Below, one piece after another: positions 1 to 64,000 of a DNA stretch of 64,000 bases (positions are counted from its first letter, which is position 1; each line of letters starts with the position of its first letter). The position numbers were made by a program, and so were the translations under genes. The notes under the pieces were generated by a model, which ran no database searches, was not told the origin of the DNA, and worked only from the letters and a program-made list of their open reading frames with translations. The stretch lies in the IMG/VR virus record IMGVR_UViG_3300012988_000001, positions 1-64,000 of that record; one strand, given 5' to 3'.

Positions 1-1
1 A

Positions 2-295
2 GAGATTCACGCAAAGGTTAACCGTAGCTCAAGCCGTTACAGTCACGAAAACACTGTAGGCGGCAGTGTAGAACTTGATTATAACATTGATTGGACTCCT
101 ACCCAAGAAGCGAACGCCGAACGGCTTGAAGAGTTTTTGACAGATACGATTCGCGACTTGTCACGCACTCTTTACCGCGAACTGGAAAAAGAGAATGATT
201 ATCAACAAAGCGATGAAGCACTTTGGGCTACTATCGAAGCGAACGAATACGATTTTAAAGTAAATCAGGATGGTGAAGTTTTGGGAATTGCATAA
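2..295 (+). CDS. Partial (3' end) conserved phage protein
   Basis: Hand translation gives an open frame from the window edge: ...TLYRELEKENDYQQSDEALWATIEANEYDF...; stop at 293-295. Confidence 0.75.
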   Translation, partial: EIHAKVNRSSSRYSHENTVGGSVELDYNIDWTPTQEANAERLEEFLTDTIRDLSRTLYRELEKENDYQQSDEALWATIEANEYDFKVNQDGEVLGIA

Positions 296-298
296 GAA

Positions 299-380
299 AG
301 TACTTGCATTACTCCCTGATAAGCGTATAATGATTTGCATAGGGGGAAACAACTTCCCCCGCTATTAAGAGAAACGAAAA
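299..380 (+). repeat. Promoter-stem-loop-RBS cassette (PeSL-like), copy 1
   Basis: AGTAC-TTGCAT N16 TATAAT, GGGGGAA-acaac-TTCCCCC hairpin, TAAGAGA RBS. Confidence 0.85.
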
Positions 381-827
381 ATGACTATCTACTACCTGAC
401 TTTCAAAACTCCAGACGGCAACGTAACCGACGCGAACGTAACCGCAAACACTGTACATGAAGCAATGGCAGTACTGCAAGCCGAAGAGAAAGAAGCCGTG
501 ATCGTGTCGGTAGTAGATACTGACACAAATCTGGAAACGGTCATTGATCACTTCAATTTTTACAAAGGCCGCCCGTTACAAGACTGGTATCATATCGAGA
601 TTGAGACTCGCCAACTACCAGAAGAACAACAGCACTTTGAGTTAGGTACTAGCATTTGGGTTACTACCAGTAAGCAAGTATTTTTCTGTTCACGTATTCA
701 CGTTGAAAAGCGTATTAAGATCGGTGCAGACTCTTACAGTGGTCTGTTCACTACCAATGAGCTTATGAATTGTAATTATGTCAGTACTAGCATTTGCCAG
801 AAGATTGGCGGCAGTATCTGGGCGTAA
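381..827 (+). CDS. Hypothetical early protein
   Basis: ORF behind its own cassette, followed by a hairpin terminator. Confidence 0.8.
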   Translation: MTIYYLTFKTPDGNVTDANVTANTVHEAMAVLQAEEKEAVIVSVVDTDTNLETVIDHFNFYKGRPLQDWYHIEIETRQLPEEQQHFELGTSIWVTTSKQVFFCSRIHVEKRIKIGADSYSGLFTTNELMNCNYVSTSICQKIGGSIWA

Positions 828-834
828 CGATAAC

Positions 835-960
835 ACAAGGGGAGGCAATGCTTCCCCTGTTTATTTGTACAGTACTAAATCCTATAGACGGACTGCTGCA
901 CCCTATGGGTTAGCTTGTTTTCATGAGATACATAATACAGGATTTGATCAGTACTGTCAA
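835..960 (-). ncRNA. CCCACAGGGTGC-family non-coding element, copy A (putative ~90 nt sRNA)
   Basis: Minus-strand TTGACA(955-960) N17 TATTAT(932-937); core at 897-909 (CCCATAGGGTGCA variant); GC hairpin at 839-857; no ORF with an RBS. Confidence 0.6.
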
Positions 961-1132
961 CATCTTTTTCAAATGAATTTAAACGCTCTGTATCGCTCTA
1001 TAAGCCGTTCAACGAATAAGGCAAGCAAACATATTAGGGCAGTACTTTAAACGCGTTATAGGCTTGCTGGTGGCGTTATGCTTTAGTACTGAAATATAAG
1101 GAAAATGAAAAAAGATTGTCAATCTCTTAAAA

Positions 1133-1307
1133 AGTACTTGACGGATGATCGCAGTACTGGCATAATGTATCACATAGAGCGGCGGGACAGGTTAACTTCC
1201 CTAAGTAGACAGCCAGTAAGTCAGACGAAAATCTGGTGTCGCACTGAAAGAAAGATTGAAAAGAGTTTTAAAAAGTACTTGACAAGCTGGTGGGAAATTG
1301 AGATAAT
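1133..1307 (+). promoter_or_regulatory. Tandem sigma70-type promoters upstream of gene 1358
   Basis: TTGACG(1138) N17 CATAAT(1161) and TTGACA(1279) N17 GATAAT(1302); the second has a Chi site in its spacer. Confidence 0.8.
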
Positions 1308-1357
1308 GACCCCGTAGACAGCAAACAACCTAACTAAACCTTAAGAGGAAATATACA

Positions 1358-1954
1358 ATGACTACTACTAACAACGCAACCGAAGCACGTGTAACCCTGA
1401 AATCTGCTCTTGAAGCTGGCGACGTAAAAGGCTTGGGTGCAATCCTCGCTAAAATCGGTGGCGATAAAGACGGCGTATCAAAATTGGGCTTGACTTTCTC
1501 CCTCGCAGTAACGGCGGCGAAAGATGTACTCAAAGATCAGGCTAAACAGGCCGCCCTTAACGCAGAAGCCGCAGCGAAACGCCGCGAAGATAAAAAGGCA
1601 GCACGTCAGGCAGAGATCGAAGCACAGAACGCAGAGATCAAGGCAGAGAAAGAAAACATGATCAAGTTCCTCATGGACACCGTGAACGGCCTCGGCCTTG
1701 ACCTTGAAGCGGCAGAAGTAGCAGCACAGGCAGCCGTTGACAAAAAATACGGCGTAAGCGAAAAGGCTAAAAAGTACACCTTTACCCGCGTGGCAGTGGT
1801 TGTAGACGGTAAAGAATACGATATGCCAACGTCCGGTAACATGGTTCAAGTGCTTAAAGATGCCATGACCAAAGGCGGCTACGCAACACACAAAGACTTC
1901 ATTCTTGCACACGCTAAAAACGCAGAAGAAGCCGCAGCAGCTTTCGCTGAATAA
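1358..1954 (+). CDS. Ala/Lys-rich coiled-coil protein, probably highly expressed
   Basis: GAGGA RBS, two promoters, own terminator, AAA/GCA/GGC-biased codons. Confidence 0.85.
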   Translation: MTTTNNATEARVTLKSALEAGDVKGLGAILAKIGGDKDGVSKLGLTFSLAVTAAKDVLKDQAKQAALNAEAAAKRREDKKAARQAEIEAQNAEIKAEKENMIKFLMDTVNGLGLDLEAAEVAAQAAVDKKYGVSEKAKKYTFTRVAVVVDGKEYDMPTSGNMVQVLKDAMTKGGYATHKDFILAHAKNAEEAAAAFAE

Positions 1955-1971
1955 GTCAAGTAATTAAAACT

Positions 1972-2000
1972 AAAAGCCTCGCATAATGTGGGGCTTTTTT
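1972..2000 (+). terminator. Intrinsic terminator
   Basis: AAAAGCCTCGCA-TAA-TGTGGGGCTTTTTT. Confidence 0.8.
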
Positions 2001-2020
2001 TATTATAAAAGATTGTAGAA

Positions 2021-2100
2021 AGTACTTGCAATACTTTTCTAGTACTGTATAATGGTTTGCATAGGGGGAAACAACTTCCCCACTAATTAAGGAAAGAATC
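2021..2100 (+). repeat. Promoter-stem-loop-RBS cassette, copy 2
   Basis: AGTACTTGCAA...AGTACTGTATAAT, GGGGGAA/TTCCCC hairpin, TAAGGA. Confidence 0.85.
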
Positions 2101-2466
2101 ATGACACCTTTACAACTGATGGCTGACTCTTATATCACGGCGATGCATTGGGCTAGTACTGATGAAAATGGTGATCCACTCGACAACTACCCTACAGCAG
2201 CAGAGGCAAAAGATATTGCGGCAACTACCTGCAATAACTTCCTGAAAGTCCACGGTGATGATCTATCAATCGTAATGGGGTTACATCCTCATTATGGTTA
2301 TGAGCAAGCGGGGCATGATTTGTTTTTGACTCGCGAAGGTCATGGGGCTGGTTTCTGGGATCGTGATCTTGGTCACTATGGGGACGTGTTTACAAAGTAC
2401 TGTCAATCTATTGGTACGGCTGATCCGTATGTGGGCGATGATGGTTTTGTTTACGTTAATGTTTAA
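2101..2466 (+). CDS. Conserved phage protein (GHDxxLTRxGHGAGFWDR motif)
   Basis: AGHDLFLTREGHGAGFWDRD motif, recalled from phage hypothetical proteins; function unknown. Confidence 0.75.
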   Translation: MTPLQLMADSYITAMHWASTDENGDPLDNYPTAAEAKDIAATTCNNFLKVHGDDLSIVMGLHPHYGYEQAGHDLFLTREGHGAGFWDRDLGHYGDVFTKYCQSIGTADPYVGDDGFVYVNV

Positions 2467-2467
2467 A

Positions 2468-2548
2468 AGTACTTGCATTACTTCTTAAGTACTGTATAAT
2501 GATTTGCATAGGGGGAAACATCTTCCCCCATTAATTAAGGAAATGAAA
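2468..2548 (+). repeat. Promoter-stem-loop-RBS cassette, copy 3
   Basis: Same consensus as copy 2. Confidence 0.85.
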
Positions 2549-2767
2549 ATGGATCTGAATATCAAGATCAACCTCACAGTGAAACAAGTCAATGGTGATG
2601 AAGTTCTCCCACACCACGTAGACGGCCTGCGAGAAAATGCCATTGCTTATATTCTGGAAATGGTTAGCGATGATTGCCGTGAAGGGGAATTTAATGAAGT
2701 AATGGAAAACATCTGTGATGATGAAGAAACAGAATATCGCGGGTACTGGTCGGTTGTAGAGGAATAA
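2549..2767 (+). CDS. Acidic hypothetical protein; paralogue of 11064..11303
   Basis: Shared EVLxHH..L.E.A...I..M...GE...Y.G.WSV pattern; start moved to the RBS-supported ATG. Confidence 0.75.
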   Translation: MDLNIKINLTVKQVNGDEVLPHHVDGLRENAIAYILEMVSDDCREGEFNEVMENICDDEETEYRGYWSVVEE

Positions 2768-2769
2768 TC

Positions 2770-3030
2770 GTGGCTGTCGGATTTGCTAAAGACGGGGCAG
2801 AACAAAACGAGATTATAGCGGTCGTGGAGGCCGCTGTAAGCCACGCAAGGAATCAGCTAGGGGATAACACTACCCCATCGCTTACGCATTGCCTAGACTG
2901 TTCTAAGGCCATTCCTGAGCGTAGGCGTGAAGCTGTTAAGGGTTGCAAATATTGTATTGATTGTCAAGCTGAGTATGATACAATATTCAAACGCAATCCA
3001 CGTAACTGCTGGCACAGGAGTATGAGATGA
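2770..3030 (+). CDS. DksA/TraR-family C4 zinc-finger protein (YbiI-like)
   Basis: CLDCSKAIPERRREAVKGCKYCIDCQ; N-terminus MAVGFAKD resembles YbiI. Confidence 0.9.
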   Translation: MAVGFAKDGAEQNEIIAVVEAAVSHARNQLGDNTTPSLTHCLDCSKAIPERRREAVKGCKYCIDCQAEYDTIFKRNPRNCWHRSMR

Positions 3031-3124
3031 TCTTTAAGTATAACATGGGTTGCTGTTCGCGTCAAGGGTTTTATGCAGTATATTCTGACGGGGTAAACTA
3101 TCGTTATCGGTTTGTCAAGTACTT

Positions 3125-3246
3125 TATGTAGGGGAGAGATCCCCTGTTTATTTGTACAGTACTAAATCATAAGGACGGACTGCTGCACCCTGTGGGCCTG
3201 TTTTTGTCTATGCGTGTATTATGCCAGTACTCCACCAGCTTGTCAA
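3125..3246 (-). ncRNA. CCCACAGGGTGC element, copy B
   Basis: TTGACA(3241-3246) N17 CATAAT(3218-3223); core 3184-3196; hairpin 3131-3144. Confidence 0.6.
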
Positions 3247-3339
3247 CATCTTTTTTTCTGAATATTATTTGAAGAAAGTACTTGCATTACTTTTGCAGTA
3301 CTGTATAATACTTACATCAACCACAGAGAGGAAAGCAAA

Positions 3340-3561
3340 ATGACTAAGTACCTGATGGAAGTTTTTACTACTGAAAACGTAGCAACCAATGTAAAGCGTT
3401 ATTACAAGGTTGTTTGTGGTGTAGGCCGCAGAATCAGTAAGGCAGACTATCAGAAGCTGGAAGATAACGCGGAGGGGGCTTGCTGCTTTAGTACTGTAAA
3501 CACGAAAACCCATATTAAGCAATACAAAACTTTAGAGTTCTATACTGATTTAGTTTTGTAA
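3340..3561 (+). CDS. Hypothetical early protein
   Basis: Own promoter (3282-3309) and GAGGA RBS. Confidence 0.8.
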   Translation: MTKYLMEVFTTENVATNVKRYYKVVCGVGRRISKADYQKLEDNAEGACCFSTVNTKTHIKQYKTLEFYTDLVL

Positions 3562-3562
3562 A

Positions 3563-3642
3563 AGTACTTGCATTACTTCTTAAGTACTGTATAATGATTT
3601 GCATAGGGGGAACAACTTCCCCCACTAATTAAGGAAACGAAA
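3563..3642 (+). repeat. Promoter-stem-loop-RBS cassette, copy 4
   Basis: Promoter nearly identical to copy 3. Confidence 0.85.
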
Positions 3643-3867
3643 ATGGCACTTATCAAGATTATCGAATCAAACGTAGCAGGTCAAGAAAGCACTTTCATTG
3701 AATATGATACTGATTCGTTTGACGAACGTTATGCGGTGCAATACGGTGGATCTGGTATCACGTTCAATGGCACAAAGGAAGGTTGGAAATGTGCGGTTGA
3801 AGATTATTTGTCAAACGTTAAACACCAATTAGAAAGTGCCGCACAAGAAGGTGGCTACCTCGCATAA
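3643..3867 (+). CDS. Hypothetical early protein
   Basis: ORF behind cassette. Confidence 0.8.
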   Translation: MALIKIIESNVAGQESTFIEYDTDSFDERYAVQYGGSGITFNGTKEGWKCAVEDYLSNVKHQLESAAQEGGYLA

Positions 3868-3948
3868 AGTTTTACTCCAGTACTTGACATACTAATCGAG
3901 TACTGGCATAATGACTTTATCGAAACGAAACACTATTAAGGAATTATC

Positions 3949-4242
3949 ATGGCTAAGTATTGCAGAGAGTGCGGCGGGTTGTGTGTAGTAGATGATTTTG
4001 GTGTATCGAATCATATCTATGAAAACGGTGATATTCACCACGTGCTGGATGGTGATCATGTGGCTATCCCTGAGATGGAAGAAACATTGATCAATGAGGA
4101 AGTTTTCGACTTCTGCAAAGATCATTATGAATGTTTCAACGCATACCCTACTGAGTGCGAATTGTCAAACGGTGATGTTTATTCTTTTGCCGAAATGATG
4201 AAAGTACTTTCAGAGGAACAAAAGCAAGAAATTGAAAAATAG
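3949..4242 (+). CDS. Hypothetical protein with N-terminal CxxC
   Basis: CRECGG; own promoter TTGACA(3884) N17 CATAAT. Confidence 0.8.
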   Translation: MAKYCRECGGLCVVDDFGVSNHIYENGDIHHVLDGDHVAIPEMEETLINEEVFDFCKDHYECFNAYPTECELSNGDVYSFAEMMKVLSEEQKQEIEK

Positions 4243-4323
4243 TACTTGCATTACTTTCTGATTACTGTATAATGTTTTGCATAGGGGGAAACATCTTCCC
4301 CCATTAATTAAGAGAATAATATC
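4241..4323 (+). repeat. Promoter-stem-loop-RBS cassette, copy 5
   Basis: Consensus cassette. Confidence 0.85.
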
Positions 4324-4704
4324 ATGGCTAACCAAATCACTCCAGCACAGATCTTTAACAAGTACGAAATTCAGATTGTACTGGTAGAGTATGTTCCATC
4401 CTATGGATGGTCTGACGCTTGCGTAGCCGAAGATGTAGCCGATGCAAAGCGTATCATTAAAGAGTATGCCGCAGAAGGTATCAGCCTGAAAAGTGTTCGC
4501 CGCTGGGTGCTTAACAAAGATGCGTTTCTCTGTCAAGCCCTGTTGAACTTCTGCCGTGACTACTATCGCCGTACTGGTGGACTTTGGCCTAATGAGGTTG
4601 AAGTACTGAAAGCTAACGGGGTGAAGAAATTCACCTTGACTTTGAAAGAAATCGAAGAAGTACTGGGTAATGATTGCCGTTTAGTTACTTCTCAGGCAGT
4701 ATAA
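4324..4704 (+). CDS. Hypothetical early protein
   Basis: ORF behind cassette. Confidence 0.8.
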   Translation: MANQITPAQIFNKYEIQIVLVEYVPSYGWSDACVAEDVADAKRIIKEYAAEGISLKSVRRWVLNKDAFLCQALLNFCRDYYRRTGGLWPNEVEVLKANGVKKFTLTLKEIEEVLGNDCRLVTSQAV

Positions 4705-4769
4705 AAAGTACTTGACACTATACGGGGATATGATATTATATCCCCATCTTAAGCAAAGAAGGTAATACA

Positions 4770-4961
4770 ATGTCTAGAATCTCAAACGCCGCCTTAGATG
4801 CTTTCGCACTGAAAGTAATGGCTGTTAGTACTAACAAGTCATGGGGTACTGATCAGTTTAAACGTCTGGTAATTTGTGCGGGTAACGGCATGACTGTAGA
4901 AGAAACCGCCAAAGAAATCGATGCAATGACTATTGACAAAGATCAGGATAATGGACTATAA
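4770..4961 (+). CDS. Hypothetical early protein
   Basis: Own promoter (TTGACA at 4712) and GAAGG RBS. Confidence 0.75.
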   Translation: MSRISNAALDAFALKVMAVSTNKSWGTDQFKRLVICAGNGMTVEETAKEIDAMTIDKDQDNGL

Positions 4962-5142
4962 TAAGGTTAACAAGCGAGTACTGGAGTTATCAAGGAAAGC
5001 ACGTAAAGAGTACACCTTAGATCGTTCAATTAGCAACTATCATTTAATGCAAGGTGATAAGTTTATTGTTATTGACGAACCGCTGGAAGTAGTGTATATT
5101 GTAGTTAATGCGATGATTCGCGACAAAACGAGGATTAAGTAA
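4933..5142 (+). CDS. Hypothetical protein
   Basis: Overlapping operon ORF. Confidence 0.6.
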   Translation: MTKIRIMDYNKVNKRVLELSRKARKEYTLDRSISNYHLMQGDKFIVIDEPLEVVYIVVNAMIRDKTRIK

Positions 5143-5390
5143 TGCGTACTATCTTTGACCTGCAAGACAAAGGAACTATGGCACGTAGATCAATGGTTAC
5201 TGTAGGCGGGAAACAACACTGGAGCGGTTATGTATGCTTCATTGTTGGCGGGAAAATGTATGAGCGGGTAGTATACCACAAAGAGCTTAATTACATTCTT
5301 TTCCGTAAAGAAGTGATCGCTATCGAACCAGAAGCCCTCAAACCGATTGCAGGGGCTTGGAATAAAGAATCGCTGAATGTATCAGCTTAG
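5142..5390 (+). CDS. Hypothetical protein
   Basis: TAATG coupling; hairpin at 5399-5417 follows. Confidence 0.7.
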   Translation: MRTIFDLQDKGTMARRSMVTVGGKQHWSGYVCFIVGGKMYERVVYHKELNYILFRKEVIAIEPEALKPIAGAWNKESLNVSA

Positions 5391-5440
5391 TTAATTAAAG
5401 GCCGCACAGAGCGGCCTATCGCTCATATGGGGGTATTATA

Positions 5441-5584
5441 ATGAATCCACGCAACATATTAATCAAACCACCAGCAACAAAGGCAGAACGGGCAGAACGC
5501 CGACGCAACCGCATGAAGTCACTTGTAAAGGCTGGCTATTCACGTTCACACGCTTTCAAACTTGCAAAGGAAGAAATAAAATGA
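5441..5584 (+). CDS. Small basic protein (47 aa, not in ORF track)
   Basis: GGGGG RBS; hand translation MNPRNILIKPPATKAERAERRRNRMK... Confidence 0.55.
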   Translation: MNPRNILIKPPATKAERAERRRNRMKSLVKAGYSRSHAFKLAKEEIK

Positions 5585-5704
5585 AACTTTGTCAAGTACT
5601 GGACGAGATTGAAAATATTGTTGACAGAAAACAACAATATGATACACTGTTATCAAGAAGTCAGGCAAATGAAGTTGAAAGGCAACGGATAGAAGGGGCA
5701 GAAT

Positions 5705-6007
5705 GTGAATCGTTATACGCAACCGCAGCACAGGGGAATAAGTACAGCAGCACAACGTCGCAAGCCAGCAAAGACTAAACACAGAAAGTACTTAAGAGAA
5801 CCCGTTCCCGTAGATACTAGCTGGCTGATGGATTATGACGTACAGCATATGTATTTGAATGGGGGATGGTCATTTGGTAACGGTATGATCTGGGGTAGTA
5901 CTGGCAGTGGTAAGAGTAATATCGGTGCAATGTATTTTAGTAAATTGAATGGCTGGACTTCTGCCGCCCCGAAAAAAGATTTTGAATCCCCGTTCAAAAA
6001 GGCTTGA
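5705..6007 (+). CDS. Hypothetical protein
   Basis: GTG start; start uncertain; overlaps ORF 5581..5778. Confidence 0.4.
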   Translation: MNRYTQPQHRGISTAAQRRKPAKTKHRKYLREPVPVDTSWLMDYDVQHMYLNGGWSFGNGMIWGSTGSGKSNIGAMYFSKLNGWTSAAPKKDFESPFKKA

Positions 6008-6072
6008 CACAATACCGGCTTAGTGAGATAATACTTACAAGCCGGAACAAAGGCACATACCCACAGGGTGCG
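6004..6072 (+). ncRNA. CCCACAGGGTGC element, copy C
   Basis: TTGACA(6004) N17 GATAAT(6027); core 6060-6071; converges on copy D. Confidence 0.55.
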
Positions 6073-6109
6073 GAAAAGTATTCAGTACTTGAGAATGATA
6101 ATCATTTAC

Positions 6110-6188
6110 ATCAACAGACGGATTCCTGCACCCTGTGGGCTAGTTGTTTTCATGGCTTTATCATGCCAGTACTGGATAGGTTTGTCAA
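6110..6188 (-). ncRNA. CCCACAGGGTGC element, copy D
   Basis: TTGACA(6183-6188) N17 CATGAT; core 6127-6139 followed by TCCGTCTG. Confidence 0.55.
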
Positions 6189-6220
6189 CTACTTTTTAAT
6201 GAAAAGAATTTGAAAATAAT

Positions 6221-6298
6221 GCTTGCAGTACTTTTAAATTAGCGTATAATGTTTTGCATAGGGAGAGATAATCTTTCCCACTAATTAAGGAAATGAAA
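6221..6298 (+). repeat. Promoter-stem-loop-RBS cassette, copy 6
   Basis: TTGCAG..TATAAT; hairpin variant GGGAGA/TTTCCC. Confidence 0.8.
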
Positions 6299-6664
6299 AT
6301 GGAACGTATCGTTTATGGTCGTGGTGCAAGTGCTGAAGTTGTTCCTGTAGAACTGCTGGCGATGTTAACCGAAATGATTCGCCGTAGTGATATTAGTTTT
6401 CCTCCGTCCGTAATGCCGTATGCTATCAGCTACGAAGTACGCAAGACTCCTAAGTACTGGAAGATTGACCGTGTAGAACTGGATAAAGATACAGGAGAAA
6501 TCCGTCAATATGGGCGTAGCTCTGCTGGTGCTGTAGACTTTGACGGAAACGTGTTTAAGTCTGCTAGTTATAACGCGGTGGCTAAAGGTATTCGCGGGAA
6601 TATCTTTGTTAATAACGGATTTAATGCAATTACTGGTGATGGTTATATCCGTTATTTAAATTAA
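6299..6664 (+). CDS. Conserved phage protein (GNVFKSASYNAVAKGIRGNI motif)
   Basis: Motif resembles a widespread phage hypothetical family (G.v.K.AS..A.AK..R.N); function unknown. Confidence 0.75.
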   Translation: MERIVYGRGASAEVVPVELLAMLTEMIRRSDISFPPSVMPYAISYEVRKTPKYWKIDRVELDKDTGEIRQYGRSSAGAVDFDGNVFKSASYNAVAKGIRGNIFVNNGFNAITGDGYIRYLN

Positions 6665-6667
6665 GAA

Positions 6668-6750
6668 AGTACTTGCAAAGTAATCAAAACAGCGTATAAT
6701 GTTTTGCATAGGGGGAGATAAACTCCCCCACTATTAAGAGAAGAAATATC
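6668..6750 (+). repeat. Promoter-stem-loop-RBS cassette, copy 7
   Basis: Consensus cassette. Confidence 0.85.
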
Positions 6751-6990
6751 ATGGCACAGAAAATCACTCGCACCGAAGTTAATCATTATCTGGCAGTACT
6801 GAATGGTGTATTGGCAGCGATGGGTGCAAAGTATCGTTATAAATTGCAACCTGTTGCTGGTGGTTATACACTGGAGAAGTACAATACAGAGGGCGATCTG
6901 GTCGATACTTGTATTGGTGGTCAATCTTTACGTGCAGTATATGAGATCATTCGTTTTTCTGCAAACATGATCGGGGATAACGTGAAGTAA
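6751..6990 (+). CDS. Hypothetical early protein
   Basis: ORF behind cassette. Confidence 0.8.
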   Translation: MAQKITRTEVNHYLAVLNGVLAAMGAKYRYKLQPVAGGYTLEKYNTEGDLVDTCIGGQSLRAVYEIIRFSANMIGDNVK

Positions 6991-7038
6991 TTATTATCAA
7001 AAGTACTCTTGACAATACTTTGAGAGTACTTTATAATA
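6987..7038 (+). repeat. 52-bp promoter block identical to 10981-11032
   Basis: GTAATTATTATCAAAAGTACTCTTGACAATACTTTGAGAGTACTTTATAATA occurs at both sites. Confidence 0.85.
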
Positions 7039-7069
7039 CTTACATCACTTAAGCAAAGAGAGAAACAAA

Positions 7070-7378
7070 ATGGAAAAGACTAAACTGTTCGTAGCTCAGA
7101 TTACCCTGCGTCATGGCGAATATGAAACGCAAGTTCGAAAACTGATCCTTGCGAAGTCGCAAATTGAAGCCGAACTGTTCGCCCGTAGCAATGAAGGAAT
7201 GGCGATCTATGACGGCTCATGCATCGAAGATGGTAACAGCTATCAGGAAGAAGGTCAACCAAATACATGGTACTTCTGCGGCGGGGATTGGTGCGTTACT
7301 CTGGGCGTGATCTGGGAGATGGAAGATCGCGAAATGGCGAAACAAGTAATTGCTAGCGGCTTAGTATCTTTCTTGTAA
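7070..7378 (+). CDS. Hypothetical early protein
   Basis: Own promoter and RBS. Confidence 0.8.
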   Translation: MEKTKLFVAQITLRHGEYETQVRKLILAKSQIEAELFARSNEGMAIYDGSCIEDGNSYQEEGQPNTWYFCGGDWCVTLGVIWEMEDREMAKQVIASGLVSFL

Positions 7379-7390
7379 TTACTTTCAAAA

Positions 7391-7474
7391 AGTACTTGCA
7401 TTACTTTCTGATTACTGTATAATGTTTTACATAGAGAGGGGAAACGGTTCCCCTCCTAAATTAAGGAAAGTCCC
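7391..7474 (+). repeat. Promoter-stem-loop-RBS cassette, copy 8
   Basis: Hairpin variant GAGGGGAA-acgg-TTCCCCTC. Confidence 0.85.
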
Positions 7475-7900
7475 ATGAGCAACAAAGTTAACATGACCGG
7501 TTTCGCTAACGACGCAAATTCCCCTACCATCCGTGCAGAAGGGTTGATCGGTGAAACGCAAGTGTTTATCGAGTACGATAAACTTACTGGCACTATTGTT
7601 GACAGTACTTTCAGGGAGTCATCCGATCTGTTCAAAGATATGGATAAGCAAGCCCGTCAGATTCTGGTGTTTAAAGTTCCTGTAGATCTGGCTGGTGATT
7701 CTTACACAGTACGCCAGTACAATCAAATGAATGAATGGCATGACAAACTGAAAGCGGCTGAGAAAGTACTTTCAGAAATGGATCGCCTTGTTACTTCTGA
7801 GGACTGGATGTATAACCAGTTAGGCCAAACTACTGGAAGCATTATCGACGCATTAAACGAGGTACGCATTGCACTGGATGCCCGTATAAGCAATTTATAA
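7475..7900 (+). CDS. Hypothetical early protein
   Basis: ORF behind cassette. Confidence 0.8.
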   Translation: MSNKVNMTGFANDANSPTIRAEGLIGETQVFIEYDKLTGTIVDSTFRESSDLFKDMDKQARQILVFKVPVDLAGDSYTVRQYNQMNEWHDKLKAAEKVLSEMDRLVTSEDWMYNQLGQTTGSIIDALNEVRIALDARISNL

Positions 7901-7911
7901 AGTTTAAAAAG

Positions 7912-8015
7912 GGGTTGACTTCGGTTAGCCCTTTTGCTATTATATAGTCATTGGCAGATAAGCTACTAACCCACAGGGTGCAATAGTCTGTCTGTTAAAA
8001 AGATATTAGTACTTT
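7912..8015 (+). ncRNA. Terminator/promoter hybrid plus CCCACAGGGTGC element, copy E
   Basis: GGGTTGAC-TTCG-GTTAGCCC-TTTT; TTGACT N17 TATTAT; core 7970-7982; 45 nt identical to copy H. Confidence 0.6.
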
Positions 8016-8094
8016 AATCTTTTATGAAAATAGTACTTGCATTACTTTCTGAATAGCGTATAATTACTTTATTGAAACAAACGAGGGTAAAGAG

Positions 8095-8346
8095 ATGGAA
8101 GATTTTAAAATTGTTAAACAGTTCTCACTAGCACAGAAAGGTAATCAATTCTTCTGTACTATTTCACGTAGAGAAACCCCAAATACAGAAACTGGTCTGA
8201 CTTGGGAAGTGTTAAAACAGACTAACACAGAAAAGCCAGTACTTGAAACTTATGATCGTTATGCGATTGCGGAAATGGATTTTACTCACTACGTTATCGA
8301 GTCATTGAATACAGATCATTTTTATCAGTTTTCAGCAACAAAATAG
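8095..8346 (+). CDS. Hypothetical early protein
   Basis: Own promoter and GAGG RBS. Confidence 0.75.
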   Translation: MEDFKIVKQFSLAQKGNQFFCTISRRETPNTETGLTWEVLKQTNTEKPVLETYDRYAIAEMDFTHYVIESLNTDHFYQFSATK

Positions 8347-8423
8347 TTGACTTACTTCTGAATAAGCGTATAATGGTTTGCATAGGGGAGATAGTGTCTC
8401 CCCACTAATTAAGGAAATGAAAA
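8345..8423 (+). repeat. Promoter-stem-loop-RBS cassette, copy 9
   Basis: TTGACT..TATAAT; GGGGAGA-tagtg-TCTCCCC. Confidence 0.85.
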
Positions 8424-8696
8424 ATGATCACTCTGTTAACTCGTGAAGAAATCGAAACAGTACTGACTACTAACATTCAGGACTGGAAACTAAACGCAGA
8501 CGTATGCGAGGCACAGGATCTTAACGAGGAACTAACGGAGGATGATATTAGTACTATTATCTCCCCTGAGTTCTATGATGATATTCATAGCATGGATGAT
8601 ACATGGAACGTATTAGAAAAACACTTCCTTGACACTGAGCTAGACATTTACTCGCGAGATACTTTTATTTTGATTCATAACATTTATAATCGTTAA
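8424..8696 (+). CDS. Acidic hypothetical early protein
   Basis: Very D/E-rich; ORF behind cassette. Confidence 0.8.
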   Translation: MITLLTREEIETVLTTNIQDWKLNADVCEAQDLNEELTEDDISTIISPEFYDDIHSMDDTWNVLEKHFLDTELDIYSRDTFILIHNIYNR

Positions 8697-8697
8697 A

Positions 8698-8778
8698 AGT
8701 ACTTGCATTATTTTCTGATTACTGTATAATGTTTTGCATAGGGGGAAACATCTTCCCCCACTATTAAGAGAATGAATT
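8698..8778 (+). repeat. Promoter-stem-loop-RBS cassette, copy 10
   Basis: Nearly identical to copy 5. Confidence 0.85.
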
Positions 8779-9246
8779 ATGAATAGCAAAGAATTTACCG
8801 CAAAAGTTACCGCCGCTTTCCTCGCAGTATTCCCTAACGGTTGGGTACATGTTGGACGCCTCGCATTGGGTGGTGATGTTTGCATGGCGTTTGGTTTGAC
8901 TCGCGATCAAAAAGATTGCAGTTCAAACATTCGCGAAAATGATACTATGCGTATGACTTTCGCGATCCACGGCATGAAGTTTGGCAGTGATGATAATATC
9001 ACCGAAAAGCTGGAAATGGAACCGTACTACTCCGCGATAAGCACGATTCCACGCAAGCAATACTATGCTATGGGGCATGACAAGATCAAGACACGTAAAA
9101 CTACTAATACACCAGAAAAGCTCTTAGAAACGCTTGCACGCTATTTTAAAGCGGCTGGTGTTCAAGTACAGACATTAGCAGAAGCAAACGAGCTTTACAA
9201 TCAGGATCGCATTAAGCCGGAATATCTGCAAATTAATGTGAAATAG
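8779..9246 (+). CDS. Hypothetical early protein
   Basis: ORF behind cassette. Confidence 0.8.
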   Translation: MNSKEFTAKVTAAFLAVFPNGWVHVGRLALGGDVCMAFGLTRDQKDCSSNIRENDTMRMTFAIHGMKFGSDDNITEKLEMEPYYSAISTIPRKQYYAMGHDKIKTRKTTNTPEKLLETLARYFKAAGVQVQTLAEANELYNQDRIKPEYLQINVK

Positions 9247-9310
9247 TACTAGACAACCTAACGGGGCTATTATATAATAGTCCCATCTTAAGCAAACAGG
9301 AATAAAGAAA

Positions 9311-9541
9311 ATGTCAAATCGTGAAATCATTGCAACAGTACTGGTGCGTACACTGAATGCTTCGCGTTTAACCCAAGTTCGTAATATCGCCACTGCACAC
9401 GAAAACTGCTGGCGGGAGTTTTTGAATGGTAGTACTAGCTCACAGAATGCCGCTGATCATAAACTGACTGAGGCAGTTACTGCTGCGGTGGCAGAACTGG
9501 ATGATAAAGCAATTGAATATATTGCTACATTATTAAAATAA
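9311..9541 (+). CDS. Hypothetical early protein
   Basis: Own promoter with the -10 inside an inverted repeat (9263-9284). Confidence 0.75.
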   Translation: MSNREIIATVLVRTLNASRLTQVRNIATAHENCWREFLNGSTSSQNAADHKLTEAVTAAVAELDDKAIEYIATLLK

Positions 9542-9626
9542 GTACTTGCATTACTTCTGAATTCGCGTATAATGTTTTATATCGAGAGGGGGAAATGGTT
9601 CTCCCTCCGAACTTAAGGAAAGTATC
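9541..9626 (+). repeat. Promoter-stem-loop-RBS cassette, copy 11
   Basis: GAGAGGGGGAA-atgg-TTCTCCCTC variant. Confidence 0.85.
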
Positions 9627-9944
9627 ATGACTATCTCCAACGTTCAAGCTAACTTCGAAAACGAAATCATTGCTCAAGCCCTGCGTTTAGATGACGGTGT
9701 AGCAAGAATTAACTACGGTTTCAATTCAGGTGGTTACGAACAATATCAGTACTTCATTACTGCTGATGGCGGTATTCTGGGGATTAATACTGTGATGGTA
9801 AACATCCAGAGCATTAACTTCAATGATCCCGATGATAGCCAGTGGTACATTGTAGGGGTAGACGTGAACTATGAAGACGACACCCTAACCGATGACCACA
9901 CAGGGGAACGTCTGGAAAGTGCTTACGGCGAACCTGAAGAATAA
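9627..9944 (+). CDS. Conserved acidic phage protein
   Basis: GGYxxY..T.DGG.L...QW..VG.DVN.ED..L.DD.TGER.ESAYG pattern; function unknown. Confidence 0.8.
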   Translation: MTISNVQANFENEIIAQALRLDDGVARINYGFNSGGYEQYQYFITADGGILGINTVMVNIQSINFNDPDDSQWYIVGVDVNYEDDTLTDDHTGERLESAYGEPEE

Positions 9945-9947
9945 CAC

Positions 9948-10070
9948 GAAAGGGGGCAGATAGCCCCCTGTTTATTTGTACAGTACTAAAACCTATAGAT
10001 ACATTTGTGCACCCTGTGGGCTAGTGTTCTCTATGGGATACATTATGCCAAAATGCTGGTGGCTTGTCAA
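9948..10070 (-). ncRNA. CCCACAGGGTGC element, copy F
   Basis: TTGACA(10065-10070) N17 CATAAT(10042-10047); core 10008-10020; hairpin 9951-9969. Confidence 0.6.
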
Positions 10071-10162
10071 CAACTTTTTTAACGAGTTAATTAAAATAAA
10101 GTACTTGCATTACTTTGGTAGTACTGTATAATGTTTATATCAAGACGAGAGGACGAAACAAA

Positions 10163-10702
10163 ATGATTACTACACTGTACCACGGCAGCAGCAATTTTGA
10201 CCACAGACCGGGTTACCTCGGCGGGAAGAAAGATAACTTTCAATACGGTGTAGGGCTGTACACTACCAACTCTTACAACTGGGCAGAACTTTACGGGCGA
10301 TCTGTGTATGCTCTTACAGTAGAACTGAATGAAGCACAACACGCGAACAACGTAGAAATTAGCATTGAAAATCTTATGTACTGGACTAAATGCTATTGCT
10401 CGCAAAAGGTTGCGAAGCTCTTTGTAAAAGAGTTTAGCCAACGCGAAACAATGTCAGGGCAGCGGTTTGAATTGTGGCTGTACTGGAATGTAAGACGCTT
10501 GCACTTGATTGCAAAAGAGTTAGCCGCTTTCTTTACTGCTCAAGGCATCACACACAACAGCGATGCGGGGAACTACGGCGGCAAACTGATCCGAATCTAT
10601 GATTTCGATATTATCACACAAAGCACTAAAGATAAGAAAGTACTTAAAGATCTACAATATGCAACAACAGAACTACCTCAATATATCTTAGAAAGGGCTT
10701 GA
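10163..10702 (+). CDS. Putative ADP-ribosyltransferase-fold protein
   Basis: TLYHGSS...GVGLYTT...YG..VY match ART strand motifs; own promoter. Confidence 0.5.
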   Translation: MITTLYHGSSNFDHRPGYLGGKKDNFQYGVGLYTTNSYNWAELYGRSVYALTVELNEAQHANNVEISIENLMYWTKCYCSQKVAKLFVKEFSQRETMSGQRFELWLYWNVRRLHLIAKELAAFFTAQGITHNSDAGNYGGKLIRIYDFDIITQSTKDKKVLKDLQYATTELPQYILERA

Positions 10703-10759
10703 CGGTATAACGGGGCTATTATATAATAGTCCCATATTAAGCAAACAAGGAATTAAATT

Positions 10760-10984
10760 ATGTCTCTGTACTCATTAGATATTCAAACACCAGATTTCAT
10801 CACTAAAATAATTGTATCATCGGAACAGCGAGAATTAGATGATGCAAAGGCTGAAGTTCTGGAATGGGCGAAAGGTTTTTATCCTGCTGGTACTAACTTA
10901 CAGGTAAAATGGATCTCGCACGAAACGAAAATTGATTTACATTATTTTGTATCAGGTGGTTATTCCGCTATTAAAATTCTGTAA
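10760..10984 (+). CDS. Hypothetical early protein
   Basis: Own promoter and RBS. Confidence 0.75.
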   Translation: MSLYSLDIQTPDFITKIIVSSEQRELDDAKAEVLEWAKGFYPAGTNLQVKWISHETKIDLHYFVSGGYSAIKIL

Positions 10985-11063
10985 TTATTATCAAAAGTAC
11001 TCTTGACAATACTTTGAGAGTACTTTATAATAATCACATCACTTAAGCAAAGAGGCAAGACAA

Positions 11064-11303
11064 ATGGAAAGAGTACTGAAAATCTCCTACAACTGGACTA
11101 ACAACGACAACGAAAGTGGTGAAGTTCTGGAGCATCATAAAGAGTACTTAGAAGAAAGTGCTTTTGACCGGATCGGTTATATGATGAAACAGGGCTACAC
11201 AAGCGGGGAATTGTCTGATAACATTCATTCGCAGGAAGATCCCGCAGATCATGAAGGTACTAGTTATAGTGGCTGGTGGTCTGTAAGTAAAGAGGATTCG
11301 TAA
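11064..11303 (+). CDS. Acidic hypothetical protein; paralogue of 2549..2767
   Basis: EVLEHHKEYLEESAFDRIGYM...GEL...YSGWWSV. Confidence 0.8.
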   Translation: MERVLKISYNWTNNDNESGEVLEHHKEYLEESAFDRIGYMMKQGYTSGELSDNIHSQEDPADHEGTSYSGWWSVSKEDS

Positions 11304-11453
11304 ATGAAAAAAGAATTCATTCTACGCGTACAAATGAAATCAGGGGGAACCCGCACATTTCGCGAATGGGGATGGTCGGCGGGTGATGCATACCAGACTT
11401 TAAAAAAGAATAACCCCGATGTACAGTACAAGATAGAAGGAAAGGCGGCGTAA
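11304..11453 (+). CDS. Small hypothetical protein (49 aa)
   Basis: TAAATG junction; hand translation MKKEFILRVQMKSGG... Confidence 0.55.
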   Translation: MKKEFILRVQMKSGGTRTFREWGWSAGDAYQTLKKNNPDVQYKIEGKAA

Positions 11454-11546
11454 TTATTATCAAAAGTACTTGTATTACTGGAGCGAGTACTTTATAATAC
11501 TTACATCAACTAAGCAATAACGCTTAATTAAACCGAGGACAGGAAA

Positions 11547-11684
11547 ATGAAAGAATCTCAATACGAAGCAGTACTGGCACAGACTGGTGAAGACCTGACG
11601 CCTGAGCAGTACGCGAAAATTGAGGAACTGCTGCTGGCTGGTAAGTCGGTTAAAGACACTGTGAAAGCCGTCCGTAAAATGTAA
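11547..11684 (+). CDS. Small hypothetical protein (45 aa)
   Basis: Own promoter (~11465-11497), AGGA RBS. Confidence 0.6.
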   Translation: MKESQYEAVLAQTGEDLTPEQYAKIEELLLAGKSVKDTVKAVRKM

Positions 11685-11892
11685 TAAAGGGGCGTACAAT
11701 GATTAAACCAATAGATCCTATTGTACGCCTTTATTACAACACGTACAAACCATCAGATCTCAAAAGGCTGGTGGAGGAAAGAAAAGAAGTACAAAAAGAT
11801 TTAAAAAGTACTTGCAATAAAATCGATATCAAAGTATAATGTTTACATCAGCTAGGGAATGGTCCACTAGCTAACTAACAGGAAATAAAATC

Positions 11893-12258
11893 ATGGCTAT
11901 CATCTCCGCTTTCTTCTCTTCTCGTAAACTGGCTCGTGATGCTAAAGTTGATCTGGGTGGTAAGATTGTTGATAATGGTACAACCGCACCAGCGGGACAG
12001 CGTTGGGAACTCCAGTACGAAGCAGCCCCGAAATCAGCAGCCATCGCAGAACTGGCGGCGATCATGGAAGCTGAAGTAGTGGACATGAAACTTGAAGAGG
12101 TTAAACCTCGTGATCTGATGGGCTTGCCACGCCCTGTAAGTAAACACCAAACGGCTCGCGAATATGTACTCAAGGATCGCAAAAACAATCCGGTACGCGT
12201 ACAGGTTCGCCGCAGTAAAACCAATGCCCTGTTAGCCGCTCACATGGCGAAAGCATAA
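11893..12258 (+). CDS. Hypothetical early protein
   Basis: Own promoter TTGCAA N17 TATAAT, AGGA RBS, host-like codons. Confidence 0.85.
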   Translation: MAIISAFFSSRKLARDAKVDLGGKIVDNGTTAPAGQRWELQYEAAPKSAAIAELAAIMEAEVVDMKLEEVKPRDLMGLPRPVSKHQTAREYVLKDRKNNPVRVQVRRSKTNALLAAHMAKA

Positions 12259-12304
12259 CCGAACATGGGGGAGAACTTTCTCCCCCTCTTTTAAGAGAAA
12301 GAAC

Positions 12305-12556
12305 ATGAAAAAGAAAGTACAGTTAGTTAACGGTAGTTTCATGCGATTGCATTATAAACCCATTCAAAGAGTCATTGATCGAGGTGTAGAAGTAGCTAAT
12401 AAGTATGTACTAGGAGAGATCCGACCTCGCAAACTTAATAACGGAAAGTTTGAAGTACTGGAAGTTTCACGCACAGAACGTATTGTAATTGACAAAGACA
12501 AAAACATCCACTTTCTGAGCCACGAAAAGTACAATGATTTCATCGAAAAATATTGA
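12305..12556 (+). CDS. Hypothetical protein
   Basis: Preceded by a promoterless hairpin-RBS half-cassette (GGGGGAGAA/TTCTCCCCC). Confidence 0.75.
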   Translation: MKKKVQLVNGSFMRLHYKPIQRVIDRGVEVANKYVLGEIRPRKLNNGKFEVLEVSRTERIVIDKDKNIHFLSHEKYNDFIEKY

Positions 12557-12563
12557 TAAAAAA

Positions 12564-12645
12564 GGGTTGACTTCGGTTGGCCCTTTTGCTATTATATACG
12601 CATAGAAACAAACTAGCCCACAGGGTGCATAAATACGTCTATAAT
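12564..12645 (+). promoter_or_regulatory. Terminator/promoter hybrid plus CCCACAGGGTGC element, copy G (leader of gene 12666)
   Basis: TTGACT(12567) N17 TATTAT(12590); core 12617-12629. Confidence 0.65.
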
Positions 12646-12665
12646 TTACCGAAAGGAGAAACCAT

Positions 12666-13202
12666 ATGCCCGGACAATTCCGATCAAAAGCAGGTGCTAC
12701 GCTCGCAGGTCATAGCGACAAGTGGAGCGACGAGAACCGCAGAACAAACAGCCACAACGCAGGACAGGGTTCACGAGGTTCCCGCAACCAAGGCACTGGT
12801 GCACAAGGCAAAGCAAACACCGTAGCATCACAAGGTATCGACACATCCAGAATGAAACCAGAAGAGAAGCTACGCTATTTTAATTCTCTTGGATTACTTG
12901 GGAACAAACCAGAACCAGAAATCGAAGTAGAGCCACCAAAACACCACCAGCAAGCACCAGTAGACAGCAAGACACTAATCAGTAACCTACGCGAACAATG
13001 GTCCGAGATCTTCGGAGAGAACGCAGGACTGATGAAAGGCATCATTAACACAATGAAGCAAGTCCCACCAGCTAAGTTTAAGAAAGCAGCACAGGCAGCA
13101 TATAGAGCCACCGCAGAGATCACAGCAAAGACTGATGATATCTATGATATACAAGAATACATCCAGAACGCAATCAATGAGATTGCCTATCAAGATCTAT
13201 AA
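12666..13202 (+). CDS. Hypothetical protein with disordered G/N/Q-rich N-terminus; T-poor coding strand
   Basis: AGGAG RBS; only 2-6 T per 60 nt in several lines. Confidence 0.8.
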   Translation: MPGQFRSKAGATLAGHSDKWSDENRRTNSHNAGQGSRGSRNQGTGAQGKANTVASQGIDTSRMKPEEKLRYFNSLGLLGNKPEPEIEVEPPKHHQQAPVDSKTLISNLREQWSEIFGENAGLMKGIINTMKQVPPAKFKKAAQAAYRATAEITAKTDDIYDIQEYIQNAINEIAYQDL

Positions 13203-13269
13203 AAAATAAAGGGTTGACTTCGGTTAGCCCTTTTGTTATTCTATCAGTACAACAACAGAGGACAACACA

Positions 13270-13551
13270 ATGAAACATATACTCACCATTCTCGCAGTAC
13301 TGGCATCATTCAACGCAGCAGCCACGACACCACCGCATGAAGTTAGATGTACGTCCTCCGGTATTCCTAGCATCATTGTATTAGCTGATGGTGTACTGAT
13401 GGATGATATGGAGCGTCTTATTGCAACAGAGATTCACACTGGAATCTTTGAATCTATTGACGAATACGGCAAAGTAACATATACTATTCATGGTAACAAT
13501 ATTATCATGAAAGGAAACGGATTCACTAAAGAGTATGTCTGTGATCTATAA
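13270..13551 (+). CDS. Putative exported protein
   Basis: Signal-peptide-like MKHILTILAVLASFNAAA. Confidence 0.7.
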   Translation: MKHILTILAVLASFNAAATTPPHEVRCTSSGIPSIIVLADGVLMDDMERLIATEIHTGIFESIDEYGKVTYTIHGNNIIMKGNGFTKEYVCDL

Positions 13552-13726
13552 AATTGTACTCAAAGGCTTAATGCCCGGTAGCGAAGTCTGGGAACAGCAC
13601 ACAGCATTCATCTCATCACAACCCGGTGATGACATAGATGGCATGATACTTGCACACATCTATGAATGGCGTAGCAAAGCAGGATACTACAAAGTGAAAT
13701 ATATGTCAAAAGAGGTAATCCAATGA
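13535..13726 (+). CDS. Hypothetical protein
   Basis: Operon ORF. Confidence 0.55.
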   Translation: MSVIYKIVLKGLMPGSEVWEQHTAFISSQPGDDIDGMILAHIYEWRSKAGYYKVKYMSKEVIQ

Positions 13727-13751
13727 GATAACTTTACAGAGGATTATCTTA

Positions 13752-13967
13752 ATGCCAACTCATTCTATTATTTTAAATGGTAAACGTTTCAAGATGACTG
13801 AGGGAGTTTTACAAAGTACTAACACACAATTGATCCTTGACAAATTGACTAAGGATGAATGTGATGCTATACTACGTGAAGCAAATAAAATTAAATCCAC
13901 CGTAGCAGCACATCCGGTCAAACGTCAACTGTTACAGGGAATTATTATGGGGTGTTTGCGTAAATGA
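13752..13967 (+). CDS. Hypothetical protein
   Basis: GAGGA RBS. Confidence 0.65.
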   Translation: MPTHSIILNGKRFKMTEGVLQSTNTQLILDKLTKDECDAILREANKIKSTVAAHPVKRQLLQGIIMGCLRK

Positions 13968-14142
13968 TTTATCAAGAGATTGTCAAGCGATTAAAAGAGC
14001 TTGACTTTGGTAATGCAATACGTTATGCTAGTGCAAATGCATTCGAACTGCAAGCACTGCACGATCAAGGTCATAGCATTGAGTCGCTGGTGGAGATCTG
14101 TTTAAACCATAAATAACCTTGTAACCTTACAAGGAGTATAAC

Positions 14143-14412
14143 ATGGTTAAAACAGATTTAAACACGGTCCAATCATGGCACAAAGTCCAGTTAGACCAAC
14201 TGCCCCAACTTTTAAAAGATCAAGGGTTCCAATATGTAAAAGCATTCAGTACTGATGAACATAGAATCTTTGTATCACAGGATGGTAACTACAAATTGAT
14301 TATACATAAAAACGTAGGGAAACTATATCCTACTAAAAATAATCAGTGCTTGCACACATTTGCAATTGTTGCACCAATGCCAAAATTAAATGACGTTAAA
14401 AGGGTTGACTAA
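14143..14412 (+). CDS. Hypothetical protein
   Basis: AAGGAG RBS. Confidence 0.75.
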   Translation: MVKTDLNTVQSWHKVQLDQLPQLLKDQGFQYVKAFSTDEHRIFVSQDGNYKLIIHKNVGKLYPTKNNQCLHTFAIVAPMPKLNDVKRVD

Positions 14413-14461
14413 GGTCGGCCCTTTTGCTATTATAACTACATCGAAACGAAGGAGTTAAATC

Positions 14462-15052
14462 ATGTACGTCACTAAAGCAGCCAAAGCACATCTTAAAGCA
14501 CTGGACCTGTTACCTACTAATAACCAAATGCTTAAGTACTGTAGAGAGAATCTTACTCGTTTGGGTAAAGGTTCTAGTCGTGAAGTGTTTGCACTCTCCG
14601 ATACGCTGGTGGTCAAGGTGGCACTGGGCGGCGTAGGTGTGAAGCAGAACGAGAATGAGATCCGAGTGTGGAATCTCGTCAGCTATGACTACATCGGAAT
14701 GAAACGTTCCTTTGCTAAAGTACTGGTAAATGAAGGACACTGGAAGGACTTCTATATTGTAATGGAACGTCTGGAAACTAACACAGTGTCACGCAGCATC
14801 TTTAATACTAAAACAGTGCAGCAATGGCGTACTGATCGCAAAGCAATGCATCCTACTGCCAAGCGTATTTTTAAAGATGTACAAGACACCGACGACAACG
14901 CGTTTACCAATAACATTGCAGACATTACGCCTCGCAATATGGGAACATCAAAATCAGGTGTTGTCAAGATGCTTGACTATGGTTTTAGTACTCCCATATG
15001 GAATGGTATCGCGAAAGGCAAACTAAAAAATCGCGAATTACTTATTCGTTAG
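14462..15052 (+). CDS. Protein-kinase-like (Ser/Thr kinase fold) protein
   Basis: LGKGSSREVF Gly loop, VVKVA Lys, NENE Glu, VMERL hinge, DITPRNMG catalytic loop, LDYG (DFG-like). Confidence 0.75.
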   Translation: MYVTKAAKAHLKALDLLPTNNQMLKYCRENLTRLGKGSSREVFALSDTLVVKVALGGVGVKQNENEIRVWNLVSYDYIGMKRSFAKVLVNEGHWKDFYIVMERLETNTVSRSIFNTKTVQQWRTDRKAMHPTAKRIFKDVQDTDDNAFTNNIADITPRNMGTSKSGVVKMLDYGFSTPIWNGIAKGKLKNRELLIR

Positions 15053-15113
15053 TACTTGACAGATAATAGCTGGTGGGATATAATTATCCCATCAACTACA
15101 GAGGAAAGCAATC

Positions 15114-15335
15114 ATGGGATTCAAAGTTCGCCAGTGGTCAACAACAAACGCTCGCCCATTCGATGTAGTGTACGAAGACCACGCACTAAACAACGTACAC
15201 TATCAGCCAAACGTAGAGTTTAGTACTCCAGAACTGGCAGAGCATCACATGCAATCACTGGTTAAAAACTTCACAGATGATAGTCTATCATTCATTCGTG
15301 ATCACTGGCCTACCGATGGTGCAGTAACAGAATAA
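15114..15335 (+). CDS. Hypothetical early protein
   Basis: Own promoter with a Chi site in the spacer; GAGGA RBS. Confidence 0.75.
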   Translation: MGFKVRQWSTTNARPFDVVYEDHALNNVHYQPNVEFSTPELAEHHMQSLVKNFTDDSLSFIRDHWPTDGAVTE

Positions 15336-15661
15336 CAAAAGAAAGGGTTGACTTCGGTCGGCCCTTTTGTTATTATATCAGTACATCCAAAGGGGGACAT
15401 ATGAAATATATTTTGATGGTAGGTATGATGATTTTATATCAACGCCAAACAGCATTCCCATTGCTGGGAATTATTGCAATTCTTACTGGTTTATTGATTT
15501 GGAGATGGTAACATGGCTAAGGTCACGATTGAAACAGTAAAAGAAACCATTAAGTTAATGGATGAATTGAACGGCACGGATCATTATAATACTATTGATT
15601 GGGATAATCCCAGTACTGAATTACCTGCTTTCTTAACTGATAAGAAAGATGATAAAAAGGA

Positions 15662-15760
15662 TTGACACATAACTGCCAATGAGATATTATATAGTCATTG
15701 GCAGATAAGCTACTAACCCACAGGGTGCAGTAGTCCGTCTATAGTTTGAGTACTTACAAT
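15662..15760 (+). ncRNA. CCCACAGGGTGC element, copy H
   Basis: TTGACA(15662) N17 TATTAT(15685); core 15717-15729 then TCCGTCTATAG. Confidence 0.6.
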
Positions 15761-16153
15761 ATTGTAAATGATCTTGACCGCCGAGGCAATTTGATCAATA
15801 ATTGATCAAGAAATTTTAGAGTACTGGATTATGGTTGAAATTATGAAACAATATGGTAATGTATTACTGAAAACGGAGAACGACTATTATGTAGTAAGAT
15901 CGGGCCGCGAAAGTATTCAAACACAAAACGCTTTCCATGCTCTGGTATGGTATGCAAAATTTATCATGAAGGAAAACAAATGAGAATACCTGCTCTTATC
16001 CTTCTAGTACTCGTCGTGCTGTATGTAGCTAATGCTATACAGGATGAAAGCAGTATTCAGTACTGGAATGAAATGAAATATTATTGGAATAAGTCTTGAC
16101 ATAGCTGGTGGACTATCCTATAATATATACATCTTAACAAAGAGGATTACCAA

Positions 16154-16333
16154 ATGGTACACGTAGATCTGGAAGTACAAAAGAAAGTCTGGTACGATAT
16201 CGGCCTGAAAGGTATTAACTGGTCTGACGCTCAATACGCTGCACTCAAAGCACTTGACCGTTATCAACGTGAACAAGTACTTGAGGCACACAAGAAAGGT
16301 GTGAATGACCGCATCGATCTTGAAGTACTGTAA
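16154..16333 (+). CDS. Small hypothetical protein (59 aa)
   Basis: Own promoter with Chi in the spacer, GAGGA RBS, terminator at 16341-16378. Confidence 0.7.
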   Translation: MVHVDLEVQKKVWYDIGLKGINWSDAQYAALKALDRYQREQVLEAHKKGVNDRIDLEVL

Positions 16334-16450
16334 ATCCTAAAAGGCCAATAACACATTGGCCTTTTTTTCGTTTATACACTAAATCAATTACGATTTCAAG
16401 AAATTTTAGAAAGTACTTTAAATCGAAAATAGTTTATATAAATTTCAGAA

Positions 16451-16536
16451 AGTACTTGCAATCAATATTAGAAAGCGTATAATGTATTACATCGAGAGGG
16501 GAAATGGTTCTACTCTCAAACGTTAAGGAAATGATT
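16451..16536 (+). repeat. Promoter-stem-loop-RBS cassette, copy 12
   Basis: GAGAGGGGAA..TTCTACTCTC variant. Confidence 0.8.
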
Positions 16537-17067
16537 ATGTACTCTTCAGTTCAAACTATGGTTAACGTCAACGCTGCTACTGGTATCGCTTATGGTTACA
16601 TCAACGCTAACAATGTAAACGGTGATGTACTGCATGATATCTTCTGCAATGGCATCGATTCACGCAGATTAGAATGTGATATCGAGTTTGCTTCAAAACA
16701 TGGTTTCGTTACTCCTGAGCAGGAAGAGAATGAATTATTCAGTACTTACCTCGCTCGCATTCAAGATGTAATGCTTGACTTCCTTAACAATCTGCAAGAT
16801 GAGGAAGGTAATGATCTCACAGAACTGGTGGAAGAACATGATCGCCAGTACGAAGAGTTTACAGGTGATATCCACGTAGCAACAATCGATGACACTACTG
16901 TTATCTATAACACTGACAGTAATACTATCTGCGTGATGGATAGCAAAACTGTAGGGAAGTACTTCTTATGCTCCCCTTGCTGCCCTAACGCTGGTGATTT
17001 GGATAGTGCTGGTGGCGATGTAGAAACTTACGATGTACCAGCTAGCTGGCGTGAAATGGACTACTAA
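16537..17067 (+). CDS. Acidic conserved phage protein (C-terminal CSPCCPNAGDLD)
   Basis: ORF behind cassette. Confidence 0.8.
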   Translation: MYSSVQTMVNVNAATGIAYGYINANNVNGDVLHDIFCNGIDSRRLECDIEFASKHGFVTPEQEENELFSTYLARIQDVMLDFLNNLQDEEGNDLTELVEEHDRQYEEFTGDIHVATIDDTTVIYNTDSNTICVMDSKTVGKYFLCSPCCPNAGDLDSAGGDVETYDVPASWREMDY

Positions 17068-17103
17068 TATAGCGAATGAGCGATGATATGTCAAGTCTAA
17101 AAA

Positions 17104-17186
17104 AGTACTTGCAATCATCGCTCAGTACTGTATAATGATTTGCATAGGGAGAGAATAGTTTTCTCCCAATAGTAAGGAATACTGTT
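17104..17186 (+). repeat. Promoter-stem-loop-RBS cassette, copy 13
   Basis: GGGAGAGAA-tagtt-TTCTCCC variant. Confidence 0.85.
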
Positions 17187-17471
17187 ATGTTTAACGGTCA
17201 TATTGCAAACTTCGCATTACGTCGCGGTGTAGAGATTCAAGTAGTCGAAGCAAATGAAATCGACAATGAATACAATGAATTGTGGTTCTACGCCGCAGAC
17301 AATGACTGTGAGCCAGAAATGATGTACATCCAAAACAATGATGGTACTTTATCATTCAAAGGTAAGTTAAACAAATCACTTGAAGATCTGCCAGCGTGGA
17401 TCGATAGCAAAGATAAACTGAAAAAAGTTATCTGCTATCTGTCAGATATGCTCGCTGCCGAAGCAATGTAA
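17187..17471 (+). CDS. Hypothetical early protein
   Basis: ORF behind cassette. Confidence 0.8.
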   Translation: MFNGHIANFALRRGVEIQVVEANEIDNEYNELWFYAADNDCEPEMMYIQNNDGTLSFKGKLNKSLEDLPAWIDSKDKLKKVICYLSDMLAAEAM

Positions 17472-17483
17472 TCTTTACAAAAC

Positions 17484-17585
17484 AGTACTGGACATAACAA
17501 GCCAGTACTGTTAATATGTAGTCATTGGCAGATAAGCCGTAGCCCACAGGGTGCAGAGATCCGTCTATAGCTTTTAAGTACTAAT
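17484..17585 (+). ncRNA. CCCACAGGGTGC element, copy I
   Basis: TGGACA(17489) N17 TAATAT; core 17543-17555 then TCCGTCTATAG. Confidence 0.55.
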
Positions 17586-17607
17586 TAATTTTAAAAAGAA
17601 TGTAGAA

Positions 17608-17694
17608 AGTACTTGCAAGGTAGTTTGGTTAGTGTATAATGTTTTACATCGAGAGGGGGAAATGGTTCTCCCTCCGGTCACTAGGAGATTCACC
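17608..17694 (+). repeat. Promoter-stem-loop-RBS cassette, copy 14
   Basis: Leader nearly identical to copy 11. Confidence 0.85.
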
Positions 17695-18093
17695 ATGTTC
17701 ACATTAAATCATTTCTCTGATGTTGTTGCTGTTGCTAAAACTTTCGGCATCGATGCTCTGAGATACGCGATGGATAACCGTACTGTATCACCGGGTGCGA
17801 CTCGTACCATCTGTGAATGCATGGCGTGGTCTAAAAACCAAACCATCAACATTGATAACTTCAATGATGGCAATAACGAATTCAGCATTGATGCTGTGTT
17901 TACCAGCGAGAAGATTGCAGGTCTGTACATCACTGGCCTGAATGAGATCCGTATCTCTCGTACTGGCTTAGGCTCATTCTACGGCGAAGTACGTGAAGCA
18001 ATTGAGCAGGGTGTCATTACTCCTGAGCAGTTAAACACTGTACTGAAAGAGATCGCGTTGCGTAATGAAGCAGCGAAAGCGTTTGGGTTCTAA
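17695..18093 (+). CDS. Hypothetical early protein
   Basis: AGGAG RBS. Confidence 0.8.
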   Translation: MFTLNHFSDVVAVAKTFGIDALRYAMDNRTVSPGATRTICECMAWSKNQTINIDNFNDGNNEFSIDAVFTSEKIAGLYITGLNEIRISRTGLGSFYGEVREAIEQGVITPEQLNTVLKEIALRNEAAKAFGF

Positions 18094-18158
18094 TACCAAA
18101 CATCAAACACAAGGCCACTAGCACAACGCTGGTGGCTTTATCTATTGGAGGTAATACC

Positions 18159-18365
18159 ATGACAGCATATAGGGTAGAAGGTTGCTTAGGCGTAACTGTA
18201 GGACGTGTGAGCACTATCAATGAGGCAACTGCTTTAGTACTAAAGCAGATACCTATCAGCAATAAGACTATGAGCCAGCTAGCGGGTAAGCTATCCCGTA
18301 AGGCAGTAGGGCAACGGGTACACGTTGACTATGGCGGCACAGGATGTACTGTATTTGTGGAGTAG
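18159..18365 (+). CDS. Hypothetical protein
   Basis: GGAGG RBS. Confidence 0.7.
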   Translation: MTAYRVEGCLGVTVGRVSTINEATALVLKQIPISNKTMSQLAGKLSRKAVGQRVHVDYGGTGCTVFVE

Positions 18366-18571
18366 TGATTTAGTACTAACTTAGTTTTAAACTCATTCAT
18401 TCTAAAAACGGGTGAGTTTTAAAATGAATAGTGTACTGGTTAACATTTTCTAAAATAAAATCGATGGACTATGCAAAAAAAATTTGACGTACTGAAGGCC
18501 AGTCCCCTTAGCACGTCTTAAAAATCGTATATATAGAATATAACTTATTAAAATAAATCCTAGGAGGTATT

Positions 18572-19099
18572 ATGAGGTGGAAGACCCTTAACGAATGTAA
18601 TAGATATGAAATTTCGGAATATGGTGATATACGCAATATTGAAACCGGAAAATATAGAACATCGACAACTAATAATCATGGTTATAAGGTTCTTTCCTTA
18701 TACTTCGGTGATGGAACAAAGAAAATGTATCAGGTTCATCGGTTGGTTGCATTGAATTTTCTTGCACCACCATCTCAAGAAATTATTGATTCGTATTCAA
18801 ATTCAAAAGACAAAACCGTGAAAGTTGATCATATCAATAGAAATAAACTTGATAATCACGTTTCTAATTTACGATGGTGTACTACTTCCGAAAATAACAC
18901 AAATACATCCTTTATCCGCAAGGGAGGTAACTGCCCTTACGCTTTACTTTCTGAAGAACAAATAGATGAAATTGTTGCTGCTTACAATTGTGGTACTTTG
19001 GATACAAAGCACTTCGCAACTAAGTTTAACGTGAATCAGTCAACCATAAACAAAAAACTAAGGTCACGTGGAATTCGACGTGCTGCAAAACGTTCTTGA
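18572..19099 (+). CDS. NUMOD4-HNH homing endonuclease
   Basis: WKTL..YEISEYG.IRN (NUMOD4); VHRLVA..F; VDHINRNKLDNHVSNLRW...EN. Confidence 0.9.
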   Translation: MRWKTLNECNRYEISEYGDIRNIETGKYRTSTTNNHGYKVLSLYFGDGTKKMYQVHRLVALNFLAPPSQEIIDSYSNSKDKTVKVDHINRNKLDNHVSNLRWCTTSENNTNTSFIRKGGNCPYALLSEEQIDEIVAAYNCGTLDTKHFATKFNVNQSTINKKLRSRGIRRAAKRS

Positions 19100-19124
19100 C
19101 AGGTAGAATCAATTGTTGTATACT
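19096..19124 (+). promoter_or_regulatory. Sigma70-type promoter for paralogue array 1
   Basis: TTGACA N17 TATACT. Confidence 0.75.
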
Positions 19125-19151
19125 GTTGTCTACACTTTAATCGGGGGAACT

Positions 19152-19682
19152 ATGTCTTTATTTCAGGAACATATGAAGTTTGCTAATGATGTATTGCGTA
19201 TACGTAATGCAATGGTTGATGAAGAACTTAATGAAAGTCTTCGCATATTTTGGGAATATCGCAGTAATTATACGATTCGTATGTTTAAAATTCATGGCAA
19301 TACTTCATCAAGACCCATGTTATTTGGTGACTGTAGCACTATGCATTACACATTAGGCGATGACCAACTTGGTTCCGTCATTACTTCTAAAAGCATTGTT
19401 TACATACATGATGATAAACCAGCGTGGCTAACATTAGAAAGCATACCCGAACAATCAGTTGATATTGTTGAATATGATGAATCAACACACTTTCAGCATA
19501 GCTTGATTTACTCTGACACACAATTAAAAGCCTTGGTAGTCGCTTCTGTACTTCGGGCAAACCCTATTATGACTAAACGTAACAACACACCATCACATTT
19601 TGGAATGCGTTTTAAAATATACTGGTATTATGTTCCCATCCTAGCAAAACTATTGAGGTATAAAGATAATGGCATCTTATGA
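19152..19682 (+). CDS. FQxS-family paralogue
   Basis: DESTHFQHSLI. Confidence 0.8.
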   Translation: MSLFQEHMKFANDVLRIRNAMVDEELNESLRIFWEYRSNYTIRMFKIHGNTSSRPMLFGDCSTMHYTLGDDQLGSVITSKSIVYIHDDKPAWLTLESIPEQSVDIVEYDESTHFQHSLIYSDTQLKALVVASVLRANPIMTKRNNTPSHFGMRFKIYWYYVPILAKLLRYKDNGIL

Positions 19683-20148
19683 AGAAGACGTAGCATACGC
19701 GAACAAGATACTTCGGGTACGAACGGCAATGATTGACGGTACTCTATTCAAAGACTCGGCGTTCCAATGTATCAATATTGGTGATGGTAATTATGAAATT
19801 ACTTTTGACCATAATGGCGGCGTAGGAATAGCTACAATTGCTTACTTAGAAAACCGACCATTCGTTGATGATGACTGTTCATATGCAGGGTATGCACGAA
19901 TCTTATTCAATAGCGAAAGCGATCTCTTTACTGTTATGGGTAGCGGTGAACAATATCGTTATATTCCAACTGCCCCAGATGAGGAATGGTACTTTCAGGC
20001 AAGTTTGGTTTCGAATGATAAGGTGCTAAGGGGAGCCACTATTATGAAAACGCTTTCGGCAACACCAATGCCGGAATTCAAACAATTCATTATTCTTCCA
20101 AATATATTGGATAAAATATTAAAACGTATGGATGATTCAGGAATATGA
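19669..20148 (+). CDS. FQxS-family paralogue
   Basis: DEEWYFQASLV. Confidence 0.8.
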   Translation: MASYEEDVAYANKILRVRTAMIDGTLFKDSAFQCINIGDGNYEITFDHNGGVGIATIAYLENRPFVDDDCSYAGYARILFNSESDLFTVMGSGEQYRYIPTAPDEEWYFQASLVSNDKVLRGATIMKTLSATPMPEFKQFIILPNILDKILKRMDDSGI

Positions 20149-20609
20149 CATTTGAAGAAGACTTAGAATACGCCCATAAGGTTTTGCGGGTTCGCACTAT
20201 TTTGGAAAATCAAACTTATCTTTCGAATTCACGCTTTCGGCACTTCTCTTTGCGACCTGATGTTTTCGAATATCATATGAAACGCGGTGTCGGTGATGAG
20301 ATTGTTATTGGTTACCATGAAAAACGACAAGATGCAAAACATATCAATTACTACTCATGGGAACTATTGATTTACAATAATAGCAAACTTAACCGGATGC
20401 AGATTCCTATGACTAATAAAGCATTCATGTATCAGACTGATGAACTATGTGAGGAATGGCATTTCCAACAAAGTCTGGTTCATGAGCCTGATGTACTAAC
20501 GGGAATGGTTATCTTCAATGTCTTGGACAGCGTTCCAACAGATTTTGATTACTTTCAACTCAAGGTTCGGAACTTAGACGATATTATTATGAGGTATGAA
20601 CTACCATGA
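20145..20609 (+). CDS. FQxS-family paralogue
   Basis: CEEWHFQQSLV. Confidence 0.8.
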   Translation: MTFEEDLEYAHKVLRVRTILENQTYLSNSRFRHFSLRPDVFEYHMKRGVGDEIVIGYHEKRQDAKHINYYSWELLIYNNSKLNRMQIPMTNKAFMYQTDELCEEWHFQQSLVHEPDVLTGMVIFNVLDSVPTDFDYFQLKVRNLDDIIMRYELP

Positions 20610-21061
20610 CATTCCAAGAGACTTTTAAATTAGGTAACGATATTGTATCCATCATGAAAGCAATGGATGATGGAAAGTTTAATGACTGTCCCAATATTCG
20701 GAGGGTTGTTAATTATGATTTAACTTTTTATTACATTGACAAAAGAAGGATTGGTGGACTTAGCCATTCAAAATATGATAACGAAACAACCATCAGGCAT
20801 CATGGTAAGATTGTCCATCACCGCCAACATGCACAACGAGTTTGTATCTTTCATGGTGGTGAAATAAAAGAATTCTTTGCAGGTGATCCTATGTTGACAC
20901 CAACAGCGGAACAATACTTTCAAAACTCATTGGTATATGAACAAGATGCACACCTACGTATATTACTATGGTATGGTCTACTTTCACAACATACATTTAA
21001 ACATAATGACGTTATGATTGATTACACTCATTTAGACACTATTCGCGAGGCATTACTATGA
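20606..21061 (+). CDS. FQxS-family paralogue
   Basis: TAEQYFQNSLV. Confidence 0.8.
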   Translation: MTFQETFKLGNDIVSIMKAMDDGKFNDCPNIRRVVNYDLTFYYIDKRRIGGLSHSKYDNETTIRHHGKIVHHRQHAQRVCIFHGGEIKEFFAGDPMLTPTAEQYFQNSLVYEQDAHLRILLWYGLLSQHTFKHNDVMIDYTHLDTIREALL

Positions 21062-21555
21062 CGTTCCAAGATGATTTAGACTTTGCTAAACGACTTGTAG
21101 ATCTCCGGGATGCATTTGTTAATGGTGAAATGGATGCATATGGTTACCTTAAGCATATCGATTATGGTGATTCTGATGTATACAAATACACACTCAAAAA
21201 CAACTATCAACCACCAATGGTTTTCAGGGTTAACAAATATGGGTTTGATGGTGTAAGCAGTTTTCAATTCAGTGATGAAGGTTATATGTTATTTCACCAT
21301 AACAAACCAACTAAAATTTGGATGCCTACTCTTGAAGATTGGATACCAGCCAGCGAGTTTGTTTGCACTGAGGAATTTCACTTCCAACAATCATTGGTGC
21401 ACAATGAATACACGGTGAGGGAAATGTTAACTATTGCATATCTGATTGAAAACCCTTTACCAGAACAATATGAATACTTTAAATTGAACATGGTATACCT
21501 CTTCGAGATGCAACAGATCCTAATCAAGCTAAGAGACAAATTAAATGCCAAATGA
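21058..21555 (+). CDS. FQxS-family paralogue
   Basis: TEEFHFQQSLV. Confidence 0.8.
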   Translation: MTFQDDLDFAKRLVDLRDAFVNGEMDAYGYLKHIDYGDSDVYKYTLKNNYQPPMVFRVNKYGFDGVSSFQFSDEGYMLFHHNKPTKIWMPTLEDWIPASEFVCTEEFHFQQSLVHNEYTVREMLTIAYLIENPLPEQYEYFKLNMVYLFEMQQILIKLRDKLNAK

Positions 21556-22153
21556 ATACATCGATAAATTAGAACGTGTTCTGTACTTTGTTTCAACATT
21601 CCACAAGCGTGGTATAGAAATGAAGAAGCATTGGAATGGGACCAAAGAACTTTACATCTGCGAGCACTTAAAGATTGAACAGCCATACTATGAACCGAAC
21701 GGTGAAGTTACTATTCTTCTGTACGCTCATGACAAAGGTAATGAGGGAATAAGCATTGACCATGTTGTAAAAACTTACCCTCACAATTACCCCCATCCAA
21801 ATAATCCAAACGAAAAACTAGCAAATACTTATTACGATACCAGTTACTATCATCAATTCTTATTCTATAACAAAGATTGTGATACTATTGAATACCAACC
21901 TGAAACTCAACATGAAGCTAAACTGGATATCCCATCGTATGATGTGAACAGTGAGGGTGGAGAATTTCAATACAGCCTATTGCACGACGATGAAATGCTT
22001 GGTATAATGCAAGTTGTTCAACATTTTAAACGCAAGGGTCATCACTCTTTTGGCGATTGGATGCACCCTGCCTTTGATAAAATCTACGAGGAACTTAATG
22101 AATACTATGACATTGGGCGAGAAGATTACTTACTTGGCGACGGAATTTCATAA
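21545..22153 (+). CDS. FQxS-family paralogue
   Basis: SEGGEFQYSLL. Confidence 0.8.
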   Translation: MPNEYIDKLERVLYFVSTFHKRGIEMKKHWNGTKELYICEHLKIEQPYYEPNGEVTILLYAHDKGNEGISIDHVVKTYPHNYPHPNNPNEKLANTYYDTSYYHQFLFYNKDCDTIEYQPETQHEAKLDIPSYDVNSEGGEFQYSLLHDDEMLGIMQVVQHFKRKGHHSFGDWMHPAFDKIYEELNEYYDIGREDYLLGDGIS

Positions 22154-22622
22154 GAATCCACAACCGTTCGTAGCAGCGTTCAAAGCAACTTGTAATTTCA
22201 CACATTCATTCCGTGACTTACAAGGAATGGATGATACAGACGATGAGTACATAGAATGTAGTACAGGAGGACAAGTACTAATCTGTACTGGAAAGTTTAA
22301 CAACAAGCTACAGAACGAACGGTGGCATTGGGCTGCTGTACAAGACGATTTACTCATGTTTTCACCTCAAAGTACTTACAACCCTCATCTTTATTATCAA
22401 GTACCCTTTGGTGGAGACAAGATACAATTTGACAACTTCCTTACTCATGATTACACAGAAGAAGAAATGTTTCAGTACTCAACAACTCTAAGCAATGGTG
22501 CTTTGGAAACGCTAGAAGCATTCGTGTATTGCAAGGAGCACTGTACTGTTCCTTTTAAGATTAACTTAGCTAAGGTGAATTTAGACTTAGCAGTAGAGGT
22601 GTATAAACGATGTCAAGCCTAG
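22098..22622 (+). CDS. FQxS-family paralogue
   Basis: TEEEMFQYSTT. Confidence 0.8.
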   Translation: MNTMTLGEKITYLATEFHKNPQPFVAAFKATCNFTHSFRDLQGMDDTDDEYIECSTGGQVLICTGKFNNKLQNERWHWAAVQDDLLMFSPQSTYNPHLYYQVPFGGDKIQFDNFLTHDYTEEEMFQYSTTLSNGALETLEAFVYCKEHCTVPFKINLAKVNLDLAVEVYKRCQA

Positions 22623-23245
22623 AACCAATAACAGCAATTACAAAAGTCGTCCCTCGCAAAAGTAAAATTAACACTATTGATACTTTTGAAGAACTTGACA
22701 AATACATTACAGTACTAACTTCAATTCTAGATTACATAGATCGATTTGTAGGTCATCCGTTCTTTACAGACTACTCACATAATGGTAGGTATAATATTGT
22801 TAAGAAGACGCACGGTGTAGATGGTTATTGTTTAACTCTAGTAAAAGATGGAATAGAATTGGCCTCAGTTGGATACTATAATTTAGACCCAGAAGATACT
22901 TCATGGACTAAGGTTGACTTATCTGGTACTACTCATATCTATGGTTTTCCACAAGAGAATCAGAGTACATATTCTTATTACGATGCATGTGATTCATTAG
23001 AAGCAGATGTGGAATATAATATTGCAGATTACAATGAAACCATGTATACTCAGTTAGAGTTTGTCTATTCTAAAGCACAAGTTAATGGTGCAATGTGTAT
23101 GGCTAAGTTAGCACAAAGTGATCCTAATCGTAAGTACAGGCAGTTTGTGATTTATGAATATCCTTCAAGGGATTTTAATGTTTTACTTGAAGACCTAAAA
23201 GATTATATATTCGAACGTACCGTCATGCTGGCTAAGGGGTTTTAA
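22610..23245 (+). CDS. FQxS-family paralogue (variant)
   Basis: YNETMYTQLEFVY at the equivalent position. Confidence 0.7.
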   Translation: MSSLEPITAITKVVPRKSKINTIDTFEELDKYITVLTSILDYIDRFVGHPFFTDYSHNGRYNIVKKTHGVDGYCLTLVKDGIELASVGYYNLDPEDTSWTKVDLSGTTHIYGFPQENQSTYSYYDACDSLEADVEYNIADYNETMYTQLEFVYSKAQVNGAMCMAKLAQSDPNRKYRQFVIYEYPSRDFNVLLEDLKDYIFERTVMLAKGF

Positions 23246-23770
23246 ATGATTTTAACTGAAGAGTTCCAAGAAGCACACGATATATTATTATTTGTCTGTT
23301 CCAAGATTCCAGTACTGGAGCAAGGTTTCAAAGATGGACTACTACAAGGTAAGACTCCAAGTATCATGTTTTATGAGTACAATATACAGTATATTAGTAC
23401 AGGAAGTGGTACTTCAGATGCAGTCCAGAGTAATATAAAATTTGCTTCATTGAACAACTATAGTTTTATCAGAAGTGAAGATCATCGTAGGTCTAATGTG
23501 AATATTCATCTTGTATATAATACGGGTCCACATTTACGCTTAGGTAAAACAGTTATTGACAACTTTGATTACAGTGAAGAGAATGTGTTTCAGCAATCTT
23601 TAGTACTTGATAACGAATCAGCATTAGATTTAGATTTCATTACGTTCCTGAAGAATAAGAAGTTCAAGCAAACATTAATGTTCAAGCGTAGGGGATATTC
23701 TCTTGATGGATTGAAGATGATTAAAGAACGAGTAGAGGAAGCACTATGTTACCTATCCGACCAGAAATAG
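23246..23770 (+). CDS. FQxS-family paralogue
   Basis: SEENVFQQSLV. Confidence 0.8.
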   Translation: MILTEEFQEAHDILLFVCSKIPVLEQGFKDGLLQGKTPSIMFYEYNIQYISTGSGTSDAVQSNIKFASLNNYSFIRSEDHRRSNVNIHLVYNTGPHLRLGKTVIDNFDYSEENVFQQSLVLDNESALDLDFITFLKNKKFKQTLMFKRRGYSLDGLKMIKERVEEALCYLSDQK

Positions 23771-24288
23771 TTGAGTACAGTGAAGAATTAAAAAAGACAA
23801 TTCAGCTAATTAAAGAAACCAATGCAATAGCACATTTAGTTCACAAAACAGGAATGTGGTCTAATAATAATGTACAGATCAGTATTGACAATTATGAAGT
23901 ATTCTGTATTAATGATTGGGAAAGTACCTTTAAATTCTTTGTAAGTAATTACGATATGATTAGTGGTACAAGTGATTATAAAGAACATAATGACGGTTCA
24001 GTAGTTAAGTACAGAGATAGTTCAAAAGAAATCAACATATGTGGTACGTTGTACACAATGGAAGAAGCCTTTAGTAATTACGAAGAGATTTATTTCCAAC
24101 ACAGTACCTTAAATCATCAATGTGCTTTAGATGCTTTTGATATGTTAATGTATTTGCACCAAGATGGTTTAGAGGGTTCATTCTTATTGACAACCCCTAT
24201 GGACATTAAAGTACTTAAGGTGTTCAACATTGATTATGATATAATGATGCAAGATTCATACGAAAGGTTTGGGAGGTACAGAACATGA
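23746..24288 (+). CDS. FQxS-family paralogue
   Basis: YEEIYFQHSTL. Confidence 0.8.
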   Translation: MLPIRPEIVEYSEELKKTIQLIKETNAIAHLVHKTGMWSNNNVQISIDNYEVFCINDWESTFKFFVSNYDMISGTSDYKEHNDGSVVKYRDSSKEINICGTLYTMEEAFSNYEEIYFQHSTLNHQCALDAFDMLMYLHQDGLEGSFLLTTPMDIKVLKVFNIDYDIMMQDSYERFGRYRT

Positions 24289-24839
24289 GTGAAGCATATG
24301 AGTACGCAAGGAAGTTCATCAAGATTAGTAAATTGATGGACGAATGTATGCACACGATGACACCAACACAACGCACCATACAAATCCTTCCTTATATTAC
24401 AATGCATGAGTTCAACGATAAGATGGACGTGTTGTATTATAACGATTATCCTGTATTAGATCATAAGATCGCATGGGGTGAGGATGCGTTCAATTACAAT
24501 TTCGTGACGAATAAGCCCATAGCTCGTGGGAGTATGGATTACAAAGATGCGATAATTGTTGACACGAGTACGAATATGTTTTATGCTAATAGGGATGATA
24601 TACAGTCGGATGGTTCAGTACCGTACAGTATGGAGTTTCTTGACGCTGAAGAACATCTATTCCAGATGGAAATAATGTTAGGTGAACGCTACGAGTTATA
24701 TAGTATATTACACGCATTGCATATGCTTGGTTACGATAACCGAGCGTATGTGCACGTACATTCATTAAACGTCTTAGATAAGATTATAGATGACGTGGAG
24801 ACATACCTTGAAAACCACCGTTACAACAAAGAATTTTAA
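24285..24839 (+). CDS. FQxS-family paralogue
   Basis: AEEHLFQMEIM. Confidence 0.8.
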   Translation: MSEAYEYARKFIKISKLMDECMHTMTPTQRTIQILPYITMHEFNDKMDVLYYNDYPVLDHKIAWGEDAFNYNFVTNKPIARGSMDYKDAIIVDTSTNMFYANRDDIQSDGSVPYSMEFLDAEEHLFQMEIMLGERYELYSILHALHMLGYDNRAYVHVHSLNVLDKIIDDVETYLENHRYNKEF

Positions 24840-25371
24840 CATCCAAGAAGTTCATGCATATGCGATAAAGATGAAGGAGTTGGTAGATTATATGTTTGCC
24901 AACATCTATTCGTGTAGGAATTTCGGTTCCTTCCATTTTAATAAAAAGATGGGTTCGGTGCAGTTCAAGAACAACGACCCAGAACGAGAGAATCAAATTT
25001 TTTCAGTACAAAGAGTATCACAAGGAGTATGGAATGGTAAACATAGTAAGGTAGCCCACAAACCATTTCCTTTCAAATTAGAGTATTTTGAGAATGGTAC
25101 AGACCTGTGTATAGAAGTATCTACAATCAAGGGTAAAGAAGAACAGCATTGGGGATTAGATTACCACAAATATTATTCGAAAGAACAATTAGAAGATGAA
25201 GGTTTTTTATTCCAGCAATCATTGGTAATGGAAGAAGAAGCCTTATTTGGTATATGCTGTGCTTCGTGGTTATATCATATGAAGATGCAGTTCACATATA
25301 TCATTTGTGAATTAGATGTAGATGAAATGAACCGAGTACATAAGGTGGTGTTCGATGATGACCGACCGTGA
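24790..25371 (+). CDS. FQxS-family paralogue
   Basis: DEGFLFQQSLV; start uncertain. Confidence 0.78.
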   Translation: MTWRHTLKTTVTTKNFNIQEVHAYAIKMKELVDYMFANIYSCRNFGSFHFNKKMGSVQFKNNDPERENQIFSVQRVSQGVWNGKHSKVAHKPFPFKLEYFENGTDLCIEVSTIKGKEEQHWGLDYHKYYSKEQLEDEGFLFQQSLVMEEEALFGICCASWLYHMKMQFTYIICELDVDEMNRVHKVVFDDDRP

Positions 25372-25999
25372 AGTAATTCAAGCTGCTGATTATGTAGAGG
25401 AAGCGGTATTCCTTTTAGTAGAGATGGAAGAAATGATGGGACAGAAGATGAAGATATATGTTCCAGCAGACGGATTAATATTACACAATGAAGAACCAGT
25501 TAATCAAGCACATGTATTAATCAATTACAGCAATAACATGTATGAGGTATTTGATAATTGTGAGTGCAGTGTGAATTTAGGAATGTTCACATGGTTGAAG
25601 TATAAAATAGATGGCAAAGCAGAGAAGACCGCTAATACGATGCTACGTTCAGAATCAAATAAGTACAGTATAATTTTGAGTACAAATGCTGGTAGTAATG
25701 ATATAGTAAAATTAGTCCGAGCTAGTATGAATGTAAAATACGAAATGCATAAAATTGGCACACCTGAATGTGATGAGTATTTGTTTTTACGTTCATTAGA
25801 AGAAGAAGATTTCGAAATGAATGTTTTATTGTTTATGTACGAATGGCGTAGGCGTTATGGTCGTAATATAGTATTGCGAATTGGACGTGACCCAGTACAG
25901 ACATGTTCATTAATATTACAAACAGTTAAGGATGCATATGAAAAGTACATTGAATATAGCAGGAATCCAGAGAACGATACGAGCTTTAGAACAATATAA
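25355..25999 (+). CDS. FQxS-family paralogue (variant)
   Basis: CDEYLFLRSLE. Confidence 0.72.
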   Translation: MMTDREVIQAADYVEEAVFLLVEMEEMMGQKMKIYVPADGLILHNEEPVNQAHVLINYSNNMYEVFDNCECSVNLGMFTWLKYKIDGKAEKTANTMLRSESNKYSIILSTNAGSNDIVKLVRASMNVKYEMHKIGTPECDEYLFLRSLEEEDFEMNVLLFMYEWRRRYGRNIVLRIGRDPVQTCSLILQTVKDAYEKYIEYSRNPENDTSFRTI

Positions 26000-26618
26000 T
26001 TCAGCGAACAATGCTAGGATTGAAGTTGGTTATTTCATTGTAGATGGTAAATCATATGGAATTCGGTTGCGTAAGAATTATTACGATACCAATTACGGCG
26101 ATGAGCGTTATACGATTTTAGTAGAGATTCAGTACCCAAGTACAAGTGGATTAGTGTGGGTGAGCTTAGGTGAATTCAGTGCAGTACATCCAGATTCATT
26201 TACATCATATACCCCAAAGATTCGTATTGATCGGAATTGGATTACCTACAAAGCGGCTCCAGAGCAAGATCAATGCAGTGCTGAAGTGACAGTTACCCCA
26301 ATTAAGAGTGTTGTTACGAAGCGGCTCTTTCATGTTTCCGGGGAAGAGATACACGAGATTGCTGATGATTTTGAGAGTCAGCAGTTTCAGCACAATTTAG
26401 TATGTGATGATGATGAATTAATGGATGAAGAGTACAATGCACAGTGCATGGAATTGGTGCTTAGTGAGTTCCAATTAATGTACGAAGGTAAAGCTGAAAT
26501 CACATGTATTGACATTATGCCGACACACATTATTGGTGCTGATGTTAATTTCGCAATTCCTTATGATAGTATTGCAACGGAGATTGAAAATTATGTCCAA
26601 GTCCACAAAAGTAAGTAA
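25938..26618 (+). CDS. FQxS-family paralogue
   Basis: FESQQFQHNLV. Confidence 0.78.
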   Translation: MKSTLNIAGIQRTIRALEQYNSANNARIEVGYFIVDGKSYGIRLRKNYYDTNYGDERYTILVEIQYPSTSGLVWVSLGEFSAVHPDSFTSYTPKIRIDRNWITYKAAPEQDQCSAEVTVTPIKSVVTKRLFHVSGEEIHEIADDFESQQFQHNLVCDDDELMDEEYNAQCMELVLSEFQLMYEGKAEITCIDIMPTHIIGADVNFAIPYDSIATEIENYVQVHKSK

Positions 26619-27225
26619 AGAAGCCAAGAAGTTTAGTGAAGCATATGAGATTGGTAAGGTATGGTTACCGAGGATAGTGAATGGTTTGTATATGATTCGT
26701 GATATGCGTTGTAGGAATGATAGTATTGAAGCGAGTGAAGTATTCCATATGTTTGACGAATTGAATTATTTCATTTCATATAGGGATGAGCTTCCTGAGT
26801 GTGAGAATATTTCATTAGGTAAAGGTAATAGTATGTACCTTAGTCTAAATCGTGGTATGCCAATTATTCCAACCAAACCATTGTGCGTTCATAGTATTGT
26901 TAAAGAGTTTCATGGTGATAAGAATTACGTCCAGTACGTTAATCGTAATACACCAGTATTTGGCGTAGTGAAGTATGATAATTTTCCAGTACAGTTACCG
27001 GAAGGTTTAGACATTATGGAATTACCGGAAGAGTCAATGTTTCAGACCGAAATGTGTATTGATTCGAAATTAGTTAATGGTGCTGCGGTGTGGATGGGTT
27101 TGCGTGATTTTGGATACAAGTTTGGTGAGATAATTTATTACGGAGATAGTTTGTTGAAGATTTATCGCCTTAATGATGCTGTAGAAACCGTTGTCAAGAA
27201 ATTACGTGAAAAATACGAAGCATAA
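26593..27225 (+). CDS. FQxS-family paralogue
   Basis: PEESMFQTEMC. Confidence 0.78.
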   Translation: MSKSTKVSKEAKKFSEAYEIGKVWLPRIVNGLYMIRDMRCRNDSIEASEVFHMFDELNYFISYRDELPECENISLGKGNSMYLSLNRGMPIIPTKPLCVHSIVKEFHGDKNYVQYVNRNTPVFGVVKYDNFPVQLPEGLDIMELPEESMFQTEMCIDSKLVNGAAVWMGLRDFGYKFGEIIYYGDSLLKIYRLNDAVETVVKKLREKYEA

Positions 27226-27252
27226 ATAAATGTTACCCTTTATCGGGGGATA

Positions 27253-27333
27253 GGTGCACCGGGGCCAAAAAAAATTTCGCTTCACAAAGTGAAAAATAAG
27301 GTTTAACAACAATGAAATCGGCCCCCACGCACC
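27253..27333. other. GC-clamped long-range inverted repeat enclosing an A-tract
   Basis: GGTGC..GGGGCC (27253-27266) pairs with GGCCCC..GCACC (27320-27333); inner TTCAC-AAA-GTGAA hairpin and C-A8-TTT. Confidence 0.6.
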
Positions 27334-27383
27334 AACGCTGCAATTAGATTGCATTTAAGTTGTATTTGATTTTGGAGTCCAGA

Positions 27384-28004
27384 ATGAATTTATTTGATTT
27401 GCCCGAAAAAGAATTATTTGATATTAAAGAAGTAGGTTTAGTTATTCGTGATATAGCATTGTCTCGCATTCCTGATCGTATGTTGTCAGCCAGTGATCAA
27501 GTCATTTATAGTACAGAAGATTTCGAAGTACTGTTAATTAGTAATAGTGTAGTACTAAAGAAACACATTCAAGATGGAAGTCATAATAAATGGAAGACGC
27601 GATTCTGTTTCGCTGCTAACTATGATGATATGATAGATGAAAGACCTTGGAGTACTCGCTATAATGTAGACCGTGACCGATATGTTATTCGTTATACTTG
27701 GGCTAATAGTATCATTAAAGTAAATGACCGTAACGTTTTCTTCAGTTCTGTACAAGGAAACGAAGAGTACATTGATGTTATTGAAGAACATATTCACTAT
27801 AGTGATATGGAACCTGAGATATTTCAACGTGCACTTATTGAATCCCCAATGCAGATGAATGTCATTATGTTGAATTATCTATTCCGAAGGGATCTTCCAT
27901 ATCATCAAGCAGAACCTGAAATCACTTTACATGGCTATTTAACTGAGTTAGAATTGTTGTCTAAGGTTGTTCCACATATTGCGGAGTTACGTAAATTATG
28001 CTAA
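27384..28004 (+). CDS. FQxS-family paralogue
   Basis: MEPEIFQRALI. Confidence 0.78.
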   Translation: MNLFDLPEKELFDIKEVGLVIRDIALSRIPDRMLSASDQVIYSTEDFEVLLISNSVVLKKHIQDGSHNKWKTRFCFAANYDDMIDERPWSTRYNVDRDRYVIRYTWANSIIKVNDRNVFFSSVQGNEEYIDVIEEHIHYSDMEPEIFQRALIESPMQMNVIMLNYLFRRDLPYHQAEPEITLHGYLTELELLSKVVPHIAELRKLC

Positions 28005-28576
28005 CAATGGAAAAAGTTACTGCAATATATCGTCTATTGGATGTTCTATTGTATATGTACAAAGAGAAGGTTGGTGCAGTAAGGACAAGTGCTTTCAGTA
28101 CTAACATGTCTGCAATGAATAATACTTACATTATAGAGTCAGACACCAAACTTGCGTGGAGTGTTATTCTACGGGATAGTGAAGATGATTGGTTCATTGC
28201 ATCTATTCATCCAGATTCGGAACCGGGTTGTAGGCGTAGGTGGAATGCGTATACTAATAAAACACAGACTAACCAAATGTCATGTACCTTCTGTACAAAT
28301 GCTCCTAGTGCTTTGAATCATGGAGAGAAAGATGTAGTAATTCAAACACTTCCTAGTACAGTTGTTGATGAAGGTGATATCTTCAGTCTACAAACGTTGT
28401 ATGAAGATTGTTATGTACTGTGTCTAGTAATTGAGGCGTATTTACGTAATAAGATTGAAGAAGAGTTTTATATACCTTTGAACATTGATAAGTTAATGAA
28501 GATGGAAGTATATCACATTGAAGCTGTTACTCAATTCTGGGAAGAGTATATTGACGCACATGAGGAAATGCAATGA
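27998..28576 (+). CDS. FQxS-family paralogue (variant)
   Basis: DEGDIFSLQTLY. Confidence 0.72.
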   Translation: MLTMEKVTAIYRLLDVLLYMYKEKVGAVRTSAFSTNMSAMNNTYIIESDTKLAWSVILRDSEDDWFIASIHPDSEPGCRRRWNAYTNKTQTNQMSCTFCTNAPSALNHGEKDVVIQTLPSTVVDEGDIFSLQTLYEDCYVLCLVIEAYLRNKIEEEFYIPLNIDKLMKMEVYHIEAVTQFWEEYIDAHEEMQ

Positions 28577-29142
28577 TTAGTTATATGCAGTGCATCGACC
28601 ATGCTATTATGGTTAAGGAAGCAATGTCATTTATGACACTCAACGGTGATAAGTACAGAGCAAATACGGCTAAGATGGGCGATACAGAGATTGACTATAC
28701 TTCTTCTCAGATTATAATTTTTCATGAAGGTTTGCAGATTGGTCATATTGAAACATTGATTAACTTGAGGTTACGTTTATCCATACCTAAGCACTTATCA
28801 TTTGCTACATTCTACACACAGACACCAGAGAATGGGATTGGTGAAGTTAATAAGCGTCCCGCAAACTTACAGACTGATACTTCCGAAGTGATTGATTTAT
28901 TACCGCAAACTTCAGAAGAAGAGTGGGATGCAGTTGCTTTCCAGTTAGAAACGATGTATGATAACAAAATTGCTTCATCATTGATGCTAGAACCTTTCTG
29001 TACTCAGGAATTGACCACATGGTATCCAACTAGGCATTTCCGGTACAAACAGTACACAATCAGTGATTCATGGGTTGATTTACCGTTTGAATTAATTGCA
29101 CAAAACATATTCGAGATGAACACTCGATTTAACAAAGAATAA
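28573..29142 (+). CDS. FQxS-family paralogue
   Basis: WDAVAFQLETMY. Confidence 0.75.
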   Translation: MISYMQCIDHAIMVKEAMSFMTLNGDKYRANTAKMGDTEIDYTSSQIIIFHEGLQIGHIETLINLRLRLSIPKHLSFATFYTQTPENGIGEVNKRPANLQTDTSEVIDLLPQTSEEEWDAVAFQLETMYDNKIASSLMLEPFCTQELTTWYPTRHFRYKQYTISDSWVDLPFELIAQNIFEMNTRFNKE

Positions 29143-29144
29143 AC

Positions 29145-29183
29145 TTGACAGGGACGGTGTACTGATGTATACTGTCCCTTTCT
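29145..29183 (+). promoter_or_regulatory. Promoter overlapping a terminator-like hairpin
   Basis: TTGACA N17 TATACT; AGGGACGGT/ACTGTCCCT inverted repeat spans the -10. Confidence 0.75.
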
Positions 29184-29198
29184 TATATGGGGGTTATT

Positions 29199-29798
29199 AT
29201 GTCCAAGATGGTTAAGTTATATAATGAAATCTTCAAGTTGATGATTCTCATTGATTCAAAATGGGATGAAATTCTTGCTCGCAAAGAAGATGTAATTGAG
29301 GTTGGTTCCTATGTAATTAGCAAAGAGAAAGCTAAGTGGGATGACCATCACGAGTACTGGAGGGTTTCTATCGACAAACCTAATATATACTCGAACAAGT
29401 ACACTAACATCGTATGTTTTTATGAACGTGGTCAACGTAGTGCTATTGGTGGTATCCCGTACAATGTCAGTAAATTTGACGCTTTAGTTGTGTCAAAGTA
29501 CACAGACAGTGTTATGTTTTATAAAGAAGATCGTTGGGGTAAAGACGAAGAGTACACTTGTACTATCCCCTATGACCGTTCTGCTTCGGCTGAGGAACGT
29601 AAATTCAGTGTAGATTTGGCATTTGAGAGTCCCGGTGAACGCGAACTGTTGAATCGCATGATTGACTTCCAGAATATGGATTTGAAACACATCGATTTAT
29701 TTTCATATGCATTCGATTTATTTGTTGTCCTCACTGATGGATACGTGTATAATGATCTCATCAGCCGTCCTTTCTTTAAAATAGGAGCACCAAAATGA
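29199..29798 (+). CDS. FQxS-family paralogue (variant)
   Basis: AEERKFSVDLAF. Confidence 0.7.
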   Translation: MSKMVKLYNEIFKLMILIDSKWDEILARKEDVIEVGSYVISKEKAKWDDHHEYWRVSIDKPNIYSNKYTNIVCFYERGQRSAIGGIPYNVSKFDALVVSKYTDSVMFYKEDRWGKDEEYTCTIPYDRSASAEERKFSVDLAFESPGERELLNRMIDFQNMDLKHIDLFSYAFDLFVVLTDGYVYNDLISRPFFKIGAPK

Positions 29799-30436
29799 AC
29801 CAGCATTCACTAGTACAGCACTACGAAATCCTTAAGTCTCTTAAGGAAATCAGCCATGCACTCTTCCTATCTGAGAGTAATGAACTTCCATTCCGCATGA
29901 AATGGGATCTAATGGAAACTGAAACAGATACTTATGTATTATTCAGTACTAAAAAGTCGGCTGCACTACAACTGGTACGTGTGAACAAAACAAAGCAAGC
30001 TGGGTATACTATTGCTCGCTTTTCTGTTGAGACAAAGAACTACCAACGGCAACCTAACAAAATTTACAAAGATGGCACTGGCTTCTTGTATGCAGGTGAT
30101 GAAACTACTCTACGTTTTGTCGAACCGGGAAAGAAAGAACCTGAAGTACTAGAATGTCTTCCACTCTATACGGTTCGCAACCTACTACTTGATGATAGTT
30201 TAGAAGAGTTGGAATTCCAGTACGGTACACTACATAACTTTGTTGGTGATTCATTTGAGATGTATTGCTTATTCAGTCTATTACACAACGTAGATGATAT
30301 TGGTAATGAAGTGAAAAGTGGTTATCACAACCGTCTATCCTTTTTGGATGTAGTGGGTGATGGTGTACTTGATTCTCTAGTACAGTCTATTAGTGAACTT
30401 AAAGTGAAAGTACTACAGGATTTAGAAAATGCTTAA
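29795..30436 (+). CDS. FQxS-family paralogue
   Basis: LEELEFQYGTLH. Confidence 0.78.
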   Translation: MNQHSLVQHYEILKSLKEISHALFLSESNELPFRMKWDLMETETDTYVLFSTKKSAALQLVRVNKTKQAGYTIARFSVETKNYQRQPNKIYKDGTGFLYAGDETTLRFVEPGKKEPEVLECLPLYTVRNLLLDDSLEELEFQYGTLHNFVGDSFEMYCLFSLLHNVDDIGNEVKSGYHNRLSFLDVVGDGVLDSLVQSISELKVKVLQDLENA

Positions 30437-30977
30437 TAAGTATTATCAAATCTACGAACTACTTCAGAAGATATTGAAGATATCTCAATTCAATGATGTT
30501 GCGTTTACTTACCCTATGATTTCGGATCATAAACTAGTAGGTATGCGTCGTAAGGAAGGGTACTTGATTGGCGTTTATAGTGAACGTCATTCAATGAATG
30601 TCTTCTCATTACAGACTCAGAATGTCTTTAGTGATAAAGATTATAAAGCATCTTCCGTGAATGTTCGTACTAAAAATGGCGGTAGTAGTAATATTCAGAC
30701 ATGTTGTGTTATGGATGTATATGCATACAAAGAAGATATCCAAACACTACAATTGAGTACTGGTATAAATCTCGGTACTGGTGAAGGGTCGGATGAGATA
30801 TTCCAGATGAGTACTTTGCACCCTGACGTTGTTACTGATTGTTGGGCGTTATTGTCTCATTACAAAATGCATGGTTTAAGTGATTTATATCATTTAGGCT
30901 GGAGTGGTCATCTACCAGAAGCTGTACTTGGTATGTTGATTCTTAAACTACAAGTTATTTTGAAGGAAATAGAATGA
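30429..30977 (+). CDS. FQxS-family paralogue
   Basis: SDEIFQMSTLH. Confidence 0.78.
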   Translation: MLNKYYQIYELLQKILKISQFNDVAFTYPMISDHKLVGMRRKEGYLIGVYSERHSMNVFSLQTQNVFSDKDYKASSVNVRTKNGGSSNIQTCCVMDVYAYKEDIQTLQLSTGINLGTGEGSDEIFQMSTLHPDVVTDCWALLSHYKMHGLSDLYHLGWSGHLPEAVLGMLILKLQVILKEIE

Positions 30978-31486
30978 AACTACTAAACTTTATGGAATCA
31001 GTTGTTCGTGCTCATAAGAAGTGCTATAAGACGTTTGAAGATACTCAAACTTTACACAGTGATAATTTCATGCTAGAGATTGGTCTTGGTGGGATTGATG
31101 TTATTCGTAAAGAACGTGATGAACCAGAGTATGGTCGCAGTAATGCACATAGTGTCTTTACTATGAATACAAATTCTGCGAAAATTTCACATCCAAACAA
31201 CGCACGTGCTTTCACATATGGTATAAGTTCCTTCTTCCGGGCATCGTCTGAAGAAGTTTTTAAAGTTCTAGATATCAATGGAACTCATCAGGAATTAGCA
31301 TTACCTCGTTACAATGACAACGAAGAAGAGTTATTGTTCACGTTAGATACTGTTACTGATTGCTCCATGCCAATTGTTCTCGCTGCGATTCTAATGACAC
31401 TTGACACTGAGCTTGCATCCATGTATACTTTTCGTCTATCCGATTCTGATTTAGATGAAATCATTGAACTATTGGGGAAAGTTTAA
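30974..31486 (+). CDS. FQxS-family paralogue (variant)
   Basis: EEELLFTLDTV. Confidence 0.72.
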   Translation: MKLLNFMESVVRAHKKCYKTFEDTQTLHSDNFMLEIGLGGIDVIRKERDEPEYGRSNAHSVFTMNTNSAKISHPNNARAFTYGISSFFRASSEEVFKVLDINGTHQELALPRYNDNEEELLFTLDTVTDCSMPIVLAAILMTLDTELASMYTFRLSDSDLDEIIELLGKV

Positions 31487-32083
31487 ATGGAACACATCAA
31501 GTACAGTAATCTTGTAAAAGCCATCTTGCACTGTCATATGACGGTGCATTCATTTTATTCTGATATATCAGTGATATATGAAAGAACGATGGAATTAATT
31601 CAAATTCAGTTGTTTGTAGATCGTTATGAAACACATTTAGACATATTCACTGGTGAGGGTACTAAAAAGATGAACCTCATCAAATTACGCATAGTGAACT
31701 TTCATGTACTGAACAATATCACTTGGGAAGAATCTGTCACTAAACACAACAGTTACGTGAATATTACACCTCGTGGTGAGTTTGATGTTATTAACTACAT
31801 CGAACTTAATCCTGAAGTTATTCAGTTATATAGGCGTGTAGTGGATAAGGAGATGATTGACCGGGATTGTATTGATGAACAACACTTTCAGTTCAGTACT
31901 GTAAAAGATATTGGACCAATTGAAGACTATCATTATATGTCTGGTATGTACGATCATTATCATGAATTTGTACCACAGGGTAAAGGTGTAATGGTTCGTT
32001 ATAATACTGACAATTTGTACTGTACTGATGAGTTCCGTGACTTTGTGGCGAAGAAAGTATGGGGGTTAATTGCGTTAGCATGA
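31487..32083 (+). CDS. FQxS-family paralogue
   Basis: DEQHFQFSTV. Confidence 0.78.
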   Translation: MEHIKYSNLVKAILHCHMTVHSFYSDISVIYERTMELIQIQLFVDRYETHLDIFTGEGTKKMNLIKLRIVNFHVLNNITWEESVTKHNSYVNITPRGEFDVINYIELNPEVIQLYRRVVDKEMIDRDCIDEQHFQFSTVKDIGPIEDYHYMSGMYDHYHEFVPQGKGVMVRYNTDNLYCTDEFRDFVAKKVWGLIALA

Positions 32084-32754
32084 AAACATTATATGAAAAA
32101 ACAAGCAATCTAGCGAATTACATACGAGACATTATGTACATGCAGAAGTACTGGATGGATAGTTATTCAGATGTTGCAAAGATACGTACTGCACGTATGA
32201 CTATTACACCACAGTCTTGCTATGAAACAGTTCGGGGTTATGCATTTGATACTACCAACCCTGAATTAGAAGATGGTAAAATCTTCCAAAGTCTTCAACG
32301 TAAAAGTGATTACAGTACTGATTATGTAATGACACTTACTAGCTCTTATACTCACATTAATAACAATACTAAGGGTAAAGTTGCTAAGTATCATTACGTA
32401 CAATACGTCCATAATCACCCTAATGATTTAGAGCAAGTTCTTAGTGGTGAATTACGAGATTTATTTCAAGCGTTACGTACTGGTATCAGTACTGATACTG
32501 TTCGGGAAACAGAATTTCAACAAACGTTGGTGCATAAAGATTACATAATTAATGGGTTCTATTTGTTCTTATTATTATATGAGGACTTAAAGAAAGTTCA
32601 GTTTGAACACAAAGATGTTATGTTATGTTTAGGTGATACTGACATTCGGGCTTTCATTCCTGCACGGAAAGCATTTATTGATTTATTGGATAAGAAGGTG
32701 GACAATGACTGGCGGCAAGCTATACTACAGCGTTATGGACATGATATTGGATGA
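32080..32754 (+). CDS. FQxS-family paralogue
   Basis: RETEFQQTLV. Confidence 0.78.
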   Translation: MKTLYEKTSNLANYIRDIMYMQKYWMDSYSDVAKIRTARMTITPQSCYETVRGYAFDTTNPELEDGKIFQSLQRKSDYSTDYVMTLTSSYTHINNNTKGKVAKYHYVQYVHNHPNDLEQVLSGELRDLFQALRTGISTDTVRETEFQQTLVHKDYIINGFYLFLLLYEDLKKVQFEHKDVMLCLGDTDIRAFIPARKAFIDLLDKKVDNDWRQAILQRYGHDIG

Positions 32755-33286
32755 TGAGATGTACTTAAAAATACATCATTTACTTGAGCGTTGTAACAAT
32801 TTCTTTGGTCATAATCAAAGTATGAGTCATCATTATTTTGGTAAACCAGATGCAAATGAACGTGGTTGTACTATTGATATTACACACGAGAATATGTATT
32901 TTGGTCAGTACCGGAATGATAATGTTGCATTATCGTATTTGTACGACGATCAGTACAGTCATCAGAACTCAGTAACTTCTAAACATATTATTGTCAGTCA
33001 TGGTGCTAAACATACGGACTTTTCACCTTTCAAGAAAGTAGTGCATGATAAGATGTATGACCAAATTGGTTGGTTCGTAACGAACAATGTCATTACTGAT
33101 GAAATGGAAGGTGAACTATTCCAAGAGAGTACTGTATCTGATGTATATTCATTGTACGAGATGCAAGAAATCATGAACAGGATTCAAAACTTACCCATTC
33201 GTGAAAAGAAATCGTTGACAATCGATTCGATGTTAATGTATCCTAATATAAACAAATACCTAGACGAACTACTAAAAGGTTACTAA
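32741..33286 (+). CDS. FQxS-family paralogue
   Basis: EGELFQESTV. Confidence 0.78.
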   Translation: MILDDEMYLKIHHLLERCNNFFGHNQSMSHHYFGKPDANERGCTIDITHENMYFGQYRNDNVALSYLYDDQYSHQNSVTSKHIIVSHGAKHTDFSPFKKVVHDKMYDQIGWFVTNNVITDEMEGELFQESTVSDVYSLYEMQEIMNRIQNLPIREKKSLTIDSMLMYPNINKYLDELLKGY

Positions 33287-33694
33287 ATGATTCTCTACCA
33301 TGCTAGTACTGTAAAAATTGAGGAATTCTACATCCCATATGGTGGCTTGCATGTGGGAGGTCTTCATAGTGCTCTTGAGGCGGCTTTACGCAAGATCAGG
33401 AGCTATGATGGTCCGTTTGAACAGCATGTCTATGTGCACCGCGTAGAGGTCGATACAGGCCGTGTGATGGCATATGATGATATGGGTGATGACCACGGCT
33501 GGCGTTGTGCAATTGTCTGCTATGGTAAAGATTACGATAGTATTGAGTACAATAATAAGTTTGAGCCTGATGTGGTGAATTCTTTTGTACTATGGGATGC
33601 AAAACGTGTTAAAATTTTGGACGTGGATATTTTGAGCCACGATGAAGCAGAGGACAAACTTAATGAGTTTTACGAAGAAAACAACCTTTACTGA
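33287..33694 (+). CDS. Hypothetical protein, possible ART-like fold
   Basis: ILYHAST...GLHVG...A...YVHRVEV; lacks the FQxS motif. Confidence 0.4.
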   Translation: MILYHASTVKIEEFYIPYGGLHVGGLHSALEAALRKIRSYDGPFEQHVYVHRVEVDTGRVMAYDDMGDDHGWRCAIVCYGKDYDSIEYNNKFEPDVVNSFVLWDAKRVKILDVDILSHDEAEDKLNEFYEENNLY

Positions 33695-34277
33695 TAAGCT
33701 AGATGCAGAGATTTACGTATTCAGACTAATGCTTAATTTAGCAGAACAAGTGTGGGGTAGATGTAATGATGCAGAATTCAAGTTCAAAGGTTTCGATGTA
33801 GAAATTCAAACTAACACTGGTAGTGGGGAACGCGATGAATATTTTCTAGTACGAGTGAGAACACCAGATGAACGCTATGATATTTGTGAAATGGCTGGTG
33901 AAAATTATTTGGATATCATGAATTGCTGGCTACCTGAACGTGCTATGATAGTTCGTGATCCAGCATCAAGATACTTTGGTAAGTTCAGTGTAACTGATGC
34001 TCAAGGTGAAGAAGAGTTCATGCCAAGTGATGAGCTACTTGATTCATATCTTGTTGAAGGTATCAATAATATGCCAGAGGATGTATACTTTCAAGAGATG
34101 CTAGTACGACCACATCATATGTATAAGTATGAGGATATTGATCGTCTTCTTGATGCGTTGAAAACACCTAGTACTATTAGTGGTTCTTTCTTCCATGCTA
34201 AAGTTCCGGGGTTCACAGTAGATGATTATGAAAAACTATATCATATTGTTTTGGGGATGAAACATGACACTAAATGA
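33663..34277 (+). CDS. FQxS-family paralogue
   Basis: PEDVYFQEMLV. Confidence 0.78.
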   Translation: MSFTKKTTFTDKLDAEIYVFRLMLNLAEQVWGRCNDAEFKFKGFDVEIQTNTGSGERDEYFLVRVRTPDERYDICEMAGENYLDIMNCWLPERAMIVRDPASRYFGKFSVTDAQGEEEFMPSDELLDSYLVEGINNMPEDVYFQEMLVRPHHMYKYEDIDRLLDALKTPSTISGSFFHAKVPGFTVDDYEKLYHIVLGMKHDTK

Positions 34278-34848
34278 AGAAGTGGAATTAATACACTTCA
34301 CTCTCAAGATGGCTGAAGTACTTCAGAAGAATATCCACGATGTACATGATACGTTTATTGATCTCAAAAATGGTGCTTCACTTTCTATCATCAATGATGA
34401 AGGTAATATGTATGTGAAGTGGAAACCAGATCACAGTGCAGATCGCCATACAGTATTCGCATTTGATGCGAGTGATTATACGAACGTTCGTGGTAATGAT
34501 TGCTGGACAGTTAACTTCTACAAAGATGGCGATTTTGCCAATTATTACAGTGTAGTTAATTCCGTTAAGGATGAACTAAAAATAGAAGAAGAGTTCATTG
34601 ATAAACACTGTGAAAATGGTCGTATCATGACAGAGGATGAGTACTTTCAAGCTGTTCTAGTGCATCCTGAAATGCCAGATACTTACGAAGATACAGTACT
34701 CATTTTGAAAACTCTAAAAGAGTGCAGGGAGAAGTACAAGTTAGAAGAGTGTTCATTTGTTATCTATAACAGTGAGCAAGTCACAATGAAGTTGATGCGT
34801 ATGATTCGCCGTCAGCTAATGTTTCGTTTAGGGATTAAATTTTTATGA
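34264..34848 (+). CDS. FQxS-family paralogue
   Basis: TEDEYFQAVLV. Confidence 0.78.
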   Translation: MTLNEEVELIHFTLKMAEVLQKNIHDVHDTFIDLKNGASLSIINDEGNMYVKWKPDHSADRHTVFAFDASDYTNVRGNDCWTVNFYKDGDFANYYSVVNSVKDELKIEEEFIDKHCENGRIMTEDEYFQAVLVHPEMPDTYEDTVLILKTLKECREKYKLEECSFVIYNSEQVTMKLMRMIRRQLMFRLGIKFL

Positions 34849-35297
34849 TTTCAGTACTTGACAACATAGACACAGTGAATTATATTATCCAGAACTGCGT
34901 ATCCGAGGGGCGTTCAAAGCCTCTCCGTGGTATGAATGCGTTCGTGGTGGGTGATGGTTATGCAATGGATGTGATTACTTCAAAGGGTAATACCATTCAG
35001 TTAACGGTGCGTACCAGTACTTTACAGACGTTATGCCGTATTACATTCACACCTACACAAATGCTTGTTCGTTATGGTCCGAAGTTTATGTTCCTATACA
35101 ACAAGAAGACAAACCTTTTCACCACCAATTTATTCGATGATGCATTTACATTAGAAGAGATGGAGGGTGCATTCTTTACACAGAATTTAGTTGTCGATTG
35201 GGGTTTACAAGTACAATTCGACTTTGCTATAATGTCTGAAACATTAACACAATGCTGGAGTCTCTATAATGATTTCTTGGTTTCTATCAAAAAATAA
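34845..35297 (+). CDS. FQxS-family paralogue (variant)
   Basis: MEGAFFTQNLV. Confidence 0.72.
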   Translation: MISVLDNIDTVNYIIQNCVSEGRSKPLRGMNAFVVGDGYAMDVITSKGNTIQLTVRTSTLQTLCRITFTPTQMLVRYGPKFMFLYNKKTNLFTTNLFDDAFTLEEMEGAFFTQNLVVDWGLQVQFDFAIMSETLTQCWSLYNDFLVSIKK

Positions 35298-35736
35298 AAC
35301 CCGGACAACGACCTGTGATGAACTAGTTGATGTACTGGTACAAAACAAAGACCTTCTATATAAAGAAGGTATTACTAACATTGGTGGTATCAACCTTTAT
35401 CATTTCAAGAATGATAGTGATGCGGCTGAGTTCTCCTATGGTTCAGTATCACTAACTGTTGCTAAATTGAGTGGACGGTCGGCTCACGGACGTGCTGTAG
35501 TTGGTATTAGTACTATTGATAACAAGAACGATCTACTCGAATGTTTAATTCGGGAAGAAGACGTGTACTTTACCTGTAAGAATGGCAGTGGTGCAGACGT
35601 ACCAATCTCTGCATTCGAAAGTGATGTTGATTTCTTCCAGTACACACTACTGAATCTAAAATACGAATGCAGTGATGCATCTCTAATCAAACTAATCAAA
35701 TTTATTTCGGAGTTCATAAATGAGCAGTCTAAATAA
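35269..35736 (+). CDS. FQxS-family paralogue
   Basis: SDVDFFQYTLL. Confidence 0.75.
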   Translation: MISWFLSKNKTRTTTCDELVDVLVQNKDLLYKEGITNIGGINLYHFKNDSDAAEFSYGSVSLTVAKLSGRSAHGRAVVGISTIDNKNDLLECLIREEDVYFTCKNGSGADVPISAFESDVDFFQYTLLNLKYECSDASLIKLIKFISEFINEQSK

Positions 35737-36199
35737 TCTATTTTCCGCATTCTCTTCGTATCTAGGTGGTTCTCGTACAAGTGGAGTGCATCTAAGCGGA
35801 TCTATCTACCAGATTACAACTGGTACTGAAACAATGATCATTGGTCGTGATACACTACGTTTTACCTACAGTGATAATGAAAAGAATGCTATGATTTCAT
35901 TTACCCCTGTAAAAGCGACTGTAGGCTCGTTTGAGCAGCCTTTGAACTTGACCCTATCTTGCTTCGAATCAGGGTTAAACGAGCCGTATAGTCGCTTGCA
36001 CGTCGATGGCGGAGAGCTATTTCAGTACAGTACAGTACATGATTTCGACTTCGCAATCCTCCCTGATCTTTACACTAAATACCTAGAGCTTCTAAAAGAA
36101 ATGAAAGAATCTCCAGTGGTAAAAGGTGAAAAGCTACTCATCGATGAGGCTATTCAAAATCTATCCGATACCGTGGAGCTTTATAACAAAGAAGCATAA
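35720..36199 (+). CDS. FQxS-family paralogue
   Basis: GGELFQYSTVH. Confidence 0.78.
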   Translation: MSSLNNLFSAFSSYLGGSRTSGVHLSGSIYQITTGTETMIIGRDTLRFTYSDNEKNAMISFTPVKATVGSFEQPLNLTLSCFESGLNEPYSRLHVDGGELFQYSTVHDFDFAILPDLYTKYLELLKEMKESPVVKGEKLLIDEAIQNLSDTVELYNKEA

Positions 36200-36249
36200 T
36201 ATGGTAGAGAGCACAAGGATATGTGCTCATTAGGTTCAAGGAGTGAACT

Positions 36250-36723
36250 ATGATCGGATTAAATGAGAGTGGTCCCGTACAAGATATCATCACTCAAGAT
36301 GCCTTTGAGATTCATGACACAATGTTTAGTGTCAAAGATGTGATACAATGTTTATTTTTATGCAGTAAGTCAATGCATGACTTATTTCATTCAGACAAGT
36401 GTAATATTTTTATTGTTACTATCAGTACTGAAAATGCGTGGGTCATGGGTATGCCAATGTATACCAATCAGGATTATAACGAAAGGGTTTGTCGCAATAC
36501 TGAAGGTGACACTGCACAAAGCAATGTCCAAAATCGTCGTAATACGTACTTGATTAAAGATGAAAATAAGTATATGCTATTCCTTACTAAAGGATACATT
36601 CTCGATAACTTCACAGTAAAAGATAGTTATCACGATTTCAAGATCGCAGAAGACAAACCACATGTAATGATACATGCTGCTGATATTGAGAGCCTAACCG
36701 TTAAAAACCCAACATTGGAGTAA
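36250..36723 (+). CDS. Hypothetical protein
   Basis: AAGGAG RBS. Confidence 0.75.
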   Translation: MIGLNESGPVQDIITQDAFEIHDTMFSVKDVIQCLFLCSKSMHDLFHSDKCNIFIVTISTENAWVMGMPMYTNQDYNERVCRNTEGDTAQSNVQNRRNTYLIKDENKYMLFLTKGYILDNFTVKDSYHDFKIAEDKPHVMIHAADIESLTVKNPTLE

Positions 36724-36726
36724 ACA

Positions 36727-36879
36727 ATGGCAAATAAGAAAAAGAAACCTGTGCAGAACAACCCGGTTGCGAAGTACATGGAAACTTTCAACAAACCTAA
36801 GACGTTTGAAGATCGTAAACAAGCAGCCAAGAATGGCAAGATTAAACATAAAGGACGTGGCTGGGACACGTCCTTTTAA
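36727..36879 (+). CDS. Small basic phage protein (50 aa)
   Basis: GGAG RBS; hand translation MANKKKKPVQNNPVAKYMETFNKPKTFEDRK... Confidence 0.65.
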   Translation: MANKKKKPVQNNPVAKYMETFNKPKTFEDRKQAAKNGKIKHKGRGWDTSF

Positions 36880-36895
36880 CATTTGTGGGGTACGC

Positions 36896-37780
36896 ATGAT
36901 AGAAATGATGGACTACAAAAAATACTCAGTACATGAGTACAATACAATACTTCGTGATTGGTACTATGGTAAACCACCGGAAGATACTAACATCTTTAAG
37001 TACTCAATCAATCACGTCAAACGAAATGTAGATAACATGCTGATAATGTTCGACAATAATCACTGGCTCAAAGTCGATAGTGAAGGTTGGTGGGCTGAAG
37101 CATATTCGGACGATACTCGTGATGTTATTAGTAATCGCCATTTCTACACGAAGAATCGCACTTCTGAATCTTTGGGGTTGGGTAATATTGCGTTCACTTC
37201 ACGTCCAGCAAAGGGTATTACTTACAAGAATATAGTACTTAAAGGTGTTAATATTACACGCAATGACCACACTATAGTACGTGTGAACTGCCGTAATCAT
37301 TACCACTTCAACACTCAACAATTCAAGAAGTATAAAGAGATTCAGTTCAATACGAATTGCGGTCTATCTTACTTTGAGAAAATTAATAACAAAAATGAAG
37401 TACTCAAGACTGTTATCAGGGTGTCAGATAAGGAATCCAAGGATACTTATAGCTGTAATCTAGAGTGGGATCGCAATCGTAATGTAGTTAACATGCAATT
37501 GTATAAGAACTTCCAGCGTGAAAAGTTATTCCCCATGAAGTTTAAAGATTGTAGTATTGATAACATCTTTAACAAGTATATTATGTTTGAATTTGAACTC
37601 ACGACTGATCAAAAGAATTTTGAGGCTTTAGAGAATGTACGTACTCTATTGAAGAAACACATCCAAAATACGTACACAAAAGTAAAGGAAGATGGACTCA
37701 ATACTACACTAATTAGTCATGTATTGAAACGGATTGAGGTAATTGAAAGTGATGAACATCAAGTTCAAAGACGGCCCTAA
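36896..37780 (+). CDS. Hypothetical protein
   Basis: Long ORF; start moved to the GGGG-RBS ATG. Confidence 0.7.
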   Translation: MIEMMDYKKYSVHEYNTILRDWYYGKPPEDTNIFKYSINHVKRNVDNMLIMFDNNHWLKVDSEGWWAEAYSDDTRDVISNRHFYTKNRTSESLGLGNIAFTSRPAKGITYKNIVLKGVNITRNDHTIVRVNCRNHYHFNTQQFKKYKEIQFNTNCGLSYFEKINNKNEVLKTVIRVSDKESKDTYSCNLEWDRNRNVVNMQLYKNFQREKLFPMKFKDCSIDNIFNKYIMFEFELTTDQKNFEALENVRTLLKKHIQNTYTKVKEDGLNTTLISHVLKRIEVIESDEHQVQRRP

Positions 37781-38075
37781 GTTCCCAAATTTGGGACACA
37801 GGATTAAACCAAAAAATGCGAAAGAAGTAGTTCACCCGGACGGTAAAGTACTATACTTATTGGATGCACCAAGCGAAAAGGCTGCATTGGATACGTTGGT
37901 AATTACTTCTCGCTTTAACAAAAGTACAGTCGATGTACCGTACTTAACCTATCTGTACTGCGAGCATATTATTGACTTCGATGAAGCTGATGAAAAAATG
38001 TTCGCGATGCTCTTGGATGACTTCAATGAATGGTGGAAACATATTGAAGGAAAACTTGGGACAGATGACCAATAA
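37752..38075 (+). CDS. Hypothetical protein
   Basis: GAGG RBS. Confidence 0.7.
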   Translation: MNIKFKDGPKFPNLGHRIKPKNAKEVVHPDGKVLYLLDAPSEKAALDTLVITSRFNKSTVDVPYLTYLYCEHIIDFDEADEKMFAMLLDDFNEWWKHIEGKLGTDDQ

Positions 38076-38120
38076 TGTGATATAATAACGCATCATAAAA
38101 AAACGAAAGGAGTCGAAATT

Positions 38121-38504
38121 ATGAACGCAACTCATTCTCAAAATCTAAAGGCAGTTGGTGGTGTAGTTCTAATTAACCATGAAGGTAGTGAAAAACTATG
38201 TTGTCTTGAAGATATGCAGCACACCAAATATTTTACTATCGGTCAATTATTCAATGCTATCCGAGTACTAAACAACAAAGAAGTACATGAATACGGTGAC
38301 CTATGGCCCTCCTATCGCAATCGCAAAACTGGCGAAGTTTCTGCTGATTGGGAAACACTAAAAGCAGTACTTGAGAACTGCGAATCTGACTACGACTTCA
38401 TGGTAGAAGTTTGTGCACAATTGAACGAAGAAGTTCCAGAGATTGTTGAACGTAAGATTGTTCTAGAGAATCTAGAAAAACTACGCCACGGCACTCTAAT
38501 CTAA
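38121..38504 (+). CDS. Hypothetical protein
   Basis: AAGGAG RBS. Confidence 0.8.
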   Translation: MNATHSQNLKAVGGVVLINHEGSEKLCCLEDMQHTKYFTIGQLFNAIRVLNNKEVHEYGDLWPSYRNRKTGEVSADWETLKAVLENCESDYDFMVEVCAQLNEEVPEIVERKIVLENLEKLRHGTLI

Positions 38505-38514
38505 TAGGTAAATT

Positions 38515-38772
38515 ATGGAATTTAAAACACAACAAGTTATCGATGCAATAAACGCTGCTGGTATTACAGCAGTAAAAATCGATGCACCAATATTTGAATT
38601 GAAAGTTGGGACTGGTACAACTCCAGTTACTGTATATTCAGCTAAAGGTGATTCAATCGAAGAAGGGATCGAGTACATCATCGGTTTTAAACCGCTAGTT
38701 GTATTTGTAAAAGATGTATTCATTGAAGGTGACGGGACCGTTATCTTCAGGTATGCAACTATAGCACTATAA
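38515..38772 (+). CDS. Hypothetical protein
   Basis: AGGT RBS. Confidence 0.75.
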   Translation: MEFKTQQVIDAINAAGITAVKIDAPIFELKVGTGTTPVTVYSAKGDSIEEGIEYIIGFKPLVVFVKDVFIEGDGTVIFRYATIAL

Positions 38773-38806
38773 AATCTAATAACATTTATTAAAAGGGAAT
38801 TTAAAA

Positions 38807-39115
38807 ATGGAAAACGAAAACAAATTTGATATGTTCGCAAGCCTAGCTGACCGTGATTTCAACGAAATCGAAAATGAAGAAGTTGAGCTAGTAAGTGTAA
38901 CTGCTAAAGCTGAAGGTAACAGTTCTAAGAAATTACGTACCGTTACTGTTCGCTCTCAAGAAGAGTACGAAACCTTTATTGAAAGTGTTCATTTCGAAAC
39001 GCTAAAGCACCCAACTACTGGAGAAGAATATCAAGTTAAAGTTACAGTACTTAAACCTGAAGTCAATCCACTAGAGAACATGCGTCCTGTATTTGCTTAC
39101 AGCACAAATCACTAA
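38807..39115 (+). CDS. Hypothetical protein
   Basis: Followed by terminator ATAGCAGGGA-TT-TCCCTGCTAT-T6 (39121-39148). Confidence 0.8.
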   Translation: MENENKFDMFASLADRDFNEIENEEVELVSVTAKAEGNSSKKLRTVTVRSQEEYETFIESVHFETLKHPTTGEEYQVKVTVLKPEVNPLENMRPVFAYSTNH

Positions 39116-39169
39116 GACAAATAGCAGGGATTTCCCTGCTATTTTTTTAATTAAAAAACGGAGGATACT

Positions 39170-39952
39170 ATGAAAAGCCTTAAAGAGATTCGCGACTATC
39201 AAGAAAGCGAATACGTTAAAATTAAAGATTTGAGTAGGAAGATTCACCACAAACTACTATCCAGATTATCCTTCCATGAATTAATGGATGATAATTTTGA
39301 TGCTATTGGTATAGAAGATAAGTACAATAAAACCATTCGTCCTTTAATTGTAGAGTACAAAAAGAATCTACGCGAGATGATCAATGATCACTTAGTGAAA
39401 TTCATTGAGGGATGGGCGTTTGTGCATCCTGAAGGTCGTTGGGGGATTTGGAAAGAAGATGGTAATATTTGTAGTGTTACCGATTATAGTATTGTTGATA
39501 ACTTCAATGATTATATTTTTGATCTAGAAATTGACGAGTACTGTCAACTTGTTTATGACATGCTAGATGATTACAAAATCCAACCATTCTGGCAACAATC
39601 TTATACTCTATATGGTGATGGTTATCGTAAGTATATCAGTAGTGCAAACAATGCTGAGTACTATATCAAAAACAATCGTAACCAGTTCAAGGGATATAAA
39701 GCCAATTATGAAGTACTTGCAGAGTTGGCAGAGCATACTAATAGTCTTCCTTATAAGATGAACCTACCCCCAATGCCGAATGATGTTTGCAGTTCGTTAC
39801 GCAGTAATGAATTACAAGATTGTGTTAAACACCATCGAGTACTCCATGCGTTCTTTGAGAAATATGGAGATGATCCAAAAGCGGGGGCATATTATAGTAG
39901 TGACCACAAAGATGGTACAATAACATTCTGTAGGAGTGATATAGATTTATGA
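39170..39952 (+). CDS. Hypothetical protein
   Basis: GGAGG RBS. Confidence 0.8.
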   Translation: MKSLKEIRDYQESEYVKIKDLSRKIHHKLLSRLSFHELMDDNFDAIGIEDKYNKTIRPLIVEYKKNLREMINDHLVKFIEGWAFVHPEGRWGIWKEDGNICSVTDYSIVDNFNDYIFDLEIDEYCQLVYDMLDDYKIQPFWQQSYTLYGDGYRKYISSANNAEYYIKNNRNQFKGYKANYEVLAELAEHTNSLPYKMNLPPMPNDVCSSLRSNELQDCVKHHRVLHAFFEKYGDDPKAGAYYSSDHKDGTITFCRSDIDL

Positions 39953-40830
39953 AGTTAAAATTGATTTATGATTCTGATGCATATTGTGGTGTTGGTGATG
40001 ATATTTGCATGGAAGAAGATGATGATCCGGGATATTGCTCGGACCAGTATGTAAACAGTCGTCATGACCATGAGCGTACTGATTACCGAGAATTACTACA
40101 TCGTCAAATGAATAAGTACTGCCGCAGTAAGGCCAGAACCCAAGACATGCATTTGGTTGATGTACCAGATGAGATTATGTTGCAATACATGCTCGAAGGG
40201 GTTTACGATTTGGATTGGATTGCTTTCAATCTAAAAGACTATCGCATCAGTATCTCGAATACTGCATGGGGTGCGTTACGCTATGGTGAAGAACGTCGCT
40301 ATGGTCGTGGTGGTTCAGTTTCTGCCAATGGGGGTGTCCCTAACCAGCGTTTCTTTGAGTTCAACATCTCTGCAACCAGTGCGTATGATGCACAGAACTC
40401 TGCTAGAGAGGATTATATGCTTGTCCCTGATGGGGAGCACTATAAGAATATCAAAGAGGCTCTAGAGCCTTACGTGCAGTTTAGATTGGCACAACATTTC
40501 TCTACGTGTAGTGATATGATTCGCAGTACTCAAGATTTTGGAAAAAGCGACTGTCGTTACGGTGGTTATGAGATAGAAGAAGATGGTTTGTGGTATGAGG
40601 ACCAAACTCTTGATACTATGCTTTCCATGAAGCGTGTATTCCAACCGGACGAGCATAAGTGTCGTGATTCTTGGGATATTCGCTATGATACATTCTTGAT
40701 GTGTATGGAGTTCTGGAGAGAGGACCATCCATCTTTCCTAGCGATCCGTCAATATTTGTCGGATTACGAAATTGAGTCCTTCCGTCTTCTTGATGAGCGT
40801 ATCAAGCGTAAGGTTTCTGGGACAAACTAA
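39949..40830 (+). CDS. Acidic hypothetical protein
   Basis: ATGA coupling; terminator at 40850-40880. Confidence 0.8.
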   Translation: MKLKLIYDSDAYCGVGDDICMEEDDDPGYCSDQYVNSRHDHERTDYRELLHRQMNKYCRSKARTQDMHLVDVPDEIMLQYMLEGVYDLDWIAFNLKDYRISISNTAWGALRYGEERRYGRGGSVSANGGVPNQRFFEFNISATSAYDAQNSAREDYMLVPDGEHYKNIKEALEPYVQFRLAQHFSTCSDMIRSTQDFGKSDCRYGGYEIEEDGLWYEDQTLDTMLSMKRVFQPDEHKCRDSWDIRYDTFLMCMEFWREDHPSFLAIRQYLSDYEIESFRLLDERIKRKVSGTN

Positions 40831-40880
40831 TAAAAATGTGATATAATATAGGGGTAGAGTCGTGCAGTCTCTACCCTTTT

Positions 40881-41480
40881 TCAATTCTGAATGGCTCCAG
40901 TTCTGGAGATTAAAAAGCACCTGATTCACTCGAAAATGTAGAGGACAGTTGAGTAGTTCATTCAGTACGATTTGCAGAAGATACCCGTTAGGAGATGGCA
41001 TAGTTAATACCACCCACGGCAATGCGGCAAATAAAACTGGGATTCGTAATACTAATACTCCCAGCGTGTACACGGCACGATAGACATATAGGACTCGCAC
41101 CTACCAAATGTATAAGGGAATCACCTTATTTTGTGCGACGTTATTTTAGGGCTAGCCCTAGTTGCGTCCAGAATTTGAGTGATAAGTACAGTAACAGTTC
41201 ATGTTGTTATTGTATTAAGCGTACTAAGACTACGACCGTTGCATAGAACCGCGATAGGAAGAAACCGGGCAACCCGCTTCCGTTCTGTATGAAATTCGTG
41301 ACATGAAATGATGACACCACCAGCGTCAAAGCATTTATCTTCCCCACCCAGTGGGGGGATGAAATTGAATCAACAAACCTCGTCAATAACTAAAGTACAA
41401 ACAATTCAAAAGAATGAGATGGAATGAACGAAGTGAATTTCAACTCGTTCTAAATCATTACGCAAGTAATGATTCATTGC
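40881..41480. ncRNA. Candidate large structured ncRNA or origin-like region
   Basis: About 0.6 kb with no RBS-supported ORF and several perfect hairpins. Confidence 0.35.
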
Positions 41481-41507
41481 TTTGTATATCAACAAAGAGA
41501 AATAGCA

Positions 41508-42017
41508 ATGTTAAAAGTGGTATATAAACAGAAAGATGGTACTGAATTCAATTCACTACCTGAGTCCTTTACTGGCTATATGATTTCCAAATACGAGATC
41601 TCAACGCATTCTATAATTGAGTACCGTAAAGGTGAAATCATAGGGAATATAAAATTCCGTCCCACAAAAACACCTGTTATCTTTACTGTAGAGTATAATG
41701 GATATAATGAAATGCGTTATACTAATGGAAAAATACTAACCGTCTGGAACCAGAATGGAAAAATAATGGAAGGTGAGTGTCGTCAATTTTCGGCTGACGG
41801 TGATCTCACCGGAATTGAGTACTACCATAAGGGCAATAAAGTAACACAAGATATTCAATCATTCTTAGGTACTGATAAACCACTCAAGGATTATCGATTC
41901 GGAGAAGATGATATCTTTAACCTATACATGTTGTATGGGAGTAAATTTAAATTTTATAATGAATATAAACAGGATAGTAAGTACTTCGATGAGGTAGCAA
42001 ACTTCTGTTTAAAATGA
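41508..42017 (+). CDS. Hypothetical protein (possible distant FQxS relative)
   Basis: C-terminal GEDDIFNLYMLY. Confidence 0.7.
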   Translation: MLKVVYKQKDGTEFNSLPESFTGYMISKYEISTHSIIEYRKGEIIGNIKFRPTKTPVIFTVEYNGYNEMRYTNGKILTVWNQNGKIMEGECRQFSADGDLTGIEYYHKGNKVTQDIQSFLGTDKPLKDYRFGEDDIFNLYMLYGSKFKFYNEYKQDSKYFDEVANFCLK

Positions 42018-42028
42018 AAGGAAACTAT

Positions 42029-42550
42029 ATGGCAGACAAGGATATGTCAATACATTATAGTTCAGGCAACGACCACTGGACCACTCCTATTGAGTTGTTC
42101 AACGCATTAAATGCGTTATGGGGATTTACAGTAGATGTTGCTTGCGAAATAGAAACAGCGTTGTGTCATAAATTCTACACACCCGCTGAAGATGGGCTAA
42201 TGCAAGATTGGAGTAATGAAACATGGTGGATGAATCCCCCATACTCCGATTTAAAACCTTGGCTACAAAAAGCATCTGCATCACACAGGTACAATGAAAA
42301 CAGTAATGGACTTATATTAGTTCCATCCAGAACTGATACAAAAGCATTTCAAGATTACGCTGTACCTGATTGCACATGCATGTGTTTCATTAAAGGTCGT
42401 ATTAAATTTGGTGATCCAAATAATACAGACCCAAATAAGAAACAACACCCAGCACCCTTCCCAAGTGTTATCATCGTATTTGATAATGACTTAACGGAAG
42501 AAAAACTTAATTACCTACGCAGTATTGGAAGAGTAATGAAAAATGTCTAA
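42029..42550 (+). CDS. Phage DNA N6-adenine methyltransferase (Dam-like phage family)
   Basis: DHWTTP..LF..L..WGFTVDVA; DGLMQDW; WMNPPYS catalytic motif. Confidence 0.9.
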   Translation: MADKDMSIHYSSGNDHWTTPIELFNALNALWGFTVDVACEIETALCHKFYTPAEDGLMQDWSNETWWMNPPYSDLKPWLQKASASHRYNENSNGLILVPSRTDTKAFQDYAVPDCTCMCFIKGRIKFGDPNNTDPNKKQHPAPFPSVIIVFDNDLTEEKLNYLRSIGRVMKNV

Positions 42551-43076
42551 ATGCGTTTTTATATACGGACGTATGAATCCATGCCATTTGGGTCATGGTA
42601 AAGTTTTTGAACAAGCCTTGGGATTACGAGATACTAATACTGATGTTCGTTTATATTTAAGTTCATCACAGGATAGTACTAAAAATCCTTTACCAAGAGA
42701 TTTACGTCAGTACTTTATTAGTAAGTTCTTTCCTAATATGGAAAGTACTATACAAGATGTAGATGTTAAAAATTTATTTGAAATCATGACTTCACTTGAT
42801 GGTGAATATGATGAAATTATATTTGTCGGTGGTTCTGATAGAGCCGAAGATTTTCAAAAAACACTTGACCGATATAACGGAACGTTGTATAATTTCAAAT
42901 CAATACAAACCGTTCTTGCTGGTGAAGATAGAACTGGATGTATATACAGTAGTACGTTGATGCGTCAGTCGGTACAGAATGATGATTTCCAAACATTCAA
43001 GATTTGTTTACCGGGAGATGATGAGTACTTAAAGTATGAGATGTTCTGTGGTGTTCAAACTTATATGAGGAAATGA
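42543..43076 (+). CDS. HIGH-motif nucleotidyltransferase (cytidylyltransferase-like)
   Basis: YGRMNPCHLGH; KNPL; VGGSDR; SSTLMR. Confidence 0.8.
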   Translation: MSKCVFIYGRMNPCHLGHGKVFEQALGLRDTNTDVRLYLSSSQDSTKNPLPRDLRQYFISKFFPNMESTIQDVDVKNLFEIMTSLDGEYDEIIFVGGSDRAEDFQKTLDRYNGTLYNFKSIQTVLAGEDRTGCIYSSTLMRQSVQNDDFQTFKICLPGDDEYLKYEMFCGVQTYMRK

Positions 43077-43077
43077 T

Positions 43078-43371
43078 ATGGATCTAGATTTAGCACCAGC
43101 TCCTGCTGTACTATGGGCTGAAAATGAGAGTACTGGATACCGTCACGTTGGGGTAATGAGTGAAGGTCGAAAGATATTTGTTGTTGCTTCGCACTTGACA
43201 GATGGTTACTGGACGTGTAAAGTAATCCCTATGGGCTATTCATACACGAAAGATGAAATGTCAGATTTGGCATATCTTTTCAATGGTTTTATGCGTGAGC
43301 TAATGGATTTCCTAGAGCGTGATGAAGAAATCACCCACGACGATATCCTTGAATTCTTGGGGCATATATGA
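43078..43371 (+). CDS. Hypothetical protein
   Basis: GAGGA RBS. Confidence 0.75.
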   Translation: MDLDLAPAPAVLWAENESTGYRHVGVMSEGRKIFVVASHLTDGYWTCKVIPMGYSYTKDEMSDLAYLFNGFMRELMDFLERDEEITHDDILEFLGHI

Positions 43372-43607
43372 GTCTAGTAATTGACGGAGTTGAAATCCAA
43401 GATGACTGTACTGTACTTGAGGGATTGTCCTTTTTGCATGTGTACTTTAAAGGGCTACGTAACAGTACTAAAGAATTTTTAGAGAGTGTTCAGAATGAAA
43501 CAGTTTACGTTAGTTATACTAACGAAGATGAATTCTATGAATATCCTCAAGCAATGATTATATACCTAGGCAACAATACGCTTTACGTATCTAGCTGGTT
43601 AAACTAA
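43368..43607 (+). CDS. Hypothetical protein
   Basis: ATGA coupling. Confidence 0.7.
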   Translation: MSLVIDGVEIQDDCTVLEGLSFLHVYFKGLRNSTKEFLESVQNETVYVSYTNEDEFYEYPQAMIIYLGNNTLYVSSWLN

Positions 43608-43616
43608 GGAGCACCA

Positions 43617-44234
43617 ATGTTATTATCTTCTGAAACTTTTGCACGGTATCATCGCATGGGACTTTCCCCGCGTCCGGTTCGTGGAAAAGCCAAAGACCAA
43701 GACCTAGCTGTGGCTTATTACTTCGATAATGTACAATATGTATTCAATGATTACGGTACATACGAAGAAGAGTCGAATGCTGAAGACATGAACCTAGCTG
43801 TTCAAAATCTTCAAGAAATCATTAACAGTGAACGTCATGACAAAGTTAAATCGGTACTTGAGCACATTCAGTCTCAGATGAAAGTACCACTATGGGTTGA
43901 GATTGCTTTAGACCCACAACTCGGAGTCACTTTCGGAAGTTCGGAAGGTAGTATTGCTGAGATGATTATGGATTTCCCAAGTGTTGAGAAGTTCGAAGAG
44001 TACAAAGAACGTATCATTGAACAACTTCGTTCATTAGGTGCAGACCTTGATAAAATGCCACCAATTGAAGATGTAAAAGAATTCATTGTAATCCCAACTG
44101 ATTCGAAGTATGATGTTGTTTTCAAAGACATGAAAGTAGATGGTGTAATCGTTGAAATCATGGATGACGACGATGGGTACTATATCGAAATCGATATGGA
44201 TGGTGATGATGACGACGATGATGAGGATGACTAA
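43617..44234 (+). CDS. Acidic protein with poly-Asp C-terminus
   Basis: AAGGAG RBS; ends DMDGDDDDDDEDD. Confidence 0.8.
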   Translation: MLLSSETFARYHRMGLSPRPVRGKAKDQDLAVAYYFDNVQYVFNDYGTYEEESNAEDMNLAVQNLQEIINSERHDKVKSVLEHIQSQMKVPLWVEIALDPQLGVTFGSSEGSIAEMIMDFPSVEKFEEYKERIIEQLRSLGADLDKMPPIEDVKEFIVIPTDSKYDVVFKDMKVDGVIVEIMDDDDGYYIEIDMDGDDDDDDEDD

Positions 44235-44935
44235 TGCCAAAAACTGACTATTCCAAACTACGCACTAAAGTACTAGGCATCATTGAAGGGTTGGCTTTAG
44301 CTGACCCGGACTACAATGAACTACGTCGCCTACTTACTTTCTGTGAAGGTATTCATACAAATACCCGCAAAGATGGCTCACGTGAGTTCAGCCACCAGCT
44401 AGAAATGATTGCTTATGCAATCACTTTCCACTCCCAATTAACAGACCCATTATCGGTGTACTGTGCTATTTTAGTACATGATGTTCTTGAAGACTATCCA
44501 GAACAGCGTGGTTCTATGTTAGCTGAATTCCCAAGTGTAGTGGACTTGAGTACTCGCCTATCTAAGTTCAAAGATTCATCACATGATGAAGATACTTACT
44601 ACGGATATTTTTCAAGTCTTGCTAATTGTCCAGTTTGTAGTATTGTGAAACTAATTGACCGTGTTCACAATCTCAGTACTGCACCGGGTGTATTCAGTGT
44701 AGCTAAACTACGTGAGTATATTCGCGAAACCGAGAACTATTACTTCGGGTTAATTCGTGAATGTAAATTGCGTTATGAGAATCGTAGTGTGTATGAGAAT
44801 TTGAAATTTGTATTGACTACTCAAGTTAATACTATTAGTGCTCTACTACCACTACCACCAGCTAATGCACACCCACAACCTGACCCGGAACCAACTGAAA
44901 AGCGGAAGTTGGACTGCAACTACAATAGCCTATGA
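44234..44935 (+). CDS. HD-domain hydrolase, RelA/SpoT (Mesh1/SAH)-like (p)ppGpp hydrolase
   Basis: RKDG..EFSH; AILVHDVLED; IVKLIDRVHNL. Confidence 0.8.
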   Translation: MPKTDYSKLRTKVLGIIEGLALADPDYNELRRLLTFCEGIHTNTRKDGSREFSHQLEMIAYAITFHSQLTDPLSVYCAILVHDVLEDYPEQRGSMLAEFPSVVDLSTRLSKFKDSSHDEDTYYGYFSSLANCPVCSIVKLIDRVHNLSTAPGVFSVAKLREYIRETENYYFGLIRECKLRYENRSVYENLKFVLTTQVNTISALLPLPPANAHPQPDPEPTEKRKLDCNYNSL

Positions 44936-45150
44936 GAACGTTCAAAAATAAATTTAGGATTTTGATTAACAAATTACTAATTGTTATTATTTGGTTTATT
45001 ATGTTAATCTACTTTTGTGGACTATCTATTATTCCAATTAGTTCCATGTACATATTGTATGCGATTTCATGTGTGGTTGTAGTGTATGGTGGGTGTTGGT
45101 TCATGCATTTATTGGATGAAGCTAATAAAAAAATACGAAATCGTAATTGA
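44932..45150 (+). CDS. Small membrane protein
   Basis: Two hydrophobic stretches. Confidence 0.6.
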   Translation: MRTFKNKFRILINKLLIVIIWFIMLIYFCGLSIIPISSMYILYAISCVVVVYGGCWFMHLLDEANKKIRNRN

Positions 45151-45188
45151 CAAGACGATACAAACCCACTATAATGTGGGTTTTCTTT
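45147..45188 (+). promoter_or_regulatory. Promoter whose -10 box is the loop of a perfect hairpin
   Basis: TTGACA N17 TATAAT; AAACCCAC-TATAAT-GTGGGTTT followed by a T-rich tract. Confidence 0.8.
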
Positions 45189-45208
45189 TAACTGAAAAGT
45201 GAGGTTGT

Positions 45209-45847
45209 ATGAATAGCATTGAAGCATCAGAAATCAATGTCCCTAGTATTCTGAATTCTATTGAATTTATGATCAAGATGAGTACTAAAGGTATCTTCTT
45301 GGACGCTCTTGGGTTTCGCGTTTATGGTGATAGTTCCTATCAGAAACTAGAAACTGAATCACATCCATATGAAAGTGGACGCCCATCAATTAAAACTGAA
45401 TATTTATACTGTGCTCAACCAACTATCCGAACATTTTTTGGTGGTAGTAGACCAGCACTTATGTACTGTTCCACCCGTTTTGTGGGTGATATTCGTGGTC
45501 TACGTTCTAACCTAATCTCATACGATTACCGAGATAAAGAATGGGCGATCAAGGTTGAACAACCAAACCAACATTTCACAGTAACCCACAAGATTGAACC
45601 CGGTAATGTACCAACTGATCAAATTCAGGATATCAATGATGAAGCTGAAATGTTCCAGTACTCATTGACAAATCCATCAGTACCTGATATTGTATTTCAA
45701 GCTGCTCGTCGGATGATGGAGCTAATTCAGATCAGTCCACAAGTTGATGCAATTACTATGCGTATGGATAGTGTAGTTGTAGATTTGGAGTACTTGGATC
45801 TAGAAGAAGAATTTAACAGGAAGCAACAAGGCTTCCAGAACTTTTAA
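45209..45847 (+). CDS. FQxS-family paralogue
   Basis: DEAEMFQYSLT. Confidence 0.8.
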   Translation: MNSIEASEINVPSILNSIEFMIKMSTKGIFLDALGFRVYGDSSYQKLETESHPYESGRPSIKTEYLYCAQPTIRTFFGGSRPALMYCSTRFVGDIRGLRSNLISYDYRDKEWAIKVEQPNQHFTVTHKIEPGNVPTDQIQDINDEAEMFQYSLTNPSVPDIVFQAARRMMELIQISPQVDAITMRMDSVVVDLEYLDLEEEFNRKQQGFQNF

Positions 45848-45886
45848 GGAGTAGTAAGGCAAGTTTATTCACAAGGATCGTGAACT

Positions 45887-46618
45887 ATGTTAGATAGAAT
45901 TAAATTTGCACAAGAACTCGCAAACGAGCTAAACATGGCTAGTTTCCAAGCACTAAATCCAATCATGGCAGAATACGCAACTGCGGCGGCTTCGTCAGGG
46001 GTACAGTGCGGTCAAGCTAATCTATTGGCTGATGTTTATAGTGAAGTACAGGGTATGCAGTACTCGGTAAAATCATATAAAGATAAGTTTGTGGGGATGT
46101 ATATGAAAGGGGAAGTAGAAGAGGAAAGACGTTTCACGGACTTCATTATTGAAAGACGTGTGTCTGGAGTCTCGAATCCTAATGCTGAACCTGATTTAGT
46201 ACTTAAGGAAGTACTACAGGATATCATGGAAAATGAACAAAAAAGTAAAGAAAAGTACAATGTACACACTACAGAGACTGTCTTGCTTGGATATTCCGAA
46301 GATGAACAGTATTATTATTTCCGACTAACGGAAGTACCTTACGTATACGATTTCCCTGAGAGTGTAAGTGAGAAGACTTTTACTGAACGTAGTAAGAACT
46401 TCCATAAGCACGAAGGGAACAGGAGAAGTATTGACGGCTACAATGAAGATGGTGTTCAAGTGTACGAATGGGTACACCCAAACAACTCAACTTATACCCG
46501 TTGTTTGAAGAAGCGTTATGACTTACAAGATGCTGATTCATTCTACTTCAAAATAGAAAAACAAAAATACCAACGACCAGATGAAAGTACTCTAATGGGT
46601 ATGGTTTCATTGATGTAG
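45887..46618 (+). CDS. Hypothetical protein
   Basis: AAGGA RBS; terminator GTACACGC-TTCG-GCGTGTAC at 46628-46647. Confidence 0.8.
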   Translation: MLDRIKFAQELANELNMASFQALNPIMAEYATAAASSGVQCGQANLLADVYSEVQGMQYSVKSYKDKFVGMYMKGEVEEERRFTDFIIERRVSGVSNPNAEPDLVLKEVLQDIMENEQKSKEKYNVHTTETVLLGYSEDEQYYYFRLTEVPYVYDFPESVSEKTFTERSKNFHKHEGNRRSIDGYNEDGVQVYEWVHPNNSTYTRCLKKRYDLQDADSFYFKIEKQKYQRPDESTLMGMVSLM

Positions 46619-46666
46619 TTTTATTATGTACACGCTTCGGCGTGTACTTCTTTCTGGAGAATACAA

Positions 46667-47242
46667 ATGTTAGAGAACTACAAGAAGTTAATTGAATTCA
46701 TGCAAGTACTAGAAGGTTTTGAGAATTATCGTATGAGCAATGGGTATGGTGCACGTTTGAAACCATTCGCTTATATTAAATTATTCGGTAGTATTACATA
46801 TGATAATGGGAAATTGTCTATCAGGAACGAAAAAGGAATTGAGTATAAATTCAATAATTTTTTACACACAGATCGTAATCGTACATCAATTGCAAGTAAT
46901 AAATTGAGGGTTGGATCTAAAACCGGGCTACCAGTACCGTACTTTAATATTCAGTACAGTGATGATTTCTTACAACTAACTTCCCCGGAACTCTTTAAGT
47001 TTAACTTGGAATTACAAGATTTATTTGATGAAGAAGCACATTTCCAGCACTCTATGCTTGAGGATATTCCTAGTATTGAAGTACTGAAGGAAGCACAAGA
47101 AATCTTTGAAATGTTATTGAATGAAGACATTGGTTATAATGGACCAATGGAACTACCGGAAATAGATTATGATGGATTCTTACGTTGGATGCGGGATCAA
47201 ACAATTTACGTATCAGGATATTGGGAGCTTTTAGATGTATAG
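46667..47242 (+). CDS. FQxS-family paralogue
   Basis: DEEAHFQHSMLEDIP. Confidence 0.8.
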   Translation: MLENYKKLIEFMQVLEGFENYRMSNGYGARLKPFAYIKLFGSITYDNGKLSIRNEKGIEYKFNNFLHTDRNRTSIASNKLRVGSKTGLPVPYFNIQYSDDFLQLTSPELFKFNLELQDLFDEEAHFQHSMLEDIPSIEVLKEAQEIFEMLLNEDIGYNGPMELPEIDYDGFLRWMRDQTIYVSGYWELLDV

Positions 47243-47762
47243 TACAGCTATTAGGCAGATGATTGAATTTATCTTGCACTTACAACGTTCTAACGTTCAC
47301 ATCAAAACAGTACATCGCCGCATTGAATTTGTAGCAATGAATCACCAGTACATTTGGGACGGATCAGAATTAAAGATAACAACAAATACAAGTACTGTAA
47401 AAATAAAACTTGGATTGGTAAATTCTGAAAACCCAAACTATATTAGCATTAACACCAAACGTTTGAATATTAAATTCGCTCATAAGAATTTCTTAACATT
47501 CCTTTGTCCAGATATGACTGTTCCAACACATGAAATGATGGTTGATGAAGGTACATATCAGCAACATATGGTCTTCACTGATTTGCCAGATTACGATGAA
47601 GTACTAGAAATATATAAAGTGGCTCACGAATTAGTGGAAAATGATTTACGTTACTTTGGTTCTTATAAGATTCCAGTACTGGACATGGGTCATATTGCTC
47701 GCCAGATGGAATGGAAGTACCCAGAAACAAAAGGTTATTGGGGGAGGTATCTAAATGAATAA
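47235..47762 (+). CDS. FQxS-family paralogue (variant)
   Basis: DEGTYQQHMVFTDLP. Confidence 0.78.
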   Translation: MYSTAIRQMIEFILHLQRSNVHIKTVHRRIEFVAMNHQYIWDGSELKITTNTSTVKIKLGLVNSENPNYISINTKRLNIKFAHKNFLTFLCPDMTVPTHEMMVDEGTYQQHMVFTDLPDYDEVLEIYKVAHELVENDLRYFGSYKIPVLDMGHIARQMEWKYPETKGYWGRYLNE

Positions 47763-48336
47763 AGTACTAGAATTAAAACGTCATATTCGTAATATCCTTG
47801 CTGCTTTAAGTGCTGGTGAGTACAGGAAGGGTACAATTCGTTGTGAATATAAAGTGCCTGATACTGAGATTGTCCATAAACATCTCATAACTTATTTCCA
47901 TCGTGGTCAAGATATTTGCTACGATTATAATTATATGTCGTATGGACTTGATGAATCCCGTACTGTGCACTTGGACATTGATACAACTGTTGATGATGCT
48001 CGTGAGGAAGATTCCTTTATCATTATCACAGAGAAAAAACAATTGGCATACAAGTTCGTTCCTTCTACAATGGATCATATTAAGGTTTTGATTCGGTTCG
48101 ATGGTGGAGTTACAGAACGAATTCCTCTAAAAGATATCTTGACAGAAGAACAGTTCTTCATGTATAGTACTCTCTATGACCTTCCTGAATTTGATGAAGT
48201 TAAAGAGTTGGCAGTCATGGGACAACAACTTCGTGGTGAGATGATGCGTAAGCGTATCAAAATTCAGGGGATGTTTGCACAAGAAATAGTTGATATGGAA
48301 AGTGAAGCATTTTTATACGAGGCGAAATACGGATGA
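47755..48336 (+). CDS. FQxS-family paralogue (variant)
   Basis: TEEQFFMYSTLYDLP. Confidence 0.78.
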   Translation: MNKVLELKRHIRNILAALSAGEYRKGTIRCEYKVPDTEIVHKHLITYFHRGQDICYDYNYMSYGLDESRTVHLDIDTTVDDAREEDSFIIITEKKQLAYKFVPSTMDHIKVLIRFDGGVTERIPLKDILTEEQFFMYSTLYDLPEFDEVKELAVMGQQLRGEMMRKRIKIQGMFAQEIVDMESEAFLYEAKYG

Positions 48337-48872
48337 ATCTATATGAAGTGTATTTAAGTCTATCAGCATTGTATGCTAATAGTCTTTTAGACAACAGTCC
48401 ATTCTTCAATAAACAGGTTGGTGATCTATGGATATCCGTAACTCATAAGCAAGCATCTGTACTTAGTCTTTCTGACCGGACGTGTATAATGATGCTGATG
48501 GACGTTTCTGGTTATCATGGTGTTTACACAGAGAATAAGATTATGTTCAGTGAACAACACGGCAACCCTAGTTCTTCGGTTGAAATTGGTAACAGCCTAA
48601 CTGATTATTTTGAGTTTATCACTGAACTACCTATGTACAGACCACCGGGAACGAATTTGGAAAGCCCACGATGGCACATTGACGATATCTCAGAAGAGTT
48701 TATCTTTCAGCAGAGTACCATGTATAATCTATTAGAGTACAAGTACTTTGAACAAATCAAACATTATTATCATGATATAAGCCGTCTAAATCGTGCAGCT
48801 AAAACTTCCTGCATGATGCATTTAGATTACGATTGGCATAATATTCCATTAACGGAGAACGACTTCCTATGA
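48333..48872 (+). CDS. FQxS-family paralogue
   Basis: SEEFIFQQSTMYNLL. Confidence 0.8.
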   Translation: MNLYEVYLSLSALYANSLLDNSPFFNKQVGDLWISVTHKQASVLSLSDRTCIMMLMDVSGYHGVYTENKIMFSEQHGNPSSSVEIGNSLTDYFEFITELPMYRPPGTNLESPRWHIDDISEEFIFQQSTMYNLLEYKYFEQIKHYYHDISRLNRAAKTSCMMHLDYDWHNIPLTENDFL

Positions 48873-49516
48873 AGAACATTCAACCTGTGTTGTTTTTCTT
48901 TGAAACAATTAATCAGTGGAACTATCATACTTATGTTGACTTATTCGACATGAAACCGTCTGTACGTTATAAAGATATGTTTCATGAAGTACTAGGAGGA
49001 TTTTCACATCCTTTAAGTAAGTATGAAATGTACATTACTACCACTAAACAAAATCAGGGTATTGGATTTATGATGGAAGACCGTCATACAAATCAACCAG
49101 TACTATTCGCTGGTTTACAAGAGTGGGGTGGTACAGCAGTTATGTGGCCTGATTGGATGTATATTCCAATGAATGCTAACAAACTTGTATTTGATGATCG
49201 CGATCCAAACACACCAGAAATGGAAGTAGTAATTATGAGTGAGGAAGAACATTTCCAAACTATGATGCTACGTGACTTACCTGATCATCATGTAATTGAA
49301 CCAGCGATAGAAGTCTACCAGTACTTAAAGCCTATTGCAGCTAATCACAAGATTGGTTTCTCAATAGATTATAATCACATGGATATGGACTTTAAAGATT
49401 TTATTCCAGCAGAAAGTGCTTTTCAAACCATTGAACAATTGTTTGGTAATGCACTTGAGCTATACTATGAGGCAGAAGAACATGGAAACCCATTCAGTTA
49501 TTACACTTTATCATGA
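48869..49516 (+). CDS. FQxS-family paralogue
   Basis: SEEEHFQTMMLRDLP. Confidence 0.8.
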   Translation: MKNIQPVLFFFETINQWNYHTYVDLFDMKPSVRYKDMFHEVLGGFSHPLSKYEMYITTTKQNQGIGFMMEDRHTNQPVLFAGLQEWGGTAVMWPDWMYIPMNANKLVFDDRDPNTPEMEVVIMSEEEHFQTMMLRDLPDHHVIEPAIEVYQYLKPIAANHKIGFSIDYNHMDMDFKDFIPAESAFQTIEQLFGNALELYYEAEEHGNPFSYYTLS

Positions 49517-50633
49517 TCTACTCAAGCTAGTTGAAACAAACGAAGCATTTGAGTACAAAGACGCTCGTTCGGTAGCTGGTGGGCTTTATCGTGCCTTTTC
49601 CTACCGCCTTGCTTCTTACTCTGATTTCTTATTGCCGGGTGCAGTAGAATGTCGTGGAGTTTTATTTGAGATTCGCGAAGACGGTTCTATGATCCGTTGT
49701 GCGGCTCGTCCACAAAATAAGTTTTTCAATGCTTATGAGAACCCGTTAGTTATGTTCCCTAACGATATGTTGAGTACTGAAATTGTGTTAGCAATGGATA
49801 AACGCGACGGTTCTATCATTAGCAGCTTTATGGATAACGATAATGTTATTCGCACGAAGTCACATACGTCTATGCACAGTGACCATGCATATAACACCAC
49901 AGCAATGCTCCACGCTGATGATGAATTATATGGTGCGGTTGTTGAGGCTGATTTACAGTACTGTACAGTGAACTTCGAATATACTTCACCGGAGTACCGC
50001 ATTGTGTTACCATACCAGAAAGATGAGTTGGTAGTGCTAAACGTGCGTAATCGTCAGACAGGTGAAATGATCCTCGGTGATGAGTTGAAAAAGCGTTTCC
50101 CAATTTTGTATCGCCGTTCGGTGTTTGCAAAATCAGGAAATATTGACAGCACGTTCCCAATGTGTCATACTCTTCGTGATTCAATTTATGCAGCATATGA
50201 AATGAAAGATATTGAGGGCTTTGTCCTTCAGTTGAAAGATGGTACAATGGCTAAAGTTAAAACCCATTGGTATTGTGCATTGCACTTATCAAAGGACAGC
50301 ATTAACATTGACTCTCGTTTATATGATGTAGTACTTCAAGATGGTTCAGATGATTTACGTCAAATGTTCAGTAATGACCCGTACTGCTTAGATAAAATTG
50401 ATCGTATGGAGAAGCTAGTATTTTCAACACATAACAAACTCAAACAAACAGTTGTGGACTTCGTTGAGGCGAATAAACATTTGGACCGTAAAGAGTTTGC
50501 TTTGGCAGTACAGGATGGATTGCCAAAGGATTTGAACCATCAAGGTTTAGCTTTCTCGTTGTATAACGGCAAGCCTGTTAACTACAAAGAAACTATGTTG
50601 AAGTACATGAAGGATGTATTAGCTAACTTCTAA
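49482..50633 (+). CDS. rnlA: RNA ligase 1 (T4 Rnl1-like)
   Basis: KRDGS motif I, KFFN, FEYTSP..RIV, EGFVL, KVKT.WY. Confidence 0.92.
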   Translation: METHSVITLYHDLLKLVETNEAFEYKDARSVAGGLYRAFSYRLASYSDFLLPGAVECRGVLFEIREDGSMIRCAARPQNKFFNAYENPLVMFPNDMLSTEIVLAMDKRDGSIISSFMDNDNVIRTKSHTSMHSDHAYNTTAMLHADDELYGAVVEADLQYCTVNFEYTSPEYRIVLPYQKDELVVLNVRNRQTGEMILGDELKKRFPILYRRSVFAKSGNIDSTFPMCHTLRDSIYAAYEMKDIEGFVLQLKDGTMAKVKTHWYCALHLSKDSINIDSRLYDVVLQDGSDDLRQMFSNDPYCLDKIDRMEKLVFSTHNKLKQTVVDFVEANKHLDRKEFALAVQDGLPKDLNHQGLAFSLYNGKPVNYKETMLKYMKDVLANF

Positions 50634-50661
50634 TACAATACAGCCAATACAAGGAATGTTT

Positions 50662-50922
50662 ATGGCTAACACAAAATATAAACTTGCTAAAGGGGCTGTT
50701 CGTTCTCCAGAGGAACATAGAAAGATACTTCAAGAAATTGACACCTTACAACATGATCGCTCTCACCGGGGCGTGAAGAAGAGTAAGAAGCGGATTGCCA
50801 GTACTGGAATCAGTAGCACTATGTATAAGAAAGCGAACAAGCCCAAGAAGCCAAAAACCGAACGAATCTATGACCAAAATAGATTTATTCAAAATATGGG
50901 GAGAACTGATTACCGTGACTAA
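50662..50922 (+). CDS. Small basic protein
   Basis: K/R-rich; AAGGA upstream. Confidence 0.7.
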   Translation: MANTKYKLAKGAVRSPEEHRKILQEIDTLQHDRSHRGVKKSKKRIASTGISSTMYKKANKPKKPKTERIYDQNRFIQNMGRTDYRD

Positions 50923-51142
50923 CAGGACAGTCAGTATTAAAACCATTGCACACTACGATGAGTTATGGTATTGTATTGAAGCTGGTTCTGGTTGTACAAA
51001 CAAAGATATGATGGATATCTACCAGCATTGTAAAGGTGTTGGTGACAAAATTCATTGTATTGATGGACACTTGTACTTCAATCAGGATGCGTTTTTCAAT
51101 ATTGATTTGATGTTCACAAACTACGACTTTATTACAAATTAG
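50915..51142 (+). CDS. Hypothetical protein
   Basis: Probable GTG start inside ORF 50795..51142. Confidence 0.55.
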   Translation: MTNRTVSIKTIAHYDELWYCIEAGSGCTNKDMMDIYQHCKGVGDKIHCIDGHLYFNQDAFFNIDLMFTNYDFITN

Positions 51143-51152
51143 GAGATTTATT

Positions 51153-51407
51153 ATGAAAGTAGACGTATCTCACAGCATTGTTCAAGACATGACCGTGATT
51201 AAATTTTCAAGCCTAAGTGATTATCGTCGTTGTATATCGTTCCTACAATCAGCTAAACTCGAATGGATTCCATTAAAGTATAGTTCAGCAAACGACACAG
51301 CGAGTATTCGCGTCGGGGAAACAGTTTTGAACACTATTGTAAACAAATTTGGAGTAAACAAAGATGCCAGTACTAACACTAACGGTGGGACTTCCGGGGT
51401 GCGGTAA
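51153..51407 (+). CDS. Hypothetical protein
   Basis: AGGAG RBS. Confidence 0.7.
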   Translation: MKVDVSHSIVQDMTVIKFSSLSDYRRCISFLQSAKLEWIPLKYSSANDTASIRVGETVLNTIVNKFGVNKDASTNTNGGTSGVR

Positions 51408-52293
51408 AAGCACTTGGGCTAATGAACAAGTTCGCACTGCTAAGTCAAAAACGGTAAACGTCAACCTTGATGACGTGCGTCAGACGATGGCGGGTACACA
51501 TCAGAACTATAAATTCCGTAAAGATAACGAACAGTACGTACAATCGGTACAGTGCAGTGCAGCGGAGTTTGCAGTACAGAAGAAGTGGAACATCATCGTA
51601 TCCGATACGAACCTCAACCCAGAGGTTCGTAAGAAATGGAAAGAATTTGCTAAAGAACATGGTTATACTTATAAAGAGCAGAACTTCTTTACTGAATTCA
51701 AGAAGGGTAAAAACTTCGAGCACGAATTCTTTGCAATCAAAGGTTTTGTGAAACTCTGTAAAGAGCGTAACATCAACCGTGAGAAAGCAGTACCGGAATC
51801 AGTGATCGATGACATGGCAACTAAGTACCTTTACACTTTTGATAAGGTAATGAACACTCCTGAAGTACTTAAGTCTGAAGATGAGTATATCATCGTTGAC
51901 GTTGACGGTACTTTGGCTCATATGTGGAACCGTGGCCCATATGATGAAACTAAAGTGTATGATGACCGCCCTGACCCAGAAGTAATCCTTTCTGTTATCG
52001 CAGAAGCGAAGTATCTTGGTCGTAAGGTAATCATCATGAGTGGTCGCCATGAAACTTGTATGCCTGATACCATCCGTTGGTTGGAGAAGCACAACGTACC
52101 GTTTGATCATATCTTCATGCGTGAAGCTGATGACAACCGTAGTGATGATATCGTGAAATATGAGTTGTACATGAAGCACGTGTATGGTAAATTCAACGTC
52201 AAGAAAGTTTACGACGACCGCAACCAAGTGTGCGTCATGTGGCGTAATCTCATCGGCCTACAGGTTTTTCAGGTGGCTGAGGGTAACTTTTGA
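51364..52293 (+). CDS. pseT: Polynucleotide 5'-kinase/3'-phosphatase (T4 PseT-like)
   Basis: GLPGCGKST P-loop; DVDGTL HAD motif; YDDR; terminator at 52298-52320. Confidence 0.95.
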   Translation: MPVLTLTVGLPGCGKSTWANEQVRTAKSKTVNVNLDDVRQTMAGTHQNYKFRKDNEQYVQSVQCSAAEFAVQKKWNIIVSDTNLNPEVRKKWKEFAKEHGYTYKEQNFFTEFKKGKNFEHEFFAIKGFVKLCKERNINREKAVPESVIDDMATKYLYTFDKVMNTPEVLKSEDEYIIVDVDGTLAHMWNRGPYDETKVYDDRPDPEVILSVIAEAKYLGRKVIIMSGRHETCMPDTIRWLEKHNVPFDHIFMREADDNRSDDIVKYELYMKHVYGKFNVKKVYDDRNQVCVMWRNLIGLQVFQVAEGNF

Positions 52294-52336
52294 TCGTAGG
52301 GTAGATTCGTCTACCCTTTTTAAGTAAGGAGGGCAT

Positions 52337-52744
52337 ATGTCTGAACCAGATTATTCTATTCTAATTGGAGCCGATGGTGAAGAAGGTCTTATTGACCTAA
52401 TCAAGATGATTCGCTTCGATACAACAATACAGGTATACATGGTTCCAGTACTGATTACTGATGAATCATTTGAAGTGAATAAAAGTGATAATCCAGAAGA
52501 TGGAACAACTAAGTACGAATATGTACGAGAAGTAAGTATTCGTCAAGGTTCGCGTTGTTATAAAACTCAAGTATTTTATTCTGACGAGTCCAATCGCTAT
52601 TATATTAGTGTTGCTCGCGTTGCTCCATATCTTCAGGATCGAACTCGGAGATTCTTAGAACATAATATTAACGGAAAGTACGGTAATTATTTCCTTGATG
52701 TTGTTGATGGGCGACCATTGTTACTTAAGGGTTTATCACGATGA
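52337..52744 (+). CDS. Hypothetical protein
   Basis: GGAGG RBS. Confidence 0.75.
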   Translation: MSEPDYSILIGADGEEGLIDLIKMIRFDTTIQVYMVPVLITDESFEVNKSDNPEDGTTKYEYVREVSIRQGSRCYKTQVFYSDESNRYYISVARVAPYLQDRTRRFLEHNINGKYGNYFLDVVDGRPLLLKGLSR

Positions 52745-53265
52745 CATTATTTGAAGATCCTTTATATCAGAAGTTCGTCATTCTTGGTAATGCTGAATAT
52801 GAGCTACGTCAACCATATCTAAGGTGGATTAACACACTTATTCCATATTTCGATTTATCTAATTCTGTGCACTATAAAGATGTTATTGAAATTAAAACAG
52901 TCAATTATGTATATGACGCACTAAATTCCGGTGCTGTTAAACCAACCATTCTCCCAAGTGCAATTATTCGTGTTCTTGTTAAAACAGAGTATGGGTTTAA
53001 CGATACTATTCGTCGTGTACCACTTGATAAATTTGGTCAGATTGGTGAACAGTTGATTGAAGAATTCCAGTACTTCATGAGTTTTAGAAAATTCCATTAT
53101 GAATTGTGTGAAGAGATTAATGAGAAGTATATGCGTAAACATGTCACCAATGGAACAGATACTTACAAGATAACAAAAATAGAATATCATTCGATGCCAT
53201 TGTTTTATGCAAGGCCAAATGTTCTAGATGTACGAATTAATGAGAAGGAGTACTGGCTACAATGA
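52741..53265 (+). CDS. Hypothetical protein (possible paralogue of 53262)
   Basis: IRRVPLDKF vs YCRIPLSEF. Confidence 0.72.
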   Translation: MTLFEDPLYQKFVILGNAEYELRQPYLRWINTLIPYFDLSNSVHYKDVIEIKTVNYVYDALNSGAVKPTILPSAIIRVLVKTEYGFNDTIRRVPLDKFGQIGEQLIEEFQYFMSFRKFHYELCEEINEKYMRKHVTNGTDTYKITKIEYHSMPLFYARPNVLDVRINEKEYWLQ

Positions 53266-53741
53266 AACATGAACTAATACAAAAATTTGAGGCGTTGACG
53301 AGAATTGCAAACGAGCACAGAAATATACGTCACAAGGTTGCTATCCAACGACAATTAACACATAATACATTCTTGATTGACAAAATGTATGGTGTTGCAT
53401 ATTTTGAAACTGATTTGAATATGTACTGTTACTATCGCCCTGATACAAACTCAGAACACAGCTACTGTCGTATTCCTTTGAGTGAATTCAGTACTGAAGA
53501 CCAATCGTATTATCGCGAACTGTATCACCCTTATATTACTATTCGCAAGGAGATTGAAGATCTTCATGAAGTAATGAAGAAGGAACTAATCGGCCTATCT
53601 GTAATTCGTTTGGGTAACGAAGATGAAGCAAGTGAAGATGAAGAAGTTGTCATTGACGATTTAAACTTCAGTGATGATTTATGCATTGTAATCAAAGGCA
53701 AACCACTTGATCACGTACTCCCACATGGACATTTCAAATGA
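53262..53741 (+). CDS. Hypothetical protein
   Basis: AAGGAG RBS, ATGA coupling. Confidence 0.75.
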   Translation: MKHELIQKFEALTRIANEHRNIRHKVAIQRQLTHNTFLIDKMYGVAYFETDLNMYCYYRPDTNSEHSYCRIPLSEFSTEDQSYYRELYHPYITIRKEIEDLHEVMKKELIGLSVIRLGNEDEASEDEEVVIDDLNFSDDLCIVIKGKPLDHVLPHGHFK

Positions 53742-53998
53742 TTAAAATAACAATTGAAGGCCCGGTTAATTCAGGAAAATCCTTAATTGCCATGCGTATT
53801 GCTAATATGCTTCAACAAGAGGGAGTGGACGTTACAGTACTAACAGAGTCTGTTCCAGTTGATATTACAACAATGTTTTATAATACACCGATTAATGAAT
53901 TAACTCCAAAGTTCTTTGCGTGTGAAATTCATGATTTGAATAGTAATACATTCTTTCCTGTGATCCATAATAAAATTGGATTTAAGGGGATGCGATGA
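53738..53998 (+). CDS. Small protein with a P-loop-like N-terminus
   Basis: ITIEGPVNSGKS; too short for a full kinase. Confidence 0.6.
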   Translation: MIKITIEGPVNSGKSLIAMRIANMLQQEGVDVTVLTESVPVDITTMFYNTPINELTPKFFACEIHDLNSNTFFPVIHNKIGFKGMR

Positions 53999-54273
53999 GT
54001 TTCGAAAGTGATCTAAATCAATATTGTGTGTACGAAAGAATGAAAGAAGATTATCGTATTCGTTTGAATAAAAAGTATGTTGGAAGAACATTTACAGTTT
54101 TAACACCACCGTTTGCCAAATCACACTTTCGTGTTGGTGAATCATACTCTATTGACGGTTTCAGTGTTTATAACAATGAGACATATATTATCAATCGCGA
54201 AGGTGGAATGAATCGAACAATACGAATGTGTGAAATTCGATTAAATCCGCTTGACAAGCCAGTGGGTGAATGA
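53995..54273 (+). CDS. Hypothetical protein
   Basis: ATGA coupling. Confidence 0.7.
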   Translation: MSFESDLNQYCVYERMKEDYRIRLNKKYVGRTFTVLTPPFAKSHFRVGESYSIDGFSVYNNETYIINREGGMNRTIRMCEIRLNPLDKPVGE

Positions 54274-54289
54274 TATAATTTTCACTCAC
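54251..54289 (+). promoter_or_regulatory. Promoter with the -10 inside an inverted repeat
   Basis: TTGACA N17 TATAAT; GTGGGTGAA/TTCACTCAC. Confidence 0.75.
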
Positions 54290-54303
54290 AAAGGAGAATC
54301 TAA

Positions 54304-54507
54304 ATGACAATTTTAGCAATTTATGCAATCGTGATGTTGGTAGTATTTGTGATATATGCACTTCCATATGCATTTGGTGGTGACGGGTTAGAAGTAGTAG
54401 GAGTAGTTCTCTCTGCTATTATTGCAGTATTTTGGCCTGTTGTATATGTAATCTTAATCTGGGACGGAATTAAAATATGCCTCAAGAAGTTATCTATTAT
54501 CTCATAG
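54304..54507 (+). CDS. Small membrane protein
   Basis: Two TM-like segments; AVFWP. Confidence 0.75.
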   Translation: MTILAIYAIVMLVVFVIYALPYAFGGDGLEVVGVVLSAIIAVFWPVVYVILIWDGIKICLKKLSIIS

Positions 54508-54689
54508 CAGTTGTCGTAGTTTGGGTTGTACTCTTTACAATTGATTATTGGAGTTGTGAAGAAATGACAGTAGCCGATTTACTCATTGATGGTGTCATGG
54601 CAGCATTCTTCCCAATCACCTTGATAATCATATTCTTCTGCTTCCTCAGTGAATCTAATAAGATTTATATCAAACGGAAGAAACGATGA
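54477..54689 (+). CDS. Small membrane protein
   Basis: Two TM-like segments; AAFFP. Confidence 0.72.
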   Translation: MPQEVIYYLIAVVVVWVVLFTIDYWSCEEMTVADLLIDGVMAAFFPITLIIIFFCFLSESNKIYIKRKKR

Positions 54690-54955
54690 GTAATCTTGAA
54701 ATATTTTTATATATTGCCCTAATATGGTTCACTGGATTTATCGGTGGTATGTGGGTACTCATATACGATTATCGATCTTATGATCGAGATGTAAAAATGA
54801 TGGAGTTTTTGGAGAATACATTATGGACATTCATCGCATGGCCTACTATTATCCATTACATCATTCTCTATGCTTTCAAACCAATAACCAATATGTTTGA
54901 CATAGATTTTAGTAAATTTAAAGATATAACAATAGTAAAAGGAAAAAAGAAATGA
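54686..54955 (+). CDS. Small membrane protein
   Basis: Two TM-like segments; FIAWP. Confidence 0.72.
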   Translation: MSNLEIFLYIALIWFTGFIGGMWVLIYDYRSYDRDVKMMEFLENTLWTFIAWPTIIHYIILYAFKPITNMFDIDFSKFKDITIVKGKKK

Positions 54956-55182
54956 GCAATAAAACTGAAGTACAGAAAGAAATTGATCTACGTATCGAAG
55001 AAATCACACAGAAGATTCGCGAACTAGAACGTATCGCAGATGCGAACGATATCAACTTCTCTCTACCTGTAATTGATAAAGAATACTACTGTGAGAAACA
55101 TATCGAAGAAGACGAATGGCTTCGCGATTCTTGGGGTGGTAATGGTTGTGGTCAATGGCTATCTAGCTCTGACTTCTGCTAA
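54952..55182 (+). CDS. Hypothetical protein
   Basis: Coiled-coil start, C-terminal GQWLSSSDFC. Confidence 0.75.
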   Translation: MSNKTEVQKEIDLRIEEITQKIRELERIADANDINFSLPVIDKEYYCEKHIEEDEWLRDSWGGNGCGQWLSSSDFC

Positions 55183-55225
55183 TAAAACAGGGGGAGAATC
55201 CCCCAATTAATTTAAAGGGGTAATT

Positions 55226-55795
55226 ATGGATCTCTCACAGTACAGTACTGAAGAATTAAAACTAAAACTAGCTTGCTCTACTTCTGAAATAGATATGATT
55301 TCTAGACAGATTAAACGTCTTCAAAATAATCAGCTAGAAGCGTGTGATCAAGAATTAGAATATCAAACTGAAATAGATAAGCGTGAAATTGAATACATCA
55401 TCGATGCTCCGTTTGAAGAACAAGTACAGTACTTCCTATATAATTATAGTATGAAACGTTCTGCGAAACATATTAGTACTTGTGATAAGTTCTTTGATAT
55501 GCTTTCGATTAAAATCCATCCACGTGACAGAACTGTTCGTTTCAAAGCACATCAAGATTTCATCAAATCCAATTATGATGTAATCTTAAGGTACTTACCG
55601 ATGTTGTTTGAGTTCTGTTATGAGCGTATTCAACTGGAAACTAATAAGTACCATATGATTACGGTAGAGAATAACCAGATGGTTGACCGAATCAACTATT
55701 ACCCAGCCACCAAAAGTTACTTTACTGATGGTGTATATATCCGTTCACATAAAACACTAGAGTCTGTTCTAGACCACATGATGGAGGTTGCATAA
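55226..55795 (+). CDS. Hypothetical protein
   Basis: N-terminal coiled coil. Confidence 0.75.
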   Translation: MDLSQYSTEELKLKLACSTSEIDMISRQIKRLQNNQLEACDQELEYQTEIDKREIEYIIDAPFEEQVQYFLYNYSMKRSAKHISTCDKFFDMLSIKIHPRDRTVRFKAHQDFIKSNYDVILRYLPMLFEFCYERIQLETNKYHMITVENNQMVDRINYYPATKSYFTDGVYIRSHKTLESVLDHMMEVA

Positions 55796-56697
55796 TGTTA
55801 CAGATTGGTTCACGAGCACTAAAACAATATATCCCACAAATCGTACCTAACGATTTTGATTTCATGATCACCGCCGATGAACTATCTGACGTTATCAAAC
55901 AACACTCGGTTGATGATATGAAGTTCACTATGTTCAAACAGACTGATACGTACTGTTGTTATGAATATAATGACCATATGTATGAGTACTACATTGCTAA
56001 AGACAATAATAGTACTGAACAGATTCTCCGTTACTGTAATGCTATTGGTGATAATGTAGTAATGAATGCTTCTCTTGAAGTACTATACATGATTAAACTA
56101 TCTCACCGTTACTTGCGTAATAGTCCACACTTCATCAAAACTCGTGGTCATATCCGTGATATGGAAAAGTTTGGGGCGACATTGACATGCCCGGAGTTAA
56201 AGCGTATCCTAGCATTGCGTGAGAAAGAAACGTATAATTACACCCACCCAGTACTTGATCAATCCAAAGAAACCTTCTTCCAAGATGAAGTGGGTTATAT
56301 CTATGACCATGATACTATTCATGAGGCGATTGCTATCATGGATGCACCTGCGTACAAAGAGTACATGAAAGATGGTGCGGAAGTAATGGTAGATAAAGAG
56401 AAGTTCTTCGCTCTTTCCGAGATTAAACAATTACTAGGAGTATATGAAGAGACTTGTGTACTTGCATTAGAACGTTGTTTAATCCCATTCGATTATCAAC
56501 CGACACCTAAGCAAGCATTCGTTATGGCTCTTTCTAAAGTCTGTACTAGCATTACTTCAGGTTGGTTCCGGGAATTCGCTTATCAGAACTTCTATAAAGT
56601 AATTGCTTTGTACCGTGAGTTTGGTGAAGATGATTATGTTAATCGTTTCAAAGCAAATCAACACATGATTAAACCTTTCAAAGAGGAAATGAAATGA
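55795..56697 (+). CDS. Conserved phage protein, possible nucleotidyltransferase fold
   Basis: IGSRAL...NDFDF (GS..DxD); YDHDTIHE. Confidence 0.55.
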   Translation: MLQIGSRALKQYIPQIVPNDFDFMITADELSDVIKQHSVDDMKFTMFKQTDTYCCYEYNDHMYEYYIAKDNNSTEQILRYCNAIGDNVVMNASLEVLYMIKLSHRYLRNSPHFIKTRGHIRDMEKFGATLTCPELKRILALREKETYNYTHPVLDQSKETFFQDEVGYIYDHDTIHEAIAIMDAPAYKEYMKDGAEVMVDKEKFFALSEIKQLLGVYEETCVLALERCLIPFDYQPTPKQAFVMALSKVCTSITSGWFREFAYQNFYKVIALYREFGEDDYVNRFKANQHMIKPFKEEMK

Positions 56698-57029
56698 AAG
56701 AATCAAAAATCTATTACTCCGATTCTGGTCAGTTATTCTATGACATTGATGAAGCAGTAATGAATGATAAGATGGAAGAACTACGTAAGCAATCTGCTGA
56801 AATTTATAACAAGATGCAACAACTTCAAGAAAATTGTTCACATAAGCACATGACTGTTAGTGCATACTCTGATACTGGAAACTATTGTCGTTCCGATGAC
56901 TCGTTCTGGTACGAAGGGACTTGTCGTGCGTGTGGTCAAACCTTCCGGGAAGATCAATCTTACGGTGGAATCCTTGACAAGCGTTATACTGCAATCGGTC
57001 GTGATCCACGAGTGGAGAAGAAAAAGTGA
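56694..57029 (+). CDS. Hypothetical protein, Cys/His-containing
   Basis: CSHKH; CRACG. Confidence 0.7.
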   Translation: MKESKIYYSDSGQLFYDIDEAVMNDKMEELRKQSAEIYNKMQQLQENCSHKHMTVSAYSDTGNYCRSDDSFWYEGTCRACGQTFREDQSYGGILDKRYTAIGRDPRVEKKK

Positions 57030-57709
57030 CACGTGATGAGCACACTAGGCTTATACGAGAACACAGAGAGGCTCAGAAAGCGTTATTCGATAAAACTATT
57101 GCTTTGTATGACAAACATATAAGGCCGCTAGAGATGAATCGTACAGACGCTGAGTGCCATGTTGCTGAATGTAGGTACAGTGGTGACGTAGATAAAGTCA
57201 ATGAGTTGGAAGTCGAGATTGATGAGTACACAAGAGATATTAAGTCTCTTGAAATATCAATTGGCCTCACTGACTTGGTTGAAGAAGGGGATCGCATGGA
57301 AGAAATACTTAATACCATGAAAGCCAATGCTCAATATGAATTAACAGAGTATGAGTACTGGACAAGTTCTATACCCGATGTTCATGACCGTGGCCTATAC
57401 TTTTCTGATTTTGGCTTAGTCTGTAGTACAATCTTCGGTATAACTAATGTTATAACCGTGAATAATTTGAATAAGAAATTCAATCAGGATGAACATATTC
57501 CATTCTTAGAAGGTATTTCACCCTTCATGCCATATAACCACGTATTAGATGGTATGGATGTTGTTCATTATGTATTTGAGATGAACACTGCCTGTACTAT
57601 TGCATACAGTAAAGAAAAAACAACTTGGTACTTACTAATGGAAGGGGATATCGTATTTGAAAGCGAGAACCTTAAAGACATTTTCGAGTACAGAAATATA
57701 GTAGGTTAA
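57026..57709 (+). CDS. Hypothetical coiled-coil protein
   Basis: GTG start, GGAG RBS. Confidence 0.7.
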   Translation: MTRDEHTRLIREHREAQKALFDKTIALYDKHIRPLEMNRTDAECHVAECRYSGDVDKVNELEVEIDEYTRDIKSLEISIGLTDLVEEGDRMEEILNTMKANAQYELTEYEYWTSSIPDVHDRGLYFSDFGLVCSTIFGITNVITVNNLNKKFNQDEHIPFLEGISPFMPYNHVLDGMDVVHYVFEMNTACTIAYSKEKTTWYLLMEGDIVFESENLKDIFEYRNIVG

Positions 57710-57710
57710 T

Positions 57711-58337
57711 ATGGAATTTATAAACGACGCTGGTTATAAAGTATCGTTGTATGAAACCGTTGATGGGAAGTACAAGCAGACGTGGCAATGTCCGATATAT
57801 AAGAAATGGCATGATATGAAAACTCGTATTGTAAATGAGAAATATCACGACAAGAAGCCAACATACATAGGCTCAGATATACATGAGGATTGGCTATACT
57901 TTAGTAAATTCAAAATGTGGATTGATAATCATCAGGTTGGATCTTATATAAATGAATTGGAACTTGACAAAGACTTAAAAACCCATTTACATACATATTC
58001 ACCAGACACATGTCTTTTAGTCCCAATGTATATCAACAATGCATACCGAATTAGTGCTGGTAGTAGGGGCGTATTACCCCTTGGTGTTTCACTGGACCGA
58101 AATTTGTATAAAACATCAGTGAGAATGTTTGGAGTACTGAAAAATAAAGGTAGATATAAAACACCCGAAGAAGCACATCGTGTATGGCAATTGGGTAAAA
58201 TAGAATATACCGATATGATAATTGAAAAATATCAAACAGAACCTTTCTATTATAAAGATGTGGAAGATGCTTTGATGAAGATTAAAAATCAGTTATCATA
58301 TGAATATCTTAATAATATTGAGACTAAAAAAATATGA
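57711..58337 (+). CDS. Putative HNH-related homing endonuclease
   Basis: Y..W.DM..R...PTY.G....W.YFS.F..W...LDKDL...YSP.TC..VP..IN pattern. Confidence 0.55.
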   Translation: MEFINDAGYKVSLYETVDGKYKQTWQCPIYKKWHDMKTRIVNEKYHDKKPTYIGSDIHEDWLYFSKFKMWIDNHQVGSYINELELDKDLKTHLHTYSPDTCLLVPMYINNAYRISAGSRGVLPLGVSLDRNLYKTSVRMFGVLKNKGRYKTPEEAHRVWQLGKIEYTDMIIEKYQTEPFYYKDVEDALMKIKNQLSYEYLNNIETKKI

Positions 58338-59077
58338 ATCATTTTCAAAAAATAGTCATCCCAGATGACAAAAACTTATACTTTGTAGGAGATCTTCATG
58401 GTAACGCAGACCTCTATGACCGGACTCTTCATGAGTTCGGAATTACTGATAATGATGTGGTTGTAAGTGTTGGGGATGTAATAGATCGTGGTCCAAGAAG
58501 TGCACGTTTGTTATTCGAATTTCTATTCAAACCAAATCGCTATATGATTATCGGAAATCACGAGGACATGTGCATTCGTGGTGAAACACGCCGTGACTTC
58601 TATCATTGCTGGCAGTCTAACGGTGGTAATGTTTTCCTTGACGAAGTGGGTGATAGTGGTATACAATTCTTCCGCCAATACTTAGACCAACTACCTCTCA
58701 TCCTAGAAGTACACCACCGTGGCAAGAAATATGGTGTTGTACATGGTGGCGTTCCTACACGCTTCACTGATTGGGATACATTCGTAGCTGCTGTTAAGCC
58801 TATGCAATGGAATATCATTGAAGAAATTATCTGGGACCGGAAAGTATTTGACGACTGCCGTAATAACAATTCCCCTCAAGCCCCACACATCGCTGGGATT
58901 GATTATGTACTCTCTGGTCACACTGGAGTGGTAGACCCACTTGTATATGGTAACCGAATCTGGATTGATAGTCAGTTCTTGAGTGGTGATTTAACCTTCA
59001 GTACTTTCAATGGTAATACCCCACGTCATTTCCGTAGAGAGAAAGACCAATATAGTTTTAACCGCTTCACGAGGTAA
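58334..59077 (+). CDS. Ser/Thr protein phosphatase (lambda NinI/PphA-like)
   Basis: GDLHG, GDVIDRGP, GNHE, HGG, SGHT motifs. Confidence 0.92.
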   Translation: MNHFQKIVIPDDKNLYFVGDLHGNADLYDRTLHEFGITDNDVVVSVGDVIDRGPRSARLLFEFLFKPNRYMIIGNHEDMCIRGETRRDFYHCWQSNGGNVFLDEVGDSGIQFFRQYLDQLPLILEVHHRGKKYGVVHGGVPTRFTDWDTFVAAVKPMQWNIIEEIIWDRKVFDDCRNNNSPQAPHIAGIDYVLSGHTGVVDPLVYGNRIWIDSQFLSGDLTFSTFNGNTPRHFRREKDQYSFNRFTR

Positions 59078-59078
59078 T

Positions 59079-59366
59079 ATGAGTAATCAACTGGAGTTTG
59101 AGATTGGATTGGATCGAGTTAAGATGTATTATGAATTGGCATCGCAAACGCTAAAGAAAACTGAGAAGTTCTTAAAAGATGAAGAAGTATTCATAGACTT
59201 CGATTCTAATCGATCAACTATGTTCGCTGAACTAATTGGAAAGAAAACTTTCTTCAATCGTTTTACAGATGCTGGATTACATTGTGTAATTTATTATTAT
59301 GATGGTCAAGAAGTTGAAGAATGCTGGCATGTTCCAGTTGAACTGATTAAATTCAAGGAATACTAA
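59079..59366 (+). CDS. Hypothetical protein
   Basis: GAGG RBS. Confidence 0.72.
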   Translation: MSNQLEFEIGLDRVKMYYELASQTLKKTEKFLKDEEVFIDFDSNRSTMFAELIGKKTFFNRFTDAGLHCVIYYYDGQEVEECWHVPVELIKFKEY

Positions 59367-59653
59367 TGAAAGAATTAAAACATAATGATAATTGGAACGG
59401 TGGAAGTTTCAATTTCAGTACTGAAGAAGTACTCAATAAAGAAATTGTAATTCGTTCCCCGGCAAATGCTGGTGTTGGAACAGGTAAAATTGTCAAAGAA
59501 ATAAAACGTTTCGGAACTGATCATGGTCATGGTCATGAGTATCGTTGGGAAAGTGTAGATTATCTTTATCAAATGCCTGATGATATGTTCGACCGCAACA
59601 CTAAATTACTAGACTTACTCAATCGTGGTTATCTAGTCTTTCTAAAGGATTAA
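59366..59653 (+). CDS. Hypothetical protein
   Basis: TAATG coupling. Confidence 0.72.
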   Translation: MKELKHNDNWNGGSFNFSTEEVLNKEIVIRSPANAGVGTGKIVKEIKRFGTDHGHGHEYRWESVDYLYQMPDDMFDRNTKLLDLLNRGYLVFLKD

Positions 59654-59654
59654 T

Positions 59655-60143
59655 ATGAAACTATATCTACTAACAAATATGTACATGGGCGGTACTCATC
59701 CGGGTGTACAAGGCGTTCACTCCGCTATTGAACTAGTCACAAAGTACACATATGATGGTCGTGACTTCCCTGAACTCGAACAGCAAGTAGTAGAGTTCAC
59801 AGAGCAGCATAAGACCGTAATCATGCTACGTAGTGGTATGGACCACAATGGTCTTCAAGAATTAGTTGACAGTCTAGACCAACTTCAGGGTGCAGTATCT
59901 TTTGCTCGTAGTCGCATGGAAGATTATCAACCAGACTTCCCACTACTACCATTCGCTGAGTTCAAAGAGCCGGGTCTAAACAACTCAATCACTAGTGTTG
60001 CAGTACTATGCACCGCTGAAATGGTTAATGACATGGCTGAACTAAGAAAAGGTGAGCTAAGTGAACGATACATGGTATCGGTGTATGGTGAAGTGGTAGG
60101 TGAACTACTAATGAAAATGGCTTATATGGGACTAGTATCATGA
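59655..60143 (+). CDS. Peptidyl-tRNA hydrolase 2 (PTH2)-like protein
   Basis: LYLLTNMYM.G..PGVQGVHSA.E; KTVIML; EPGLN...TSVAV. Confidence 0.55.
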   Translation: MKLYLLTNMYMGGTHPGVQGVHSAIELVTKYTYDGRDFPELEQQVVEFTEQHKTVIMLRSGMDHNGLQELVDSLDQLQGAVSFARSRMEDYQPDFPLLPFAEFKEPGLNNSITSVAVLCTAEMVNDMAELRKGELSERYMVSVYGEVVGELLMKMAYMGLVS

Positions 60144-60367
60144 AAGAAATTGAAGTAACAGTAATCAAATACCAAACAGAAGATGGTAAAATCTTCGAAA
60201 ACCCAAATGAAGCAGAACACCACGAGCGTATGTTAAATGGTTCACGCCGTGTATGTACGTCCTGTAAAGGTTCGGGGCGTGTTCTAAGTGTTGATATGCG
60301 TTCAACTGAACCATGTCATGATTGTAACCAAAAAGGCTGGCAAGAAAAAGTAGAGGTGTGGAAATAA
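60140..60367 (+). CDS. Small DnaJ-type zinc-finger protein
   Basis: CTSCKGSG...CHDCNQKG. Confidence 0.65.
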   Translation: MKEIEVTVIKYQTEDGKIFENPNEAEHHERMLNGSRRVCTSCKGSGRVLSVDMRSTEPCHDCNQKGWQEKVEVWK

Positions 60368-61572
60368 TGGCAATTCCTAAGAAGTTTTATGTATCCCGTA
60401 ACTATCGCGGGACCGAAGAAGTACTAGGCTTTATGGTTGTCGCAGATGCGGAACATACTAAAGCATTCCAGAAGAAGAAAGAAACTGCTGACCGTTGGGC
60501 GAGAGGAAGTCAAGTTGAACCAATCTACGTTGACAACGTTCCTCGTACTGGTTTCCAAATCGTAACTAATGTATCTAGATATAGTACTTCTAACGTAGTT
60601 TGGCGTTGTTATCACCCTGAAGGTTTTGAGTTTGAAATTACTTCAGATAACTTTATGGATCTAATTCAAACAAGTACAATCATTGAGGGTGCAATCCAAG
60701 AAGAACTATTCTTCACTGATAACAAGAAACTTGTTAGTACTAAGACAAAACTATTTGCAAAAGAAATCGCACTAGAAGAGAAGAAAGCAGAACAAGCAAC
60801 TCTACTATCTACTATCGAAGAAGGTGATATCTTTGAGTTTGCTGAAGAAAATTATCGGGAAATGTACAAAGACAAATATCAGTACTGTGGAAAGTACCAC
60901 GTTCTAGTAATGAACAAAACCAAACCACTATGCGTTCCAGAAAAGTCTTCTAAGAAAGAAGTTATTCAAAACCTAACTACTGGTAAGTATCATATTCGTT
61001 CTAAGATCTCACACATTTCTATTCGTAAATGTGGTAGTGGTAAAATTGATCGTTCTCAAGTTGTTGAAGCACTAAACGTCACACTACGTGATCCATTTAC
61101 TTCAACTGGTGGACGTGCATATGACCCACTAAACGATCATTACCATCTATTTGTGGCGGGTGATGCAAAACCATTCAAGAAGAGTGATTGTACTGTTGAG
61201 TACAAAGATATTGACCCACGCACAATTCGATGCTATACCGATGAGTACTTTATGTACTATGAATATCGTGGTAAAACCATGCGTATTCTAGGGGCATATT
61301 CTGACGACACTGGCTATTATCGAAATGAGAAAGCACAGAAAGAAACTTGGGCTGCTGCAAGTGGTATATTCGCATTTGATGCAGAACTACTAGAGAATGG
61401 ACAGTTGGATATGGTTGGTGTGGACTTAGAAGCACACAAAGGCTTCAGTGGCTGGCGTAATGAAACACCATTCTATGGTTTCGGACGTTATCATAGTGAT
61501 GCACCACATAAGCTACATTTCGACAAAATGCCAGAAACAATCAAGTTTGGGACGATTAAAATTGGGAAGTAA
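60367..61572 (+). CDS. Conserved phage protein
   Basis: Long ORF; DNVPRTGF, HPEGFEFEI motifs; function unknown. Confidence 0.8.
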   Translation: MAIPKKFYVSRNYRGTEEVLGFMVVADAEHTKAFQKKKETADRWARGSQVEPIYVDNVPRTGFQIVTNVSRYSTSNVVWRCYHPEGFEFEITSDNFMDLIQTSTIIEGAIQEELFFTDNKKLVSTKTKLFAKEIALEEKKAEQATLLSTIEEGDIFEFAEENYREMYKDKYQYCGKYHVLVMNKTKPLCVPEKSSKKEVIQNLTTGKYHIRSKISHISIRKCGSGKIDRSQVVEALNVTLRDPFTSTGGRAYDPLNDHYHLFVAGDAKPFKKSDCTVEYKDIDPRTIRCYTDEYFMYYEYRGKTMRILGAYSDDTGYYRNEKAQKETWAAASGIFAFDAELLENGQLDMVGVDLEAHKGFSGWRNETPFYGFGRYHSDAPHKLHFDKMPETIKFGTIKIGK

Positions 61573-61599
61573 ATACTTCCCAACTCATGGAGGATAAAC

Positions 61600-63030
61600 A
61601 TGAAAGATATTCTATCAATTCTAACTGAGATCAAAAATGATCCCAGTACTCTAGCTAAGAAACGTATTCTTACTGAGAACAAAGATAATCCAGTACTAGC
61701 ACGTGTACTCAAGCTCGCTCTTGATCCGGGCATTGTAAGTGGTTATAAAAAGATACCAGCACCACTACATGGTTTTTGTGATGAAATGGATTTAAATACT
61801 GCTCTAGATGAGTTAGATGCAATCTATTCTCGTAAACTTACAGGCCACACAGGTCGGGATTTCATTGCAAACATCCTTGGTTCAGTTTCAGATAACGATG
61901 CAGAAGTAATCCGTCGCGTACTAACCAAAGATCTAGAATGTGGTGCAAGTGACAAGATTACCAATGACGTATTCGGTAAAGGTTTTATCAAAGATGAACC
62001 TTACATGCGTTGTTCACTAGTAGATACTAAAACTATTCGTAACATTGATTTTGCAACTTACGGATATGCAGTATCTGAAACTAAGATGGATGGTCAGTAC
62101 TTAAACCATACAATCATCAATAACCAATTGACCTGTACTTCCCGTAATGGTAAAGTATATGACTTCCTCGGTGCTCGTGATGAGCTAATGGCAAACCTAG
62201 CACAGTCCGTACAGAAGCGTGATAATCGTTTCGGTAGCGGCGTTGTGTTCAACGGTGAATGCCTAATGATGGACGAAAGTGGACGTATTCTACCTCGCGA
62301 AACTGGTAATGGTATTATCCAGAAAGCGGGCAAAGGTACTATGACACCATTTGATTCTATGCGTGTGGTATTCGTTCTATGGGATGTTCTACCTTATGAT
62401 GCATTCCAAGAAGGTATTTGGGAAGTATCCCGTAAAGAGCGTCGTGAGCTATTAGAATCGGCTATTCAAGATATCGACTCTGAGTTTATTCAGATGGTTG
62501 AGTACCAAAAAGTACTAAACGTTACGGAAGCATTCGAGCATAACACACTTCTAATGGAACGTGGTGAAGAGGGTTCAGTACTAAAATGTGAAAGTGCTAT
62601 TTGGAAGTCTCACACATCTCCTAAGCAGTTGAAGATGAAACTCAAGATGCAACTCGACCTACGTATTGTCGGTTTCAATGAAGGTGAGAAGAAGCGTACC
62701 GGGATGCTTGGTTCATTGATTCTAGAATCTGAAGATGGTCAATTGACCACAAACTGCGGTACTGGTATCAAAGAGAAAGATGCTGAGTGGACATTCAAAA
62801 GTATCTGGGAAAAACGCGATGAGCTAATGGGTAAAGTTGTTACTATTGAATGTAACGAACTAACCAAAGACAAGAACTCTCTAATTCCAAAAGTGTTCCT
62901 ACCTGTATTCGTGGAATTCCGTTTTGACAAAGAAACCTGCGATACGTATGAACGTATTCTAGAAATCCGTGAAAGTGCAGTAGAAGTATTTGCTCAGACT
63001 ATTTCGGAGTCACTAAAAGGTAAAAAATAA
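61600..63030 (+). CDS. lig: ATP-dependent DNA ligase (T4 gp30-like)
   Basis: KMDG motif I, FNGE, LWDV, EGSVLK, OB-fold PVF..FR.DK. Confidence 0.95.
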   Translation: MKDILSILTEIKNDPSTLAKKRILTENKDNPVLARVLKLALDPGIVSGYKKIPAPLHGFCDEMDLNTALDELDAIYSRKLTGHTGRDFIANILGSVSDNDAEVIRRVLTKDLECGASDKITNDVFGKGFIKDEPYMRCSLVDTKTIRNIDFATYGYAVSETKMDGQYLNHTIINNQLTCTSRNGKVYDFLGARDELMANLAQSVQKRDNRFGSGVVFNGECLMMDESGRILPRETGNGIIQKAGKGTMTPFDSMRVVFVLWDVLPYDAFQEGIWEVSRKERRELLESAIQDIDSEFIQMVEYQKVLNVTEAFEHNTLLMERGEEGSVLKCESAIWKSHTSPKQLKMKLKMQLDLRIVGFNEGEKKRTGMLGSLILESEDGQLTTNCGTGIKEKDAEWTFKSIWEKRDELMGKVVTIECNELTKDKNSLIPKVFLPVFVEFRFDKETCDTYERILEIRESAVEVFAQTISESLKGKK

Positions 63031-63485
63031 TGCAAGTATTCACCGTGTATATTTTCAATGAACGATTGAGAAGTGATAAAAAGCAAGGGGATTTGGCAAT
63101 CGTCGTCCCCTTTGCCATGATTGATAAGTACTCTGTTCCAATTCCCGGTTATTCTAAAATGGCTGCAATGGCAGATGCTGTGTACGGGTATGATATTGAT
63201 AAAGGTCATTTCACTACGTATAAGAATCGTCAAATCGGTTCTGGTTACAATCATAACGTACCTTTTGAGTACTTAGTAAATTCTCGTAGTATCTGGTTCA
63301 TGAATGATTACATTGGTGAAGGAATGATGCTTAACCAATTGCTTGTGGGGCAACCAACGCCCCCACAAATGTATGGTAAAAAATATTGTGAAATATCACT
63401 TGCTGGGATGAGCCATATTGAGCTATACTTGTCAGCATTGAGTGGCTACTATGGAGAAGACGATGAAATTTGCAGTGATATCTGA
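63030..63485 (+). CDS. Hypothetical protein
   Basis: TAATG coupling. Confidence 0.7.
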   Translation: MQVFTVYIFNERLRSDKKQGDLAIVVPFAMIDKYSVPIPGYSKMAAMADAVYGYDIDKGHFTTYKNRQIGSGYNHNVPFEYLVNSRSIWFMNDYIGEGMMLNQLLVGQPTPPQMYGKKYCEISLAGMSHIELYLSALSGYYGEDDEICSDI

Positions 63486-64000
63486 TATTCACGGCGGGGT
63501 GGACTATCTTCATAGCGGAGACTTCAGTGATGTAGTACTAATCATTGCTGGAGACTTCGATGAAGCAAAGCGTTCCCGTTATCGGACAGAAATTGAAAAG
63601 TTGTGTGCTGTATTCAAGAATGTAGTACTAGTTCCCGGTAACCACGAGTACTATGGATCTAACATTCATAAGACTCACAAAGTACTGGAGCGTATGGATA
63701 TCGAAATCGATAACTTTATTTTTCTACAAAATAACTTTGTGTGGATTGATGATGTACTGGTTGTTGGTTCCACATTGTGGACGGACTACAACAATGATCC
63801 ATTGGTGAAGTTTGATGCTCGTATGAAGATGAATGATTACAAGCATATCCGTCATGGTACAGAATCTGAACCGTGGAAGAAAAAGCTCACAGTCGATGAC
63901 GTTGAGTTTATGCATTATGTTTCTAAGAAATATATCAAAGAAACTATTGACAGCATACGGATTCGGGTGCATAATGATATCAAGGTTGTGGTCGTCACAC
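63463..64000 (+). CDS. Calcineurin-like metallophosphoesterase (partial, runs off the window)
   Basis: Hand translation: ISDIHG, IAGD, VPGNHEYY, GSTLWTD. Confidence 0.88.
   Translation, partial: MKFAVISDIHGGVDYLHSGDFSDVVLIIAGDFDEAKRSRYRTEIEKLCAVFKNVVLVPGNHEYYGSNIHKTHKVLERMDIEIDNFIFLQNNFVWIDDVLVVGSTLWTDYNNDPLVKFDARMKMNDYKHIRHGTESEPWKKKLTVDDVEFMHYVSKKYIKETIDSIRIRVHNDIKVVVVT

Follow-up and report, generated by a model that had tools for sequence, protein, structure and literature searches.

HIP1 (GCGATCGC) is the highly iterated palindrome of cyanobacteria, a short word shared by a whole clade, found in all reading frames and in intergenic DNA, in genomes that carry an orphan methyltransferase. 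Its function is unsolved, its one-letter variants are reportedly biased to the positions outside an internal methylase site, and methyl-directed very-short-patch repair has been proposed as its origin. Other iterated words are better understood. Chi (GCTGGTGG), DUS/USS and KOPS are asymmetric self-marking words, read by translocating machines in one orientation, whose benefit grows with number or coverage. The pac site of phage P1 contains iterated Dam hexamers (TGATCA/G), confined to pac, whose methylation controls cutting, and P1 encodes its own adenine methyltransferase. The stoperators of Cluster A mycobacteriophages are 13-bp asymmetric repressor sites, about 20-35 per genome, mostly intergenic and oriented with transcription, besides the true operator at an early promoter. 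Finally, the SlmA-binding site of E. coli, GTGAGTACTCAC, is palindromic and read by a dimeric protein (PMC3020112), with tens of sites in the host.

We analysed a 64,000-nt stretch (the window; positions 1 to 64,000 of IMGVR_UViG_3300012988_000001) of a 366-kb jumbo phage genome, in which a sequence-only reading had described AGTACT as a HIP1-like iterated palindrome. The observation was confirmed and is stronger than was first described. AGTACT occurs 211 times in the window, against 18.4 ± 4.4 in dinucleotide-preserving shuffles (maximum 31) and 20.8 expected from mononucleotide composition. In the whole genome there are 910 copies against 121 expected, and the word is the most over-represented of all 4096 hexamers (O/E 7.5). 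The six copies listed in the sequence-only reading for 22261-23610 (22274, 22371, 22474, 22711, 23311, 23602) are all present, against about 0.44 expected for 1350 bp. As had also been claimed, the three copies within one gene fall in three frames: relative to ORF 22014-22622, those at 22274, 22371 and 22474 are in frames 2, 0 and 1, reading CAA-GTA-CTA (Q-V-L), AGT-ACT (S-T) and xAG-TAC-TCA (Q-Y-S). We found no published description of this enrichment. The dispersed copies are as follows.

299-63990, no strand: 211 dispersed copies of AGTACT, with the extended symmetric preference T-T-n-[C/A]-AGTACT-[G/T]-n-A-A; about 142 lie in called CDS, in all three frames.

To test whether the enrichment disappears once codon usage or the GTAC tetramer is controlled for, as had been proposed beforehand, we first shuffled synonymous codons, keeping each protein and the codon usage of each gene. 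This gave 39.7 ± 5.0 copies against 142 observed in the window CDSs, and 218 ± 13 against 781 genome-wide; codon-order shuffling gave 138 ± 11, whereas a dicodon-preserving shuffle would keep frame-0 AGTACT by construction. All three frames are enriched (336/162/283 copies against 106/36/76 under synonymous shuffling), and intergenic density is higher still, at 3.15 per kb. Control words of the same composition (ACTAGT, TCATGA, TGTACA, ATGCAT, GTATAC) sit at their shuffle expectation. AGTACT makes up 33% of all GTAC against 9.5% from base composition, and an order-3 Markov model still leaves a 2.3x excess; these controls do not refute the observation. However, given the separate flank preferences of GTAC (A before in 55%, T after in 54%), the hexamer is only 1.10x their product (910 against 825); the signal is therefore hierarchical, a GTAC core plus A/T flanks, and the real unit could be GTAC with graded flanks.

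We then considered how often the word is used where the proteins allow it. Of the Ser-Thr dipeptides, 53% are written AGTACT (15% expected), while the reversed ACTAGT, built from the same codons, is used at 8%. V-L is written GTA-CTN in 56% (25% expected), and 69% of those follow a codon ending in A, against 30% overall; [KQE]-Y-Txx reaches 64% against 11% expected. The dipeptides themselves are inflated (S-T 1.42x, V-L 1.29x), while T-S and L-V stay at 0.97, that is, protein sequences have been bent to fit the word. The flanks are symmetric and alike in four genomes, with T at -4/-3 and C/A at -1, mirrored on the 3′ side; in RaK2 the preference sharpens to CAGTACTG. This argues for two-fold symmetric reading of duplex DNA, not for an RNA or codon effect.

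The sites are also spaced out. In 1-kb windows var/mean is 0.72, with 19 empty windows against 34 expected, and pairs closer than 100 bp number 102 against about 150. An opportunity is used 0.41 of the time with a neighbouring site within 100 bp, against 0.64 at 100-800 bp (p = 1.7e-9); pooled over four genomes the figures are 0.46 and 0.56 (p = 1.2e-8). A context-blind mutational process would not give this.

The enrichment is shared by the seven relatives RaK2, 121Q, GAP32, CBB, Munch, fENko-Kae01 and Hallingskeid, over about 50% amino-acid divergence, with 850–1313 copies against 134-200 for the reversed control word, and it amounts to 7.5-8.3x in four genomes. No enrichment was seen in PA5oct (15 against 40), T4 (29 against 51), T5 (23 against 40) and ValKK3 (73 against 121). 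E. coli K-12, the one host chromosome counted, is depleted, with 400 copies in 4.64 Mb against 1147 for the control word, so that the phage DNA carries the word about 29-fold more densely. Positions are partly conserved (0.41, 0.30 and 0.19 against 0.22, 0.12 and 0.10 for random hexamers), but use at aligned opportunities is almost independent between distant lineages (0.40 against 0.37 for RaK2); no particular intragenic site is needed, and only density or coverage matters. Lineage-specific genes are as dense as core genes (2.7 against 2.1 per kb).

Two kinds of special position were found. Precisely, two AGTACT boxes sit at fixed positions in the early σ70 promoters, and the densest cluster surrounds the physical genome terminus. 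The corresponding features of the window are the following.

1-18400, plus strand: early, promoter-rich region of small genes, inferred to be part of the direct terminal repeat (DTR), with the highest AGTACT density in the window (5.9 and 3.9 per kb in the first two 10-kb bins, against about 2.2 elsewhere).
838-876, plus strand: terminator hairpin followed by the conserved tail GTTTATTTGTAC-AGTACT-AAA; the module recurs at 3128-3163 and 9951-9987.
1133-1166, plus strand: two-box early promoter, AGTAC-TTGACG, a 17-nt spacer holding the second AGTACT (1153-1158), and CATAAT.
2021-2053, plus strand: two-box early promoter (boxes 2021-2026 and 2041-2046; TTGCAA ... TATAAT).
2468-2500, plus strand: two-box early promoter (boxes 2468 and 2488).
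3277-3309, plus strand: two-box early promoter (boxes 3277 and 3297).
3563-3595, plus strand: two-box early promoter (boxes 3563 and 3583).
3879-3912, plus strand: two-box early promoter (boxes 3879 and 3899; TTGACA ... CATAAT).
7002-7037, plus strand: variant two-box promoter with boxes 23 bp apart (AGTACT-C-TTGACA ... GAGAGTACTT-TATAAT); a second copy lies at 10996-11031.
10100-10132, plus strand: two-box early promoter (boxes 10100 and 10120).
11465-11498, plus strand: two-box promoter with boxes 21 bp apart.
17104-17136, plus strand: two-box early promoter (boxes 17104 and 17124); a further one with a weaker -10 lies at 17484-17516.

The architecture AGTAC-TTGACA-N13-cAGTACTG-TATAAT is conserved in this phage, Kae01, GAP32 and RaK2 while the spacers vary, and at least 12 independently predicted -35 hexamers begin at the last T of an AGTACT. 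The first 18.4 kb are homologous to the 19.7-kb DTR of fENko-Kae01 (PMC11218385). The densest cluster lies at the DTR start of Kae01 and CBB, and around the single-copy junction motif CCCCTTCC(G/A)CTATAT in this genome, Kae01 and GAP32; in this genome the motif is at genome position 363,719, 2.4 kb upstream of window position 1. Promoter boxes and the terminus cluster could, however, partly reflect the same pressure acting on free non-coding positions.

The comparison with HIP1 made in the sequence-only reading holds: the density is similar, the word is present in all frames and in intergenic DNA, and its one-letter variants are biased to the outer positions; but AGTACT is an AT-rich hexamer in a virus rather than a cell, is tied to fixed positions in σ70 promoters and to the genome terminus, and its sites repel each other. 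This phage is also Chi-rich (36+21 copies against 1.7-1.9 expected per strand), but AGTACT, about ten times as dense as Chi, is a palindrome with mirror-symmetric flanks and no orientation, probably read by a two-fold symmetric protein. The cluster where genome ends are cut, in a phage with its own adenine methyltransferase, parallels P1 pac, although here it is only the peak of a genome-wide distribution. With respect to stoperators, there are about 900 palindromic sites, mostly inside genes. The six central bases of the SlmA site are identical to AGTACT, but not its required flanks (see below).

Our preferred reading, held tentatively and on sequence evidence alone, is that AGTACT (more fully a weak 8-14-bp palindrome, TTn[C/A]-AGTACT-[G/T]nAA) is a positively selected recognition word for a sequence-specific protein of this phage clade, reading double-stranded DNA symmetrically and most likely a dimeric binding protein. 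In this view, selection has written the word into more than half of all places where the proteins tolerate it, so that roughly every 400 bp of phage DNA carries a site and extra sites within about 100 bp add little; phage DNA would be marked or covered about 29 times more densely than E. coli K-12 DNA. The two promoter boxes, 20 bp apart and on one face of the helix, one abutting the -35 hexamer and the other 1 bp upstream of the -10 hexamer of the host-σ70 early promoters, would let a bound protein compete with or modulate RNA polymerase, from which we infer early-gene shut-off. The terminus cluster suggests a role where genome ends are made or where DNA first enters the cell. We consider as demonstrated the enrichment, the selection at DNA level, the symmetry, the spacing, the clade distribution and the promoter and terminus positions, whereas that a protein binds the word, that it is phage-encoded and what binding achieves are inferred. 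Against this reading, Pfam and PHROGs searches gave no HTH_3, TetR, AbrB/MazE, PrlF or σ70-r4 hit in the genome and none in 20 early proteins of the window, most early proteins having no annotation, and the information is concentrated in a contiguous 6 bp, more typical of restriction or modification enzymes than of helix-turn-helix dimers.

A bolder extension, which we regard as doubtful but of great interest if true, is that RaK2-like jumbo phages, whose DNA shows no bulk modification in the one relative tested, use a sequence word instead of a modified base as their mark of self. An undescribed phage protein recognising AGTACT about every 400 bp would, through this dense, evenly spaced coverage, tell phage DNA apart from host DNA, with 29-fold fewer sites in E. 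coli K-12, for protection, transcription take-over or packaging, and would also switch off the early promoters and organise the terminus. This would be a new principle of self/non-self discrimination in viruses and a tractable model for the function of iterated palindromes such as HIP1.

The interpretation offered in the sequence-only reading was partly supported. Selection does act on the DNA, enrichment is indeed odd for this phage, which has zero copies of 23 other palindromic hexamers and of GCGC, and a target for a DNA-organising or modifying protein fits the evidence; the proposed link to the adenine methyltransferase was not established. That reading missed that the word is clade-wide, forms two fixed boxes in the early promoters and clusters at the genome terminus, and that sites are spaced out. 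The methyltransferase is the following.

42014-42550, plus strand: a 178-aa PF05869/TIGR01712-type phage N6-adenine methyltransferase (MTase), the only DNA methyltransferase found among the four MTase families searched; its reading frame overlaps those of a MORN/YwqK-like protein (41469-42017) and a nucleotidyltransferase-like protein (42543-43076).

The main rival, possible but less well supported, is that AGTACT or its GTAC core is the target of this orphan Dam-like enzyme, and that the word acts through its methylation state. Fully methylated virion DNA and newly replicated DNA would then differ at the early promoters and at the terminus, as in P1 pac, and methylated sites spread over the genome would mark it as self. 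In fact, no C5, N4/N6 beta-class or D12 enzyme was found, and the orthologue is present in all eight AGTACT-rich genomes checked and absent from PA5oct, T4 and T5, although this co-occurrence is confounded by common descent. The enzyme scores below the equivalog cut-off of its family (80.9 against 97 bits), so its specificity, which cannot be read from sequence, may differ from that of characterised members. The contiguous core and the outer bias of one-letter variants would also fit, and fEgEco12 DNA is cut normally by EcoRI, NsiI, ClaI and HindIII (PMC13070987), so the enzyme is not a non-specific adenine methylase. On the other hand, it has no evident target-recognition domain, and its characterised relatives (T1, HP1 and VT2 Dam) act on GATC. 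Methylation alone does not explain why more sites are better or why sites are spaced out, as a reader of the mark would still be needed, and the graded symmetric flanks reaching +/-4 look like a binding-energy profile rather than a sharp enzyme site. The RaK2 authors report restriction and bisulfite data only as data not shown, without ScaI or RsaI (PMC3622015).

It is unlikely, but not excluded, that a host protein of Enterobacterales reads the word, as a third word-level adaptation to host machinery beside Chi enrichment and restriction-site avoidance, for example by recruiting or titrating a nucleoid-associated or division-control protein such as SlmA. The enrichment is confined to relatives infecting Enterobacterales and absent from the Pseudomonas relative PA5oct, it travels together with Chi enrichment and GCGC/palindrome avoidance, the word is depleted in E. 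coli K-12, and no phage-encoded reader was found in the searches above. However, SlmA requires G1 and T2 (and A11, C12) around the AG..CT core (PMC3020112), and these flanks are not enriched: left GTR is 27 against 28.3 expected, right YAC 19 against 25.2, and the full site 1 against 0.8, while a purine at -1 is disfavoured. SlmA hijack is thus not supported. Moreover, T4 and T5 infect the same hosts without the enrichment, and no other host protein is known to us with this specificity.

Two further readings are improbable to the same degree. In the first, AGTACT would be a preferred site of a phage nicking enzyme, a restriction-like nuclease or the type II topoisomerase (A|GTAC|T would give the 4-base stagger of type IIA enzymes), making ends or nicks for recombination-dependent replication, clamp loading or decatenation of a 366-kb genome. 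The palindromic contiguous core, the even coverage and the cluster where ends are made would fit. No ScaI-family nuclease or MutH was detected, although nucleases often escape profile searches and the RE_ScaI control gave a hit in no genome, and the gene upstream of the MTase is MORN/YwqK-like, not nuclease-like, so that a ScaI-like restriction-modification pair was not found. Besides, nicks on both strands of a palindrome would break the DNA, and the terminus junction itself is CCCCTTCCGCTATA|T, not AGTACT. In the second, the word would have no function and would result from biased mutation, repair or gene conversion turning near-matches into AGTACT, as in the very-short-patch model. The saturating and nearly independent use of opportunities, the density of lineage-specific genes and the raised GTACT and AGTAC one-off variants would be in line with this. 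However, no transition neighbour is depleted (AATACT/AGTATT 1.14, AGCACT/AGTGCT 1.76, GGTACT/AGTACC 2.26), the only depleted neighbour being AGGACT/AGTCCT, no Vsr, MutS or MutH gene was found, and a drive does not explain the interference between sites, the promoter positions conserved across genera or the terminus cluster; repair drive is not supported.

An artefact of codon, dicodon or GTAC usage or of a repeat family, suggested by the common use of AGT, ACT, GTA and TAC codons and by an order-4 Markov model that predicts 189 of the 211 copies but already contains the pentamers, is not supported and very improbable, given the shuffles, frames and control words above and flanks that are not conserved beyond +/-4. 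The longest stretch without the word is the following.

18372-22274, plus strand: largest AGTACT-free gap in the genome (3.9 kb), holding an HNH/NUMOD4 homing-endonuclease gene (18572-19099) and the start of an array of unannotated genes of 150-240 aa.

The window is the first 64 kb of a 366,160-bp virus record with direct terminal repeats. A nucleotide search of the phage collection returned no match, and relatives were hence reached by protein search. The DNA ligase is 77% identical in protein to those of Klebsiella phage fENko-Kae01 (hereafter Kae01) and Salmonella phage Munch and 66-67% identical to those of Escherichia phages 121Q and PBECO4, whereas the next relatives, T4-like phages, fall to 34%. 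The phage is therefore a member of the RaK2/121Q/GAP32-like jumbo myoviruses of Enterobacterales. Almost all of its genes lie on the + strand. Genes were called with our own simple ORF and codon-score caller, which missed some genes (for example 22014-22622), hence the split between coding and intergenic sites is approximate. The loci of the window that are referred to below, other than those of the word itself, are the following.

1 to about 18,400: probably the early region within the terminal repeat.
7908-7943, 12560-12595, 13208-13233 and 15341-15376: a repeated regulatory cassette that lacks AGTACT.
18572-19099: an HNH/NUMOD4 homing-endonuclease gene.
About 19100-36200: an array of about 30 consecutive genes of 150-240 aa.
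41469-43076: three genes of about 180 aa each with overlapping frames, including the Dam-like adenine methyltransferase (MTase) at 42014-42550.
49416-50633 and 51364-52293: T4-type RNA ligase 1 and polynucleotide kinase/phosphatase, respectively, which lie close together and form a tRNA-repair pair, as in T4.

AGTACT occurs 211 times in the window, against 18.4 ± 4.4 in dinucleotide shuffles, and 910 times in the genome, against about 121 expected. It is the most over-represented of all hexamers, and the next hexamers in the ranking are its overlapping neighbours. The sequence-only reading, which had reported the word as recurring throughout the window, with six listed positions and three copies in three different reading frames of one gene, was correct in its observation, positions and frames included. 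Its interpretation, namely a target for a DNA-organising protein, a modification enzyme or a nicking activity with the adenine MTase as one candidate, was supported only in part, since the link to the MTase rests on weak evidence.

To test whether codon usage could produce the signal, we shuffled synonymous codons within each gene, which left 218 ± 13 coding copies against 781 observed, and we shuffled codon order, which left 138 ± 11; all three frames are enriched 3- to 7-fold. In the window alone there are 142 coding copies against 39.7 ± 5.0, while five control words of similar composition sit at expectation. Ser-Thr is written AGTACT in 53% of cases (15% expected), whereas Thr-Ser uses the same two codons, as ACTAGT, in only 8% of cases. 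Val-Leu is written GTA-CTN in 56% of cases (25% expected), and 69% of those follow a codon ending in A (30% overall). [K/Q/E]-Tyr-(Txx) carries the word in 64% of cases (11% expected). The dipeptides themselves are inflated, S-T by a factor of 1.42 and V-L by a factor of 1.29, against 0.97 for the reverse orders; hence, the DNA word shapes the proteins. On the basis of these shuffles and control words, an artefact of codon, dicodon or GTAC usage was rejected. A repeat family was rejected as well, because flanks beyond +/-4 are not conserved.

The flanks of coding sites show mirror-image preferences, with T at -4 and -3 and C/A at -1, matched by G/T at +1 and A at +3 and +4. The same holds in Kae01, GAP32 and RaK2, and in RaK2 the C at -1 rises to 3.1x, giving CAGTACTG. 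In a genome transcribed almost wholly in one direction, an RNA-level or translational signal would not be mirror-symmetric, whereas two-fold recognition of duplex DNA would be. The signal is hierarchical: GTAC is 2.2x enriched, A before it and T after it are each about 55%, and the hexamer is 1.10x the product of the two.

The sites are also spread out. In the central 320 kb, counts in 1-kb windows have a var/mean of 0.72, only 19 of 319 windows are empty, where a Poisson model predicts 34, and pairs closer than 100 bp number 102 against about 150 in local permutations. More directly, a coding opportunity is used in 41% of cases if another site lies within 100 bp, and in 64% of cases at 100-800 bp (Fisher p = 1.7e-9); pooled over four genomes the figures are 46% and 56% (p = 1.2e-8). 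Regional differences in density would bias this test the other way. Such diminishing returns argue for selection on coverage and against a context-blind mutational drive.

The enrichment is clade-wide. We counted 937 copies in RaK2, 903 in 121Q, 850 in Munch, 941 in Kae01, 1313 in Hallingskeid, 1011 in GAP32 and 1235 in CBB, against 134-200 for the reversed control word. No enrichment is seen in the related Pseudomonas phage PA5oct (15 against 40), T4 (29 against 51), T5 (23 against 40) or ValKK3 (73 against 121). In PA5oct (MK797984), a genome of 33% GC with no iterated palindrome, the most over-represented hexamers are GC-rich (GGCGGC, GCGCCG and CGGCGG, at 6-7x), which may reflect local GC-rich elements. 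Sites are conserved in aligned orthologues about twice as often as random hexamers (0.41 against 0.22, 0.30 against 0.12 and 0.19 against 0.10). Most of this follows from conserved amino-acid context plus a high probability of use: at aligned S-T positions each lineage uses the word in 55-68% of cases, and joint use with RaK2 is near independence (0.40 against 0.37). Lineage-specific genes are as dense as core genes (2.7 against 2.1 per kb). The pressure is therefore on density, everywhere, and it is continuing.

The largest AGTACT-free gap holds the HNH/NUMOD4 homing-endonuclease gene, which is probably a recent insertion that has not yet acquired the word. The array of genes that follows has a low AGTACT density and no Pfam or PHROG match, and a similar array is annotated in RaK2 (ORF417-440). 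We considered the region at 18.5-36 kb as a possible paralogue array of diversified nucleases, but no domain hits were obtained apart from the one HNH gene, and this reading was rejected.

About 45 of 129 non-coding sites lie in σ70 promoters. Nine pairs exactly 20 bp apart in the first 18 kb read AAAAGTAC-TTGCAT/TTGACA ... cAGTACTG-TATAAT, in which box 1 shares its last T with the -35 hexamer and box 2 ends one base before the -10 hexamer; one such two-box promoter lies at window 3277-3309. An independent consensus scan placed at least 12 -35 hexamers exactly at the last T of an AGTACT. The architecture is kept in Kae01, GAP32 and RaK2 while the spacers differ, and the two boxes lie on one face of the helix. 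The second repeated cassette of the early region, which lacks the word, is a terminator hairpin, AAAGGGTTGACTTCGGTTRGCCCTTTT, whose stem holds a TTGACT -35-like hexamer, followed by TATTAT, and it looks like a combined terminator and promoter.

The densest cluster in Kae01 (11-12 sites in 600 bp) lies at the start of its 19.7-kb terminal repeat (repeat length from PMC11218385), and CBB is the same. Both junctions read ...AGTACT-N-ACCCCTTCCGCTATA|TC..., with the putative end at CCCCTTCCGCTATA|T. The motif occurs once each in this genome, Kae01 and GAP32, always inside the densest cluster. In the form CCCCTTCC(G/A)CTATAT it was located at genome positions 363,719-363,733 (2.4 kb upstream of window position 1), at 340,358 in Kae01, at 2,784 in GAP32 and at 355,9xx in CBB, and it coincides with the start of the direct terminal repeat as the Kae01 and CBB records are laid out. 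It is followed by an inverted repeat (TATCTTCTCTT AAAGAGAAGTATA). It is likely the end-forming site, and it predicts the physical terminus of this phage.

As regards the host, the E. coli K-12 chromosome (NC_000913) has 400 copies in 4.64 Mb against 1147 for the reversed control word, that is, an under-representation of about 2.8-fold, for which codon usage, SlmA sites and past restriction systems are possible reasons; the phage is 29 times denser. The whole phage genome (positions 1-366160) is also completely devoid of GCGC (0 against about 485 expected), and 23 of 64 palindromic hexamers have zero copies (for example AAGCTT, GGATCC, CTGCAG, GGTACC and GTCGAC). The same holds in RaK2, GAP32 and Kae01 across different hosts, with 16-27 palindromic hexamers at zero in the RaK2-like genomes, but not in PA5oct. 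Either host restriction pressure is very broad or the phage attacks these sites itself. Chi (GCTGGTGG) is enriched about 20-fold, with 36 copies on the + strand and 21 on the - strand against 1.7-1.9 expected per strand (for example at window 1062-1069 and 12944-12963). It is also enriched in Kae01 (36/10), RaK2 (15/3) and GAP32 (14/8) and absent from PA5oct, and it probably protects linear DNA from RecBCD. DNA of the relative fEgEco12 is cut by ten enzymes as predicted (PMC13070987), so there is no bulk modification, and a non-specific adenine methylase is hence unlikely. These phages seem to adapt to host DNA enzymes through their choice of words.

We then searched for a protein that could read the word. 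The only DNA methyltransferase family found is a 178-aa PF05869/TIGR01712-type adenine MTase at 42014-42550, while no C5, beta-class or D12 MTase and no ScaI-type nuclease was found. Its orthologue is in every AGTACT-rich genome checked and absent from PA5oct, T4 and T5; in fact, the AGTACT-rich genomes are one clade, so the association is weak evidence. The MTase gene is the middle one of three genes that are syntenic in all relatives, the upstream one encoding a MORN/YwqK-like repeat protein (its Kae01 orthologue was detected by LC-MS/MS) and the downstream one a nucleotidyltransferase-like protein. Searches of the genome with HTH_3, TetR_N, MazE/AbrB, PrlF and σ70-r4 profiles, and of 20 early proteins with Pfam, returned nothing, and the same was true for MutS, MutH and Vsr.

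Our preferred reading, which we put forward tentatively, is a symmetric DNA-binding protein, probably phage-encoded, that would cover and mark the genome and act at early promoters and at the terminus. Precisely, the word statistics and positions described here are results of the sequence analysis, whereas the existence of such a protein, its origin and its binding and activity are inferred from sequence alone. It is possible, although less likely, that the word is the target of the Dam-like MTase and would work through its methylation state, with P1 pac as the analogy; the specificity of the enzyme for AGTACT is a supposition, and the two readings are not exclusive. A host factor is unlikely; as for the example of an SlmA hijack, the flanks of the SlmA-binding site are at chance level. 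A cutting, nicking or topoisomerase site is more doubtful still, and for a ScaI-like restriction-modification system no endonuclease hit was obtained, the gene next to the MTase being MORN/YwqK-like. As improbable is a functionless drive: for a VSP-type repair drive there is no depleted neighbour of the word, and no Vsr, MutS or MutH gene was found. An artefact can practically be dismissed.

We infer that a six-letter word that occupies more than half of all permitted places in about 350 kb, distorts amino-acid sequences and persists across several phage genera must be read by something important, and nothing in the annotated proteomes explains it. In the open-access literature on RaK2, CBB, fENko-Kae01, fEgEco12 and EJP2, and in jumbo-phage reviews, we found no description of AGTACT enrichment. 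Highly iterated palindromes are already represented by cyanobacterial HIP1, whose purpose has been an open question for decades. Since several members of the present clade grow on laboratory E. coli, Klebsiella and Salmonella, the question becomes testable with pull-downs (on concatenated TTCCAGTACTGGAA), methylomes and recoded genome segments. The word could also show how a giant phage without bulk DNA modification, as shown for one relative, fEgEco12, tells its DNA from that of the host and times its early genes. From a practical point of view, any AGTACT-specific host restriction enzyme should exclude these therapeutic-candidate phages unless the site is protected. Moreover, the word and the accompanying GCGC-free, Chi-rich signature identify this clade in metagenomes, the two-box promoters mark the early regulon, and the single-copy junction motif predicts the physical genome ends.

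What the first reader, a model, noticed from the sequence alone, without database searches (positions are those of the whole stretch)
299..17694. Array of single-gene cassettes delimited by repeated promoter-stem-loop-RBS units (PeSL-like shuffling platform)
Seen: 14 copies of an ~80 bp unit (AGTACTTGCA...TATAAT-gntttgcatag-GGGGGAA-N4/5-TTCCCCC-actaattAAGGA), each followed by an unrelated small ORF. There is also a promoterless half-unit near 12266. Hairpin arms covary (GGGGAGA/TCTCCCC, GAGGGGAA/TTCCCCTC, GGGAGAGAA/TTCTCCC), which supports a 5' RNA stem. Identical blocks recur at distant sites (6987-7038 = 10981-11032; a 45-nt leader in E and H) with mixed promoter and leader halves. Established: PeSL elements of RB49-like T4 relatives promote modular gene shuffling. 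Inference: an independent integrase-free cassette system for swapping anti-host genes, possibly driven by the nearby Chi sites.
Basis: partly seen in the sequence, partly recalled or inferred. Interest (0 to 1): 0.62.

Follow-up and report, generated by a model that had tools for sequence, protein, structure and literature searches.

The report
Promoter-hairpin gene cassettes in jumbo phage
The early-gene end of a 366-kb jumbo phage holds 14 copies of one host-type promoter, RNA hairpin and ribosome-site unit, each driving a small unrelated gene, and related phages show genes gained, lost, replaced and moved exactly at these units, as known for PeSL elements of T4-type phages.

Summary
A covariance model of the unit finds exactly 14 copies in the whole 366,160-bp genome, all on the + strand between 326 and 17,697. 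There is also one variant (11807) and one promoterless half-unit (12262).

Each unit has an A-rich/AGTAC stretch, a -35 box (TTGCAT), a 16-nt spacer and a TATAAT box. A probable start at CAT follows, then a 7-11 bp G/C hairpin about 3 nt later, an AU-rich spacer, a Shine-Dalgarno site and ATG. Across 68 copies in six related phages the stem is 95% paired. All 7 pairs show compensatory changes and 22 cells are G-U, so it is an RNA structure in the 5' leader. It has no U-tract and is not a terminator.

The phage is a Rak2/PBECO4-like jumbo myovirus. In every complete relative the unit occurs only inside the roughly 20-kb direct terminal repeat.

Relatives differ by single-cassette indels flanked by duplicated units, exact ORF replacements between conserved units, translocations and leader swaps. 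Gene order is scrambled only inside the array.

No integrase is encoded; a RecA/UvsX-like gene is. This is a PeSL-type shuffling platform in a new lineage. The anti-host role of the genes and a driving role for Chi remain unproven.

The parts
297..383 (+). class A unit u297; drives ORF 381-827 (148 aa, DUF7300), then terminator 838-858
   Evidence: R1 67.7 bits; leader hairpin -12.7 kcal/mol; Pfam
2019..2103 (+). class A unit u2019; drives ORF 2101-2466 (121 aa), absent from the near relatives
   Evidence: R1 70.1 bits; hairpin -11.2; synteny; homologues in unrelated phages
2466..2551 (+). class A unit u2466; drives ORF 2549-2767, then zinc-finger gene 2770-3030 and 3027-3131
   Evidence: R1 80.2 bits; hairpin -12.8; 54 nt identical to u3561; zf-dskA_traR
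3561..3645 (+). class A unit u3561; drives ORF 3643-3867 (74 aa), replaced by another ORF in G001
   Evidence: R1 74.0 bits; hairpin -12.6; ORF replacement between conserved flanks
4239..4326 (+). class A unit u4239; drives ORF 4324-4704 (126 aa)
   Evidence: R1 71.3 bits; promoter half shared with u7389 (38 nt), leader half with u8696 (49 nt)
6216..6301 (+). class A unit u6216; drives ORF 6299-6664 (121 aa)
   Evidence: R1 75.2 bits; hairpin -11.0 with one G-U pair
6666..6753 (+). class A unit u6666; drives ORF 6751-6990 (79 aa)
   Evidence: R1 64.7 bits; hairpin -14.6; a contig of run X12 joins this promoter to a u7389-type leader
7389..7477 (+). class A unit u7389 (longer stem); drives ORF 7475-7900 (141 aa)
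   Evidence: R1 60.3 bits; hairpin -16.5; ORF 98% identical in G001 while its neighbour is 59%
8340..8426 (+). class A unit u8340; drives ORF 8424-8696 (90 aa), a cassette found at three different places in three lineages
   Evidence: R1 67.8 bits; synteny; contigs of X8 and X12 lack this cassette
8696..8781 (+). class A unit u8696; drives ORF 8779-9246 (155 aa)
   Evidence: R1 73.8 bits; hairpin -12.8; right-hand repeat of the u8340 cassette indel
9539..9629 (+). class A unit u9539 (11-bp bulged stem); drives ORF 9627-9944 (105 aa), then terminator 9951-9969
   Evidence: R1 58.0 bits; hairpin -17.8; G001 has an extra cassette here flanked by a 59-nt repeat
16449..16539 (+). class A unit u16449 (stem with one mismatch); drives ORF 16537-17067 (176 aa)
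   Evidence: R1 56.4 bits; hairpin -9.4; order with ORF 16154-16333 is inverted in the fENko-Kae01 group
17102..17189 (+). class A unit u17102; drives ORF 17187-17471 (94 aa), replaced by another ORF in G001
   Evidence: R1 61.1 bits; hairpin -15.7; replacement starts at the ATG; homologues in unrelated phages
17606..17697 (+). class A unit u17606; drives ORF 17695-18093 (132 aa), last unit of the array
   Evidence: R1 47.1 bits; hairpin -17.1; same stem type as u9539 (29 nt identical)
11807..11895 (+). variant unit with the same promoter and an unrelated 9-bp leader hairpin; drives ORF 11893-12258
   Evidence: alignment A1; hairpin -11.2; found by the regex-plus-fold scan, not by R1
12262..12307 (+). 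promoterless half-unit: hairpin 12267-12286 with a T-run, SD, ATG of ORF 12305-12556
   Evidence: fold -19.2; terminator-like; 88-90% conserved in PBECO4-like phages
7908..7943 (+). class B composite: terminator hairpin that contains the -35 box, T-run in the spacer, -10 TATTAT
   Evidence: repeat family D5; terminator scan, 12 pairs
12560..12595 (+). class B composite in front of ORF 12666-13202 (virion-protein PHROG)
   Evidence: family D5 reference copy
13208..13242 (+). class B composite in front of ORF 13270-13551
   Evidence: family D5 at 75%; 11-pair stem
14398..14433 (+). class B composite in front of kinase-like ORF 14462-15052
   Evidence: family D5; promoter 10 of 12; annotated as a kinase in relatives
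15341..15376 (+). class B composite in front of small membrane-like ORF 15401-15511
   Evidence: family D5; 12-pair stem with T-run
4705..4745 (+). class C composite: inverted repeat laid over the -10 box; drives ORF 4770-4961
   Evidence: family D17; fold of the promoter -13.2; the same class flanks the Munch_012 indel
9243..9285 (+). class C composite; drives ORF 9311-9541
   Evidence: families D15 and D17; 84-90% conserved in many PBECO4-like phages
10692..10735 (+). class C composite; drives ORF 10760-10984
   Evidence: families D15 and D17; promoter fold -12.2
15049..15090 (+). class C-like composite with a Chi site in the spacer; drives ORF 15114-15335
   Evidence: 12 of 12 promoter match; Chi at 15069
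3270..3342 (+). class D unit (promoter and conserved unstructured leader, no hairpin); drives ORF 3340-3561
   Evidence: families D6 and D10; cassette absent from G001 with a 35-nt repeat overlap
6987..7072 (+). class D unit; drives ORF 7070-7378
   Evidence: family D12; 52 nt identical to 10981-11032
10981..11066 (+). class D unit; drives ORF 11064-11303 (paralogue of ORF 2549-2767)
   Evidence: family D12 at 92% over 90 nt; paralogy
11455..11549 (+). class D unit; drives ORF 11547-11684 (45 aa, 96% conserved in relatives)
   Evidence: families D10 and D16; synteny

Best explanation
The region is the host-polymerase-transcribed early region of a Rak2/PBECO4-like jumbo myovirus. By homology it is that phage's direct terminal repeat of about 20 kb.

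It holds about 35 co-oriented sigma-70-type promoters. Fourteen of them belong to one standard expression unit: an A-rich/AGTAC upstream element, -35 TTGCAT, a 16-nt spacer, TATAAT (often preceded by TG), a probable start at the A of CAT, a 7-11 bp G/C hairpin 1-3 nt from the RNA 5' end, an unpaired AU-rich spacer, SD and ATG.

Shown: the hairpin is selected as an RNA structure on the + strand. It is not followed by a U-tract.

Inferred: it acts as a 5'-terminal stabiliser and insulator of the mRNA, like the ompA and T7 gene 10 leaders. Any ORF placed behind a unit would then be expressed strongly and early.

The whole intergenic space from stop codon to next ATG is the unit, and the units share 38-54 nt exact stretches. 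They are therefore dispersed direct repeats on which general homologous recombination acts, using the phage's RecA/UvsX-like protein or host RecA. The result is deletion, insertion, replacement, translocation and leader or promoter swaps of single cassettes.

Shown by comparison of relatives: breakpoints fall inside the units, at varying positions. This fits homologous rather than site-specific exchange.

The array therefore works like the PeSL regulatory cassettes of T4-type phages.
For: Anatomy and number.

RNA structure: 95% of 361 cells are paired. All 7 pairs show compensatory change. There are 56 double-change cells against 18.4 +/- 4.2 in shuffles. Slid controls pair at 55-80%. 22 cells are G-U. 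The SD is left unpaired in most folds. The hairpins are not called as + strand terminators.

Identity of the phage and the terminal repeat: and PMC11218385. The unit is confined to the terminal repeat in fENko-Kae01, fEgEco12, Munch, G001 and G002. It occurs at 302 places in 56 jumbo-phage records.

Recombination at units:
- Five of 7 differences between fENko-Kae01 and Munch are 166-273 nt single-cassette indels flanked by a duplicated unit (37-91 nt overlap). One is an exact ORF swap between conserved units.
- Window against G001: cassette indels with repeat overlaps at 3309/3561 and 9595/9537, and ORF replacements right after the ATG of u3561 and u17102.
- Neighbouring cassettes are 98/59/98/95/61/84% identical to G001.
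- g8424 sits at three different sites in three lineages.
- A 2,477-nt contig of run X8 is 99.6% identical over 8929-10920 but lacks the u8340 cassette.

Localisation of the shuffling: gene order against fEgEco12 gives Kendall tau 0.99 outside the array (n = 21) and 0.40-0.49 inside (n = 16 and 11).

Recombination genes: a RecA-family gene lies at 216 kb. No integrase or resolvase was found.
Against: - No transcript data. The start site, and hence the 5'-terminal position of the hairpin, is inferred from the -10 spacing and the CAT motif only.
- No measurement of mRNA stability or translation.
- Nearly all intergenic DNA in this region is a unit. Enrichment of breakpoints in units therefore cannot be separated from selection against breaking genes. 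The duplicated-unit signature is the stronger argument.
- No circles or intramolecular deletions were seen. The 'goes back' joints have short sides and are explained by cross-mapping of paralogous units.
- The terminal-repeat status of this genome rests on homology. The assembly is circular with a 123-bp overlap.
Confidence: 0.72

Rival explanations
1. Canonical PeSL reading: the stem-loop is a terminator or attenuator that stops transcription arriving from the upstream cassette, so each gene is an isolated transcription unit.
For: PeSL stem-loops act as terminators in RB49/phi1, and one of the five PeSL subclasses has the stem-loop downstream of the -10 box. Cassettes abut with no other terminator between them. 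The half-unit at 12262 and the five class B elements do have T-runs and score as terminators.
Against: None of the 14 class A hairpins is followed by a U-tract, and none is called as a + strand terminator. The stem starts about 10 nt after the -10 box, so it is also part of the unit's own transcript. The spacing to -10 and to the SD is fixed, which points to a leader function.
Confidence: 0.12
2. The hairpin, or the inverted repeat in DNA, is the binding site of a phage or host regulator: a repressor, a translational repressor or a nuclease. The regulator would shut off or time the terminal-repeat genes as a group.
For: The unit occurs only in the terminal repeat in all genomes, as expected of a regulon mark. 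The flanks of the stem (TTTGCATA before it, ACTAATTAAGGA after it) are more conserved than the stem.
Against: Stem sequence and loop vary freely while pairing is kept, and 22 G-U cells would be mismatches in DNA. This argues against sequence-specific DNA recognition of the repeat. No candidate regulator was identified.
Confidence: 0.12
3. The units are ordinary promoters with no role in genome change. The cassette differences arise from illegitimate recombination and selection that only lets intergenic breakpoints survive.
For: Units fill almost all intergenic space, so breakpoints that survive must lie in them. One difference in the same region is an HNH homing-endonuclease insertion with no unit involved.
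Against: Five of 7 events between fENko-Kae01 and Munch keep one copy of a duplicated 37-91 nt unit, and one junction is a chimera of the two flanking units. Exact 38-54 nt blocks are shared between distant units with mixed halves. Order is scrambled only here.
Confidence: 0.06
4. A site-specific cassette system of the integron type, with the hairpin as the recombination site.
For: It is an array of single-gene cassettes separated by imperfect inverted repeats.
Against: No tyrosine or serine recombinase is found in the genome. The repeat carries its own promoter and sits 5' of the gene. Crossover points vary within the unit: promoter spacer, leader, ATG.
Confidence: 0.02

Closest known systems
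PeSL (promoter-early stem-loop) cassettes of T4-type phages RB49/phi1, PST/T4, nt-1/KVP40 (PMC2839356, PMC4122927)
   Same: - Near-consensus sigma-70 promoter with an AT-rich upstream part.
- Adjacent G-tract/C-tract stem-loop.
- SD and ATG at the 3' end.
- Clustered among ORFans in a plastic region.
- Indels, replacements and displaced ORFs between relatives end in the elements.
- No dedicated recombinase.
- Classes B and C here match the PeSL subclasses with the stem over the -35 or -10 box.
   Different: - No sequence similarity to T4-type PeSLs was found; a blastn search with one unit hits only jumbo phages of this clade plus a few ~51-kb and ~145-kb phage records.
- The host lineage is a Rak2-like jumbo phage.
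- The array is confined to the direct terminal repeat.
- The main (class A) stem lies in the transcribed leader, has no U-tract and shows RNA-level covariation.
- Mini-circles have not been shown.
5'-terminal stabilising hairpins of ompA mRNA and of T7 late mRNAs such as the gene 10 leader (own knowledge, not tested here)
   Same: A G/C stem within a few nucleotides of the RNA 5' end, followed by an unstructured AU-rich stretch and a strong SD.
   Different: Here it is repeated 14 times as a module in front of unrelated genes and read by the host polymerase. The function is inferred only.
Integron gene cassettes (attC sites and IntI)
   Same: An array of single-gene cassettes with structured repeats between them; a source of adaptive accessory genes.
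   Different: There is no integrase. The repeat is 5' of the gene and brings its own promoter and RBS. Crossovers are not at one fixed point.
Early regions of Rak2-like phages as described for vB_PcaM_CBB (PMC5259590)
   Same: RpoD-like promoters with an UP-like element, concentrated among short hypothetical ORFs and reaching into the terminal repeat.
   Different: That paper does not mention stem-loops, repeated leaders or cassette exchange (no occurrence of 'stem-loop', 'hairpin' or 'PeSL').

Membership tests
PeSL regulatory cassette | Strong sigma-70-like early promoter with an AT-rich upstream region | tested here: met
   -35 TTGCAT or TTGACA, 16-17 nt spacer, TATAAT, A-rich/AGTAC upstream; invariant columns in A1
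PeSL regulatory cassette | Adjacent stable stem-loop, often a poly-G then a poly-C tract | tested here: met
   GGGGGAA/TTCCCCC-type stems of -9.4 to -17.8 kcal/mol; covariation
PeSL regulatory cassette | Stem-loop placed upstream of, within or just after the promoter boxes, before the transcription start | tested here: inconclusive
   Class B (over -35) and class C (over -10) fit. Class A starts about 10 nt after the -10 box, i.e. beyond the expected start. The start site itself was not mapped.
PeSL regulatory cassette | Stem-loop works as a terminator or attenuator | not testable with these tools
   The sequence argues against it for class A (no U-tract) and for it in class B and the half-unit. 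A reporter assay is needed.
PeSL regulatory cassette | SD and start codon of the downstream ORF at the 3' end; ORFans; located in a plastic region | tested here: met
   Gene order is scrambled only in this region.
PeSL regulatory cassette | Insertions, deletions and replacements between close relatives end in the elements | tested here: met
   fENko-Kae01 against Munch; window against G001; contigs of X8 and X12
PeSL regulatory cassette | Excised mini-circles formed between neighbouring elements | not testable with these tools
   Only assembled contigs were available. The 'goes back' joints were cross-mapping. Inverse PCR or long reads are needed.
PeSL regulatory cassette | Occurs in T4-like myoviruses | tested here: inconclusive
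   The phage is Rak2/PBECO4-like. That clade groups with T4-like phages only by portal and capsid trees (PMC5259590). No sequence homology to known PeSLs was detected.
Integron | IntI tyrosine recombinase next to the array | tested here: not met
   PF00589 and PF00239 have no match in the 366-kb genome, while the control genomes are positive
Integron | Promoterless cassettes with attC at the 3' end | tested here: not met
   Each repeat carries a promoter and RBS and lies 5' of its ORF
Intrinsic terminator | G/C hairpin followed directly by a U-run | tested here: not met
   The class A stems are followed by ACTAATTAAGGA-type sequence. None is in the + strand terminator list.
5'-terminal mRNA stabiliser hairpin (ompA / T7 gene 10 type) | Stem within a few unpaired nucleotides of the RNA 5' end | tested here: inconclusive
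   If the start is the A of the conserved CAT, 8 nt after the -10 box, then 1-3 nt are unpaired. No 5' end data.
5'-terminal mRNA stabiliser hairpin (ompA / T7 gene 10 type) | Structure selected at the RNA level | tested here: met
   95% paired, 7 of 7 pairs compensatory, 22 G-U cells, controls lower
5'-terminal mRNA stabiliser hairpin (ompA / T7 gene 10 type) | Lengthens mRNA half-life | not testable with these tools
   Needs rifampicin chase or reporter assays

The most novel reading that the evidence does not exclude
The terminal repeat of Rak2-like jumbo phages may be a dedicated, self-renewing 'first-in' module. In this reading the class A leader hairpin is a terminal-repeat-specific RNA tag read by a phage or host factor, for example for timed shut-off. 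The roughly 35 co-oriented strong promoters help pull or commit the incoming DNA. The co-oriented Chi cluster makes the repeat both RecBCD-proof and a recombination hot spot. Together these would form a promoter-bearing, integrase-free analogue of an integron that captures foreign ORFs from co-infecting phages.
Probability: 0.15. Interest if true: 0.75.

Novelty: new member of a known kind. Interest (0 to 1): 0.5.

Why it matters
- It extends the PeSL idea, in which regulatory repeats act as recombination handles for accessory genes, from T4-type phages to the large Rak2/PBECO4 clade of jumbo phages used in phage therapy work.
- It shows that in this clade the platform coincides with the direct terminal repeat.
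- It gives a simple marker for the early region and terminal repeat of such genomes: the class A leader, which can be searched with a covariance model.
- It provides a well-supported, uncatalogued 5' leader RNA motif (no Rfam match). The motif could be tested as a portable strong-expression part.
- It marks which small ORFs are the fast-changing, probably host-adaptive ones.

Tried and rejected
- Rfam scan of 1-20,000 at E <= 1: only four chance-level hits, none at the units.
- Read laying on 6150-12150 (6,001 bases; contigs only). Most joints have sides of 23-46 nt and come from paralogous units elsewhere in the genome. For example, 8747 to 6277 is the u2019 leader. They are therefore no evidence for circles or duplications. 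Only the long bridging contigs of X8 and X12 were used.
- No RNA run held the stretch, so expression and start sites could not be checked.
- Search for a near-identical sequenced relative. The phage collection gives at best about 80% identity over 23% of the region. IMG/VR gave G001 and the fragment G002. The single metagenome scan returned the window's own contig, one 2-kb contig without similarity, and one record that is not held.
- Pfam and PHROGs on 30 array proteins: almost nothing with a known function.
- Atlas search for g9627: no hit.
- g10163: Pfam DUF3990 only below the cut-off, no PDB sequence match, Foldseek not significant. The ADP-ribosyltransferase reading rests on feature similarity of 0.94 and on a VIA list dominated by ART folds at Z 4-5. 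It is a lead, not a finding.
- The CCCACAGGGTGCA motif: no conserved structure or covariation.
- Integron and site-specific models were rejected.

Full report
**What the window is.** The window is the first 64 kb of a single 366,160-bp virus contig. Its ends overlap by 123 bp, so the assembly is circular and any terminal repeat is collapsed. Megablast places it among the Rak2/PBECO4/121Q-like jumbo myoviruses of enterobacteria. The nearest records are Klebsiella phage fENko-Kae01 and the Salmonella phages Munch, 7t3/SE_PL and PHA46, but only 23% of 299-17,694 aligns, at about 80% identity. In fENko-Kae01 the homologous stretch is the 19,736-bp direct terminal repeat defined by PhageTerm (PMC11218385). 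By homology the repeat-equivalent here runs from about genome position 364.0 kb, where the first promoters appear, to about window position 18.4-18.5 kb.

**The observation.**
- A strict pattern hits 9 times against 0.01 expected.
- Repeat finding and alignment give 14 units of 85-92 nt.
- A covariance model built from the leaders finds exactly 14 matches in the window and in the whole genome. All are on the + strand between 326 and 17,697.
- A looser regex-plus-fold scan adds the variant at 11,812 and one look-alike at 261,361.
- The half-unit at 12,262 exists. Unlike the others it has a T-run and looks like a terminator.
- The identical blocks (52 nt at 6987 and 10981; 49, 54 and 38 nt between class A units) and the mixing of promoter and leader halves are confirmed.
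- Twelve of the 14 units precede a single gene. The ORFs are 72-176 aa and unrelated to one another, apart from one paralogue pair.

**Anatomy.** The upstream stop codon usually lies in or next to the A-rich/AGTAC element, so the unit is the entire intergenic space. The order is: -35 TTGCAT or TTGCAA (once TTGACT); a 16-nt spacer that often ends in AGTACTG, giving an extended -10; TATAAT; a conserved G-N-TTTGCAT or GTTTTACAT; the stem; an AU-rich ACTAATTAAGGA or ACTATTAAGAGA with the SD; and ATG 5-9 nt later.

If transcription starts at the A of CAT, 8 nt after the -10 box, the stem begins 1-3 nt from the 5' end. That position is usual for sigma-70 promoters, but this is inference.

**The hairpin is an RNA structure.** In the window, 5 of 7 pairs show compensatory change. 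With 68 copies from the window and five relatives (52 distinct):
- 95% of cells pair.
- All 7 pairs have double changes, in 56 cells against 18.4 +/- 4.2 in shuffles.
- Sliding the partner by 1-3 columns drops pairing to 55-80%.
- 22 cells are G-U, which pair in + strand RNA but not in DNA or the opposite strand.

The stems are not followed by U-runs and are not called as terminators, whereas other elements in the region are. Rfam has no matching family.

**Other composite promoters in the same array.**
- Class B (five copies) is a 12-pair terminator hairpin that contains the -35 box, with its T-run in the spacer.
- Class C (four copies) has an inverted repeat over the -10 box.
- Class D (four copies) has a conserved unstructured leader.

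Classes B and C correspond to PeSL subclasses described for RB49/phi1. Class A resembles the subclass with the stem after the -10 box but lies further downstream.

**Distribution.** The class A unit occurs only inside the terminal repeat in every complete relative:
- 10 copies in each repeat of fENko-Kae01
- 19 copies in each repeat of fEgEco12
- 10 in Munch
- 11 within 17.3 kb of G001
- 12 within 18.3 kb of the fragment G002

A blastn search with one unit hits 302 places in 56 records. Nearly all are 310-386 kb phages of Escherichia, Salmonella, Klebsiella, Erwinia, Serratia and Yersinia.

The CBB paper noted RpoD-like promoters with UP elements in this part of a Rak2-like genome, but not stem-loops or shuffling. 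I found no paper describing these units.

**Do cassettes move? Close relatives of each other.** fENko-Kae01 and Munch are 96-98% identical where they align and differ by seven events in this region.
- Five events are 166-273 nt single-cassette indels. The longer genome has the unit on both sides and the shorter keeps one copy (37-91 nt overlap), in one case a visible chimera.
- One event is an exact ORF replacement, from the third codon to the stop, between conserved units.
- One event is an HNH endonuclease insertion.

**Do cassettes move? The window against G001.** Most shared segments are about 75-85% identical (range 64-95%). The pattern is the same:
- u2019-g2101 and u2466-g2549 are absent from G001.
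- g3340 and g3949 are absent from G001 with repeat overlaps.
- G001 has an extra cassette at u9539, flanked by a 59-nt repeat.
- The ORFs behind u3561 and u17102 are replaced, starting at the ATG.

Neighbouring cassettes differ sharply in identity to G001 (98, 59, 98, 95, 61, 84%). This indicates allele replacement cassette by cassette.

**Do cassettes move? Translocations and other samples.**
- g8424 sits after g8095 in the window, after the zinc-finger gene in the fENko-Kae01 group, and before it in G002.
- The g15513 block is elsewhere in G001.
- g16154 and g16537 are in inverted order in the fENko-Kae01 group.
- A 2,477-nt contig of run X8 is 99.6% identical to 8929-10920 yet lacks the u8340-g8424 cassette.
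- A contig of X12 joins the u6666 promoter to a u7389-type leader in front of g6751.

**Do cassettes move? A distant relative as control.** Against the distant fEgEco12, 16 array genes have homologues in scrambled order (Kendall tau 0.40; 0.49 with 11 stricter hits). The 21 shared genes of window 34.8-64 kb are colinear (tau 0.99).

Crossover points vary: the promoter spacer, the leader, the ATG. The genome has a RecA/UvsX-like gene and no integrase or resolvase. Homologous recombination between units is therefore the best-supported mechanism.

**What stays open.**
- The genes are almost all of unknown function, so 'anti-host' is a reasonable guess only.
- g2101 and g17187 have homologues in unrelated phage families, in line with a shared mobile pool.
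- g10163 may have an ADP-ribosyltransferase fold of the DUF3990/AcrIF11 kind, on weak evidence.
- The Chi cluster is real but its role is untested.
- No transcript, half-life, circle or terminal-repeat read-depth data could be obtained.

**Verdict.** The PeSL-like reading is largely right, with three amendments:
- The array is the terminal-repeat early region of a Rak2-like jumbo phage.
- The main hairpin is a 5' leader RNA element rather than a terminator.
- The exchange is by general homologous recombination.

It is a new member of a known kind, of moderate interest.

Noticed in passing
window 1066, 1286, 6856, 10055, 11272, 11767, 14086, 14605, 15069, 16104, 17008, 18128 (+ strand); 3232, 5468, 12944, 13065 (- strand): There is a dense cluster of Chi sites (GCTGGTGG), co-oriented with transcription: 12 in 18.2 kb against 0.13 expected, plus 2 more just upstream at genome 364 kb. 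Three lie inside promoter spacers (1286, 15069, 16104). The genome as a whole has 36 on the + strand and 21 on the - strand against about 2 expected per strand. Similar clusters occur in the terminal repeats of fEgEco12, fENko-Kae01, Munch and G001, but not in G002. Top-strand Chi is read by RecBCD entering from the right, so the right-hand repeat copy would be protected and made recombinogenic. That last point is inference.
   Followed up: partly
whole genome; 98 copies in window 1-20000: The palindrome AGTACT occurs 910 times in 366 kb against about 121 expected. It is the most over-represented hexamer. It falls in all three codon phases (326/157/255) and in non-coding DNA (172), so selection acts on the DNA. 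It is about 15-fold enriched in the terminal-repeat regions of all relatives and sits twice in the promoters, before the -35 box and before the TG of the -10 box. Its function is unknown.
   Followed up: partly
window + strand 7950-8003, 12598-12650, 15697-15750, 17522-17576; - strand 872-925, 3160-3212, 6103-6155, 9983-10036: Eight copies of a conserved motif of about 45 nt, with an invariant core CCCA(C/T)AGGGTGC, lie about 20-50 nt downstream of a promoter, four in each orientation. Most are in 250-nt non-coding blocks behind terminators. One lies in the leader of ORF 12666-13202. The motif is also present in relatives. It has no Rfam match, no covariation and no stable fold. It may be a protein-binding site or a small-RNA family.
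   Followed up: partly
window 18572-19099: An HNH homing endonuclease gene (HNH_3 and NUMOD4 domains) lies just beyond the presumed right end of the terminal repeat. Related HNH genes are inserted at other places of the array in Munch and G001.
   Followed up: partly
window 10163-10702: A 179-aa early protein begins with an LYHGS motif. Its language-model neighbours are ART-PolyVal, DUF3990 and AcrIF11 clusters (score 0.94). The VIA-align list for its model (pLDDT 77) is dominated by ADP-ribosyltransferase folds at Z 4-5, with AcrIF11 (6kyf) at Z 5.2. The best hit, Z 8.8, is a cyanophage A4 pre-ejectosome protein. It is possibly a host- or defence-modifying ADP-ribosyltransferase.
   Followed up: partly
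window 2770-3030 and 14462-15052: A DksA/TraR-type C4 zinc-finger protein and a protein annotated as a kinase in relatives are the best-conserved backbone genes of the array. They are likely host take-over functions.
   Followed up: no
window 12666-13202: An ORF inside the early array matches a 'virion structural protein' PHROG. Its fENko-Kae01 homologue was detected in virions by mass spectrometry according to that record's note. It may be a packaged, possibly injected, protein encoded in the terminal repeat.
   Followed up: no
class A versus other promoters, window 297-17697: All 14 class A promoters have a 16-nt spacer, and 13 of them have -35 TTGCA(T/A/G). Most of the hairpin-less classes use TTGAC(A/T) with 17 nt. 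These may be two temporal or strength classes.
   Followed up: no
genome 216198-216959 (outside the window): A RecA/UvsX-like recombinase gene lies in a 393-aa open frame. No tyrosine or serine recombinase is found anywhere in the genome.
   Followed up: partly

What the first reader, a model, noticed from the sequence alone, without database searches (positions are those of the whole stretch)
835..17585. Nine dispersed, individually promoted non-coding elements with core CCCACAGGGTGC
Seen: copies A(-, core 897), B(-, 3184), C(+, 6060), D(-, 6127), E(+, 7970), F(-, 10008), G(+, 12617), H(+, 15717) and I(+, 17543). Each lies about 20-35 nt downstream of its own TTGAC-N17 promoter. The consensus is [AG]CCCACAGGGTGCA-N4/5-TCCGTCT[AG]T, usually followed by AGTACT. 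The base before the core is A or G opposite the U of GGGU, which fits an RNA mini-hairpin (A-U or G-U pair). A, B and F share TTTAGTACTGTACAAATAAACAGGGG, end in a GC hairpin after about 90 nt, and are the clearest minus-strand transcription units seen in the window. Only G leads directly into an RBS-ORF. Inference: a multicopy early sRNA family. Possible roles are a decoy or sponge for a host RNA-binding or defence protein, a put/nut-like antitermination element, or promoter-primed R-loop origins.
Basis: partly seen in the sequence, partly recalled or inferred. Interest (0 to 1): 0.86.

Follow-up and report, generated by a model that had tools for sequence, protein, structure and literature searches.

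The report
Jumbo-phage early promoter-coupled structured RNA family
Nine strong host-type promoters at one end of this giant phage genome each start a conserved, folded stretch of about 50 bases of non-coding RNA that is shared by a whole group of giant enterobacterial phages, matches no catalogued RNA family, and has no known job.

Summary
The core occurs nine times (expected 0.04), only at 898-17554, and each copy lies 20-28 nt after a sigma-70-type promoter. The window is the start of a 366-kb RaK2-like jumbo phage contig. The same element occurs about 9-14 times in each relative for which a whole early region was read, and only within the roughly 20-kb terminal repeat where that is annotated (108 copies collected).

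It has a hairpin P1 starting at +3/+4, with a variable stem and a purine-rich loop. P1 comes in 44 stem/loop variants, including at least 15 unrelated 4-bp stems, which is clear compensatory covariation. A near-invariant mini-hairpin P2 (R-CCC-AYA-GGG-U) follows, then GC and a fixed-spacing tail. So it most likely acts as a folded single strand, most simply RNA.

About 37% of copies point against an all-plus-strand gene array. At least half end within about 100 nt, at a bidirectional terminator or against a facing copy. Only 4 of 108 lead straight into an ORF, and genes have their own promoters.

Best reading: a multicopy immediate-early non-coding RNA module that binds a conserved partner. 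Function is untested. There is no Rfam match, no boxA and no literature description.

The parts
882..925 (-). Element A. Probable start at 925, no P1 stem, P2 core at 898-909 (CCCAUAGGGUGC), tail to 882. The whole RNA probably runs from 925 to about 830.
932..960 (-). Promoter of A (TTGACA-17-TATTAT, A-rich upstream)
838..858 (.). Bidirectional terminator hairpin. It ends the upstream plus-strand gene and RNA A.
3169..3211 (-). Element B (no P1 stem; core 3185-3196). Its promoter is at 3218-3246 and its terminator hairpin at 3128-3147.
6039..6087 (+). Element C (P1 GCC/GGC; core 6060-6071; divergent tail). Its promoter is at 6004-6032. It faces D.
6112..6153 (-). Element D (no P1 stem; core 6128-6139). 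Its promoter is at 6160-6188. It converges on C; the two cores form a 17-nt inverted repeat, 88% complementary, with 46 nt between the arms.
7950..7997 (+). Element E (P1 UGGC/GCUA; core 7970-7981). Its promoter at 7915-7943 has its -35 inside terminator hairpin 7908-7935. A second promoter and then ORF 8095 follow.
9993..10035 (-). Element F (no P1 stem; core 10009-10020). Its promoter is at 10042-10070 and its bidirectional terminator at 9951-9969.
12602..12644 (+). Element G (no P1 stem; core 12617-12628). Its promoter at 12567-12595 lies inside terminator hairpin 12560-12587. It leads directly to an RBS and ORF 12666-13202.
15697..15744 (+). Element H (P1 UGGC/GCUA; core 15717-15728). Its promoter is at 15662-15690.
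17524..17570 (+). Element I (P1 UGGC/GCCG; core 17543-17554). Its promoter is at about 17489-17517 (TGGACA-17-TAATAT). A second promoter follows, with its -10 at 17635.

Best explanation
The nine copies belong to a conserved family of promoter-coupled, structured, non-coding RNA modules. The modules sit in the long terminal repeat (early region) of RaK2-like jumbo phages.

Inferred, not shown: host sigma-70 RNA polymerase starts at the A seven bases after the -10 hexamer.

The RNA opens with three parts:
- P1, a 5'-terminal hairpin starting at +3/+4. Its stem sequence is free to vary and its loop is purine-rich (G[C/A]GAAA, AGAUAA or GAACAA).
- P2, an almost invariant mini-hairpin, R-CCC-AYA-GGG-U.
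- GC plus a tail at fixed distance, RRARNU-N-Y-R-U-C-Y-A-U.

In at least half the copies the transcript should stop after about 90-115 nt. It stops either at a bidirectional terminator shared with the upstream gene or at the long hairpin formed with a facing copy. In those copies the RNA itself, not a downstream gene, is the product.

My reading is that P1 shields the 5' end from 5'-end-dependent decay. This rests on the established behaviour of 5'-terminal stem-loops in E. coli. P2 plus tail would be a sequence-specific recognition surface for one conserved partner, either a protein or the polymerase itself. About 10-14 strong promoters per repeat would then flood the cell with this RNA in the first minutes of infection, to titrate or recruit that partner.

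Shown here: the repeat family, its promoter linkage, the P1 covariation, the clade-wide conservation and the orientation and termination statistics. Inferred: that transcription occurs, the 5' protection, the existence of a partner and the trans action.
For: - Nine copies against 0.04 expected. The model finds only these in the window.
- 108 copies were collected in RaK2, 121Q, GAP32, CBB, fENko-Kae01, fHe-Yen9-04 and metagenomic relatives.
- Where termini are annotated, all copies lie inside the terminal repeat: Kae01 1-19736 and CBB 1-22456.
- In the window's own contig, whole-contig pattern scans hit only 1-22.5 kb and 361.7-366.2 kb.
- P1: all 4 model pairs show changes on both sides. The covariation score is 0.34 against 0.14 in shuffles (0 of 500 as high) and 0.01-0.08 when the partner is slid. 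The four P1 pairs are among the five highest mutual-information column pairs. There are 44 distinct P1 variants with at least 3 pairs.
- P2: 99% paired. The loop varies in sequence and in length (3-4 nt). Two copies in different phages carry CCU...AGG. The closing pair is A-U or G-U.
- Promoter at a fixed distance in 104 of 108 copies.
- 23 of 63 copies are antisense to an all-plus-strand gene array. 39 of 108 sit in convergent pairs, 16 of 108 have a terminator within 150 nt, and 4 of 108 have an RBS-ATG within 70 nt.
- C and D run-through RNAs fold at -44 and -42 kcal/mol, z -4.4 and -4.8.
- Genes have their own second class of promoter with its own 5' hairpin: 12 copies.
- A distant relative, PA5oct, makes abundant non-coding RNAs from its terminal repeat, by RNA-seq (PMC7318152).
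Against: - There are no expression data for any RaK2-like phage in the searched library, so no start site or RNA end has been observed.
- Single-copy folds are mostly no better than shuffles.
- About a fifth of copies (23 of 108, including A, B, D, F and G here) form at most one of the four P1 pairs, so 5' protection by P1 cannot be universal.
- In convergent pairs the core would end up buried in a long duplex.
- Plus-strand copies E, H and I have no clear terminator and should read into genes.
- No partner protein was identified. The terminal-repeat ORFs tested gave no informative family.
- P2 and the tail vary almost only by transitions. That is also what a double-stranded DNA site would show.
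Confidence: 0.45

Rival explanations
1. A cis-acting signal that acts on the polymerase transcribing it. It could be a put-like RNA, or a hairpin-stabilised promoter-proximal pause or factor-loading site. Either would change elongation, termination or roadblock behaviour of early transcription complexes.
For: - The element always sits at a fixed short distance from the start site.
- It has two hairpins like put.
- There are no insertions or deletions between P2 and the tail in 108 copies.
- The tail has an invariant pyrimidine then purine at columns 64 and 65, ten bases after an invariant G, with the 3' end of P2 at -11. This geometry resembles the consensus elemental pause (G-10, Y-1, G+1) plus a pause hairpin; that comparison rests on my own knowledge.
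- Strict conservation across phages of different host genera would fit a slowly evolving host partner such as RNA polymerase.
- Terminator-promoter fusions separate many early genes.
Against: - 37% of copies face away from all genes. Many copies are followed within 40-60 nt by their own terminator or a facing copy, which is odd for an antiterminator.
- The base at +1 of the putative pause is G in only 39 of 108 copies.
- The pause fit is post hoc.
- boxA is absent.
- A -10-like hexamer in the tail is not conserved: 38 of 108.
Confidence: 0.2
2. A leader tag on immediate-early messages. P1 would stabilise the message, and P2 plus tail would be the target of a later phage factor (nuclease or repressor) that shuts off only the transcripts made from the first promoter class. 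Minus-strand copies would be by-products or antisense regulators.
For: - E and I have tandem promoters: a distal one with the element and a proximal one without it.
- G fuses the element to an RBS.
- 5'-terminal hairpins are a general feature of this region's transcripts, seen in both promoter classes.
Against: Only 4 of 108 copies lead directly into an ORF. More than half end early or are antisense. No candidate factor was found.
Confidence: 0.12
3. A PeSL-like regulatory cassette. The sequence would be kept mainly as a shared promoter/terminator module and as recombination homology for shuffling early genes, with no dedicated RNA function for the core.
For: - The promoters of E and G are embedded in terminator hairpins (AAAGGG...CCCTTT), like the PeSL stem-loops described for T4-type phages.
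- Copies are shuffled relative to genes between phages.
- In antisense, the A-rich leader plus P2 gives a hairpin followed by a U-rich run.
Against: - PeSLs as described run from the promoter straight to the Shine-Dalgarno and start codon.
- Homology for recombination does not explain compensatory changes in P1. It also does not explain an invariant 12-mer across genera whose genomes share under 30% nucleotide identity (ANI about 23-29% in the table of PMC13070987).
- Other PeSL-type promoters in the window (13208, 14405, 15348) lack the element.
Confidence: 0.1
4. A double-stranded DNA operator downstream of the start site. A phage or host protein would bind it to block or tune these promoters.
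For: P2 is an inverted repeat. The core and tail are conserved as sequence, with only transition-type variation. The position at +16 to +50 suits a roadblock.
Against: - P1 covaries, which means it folds as a single strand.
- The P2 centre varies in length from 3 to 4 nt.
- The P2 closing pair is G-U in about 40% of copies, and G-U pairs recur in P1; these would be A-C mismatches on the other strand.
- Orientation relative to the promoter is invariant.
Confidence: 0.08
5. Promoter-primed R-loop replication or recombination start sites in the terminal repeat.
For: The elements are confined to the terminal repeat. They have strong promoters in both directions, including convergent pairs.
Against: Ten to fourteen copies per repeat is many for origins. 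Selection for an RNA hairpin at the very 5' end is not what a persistent RNA-DNA hybrid needs. No G-rich run was evident in the leaders read; strand composition was not measured.
Confidence: 0.05

Closest known systems
Lambda-type nut sites (boxA plus the boxB hairpin bound by N)
   Same: A short leader signal after early promoters. It has a small hairpin with a variable stem and a purine-rich, GNRA-like loop (P1 loops such as GAGAAA and GCGAAA resemble boxB loops) next to a conserved linear segment.
   Different: There is no boxA and the order is reversed (hairpin first). There are 10-14 copies per repeat rather than two. 37% of copies are antisense to all genes and many are followed at once by their own terminator. 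No conserved N-like protein was found: one Arg-rich 47-aa ORF exists but has no homologue.
HK022 put RNA
   Same: Two adjacent stem-loops transcribed just downstream of early promoters. put needs no phage protein and acts on host polymerase. The strict conservation seen here would fit a host partner.
   Different: The element is about 50 nt and I recall put as about 70 nt, though no put sequence or model was available to compare. One hairpin here is only 4 bp with a 3-nt loop. Copy number and antisense orientation differ.
PeSL cassettes (promoter-early stem-loops) of T4-type phages (PMC4122927, PMC2839356)
   Same: Repeated composite terminator/promoter modules in the plastic early regions of T4-related phages. 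The E and G promoters sit inside AAAGGG...CCCTTT hairpins.
   Different: PeSLs are described as promoter, then Shine-Dalgarno, then start codon. The P1-P2-tail module is not part of that description, and most copies here have no ORF.
5'-terminal stabiliser hairpins (for example the ompA 5' UTR)
   Same: P1 begins 2-3 nt from the probable 5' end. The second promoter class in this region also starts with a strong hairpin.
   Different: Stabilisers need no conserved sequence, whereas P2 and the tail here are nearly invariant. About a fifth of copies lack P1.
Lambda OOP RNA and other short antisense RNAs
   Same: A, B and F are RNAs of about 91-95 nt, made against the flow of genes and ending at a terminator shared with the upstream gene.
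   Different: The overlap with the sense message is only the terminator hairpin. The conserved part is the 5' domain, which has no complementary target in the window.
Non-coding RNAs ncRNA001 and ncRNA002 from the terminal repeat of Pseudomonas phage PA5oct
   Same: They are abundant non-coding transcripts from the long terminal repeat of a related jumbo phage that uses host polymerase.
   Different: The model finds no match in the PA5oct repeat (best E 0.28). The PA5oct RNAs are longer (236 and 451 nt).

Membership tests
Lambda-type nut site | A boxA sequence (consensus TGCTCTTTAACAA or CGCTCTTA) next to the hairpin | tested here: not met
   32 matches with up to 3 mismatches in the window against 31.07 expected, and none beside an element.
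Lambda-type nut site | A boxB-type hairpin: short stem free to vary, with a GNRA-like purine loop | tested here: inconclusive
   P1 has 4-5 bp covarying stems and loops G[C/A]GAAA, AGAUAA or GAACAA. The loops are 6-7 nt, not 5, and 23 of 108 copies form at most one P1 pair.
Lambda-type nut site | A cognate N-like protein with an arginine-rich motif | tested here: inconclusive
   One 47-aa ORF (5441-5584) has an Arg-rich stretch but no tblastn match in 50,697 phage records. Only plus-strand ORFs of the window were scanned.
Lambda-type nut site | Placed so that downstream genes are reached by reading through terminators | tested here: not met
   23 of 63 copies are antisense to all genes. 55 of 108 meet a terminator or a facing copy within 150 nt, with no gene beyond on that strand for the minus-strand copies.
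HK022 put RNA | Two stem-loops in the nascent RNA supported by covariation | tested here: inconclusive
   P1 covaries strongly. P2 is 99% paired but nearly invariant, with two double changes. No put sequence or model was available for comparison.
HK022 put RNA | Acts in cis on host polymerase to suppress termination without phage proteins | not testable with these tools
   This needs in vitro transcription or reporter assays.
PeSL cassette (T4-type phages) | A stem-loop terminator fused to a sigma-70-type early promoter | tested here: met
   This holds for E (7908-7943) and G (12560-12595). It does not hold for A, B, C, D, F, H and I.
PeSL cassette (T4-type phages) | Promoter followed directly by a Shine-Dalgarno sequence and start codon | tested here: not met
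   Only G in the window, and 4 of 108 copies overall.
Any Rfam 15 family | Score at or above the family's gathering threshold | tested here: not met
   There are no matches in 64 kb at gathering thresholds. At E up to 5 over 1-18500, one weak sub-threshold match touches the upstream edge of element B, and it is mostly on B's promoter: Hammerhead_HH9, 3213-3289(-), 17.9 bits against a gathering score of 52, E = 4. Nothing else overlaps an element.
Terminated small RNA gene | Own promoter and own intrinsic terminator with no ORF between them | tested here: met
   A, B and F: promoter, about 91-95 nt, then a G+C hairpin and a U-rich run. For C and D, termination is inferred from the 17-bp core/anti-core hairpin followed by a U-rich run. 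It is not met for E, H and I.
Type III toxin-antitoxin antitoxin RNA | A tandem array of repeats next to a toxin gene | tested here: not met
   The copies are dispersed, at least 1.8 kb apart except the facing pair C/D. Each has its own promoter.

The most novel reading that the evidence does not exclude
The module is a new kind of promoter-coupled RNA that works on conserved host machinery in the first minutes of infection. One possibility is a factor-independent RNA that reprograms or parks the host polymerase that makes it. This would be put-like or pause-like, used in both orientations as an insulator between early units. The other possibility is a massively expressed decoy that titrates a host RNA-binding regulator, nuclease or defence sensor shared by Enterobacterales.
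Probability: 0.2. Interest if true: 0.8.

Novelty: new variant of a known kind. Interest (0 to 1): 0.62.

Why it matters
RaK2-like jumbo phages (RaK2, K64-1, 121Q, PBECO4, GAP32, CBB and many therapeutic candidates against E. coli, Klebsiella and Salmonella) have terminal repeats of about 20 kb filled with unknown early genes. I found no transcript map for them in the searched literature. This element gives that region its first conserved, structure-supported RNA feature. It has about 10-14 copies per repeat and 108 examples with clear compensatory changes, and it is absent from Rfam. It therefore offers a concrete handle on how these phages organise the first minutes of infection with host polymerase. 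It also shows that many of the strongest early promoters there probably do not serve genes at all. If the partner turns out to be host polymerase, a nuclease or a defence protein, it would be a new example of RNA-based takeover.

Tried and rejected
1. A closing helix between the 5' end (AUAGA) and the tail (UCUAU), seen by eye and in the fold of G. It has no mutual-information support and competes with P1.
2. A pseudoknot between the P1 loop and the tail: no covariation.
3. An alternative helix GGGUG with the tail YRYYY. It is 88.6% paired against 35-64% when the partner is slid. But the changes are one-sided transitions only, and it is unstable (+0.6 kcal/mol) in the CCGUCU variants that dominate this window. 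I kept it as a possibility only.
4. Mimicry of a host sequence: no blastn match in 5,426 E. coli genomes at E up to 10. At most 7 nt are complementary to one rRNA operon, which is chance level.
5. Presence in PA5oct: absent.
6. A leaderless or mini-ORF in the leader (AUG AAA ACA...): the AUG is not conserved between copies.
7. A sigma-dependent pause from a -10-like hexamer in the tail: the key bases are present in only 38 of 108 copies.
8. Protein clues from ten terminal-repeat ORFs: Pfam gave nothing above threshold, and PHROGs gave only families of unknown function plus one virion-protein family.
9. Literature: the CBB, fEgEco12, PeSL and PA5oct papers and a search for the core string give no description of the element.

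Full report
**1. Is it there?**

The 12-mer CCCACAGGGTGC, allowing one mismatch, occurs nine times in the 64-kb window, all between 898 and 17554. Dinucleotide-preserving shuffles give 0.04. Copy A reads CCCATAGGGTGC.

Every copy lies on the same strand as, and 20-28 nt downstream of, a promoter. The promoter has an A-rich stretch, then TTGACA or TTGACT (TGGACA in I), a 17-nt spacer and a TATAAT-like hexamer.

A covariance model built from 71 copies finds exactly these nine in the window (E 4e-15 to 3e-9) and nothing else.
- A, B and F share a spacer and end in G+C hairpins that read as terminators on both strands (838-858, 3128-3147, 9951-9969).
- Only G runs straight into an RBS and ATG, at 12666.

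**2. Where is the window?**

The window equals bases 1-64000 of a 366,160-bp IMG/VR contig. Its nearest database relatives are RaK2-like jumbo phages: Klebsiella phage fENko-Kae01, the Salmonella phages Munch, SE_PL and 7t3, and more distantly 121Q, PBECO4, RaK2, GAP32 and CBB.

A 61-nt query from copy H finds the element in 55 jumbo-phage records of this group, usually several times per record.

Where genome ends have been determined, all copies lie inside the long direct terminal repeat. That repeat is 1-19736 in Kae01 and 1-22456 in CBB, and CBB carries the copies in both repeats.

In the window's own contig, two whole-contig pattern scans hit only 1-22.5 kb and 361.7-366.2 kb. The far end of the contig holds a further convergent pair (L041). 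The genome therefore has at least 11 copies spread over about 19 kb that runs across the contig ends. By analogy this stretch is its terminal repeat; that is an inference.

The Pseudomonas relative PA5oct lacks the element.

**3. Anatomy**

I collected 108 copies from 17 sources.
- 104 of them have a promoter match of at least 9 of 12 at the fixed distance.
- Positions 6-7 after the -10 hexamer are C-A in 80 and 87 copies, so the probable start is that A.

All four modelled pairs change on both sides.
- The covariation score is 0.34, against 0.14 in shuffles (0 of 500 as high) and 0.01-0.08 when the partner is slid.
- The four P1 pairs are among the five highest mutual-information column pairs in the whole alignment.
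- There are 44 distinct variants with at least three pairs. They include unrelated stems such as UGGC/GCCG, GGAG/CUCC, UCCA/UGGA, ACCG/CGGU, CAAA/UUUG and AGUC/GACU.
- The loops are G[C/A]GAAA, AGAUAA or GAACAA.

P1 starts at +3/+4. 77 of 108 copies form at least three P1 pairs, and 23 form none or one. The second group includes A, B, D, F and G here, whose leader is just A-rich.

- It is 99% paired.
- Its loop varies in sequence and in length (3-4 nt).
- Two copies in different phages carry CCU...AGG.
- The closing pair is A-U or G-U.

After P2 come GC and a tail with no insertions or deletions in 108 copies. The tail reads RRARNU-N-Y-R-U-C-Y-A-U, and two of its positions are an invariant pyrimidine and an invariant purine.

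The G-U pairs, the compensatory changes and the loop-length variation point to a folded single strand of the sense sequence. The simplest form of that is the RNA.

Single-copy folding energies are unremarkable except for E, so the case rests on comparison between copies.

**4. Context**

All called genes in this region are on the plus strand. Yet 23 of 63 copies in the six sources with known gene direction point the other way.

Across all 108 copies:
- 39 face another copy within 150 nt.
- 16 meet an intrinsic terminator.
- 18 meet a second promoter first.
- 4 reach an RBS-ATG within 70 nt.

A, B and F should give RNAs of about 91-95 nt.

C and D are a facing pair whose cores form a 17-nt inverted repeat. 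A transcript running through the partner folds at -44 or -42 kcal/mol (z -4.4 and -4.8). Its stem is followed by a U-rich run, which is the antisense of the partner's A-rich leader. That looks like a shared bidirectional stop. Such facing pairs recur in every relative.

E, H and I have no clear terminator.

The genes have their own promoters. A second family, TATAAT-GNTTTGCAT-AGGGGG, occurs 12 times, all on the plus strand, at 326-17655 (expected 0.05). Each copy starts a stable 5' hairpin followed by a conserved Shine-Dalgarno region. So most units of the first promoter class plus the element are extra, non-coding units.

**5. What it most likely is**

I read it as a multicopy non-coding RNA module. 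I call it immediate-early because its promoters are sigma-70-type and it sits in the terminal repeat.

P1 fits the known protective effect of a stem-loop within a few bases of the 5' end in E. coli. This rests on established knowledge and was not tested here. It is echoed by the 5' hairpins of the second promoter class.

P2 plus the tail is kept almost letter for letter in 108 copies, in phages of Escherichia, Klebsiella, Salmonella, Cronobacter, Pectobacterium, Erwinia and Yersinia. That is what a sequence-specific binding surface for one conserved partner would look like.

Many copies cannot serve a gene. I therefore favour the RNA itself as the product (trans-acting binder, decoy or cofactor), at 0.45.

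The main rival is a cis signal acting on the transcribing polymerase, put-like or a hairpin-stabilised pause (0.2). The geometry fits loosely: the 3' end of P2 at -11, an invariant G at -10, and an invariant Y then R at -1/+1. But G at +1 is present in only 39 of 108 copies, and the fit is post hoc.

The other rivals are:
- a tag on first-wave messages for later shut-off (0.12);
- a PeSL-like cassette with no dedicated RNA role (0.1);
- a double-stranded DNA operator (0.08);
- an R-loop origin (0.05).

**6. Comparison with known systems**

- Rfam 15 gives no family match at gathering thresholds. At E up to 5, only a weak sub-threshold match (17.9 bits against 52) touches the edge of element B.
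- The nut comparison fails on boxA, on orientation and on the immediate terminators.
- The put comparison is architectural only.
- PeSL cassettes of T4-type phages explain the terminator-embedded promoters of E and G, but not the leader.
- The CBB paper lists RpoD-like promoters with UP elements and does not mention the element.
- A full-text search for the core string finds nothing relevant.
- I found no transcript map for any RaK2-like phage in the searched library.
- PA5oct RNA-seq shows that abundant non-coding RNAs from a terminal repeat exist in a related phage.

**7. Verdict**

This is an undescribed RNA family of a familiar general kind. Interest is moderate to high (0.62). The decisive data are early-infection 5' and 3' end mapping, in vitro transcription of wild-type and compensatory mutants, and RNA pull-downs.

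Noticed in passing
window 1-64000; densest at 1-18400: The palindrome AGTACT occurs 211 times against about 18 expected, with 98 copies in the first 18.5 kb. Nine pairs are spaced exactly 20 bp apart. Many copies overlap the -35 (AAAAGTAC-TTGACA or TTGCAA) or sit just before an extended -10. One peak lies 30-34 nt after the element core start, in 32 of 108 copies. It is enriched 11-22 fold in all RaK2-like early regions but not in PA5oct. Part of this may be the UP-element consensus. The 113 copies outside the repeat are unexplained.
   Followed up: partly
window 326-17655, 12 sites (for example 2048-2068, 3590-3610, 6695-6715): A second repeated regulatory family: TATAAT-GNTTTGCAT-AGGGGG, with 12 copies against 0.05 expected, all on the plus strand. 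The probable start is the A of GCAT. A very stable 5'-terminal hairpin follows (GGGGGAA...UUCCCCC), then CTAATTAAGGAAA and a gene. The exact leader string also occurs in L001, L016, L023 and L044.
   Followed up: partly
window 7908-7943, 12560-12595, 13208-13233, 15341-15376: Terminator-promoter fusions. The -35 hexamer TTGACT lies inside a hairpin AAAGGGTTGACTTCGGTYRGCCCTTT with a UUCG loop, and the U-run leads into the -10. They resemble the PeSL cassettes of T4-type phages.
   Followed up: partly
window 6091-6109; L041 between its two elements (about 3100-3140): Between the facing elements C and D lies GAGAATGATAATCATTTAC. By my count it matches 16 of 19 positions of the E. coli Fur-box consensus as I recall it, including the central 13. 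A similar AATGA-N3-TCATT palindrome sits in the facing pairs of L001, L016, L017, L023 and L025, but not in those of CBB or GAP32.
   Followed up: partly
window, whole: Several 6-bp palindromes are completely absent although 5-17 copies are expected: AAGCTT 0 against 16.7, CCATGG 0 against 9.4, CAGCTG 0 against 9.0, CGATCG 0 against 6.8. This looks like restriction-site avoidance.
   Followed up: no
window 5441-5584 (+): A 47-aa ORF with an arginine-rich stretch (TKAERAERRRNR) reminiscent of N-protein RNA-binding motifs. It follows a small hairpin and a G-rich RBS. It has no tblastn match in the phage collection.
   Followed up: partly
window 12666-13202 (+): The only ORF fused directly to an element (G). 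It matches a PHROG annotated as virion structural protein (phrog_16530, E 2e-61). The similarly placed genes in Kae01 and CBB are annotated as detected in virions or as structural protein. This is an early-promoter gene in the terminal repeat whose product is packaged.
   Followed up: no
L041 (contig 361698-366160) and window 1-18400: The contig starts inside the early region, and the element-bearing stretch runs across the contig ends. AGTACT density and the elements both stop near 18.4 kb, the likely inner edge of the terminal repeat by analogy with Kae01 (19.7 kb).
   Followed up: partly
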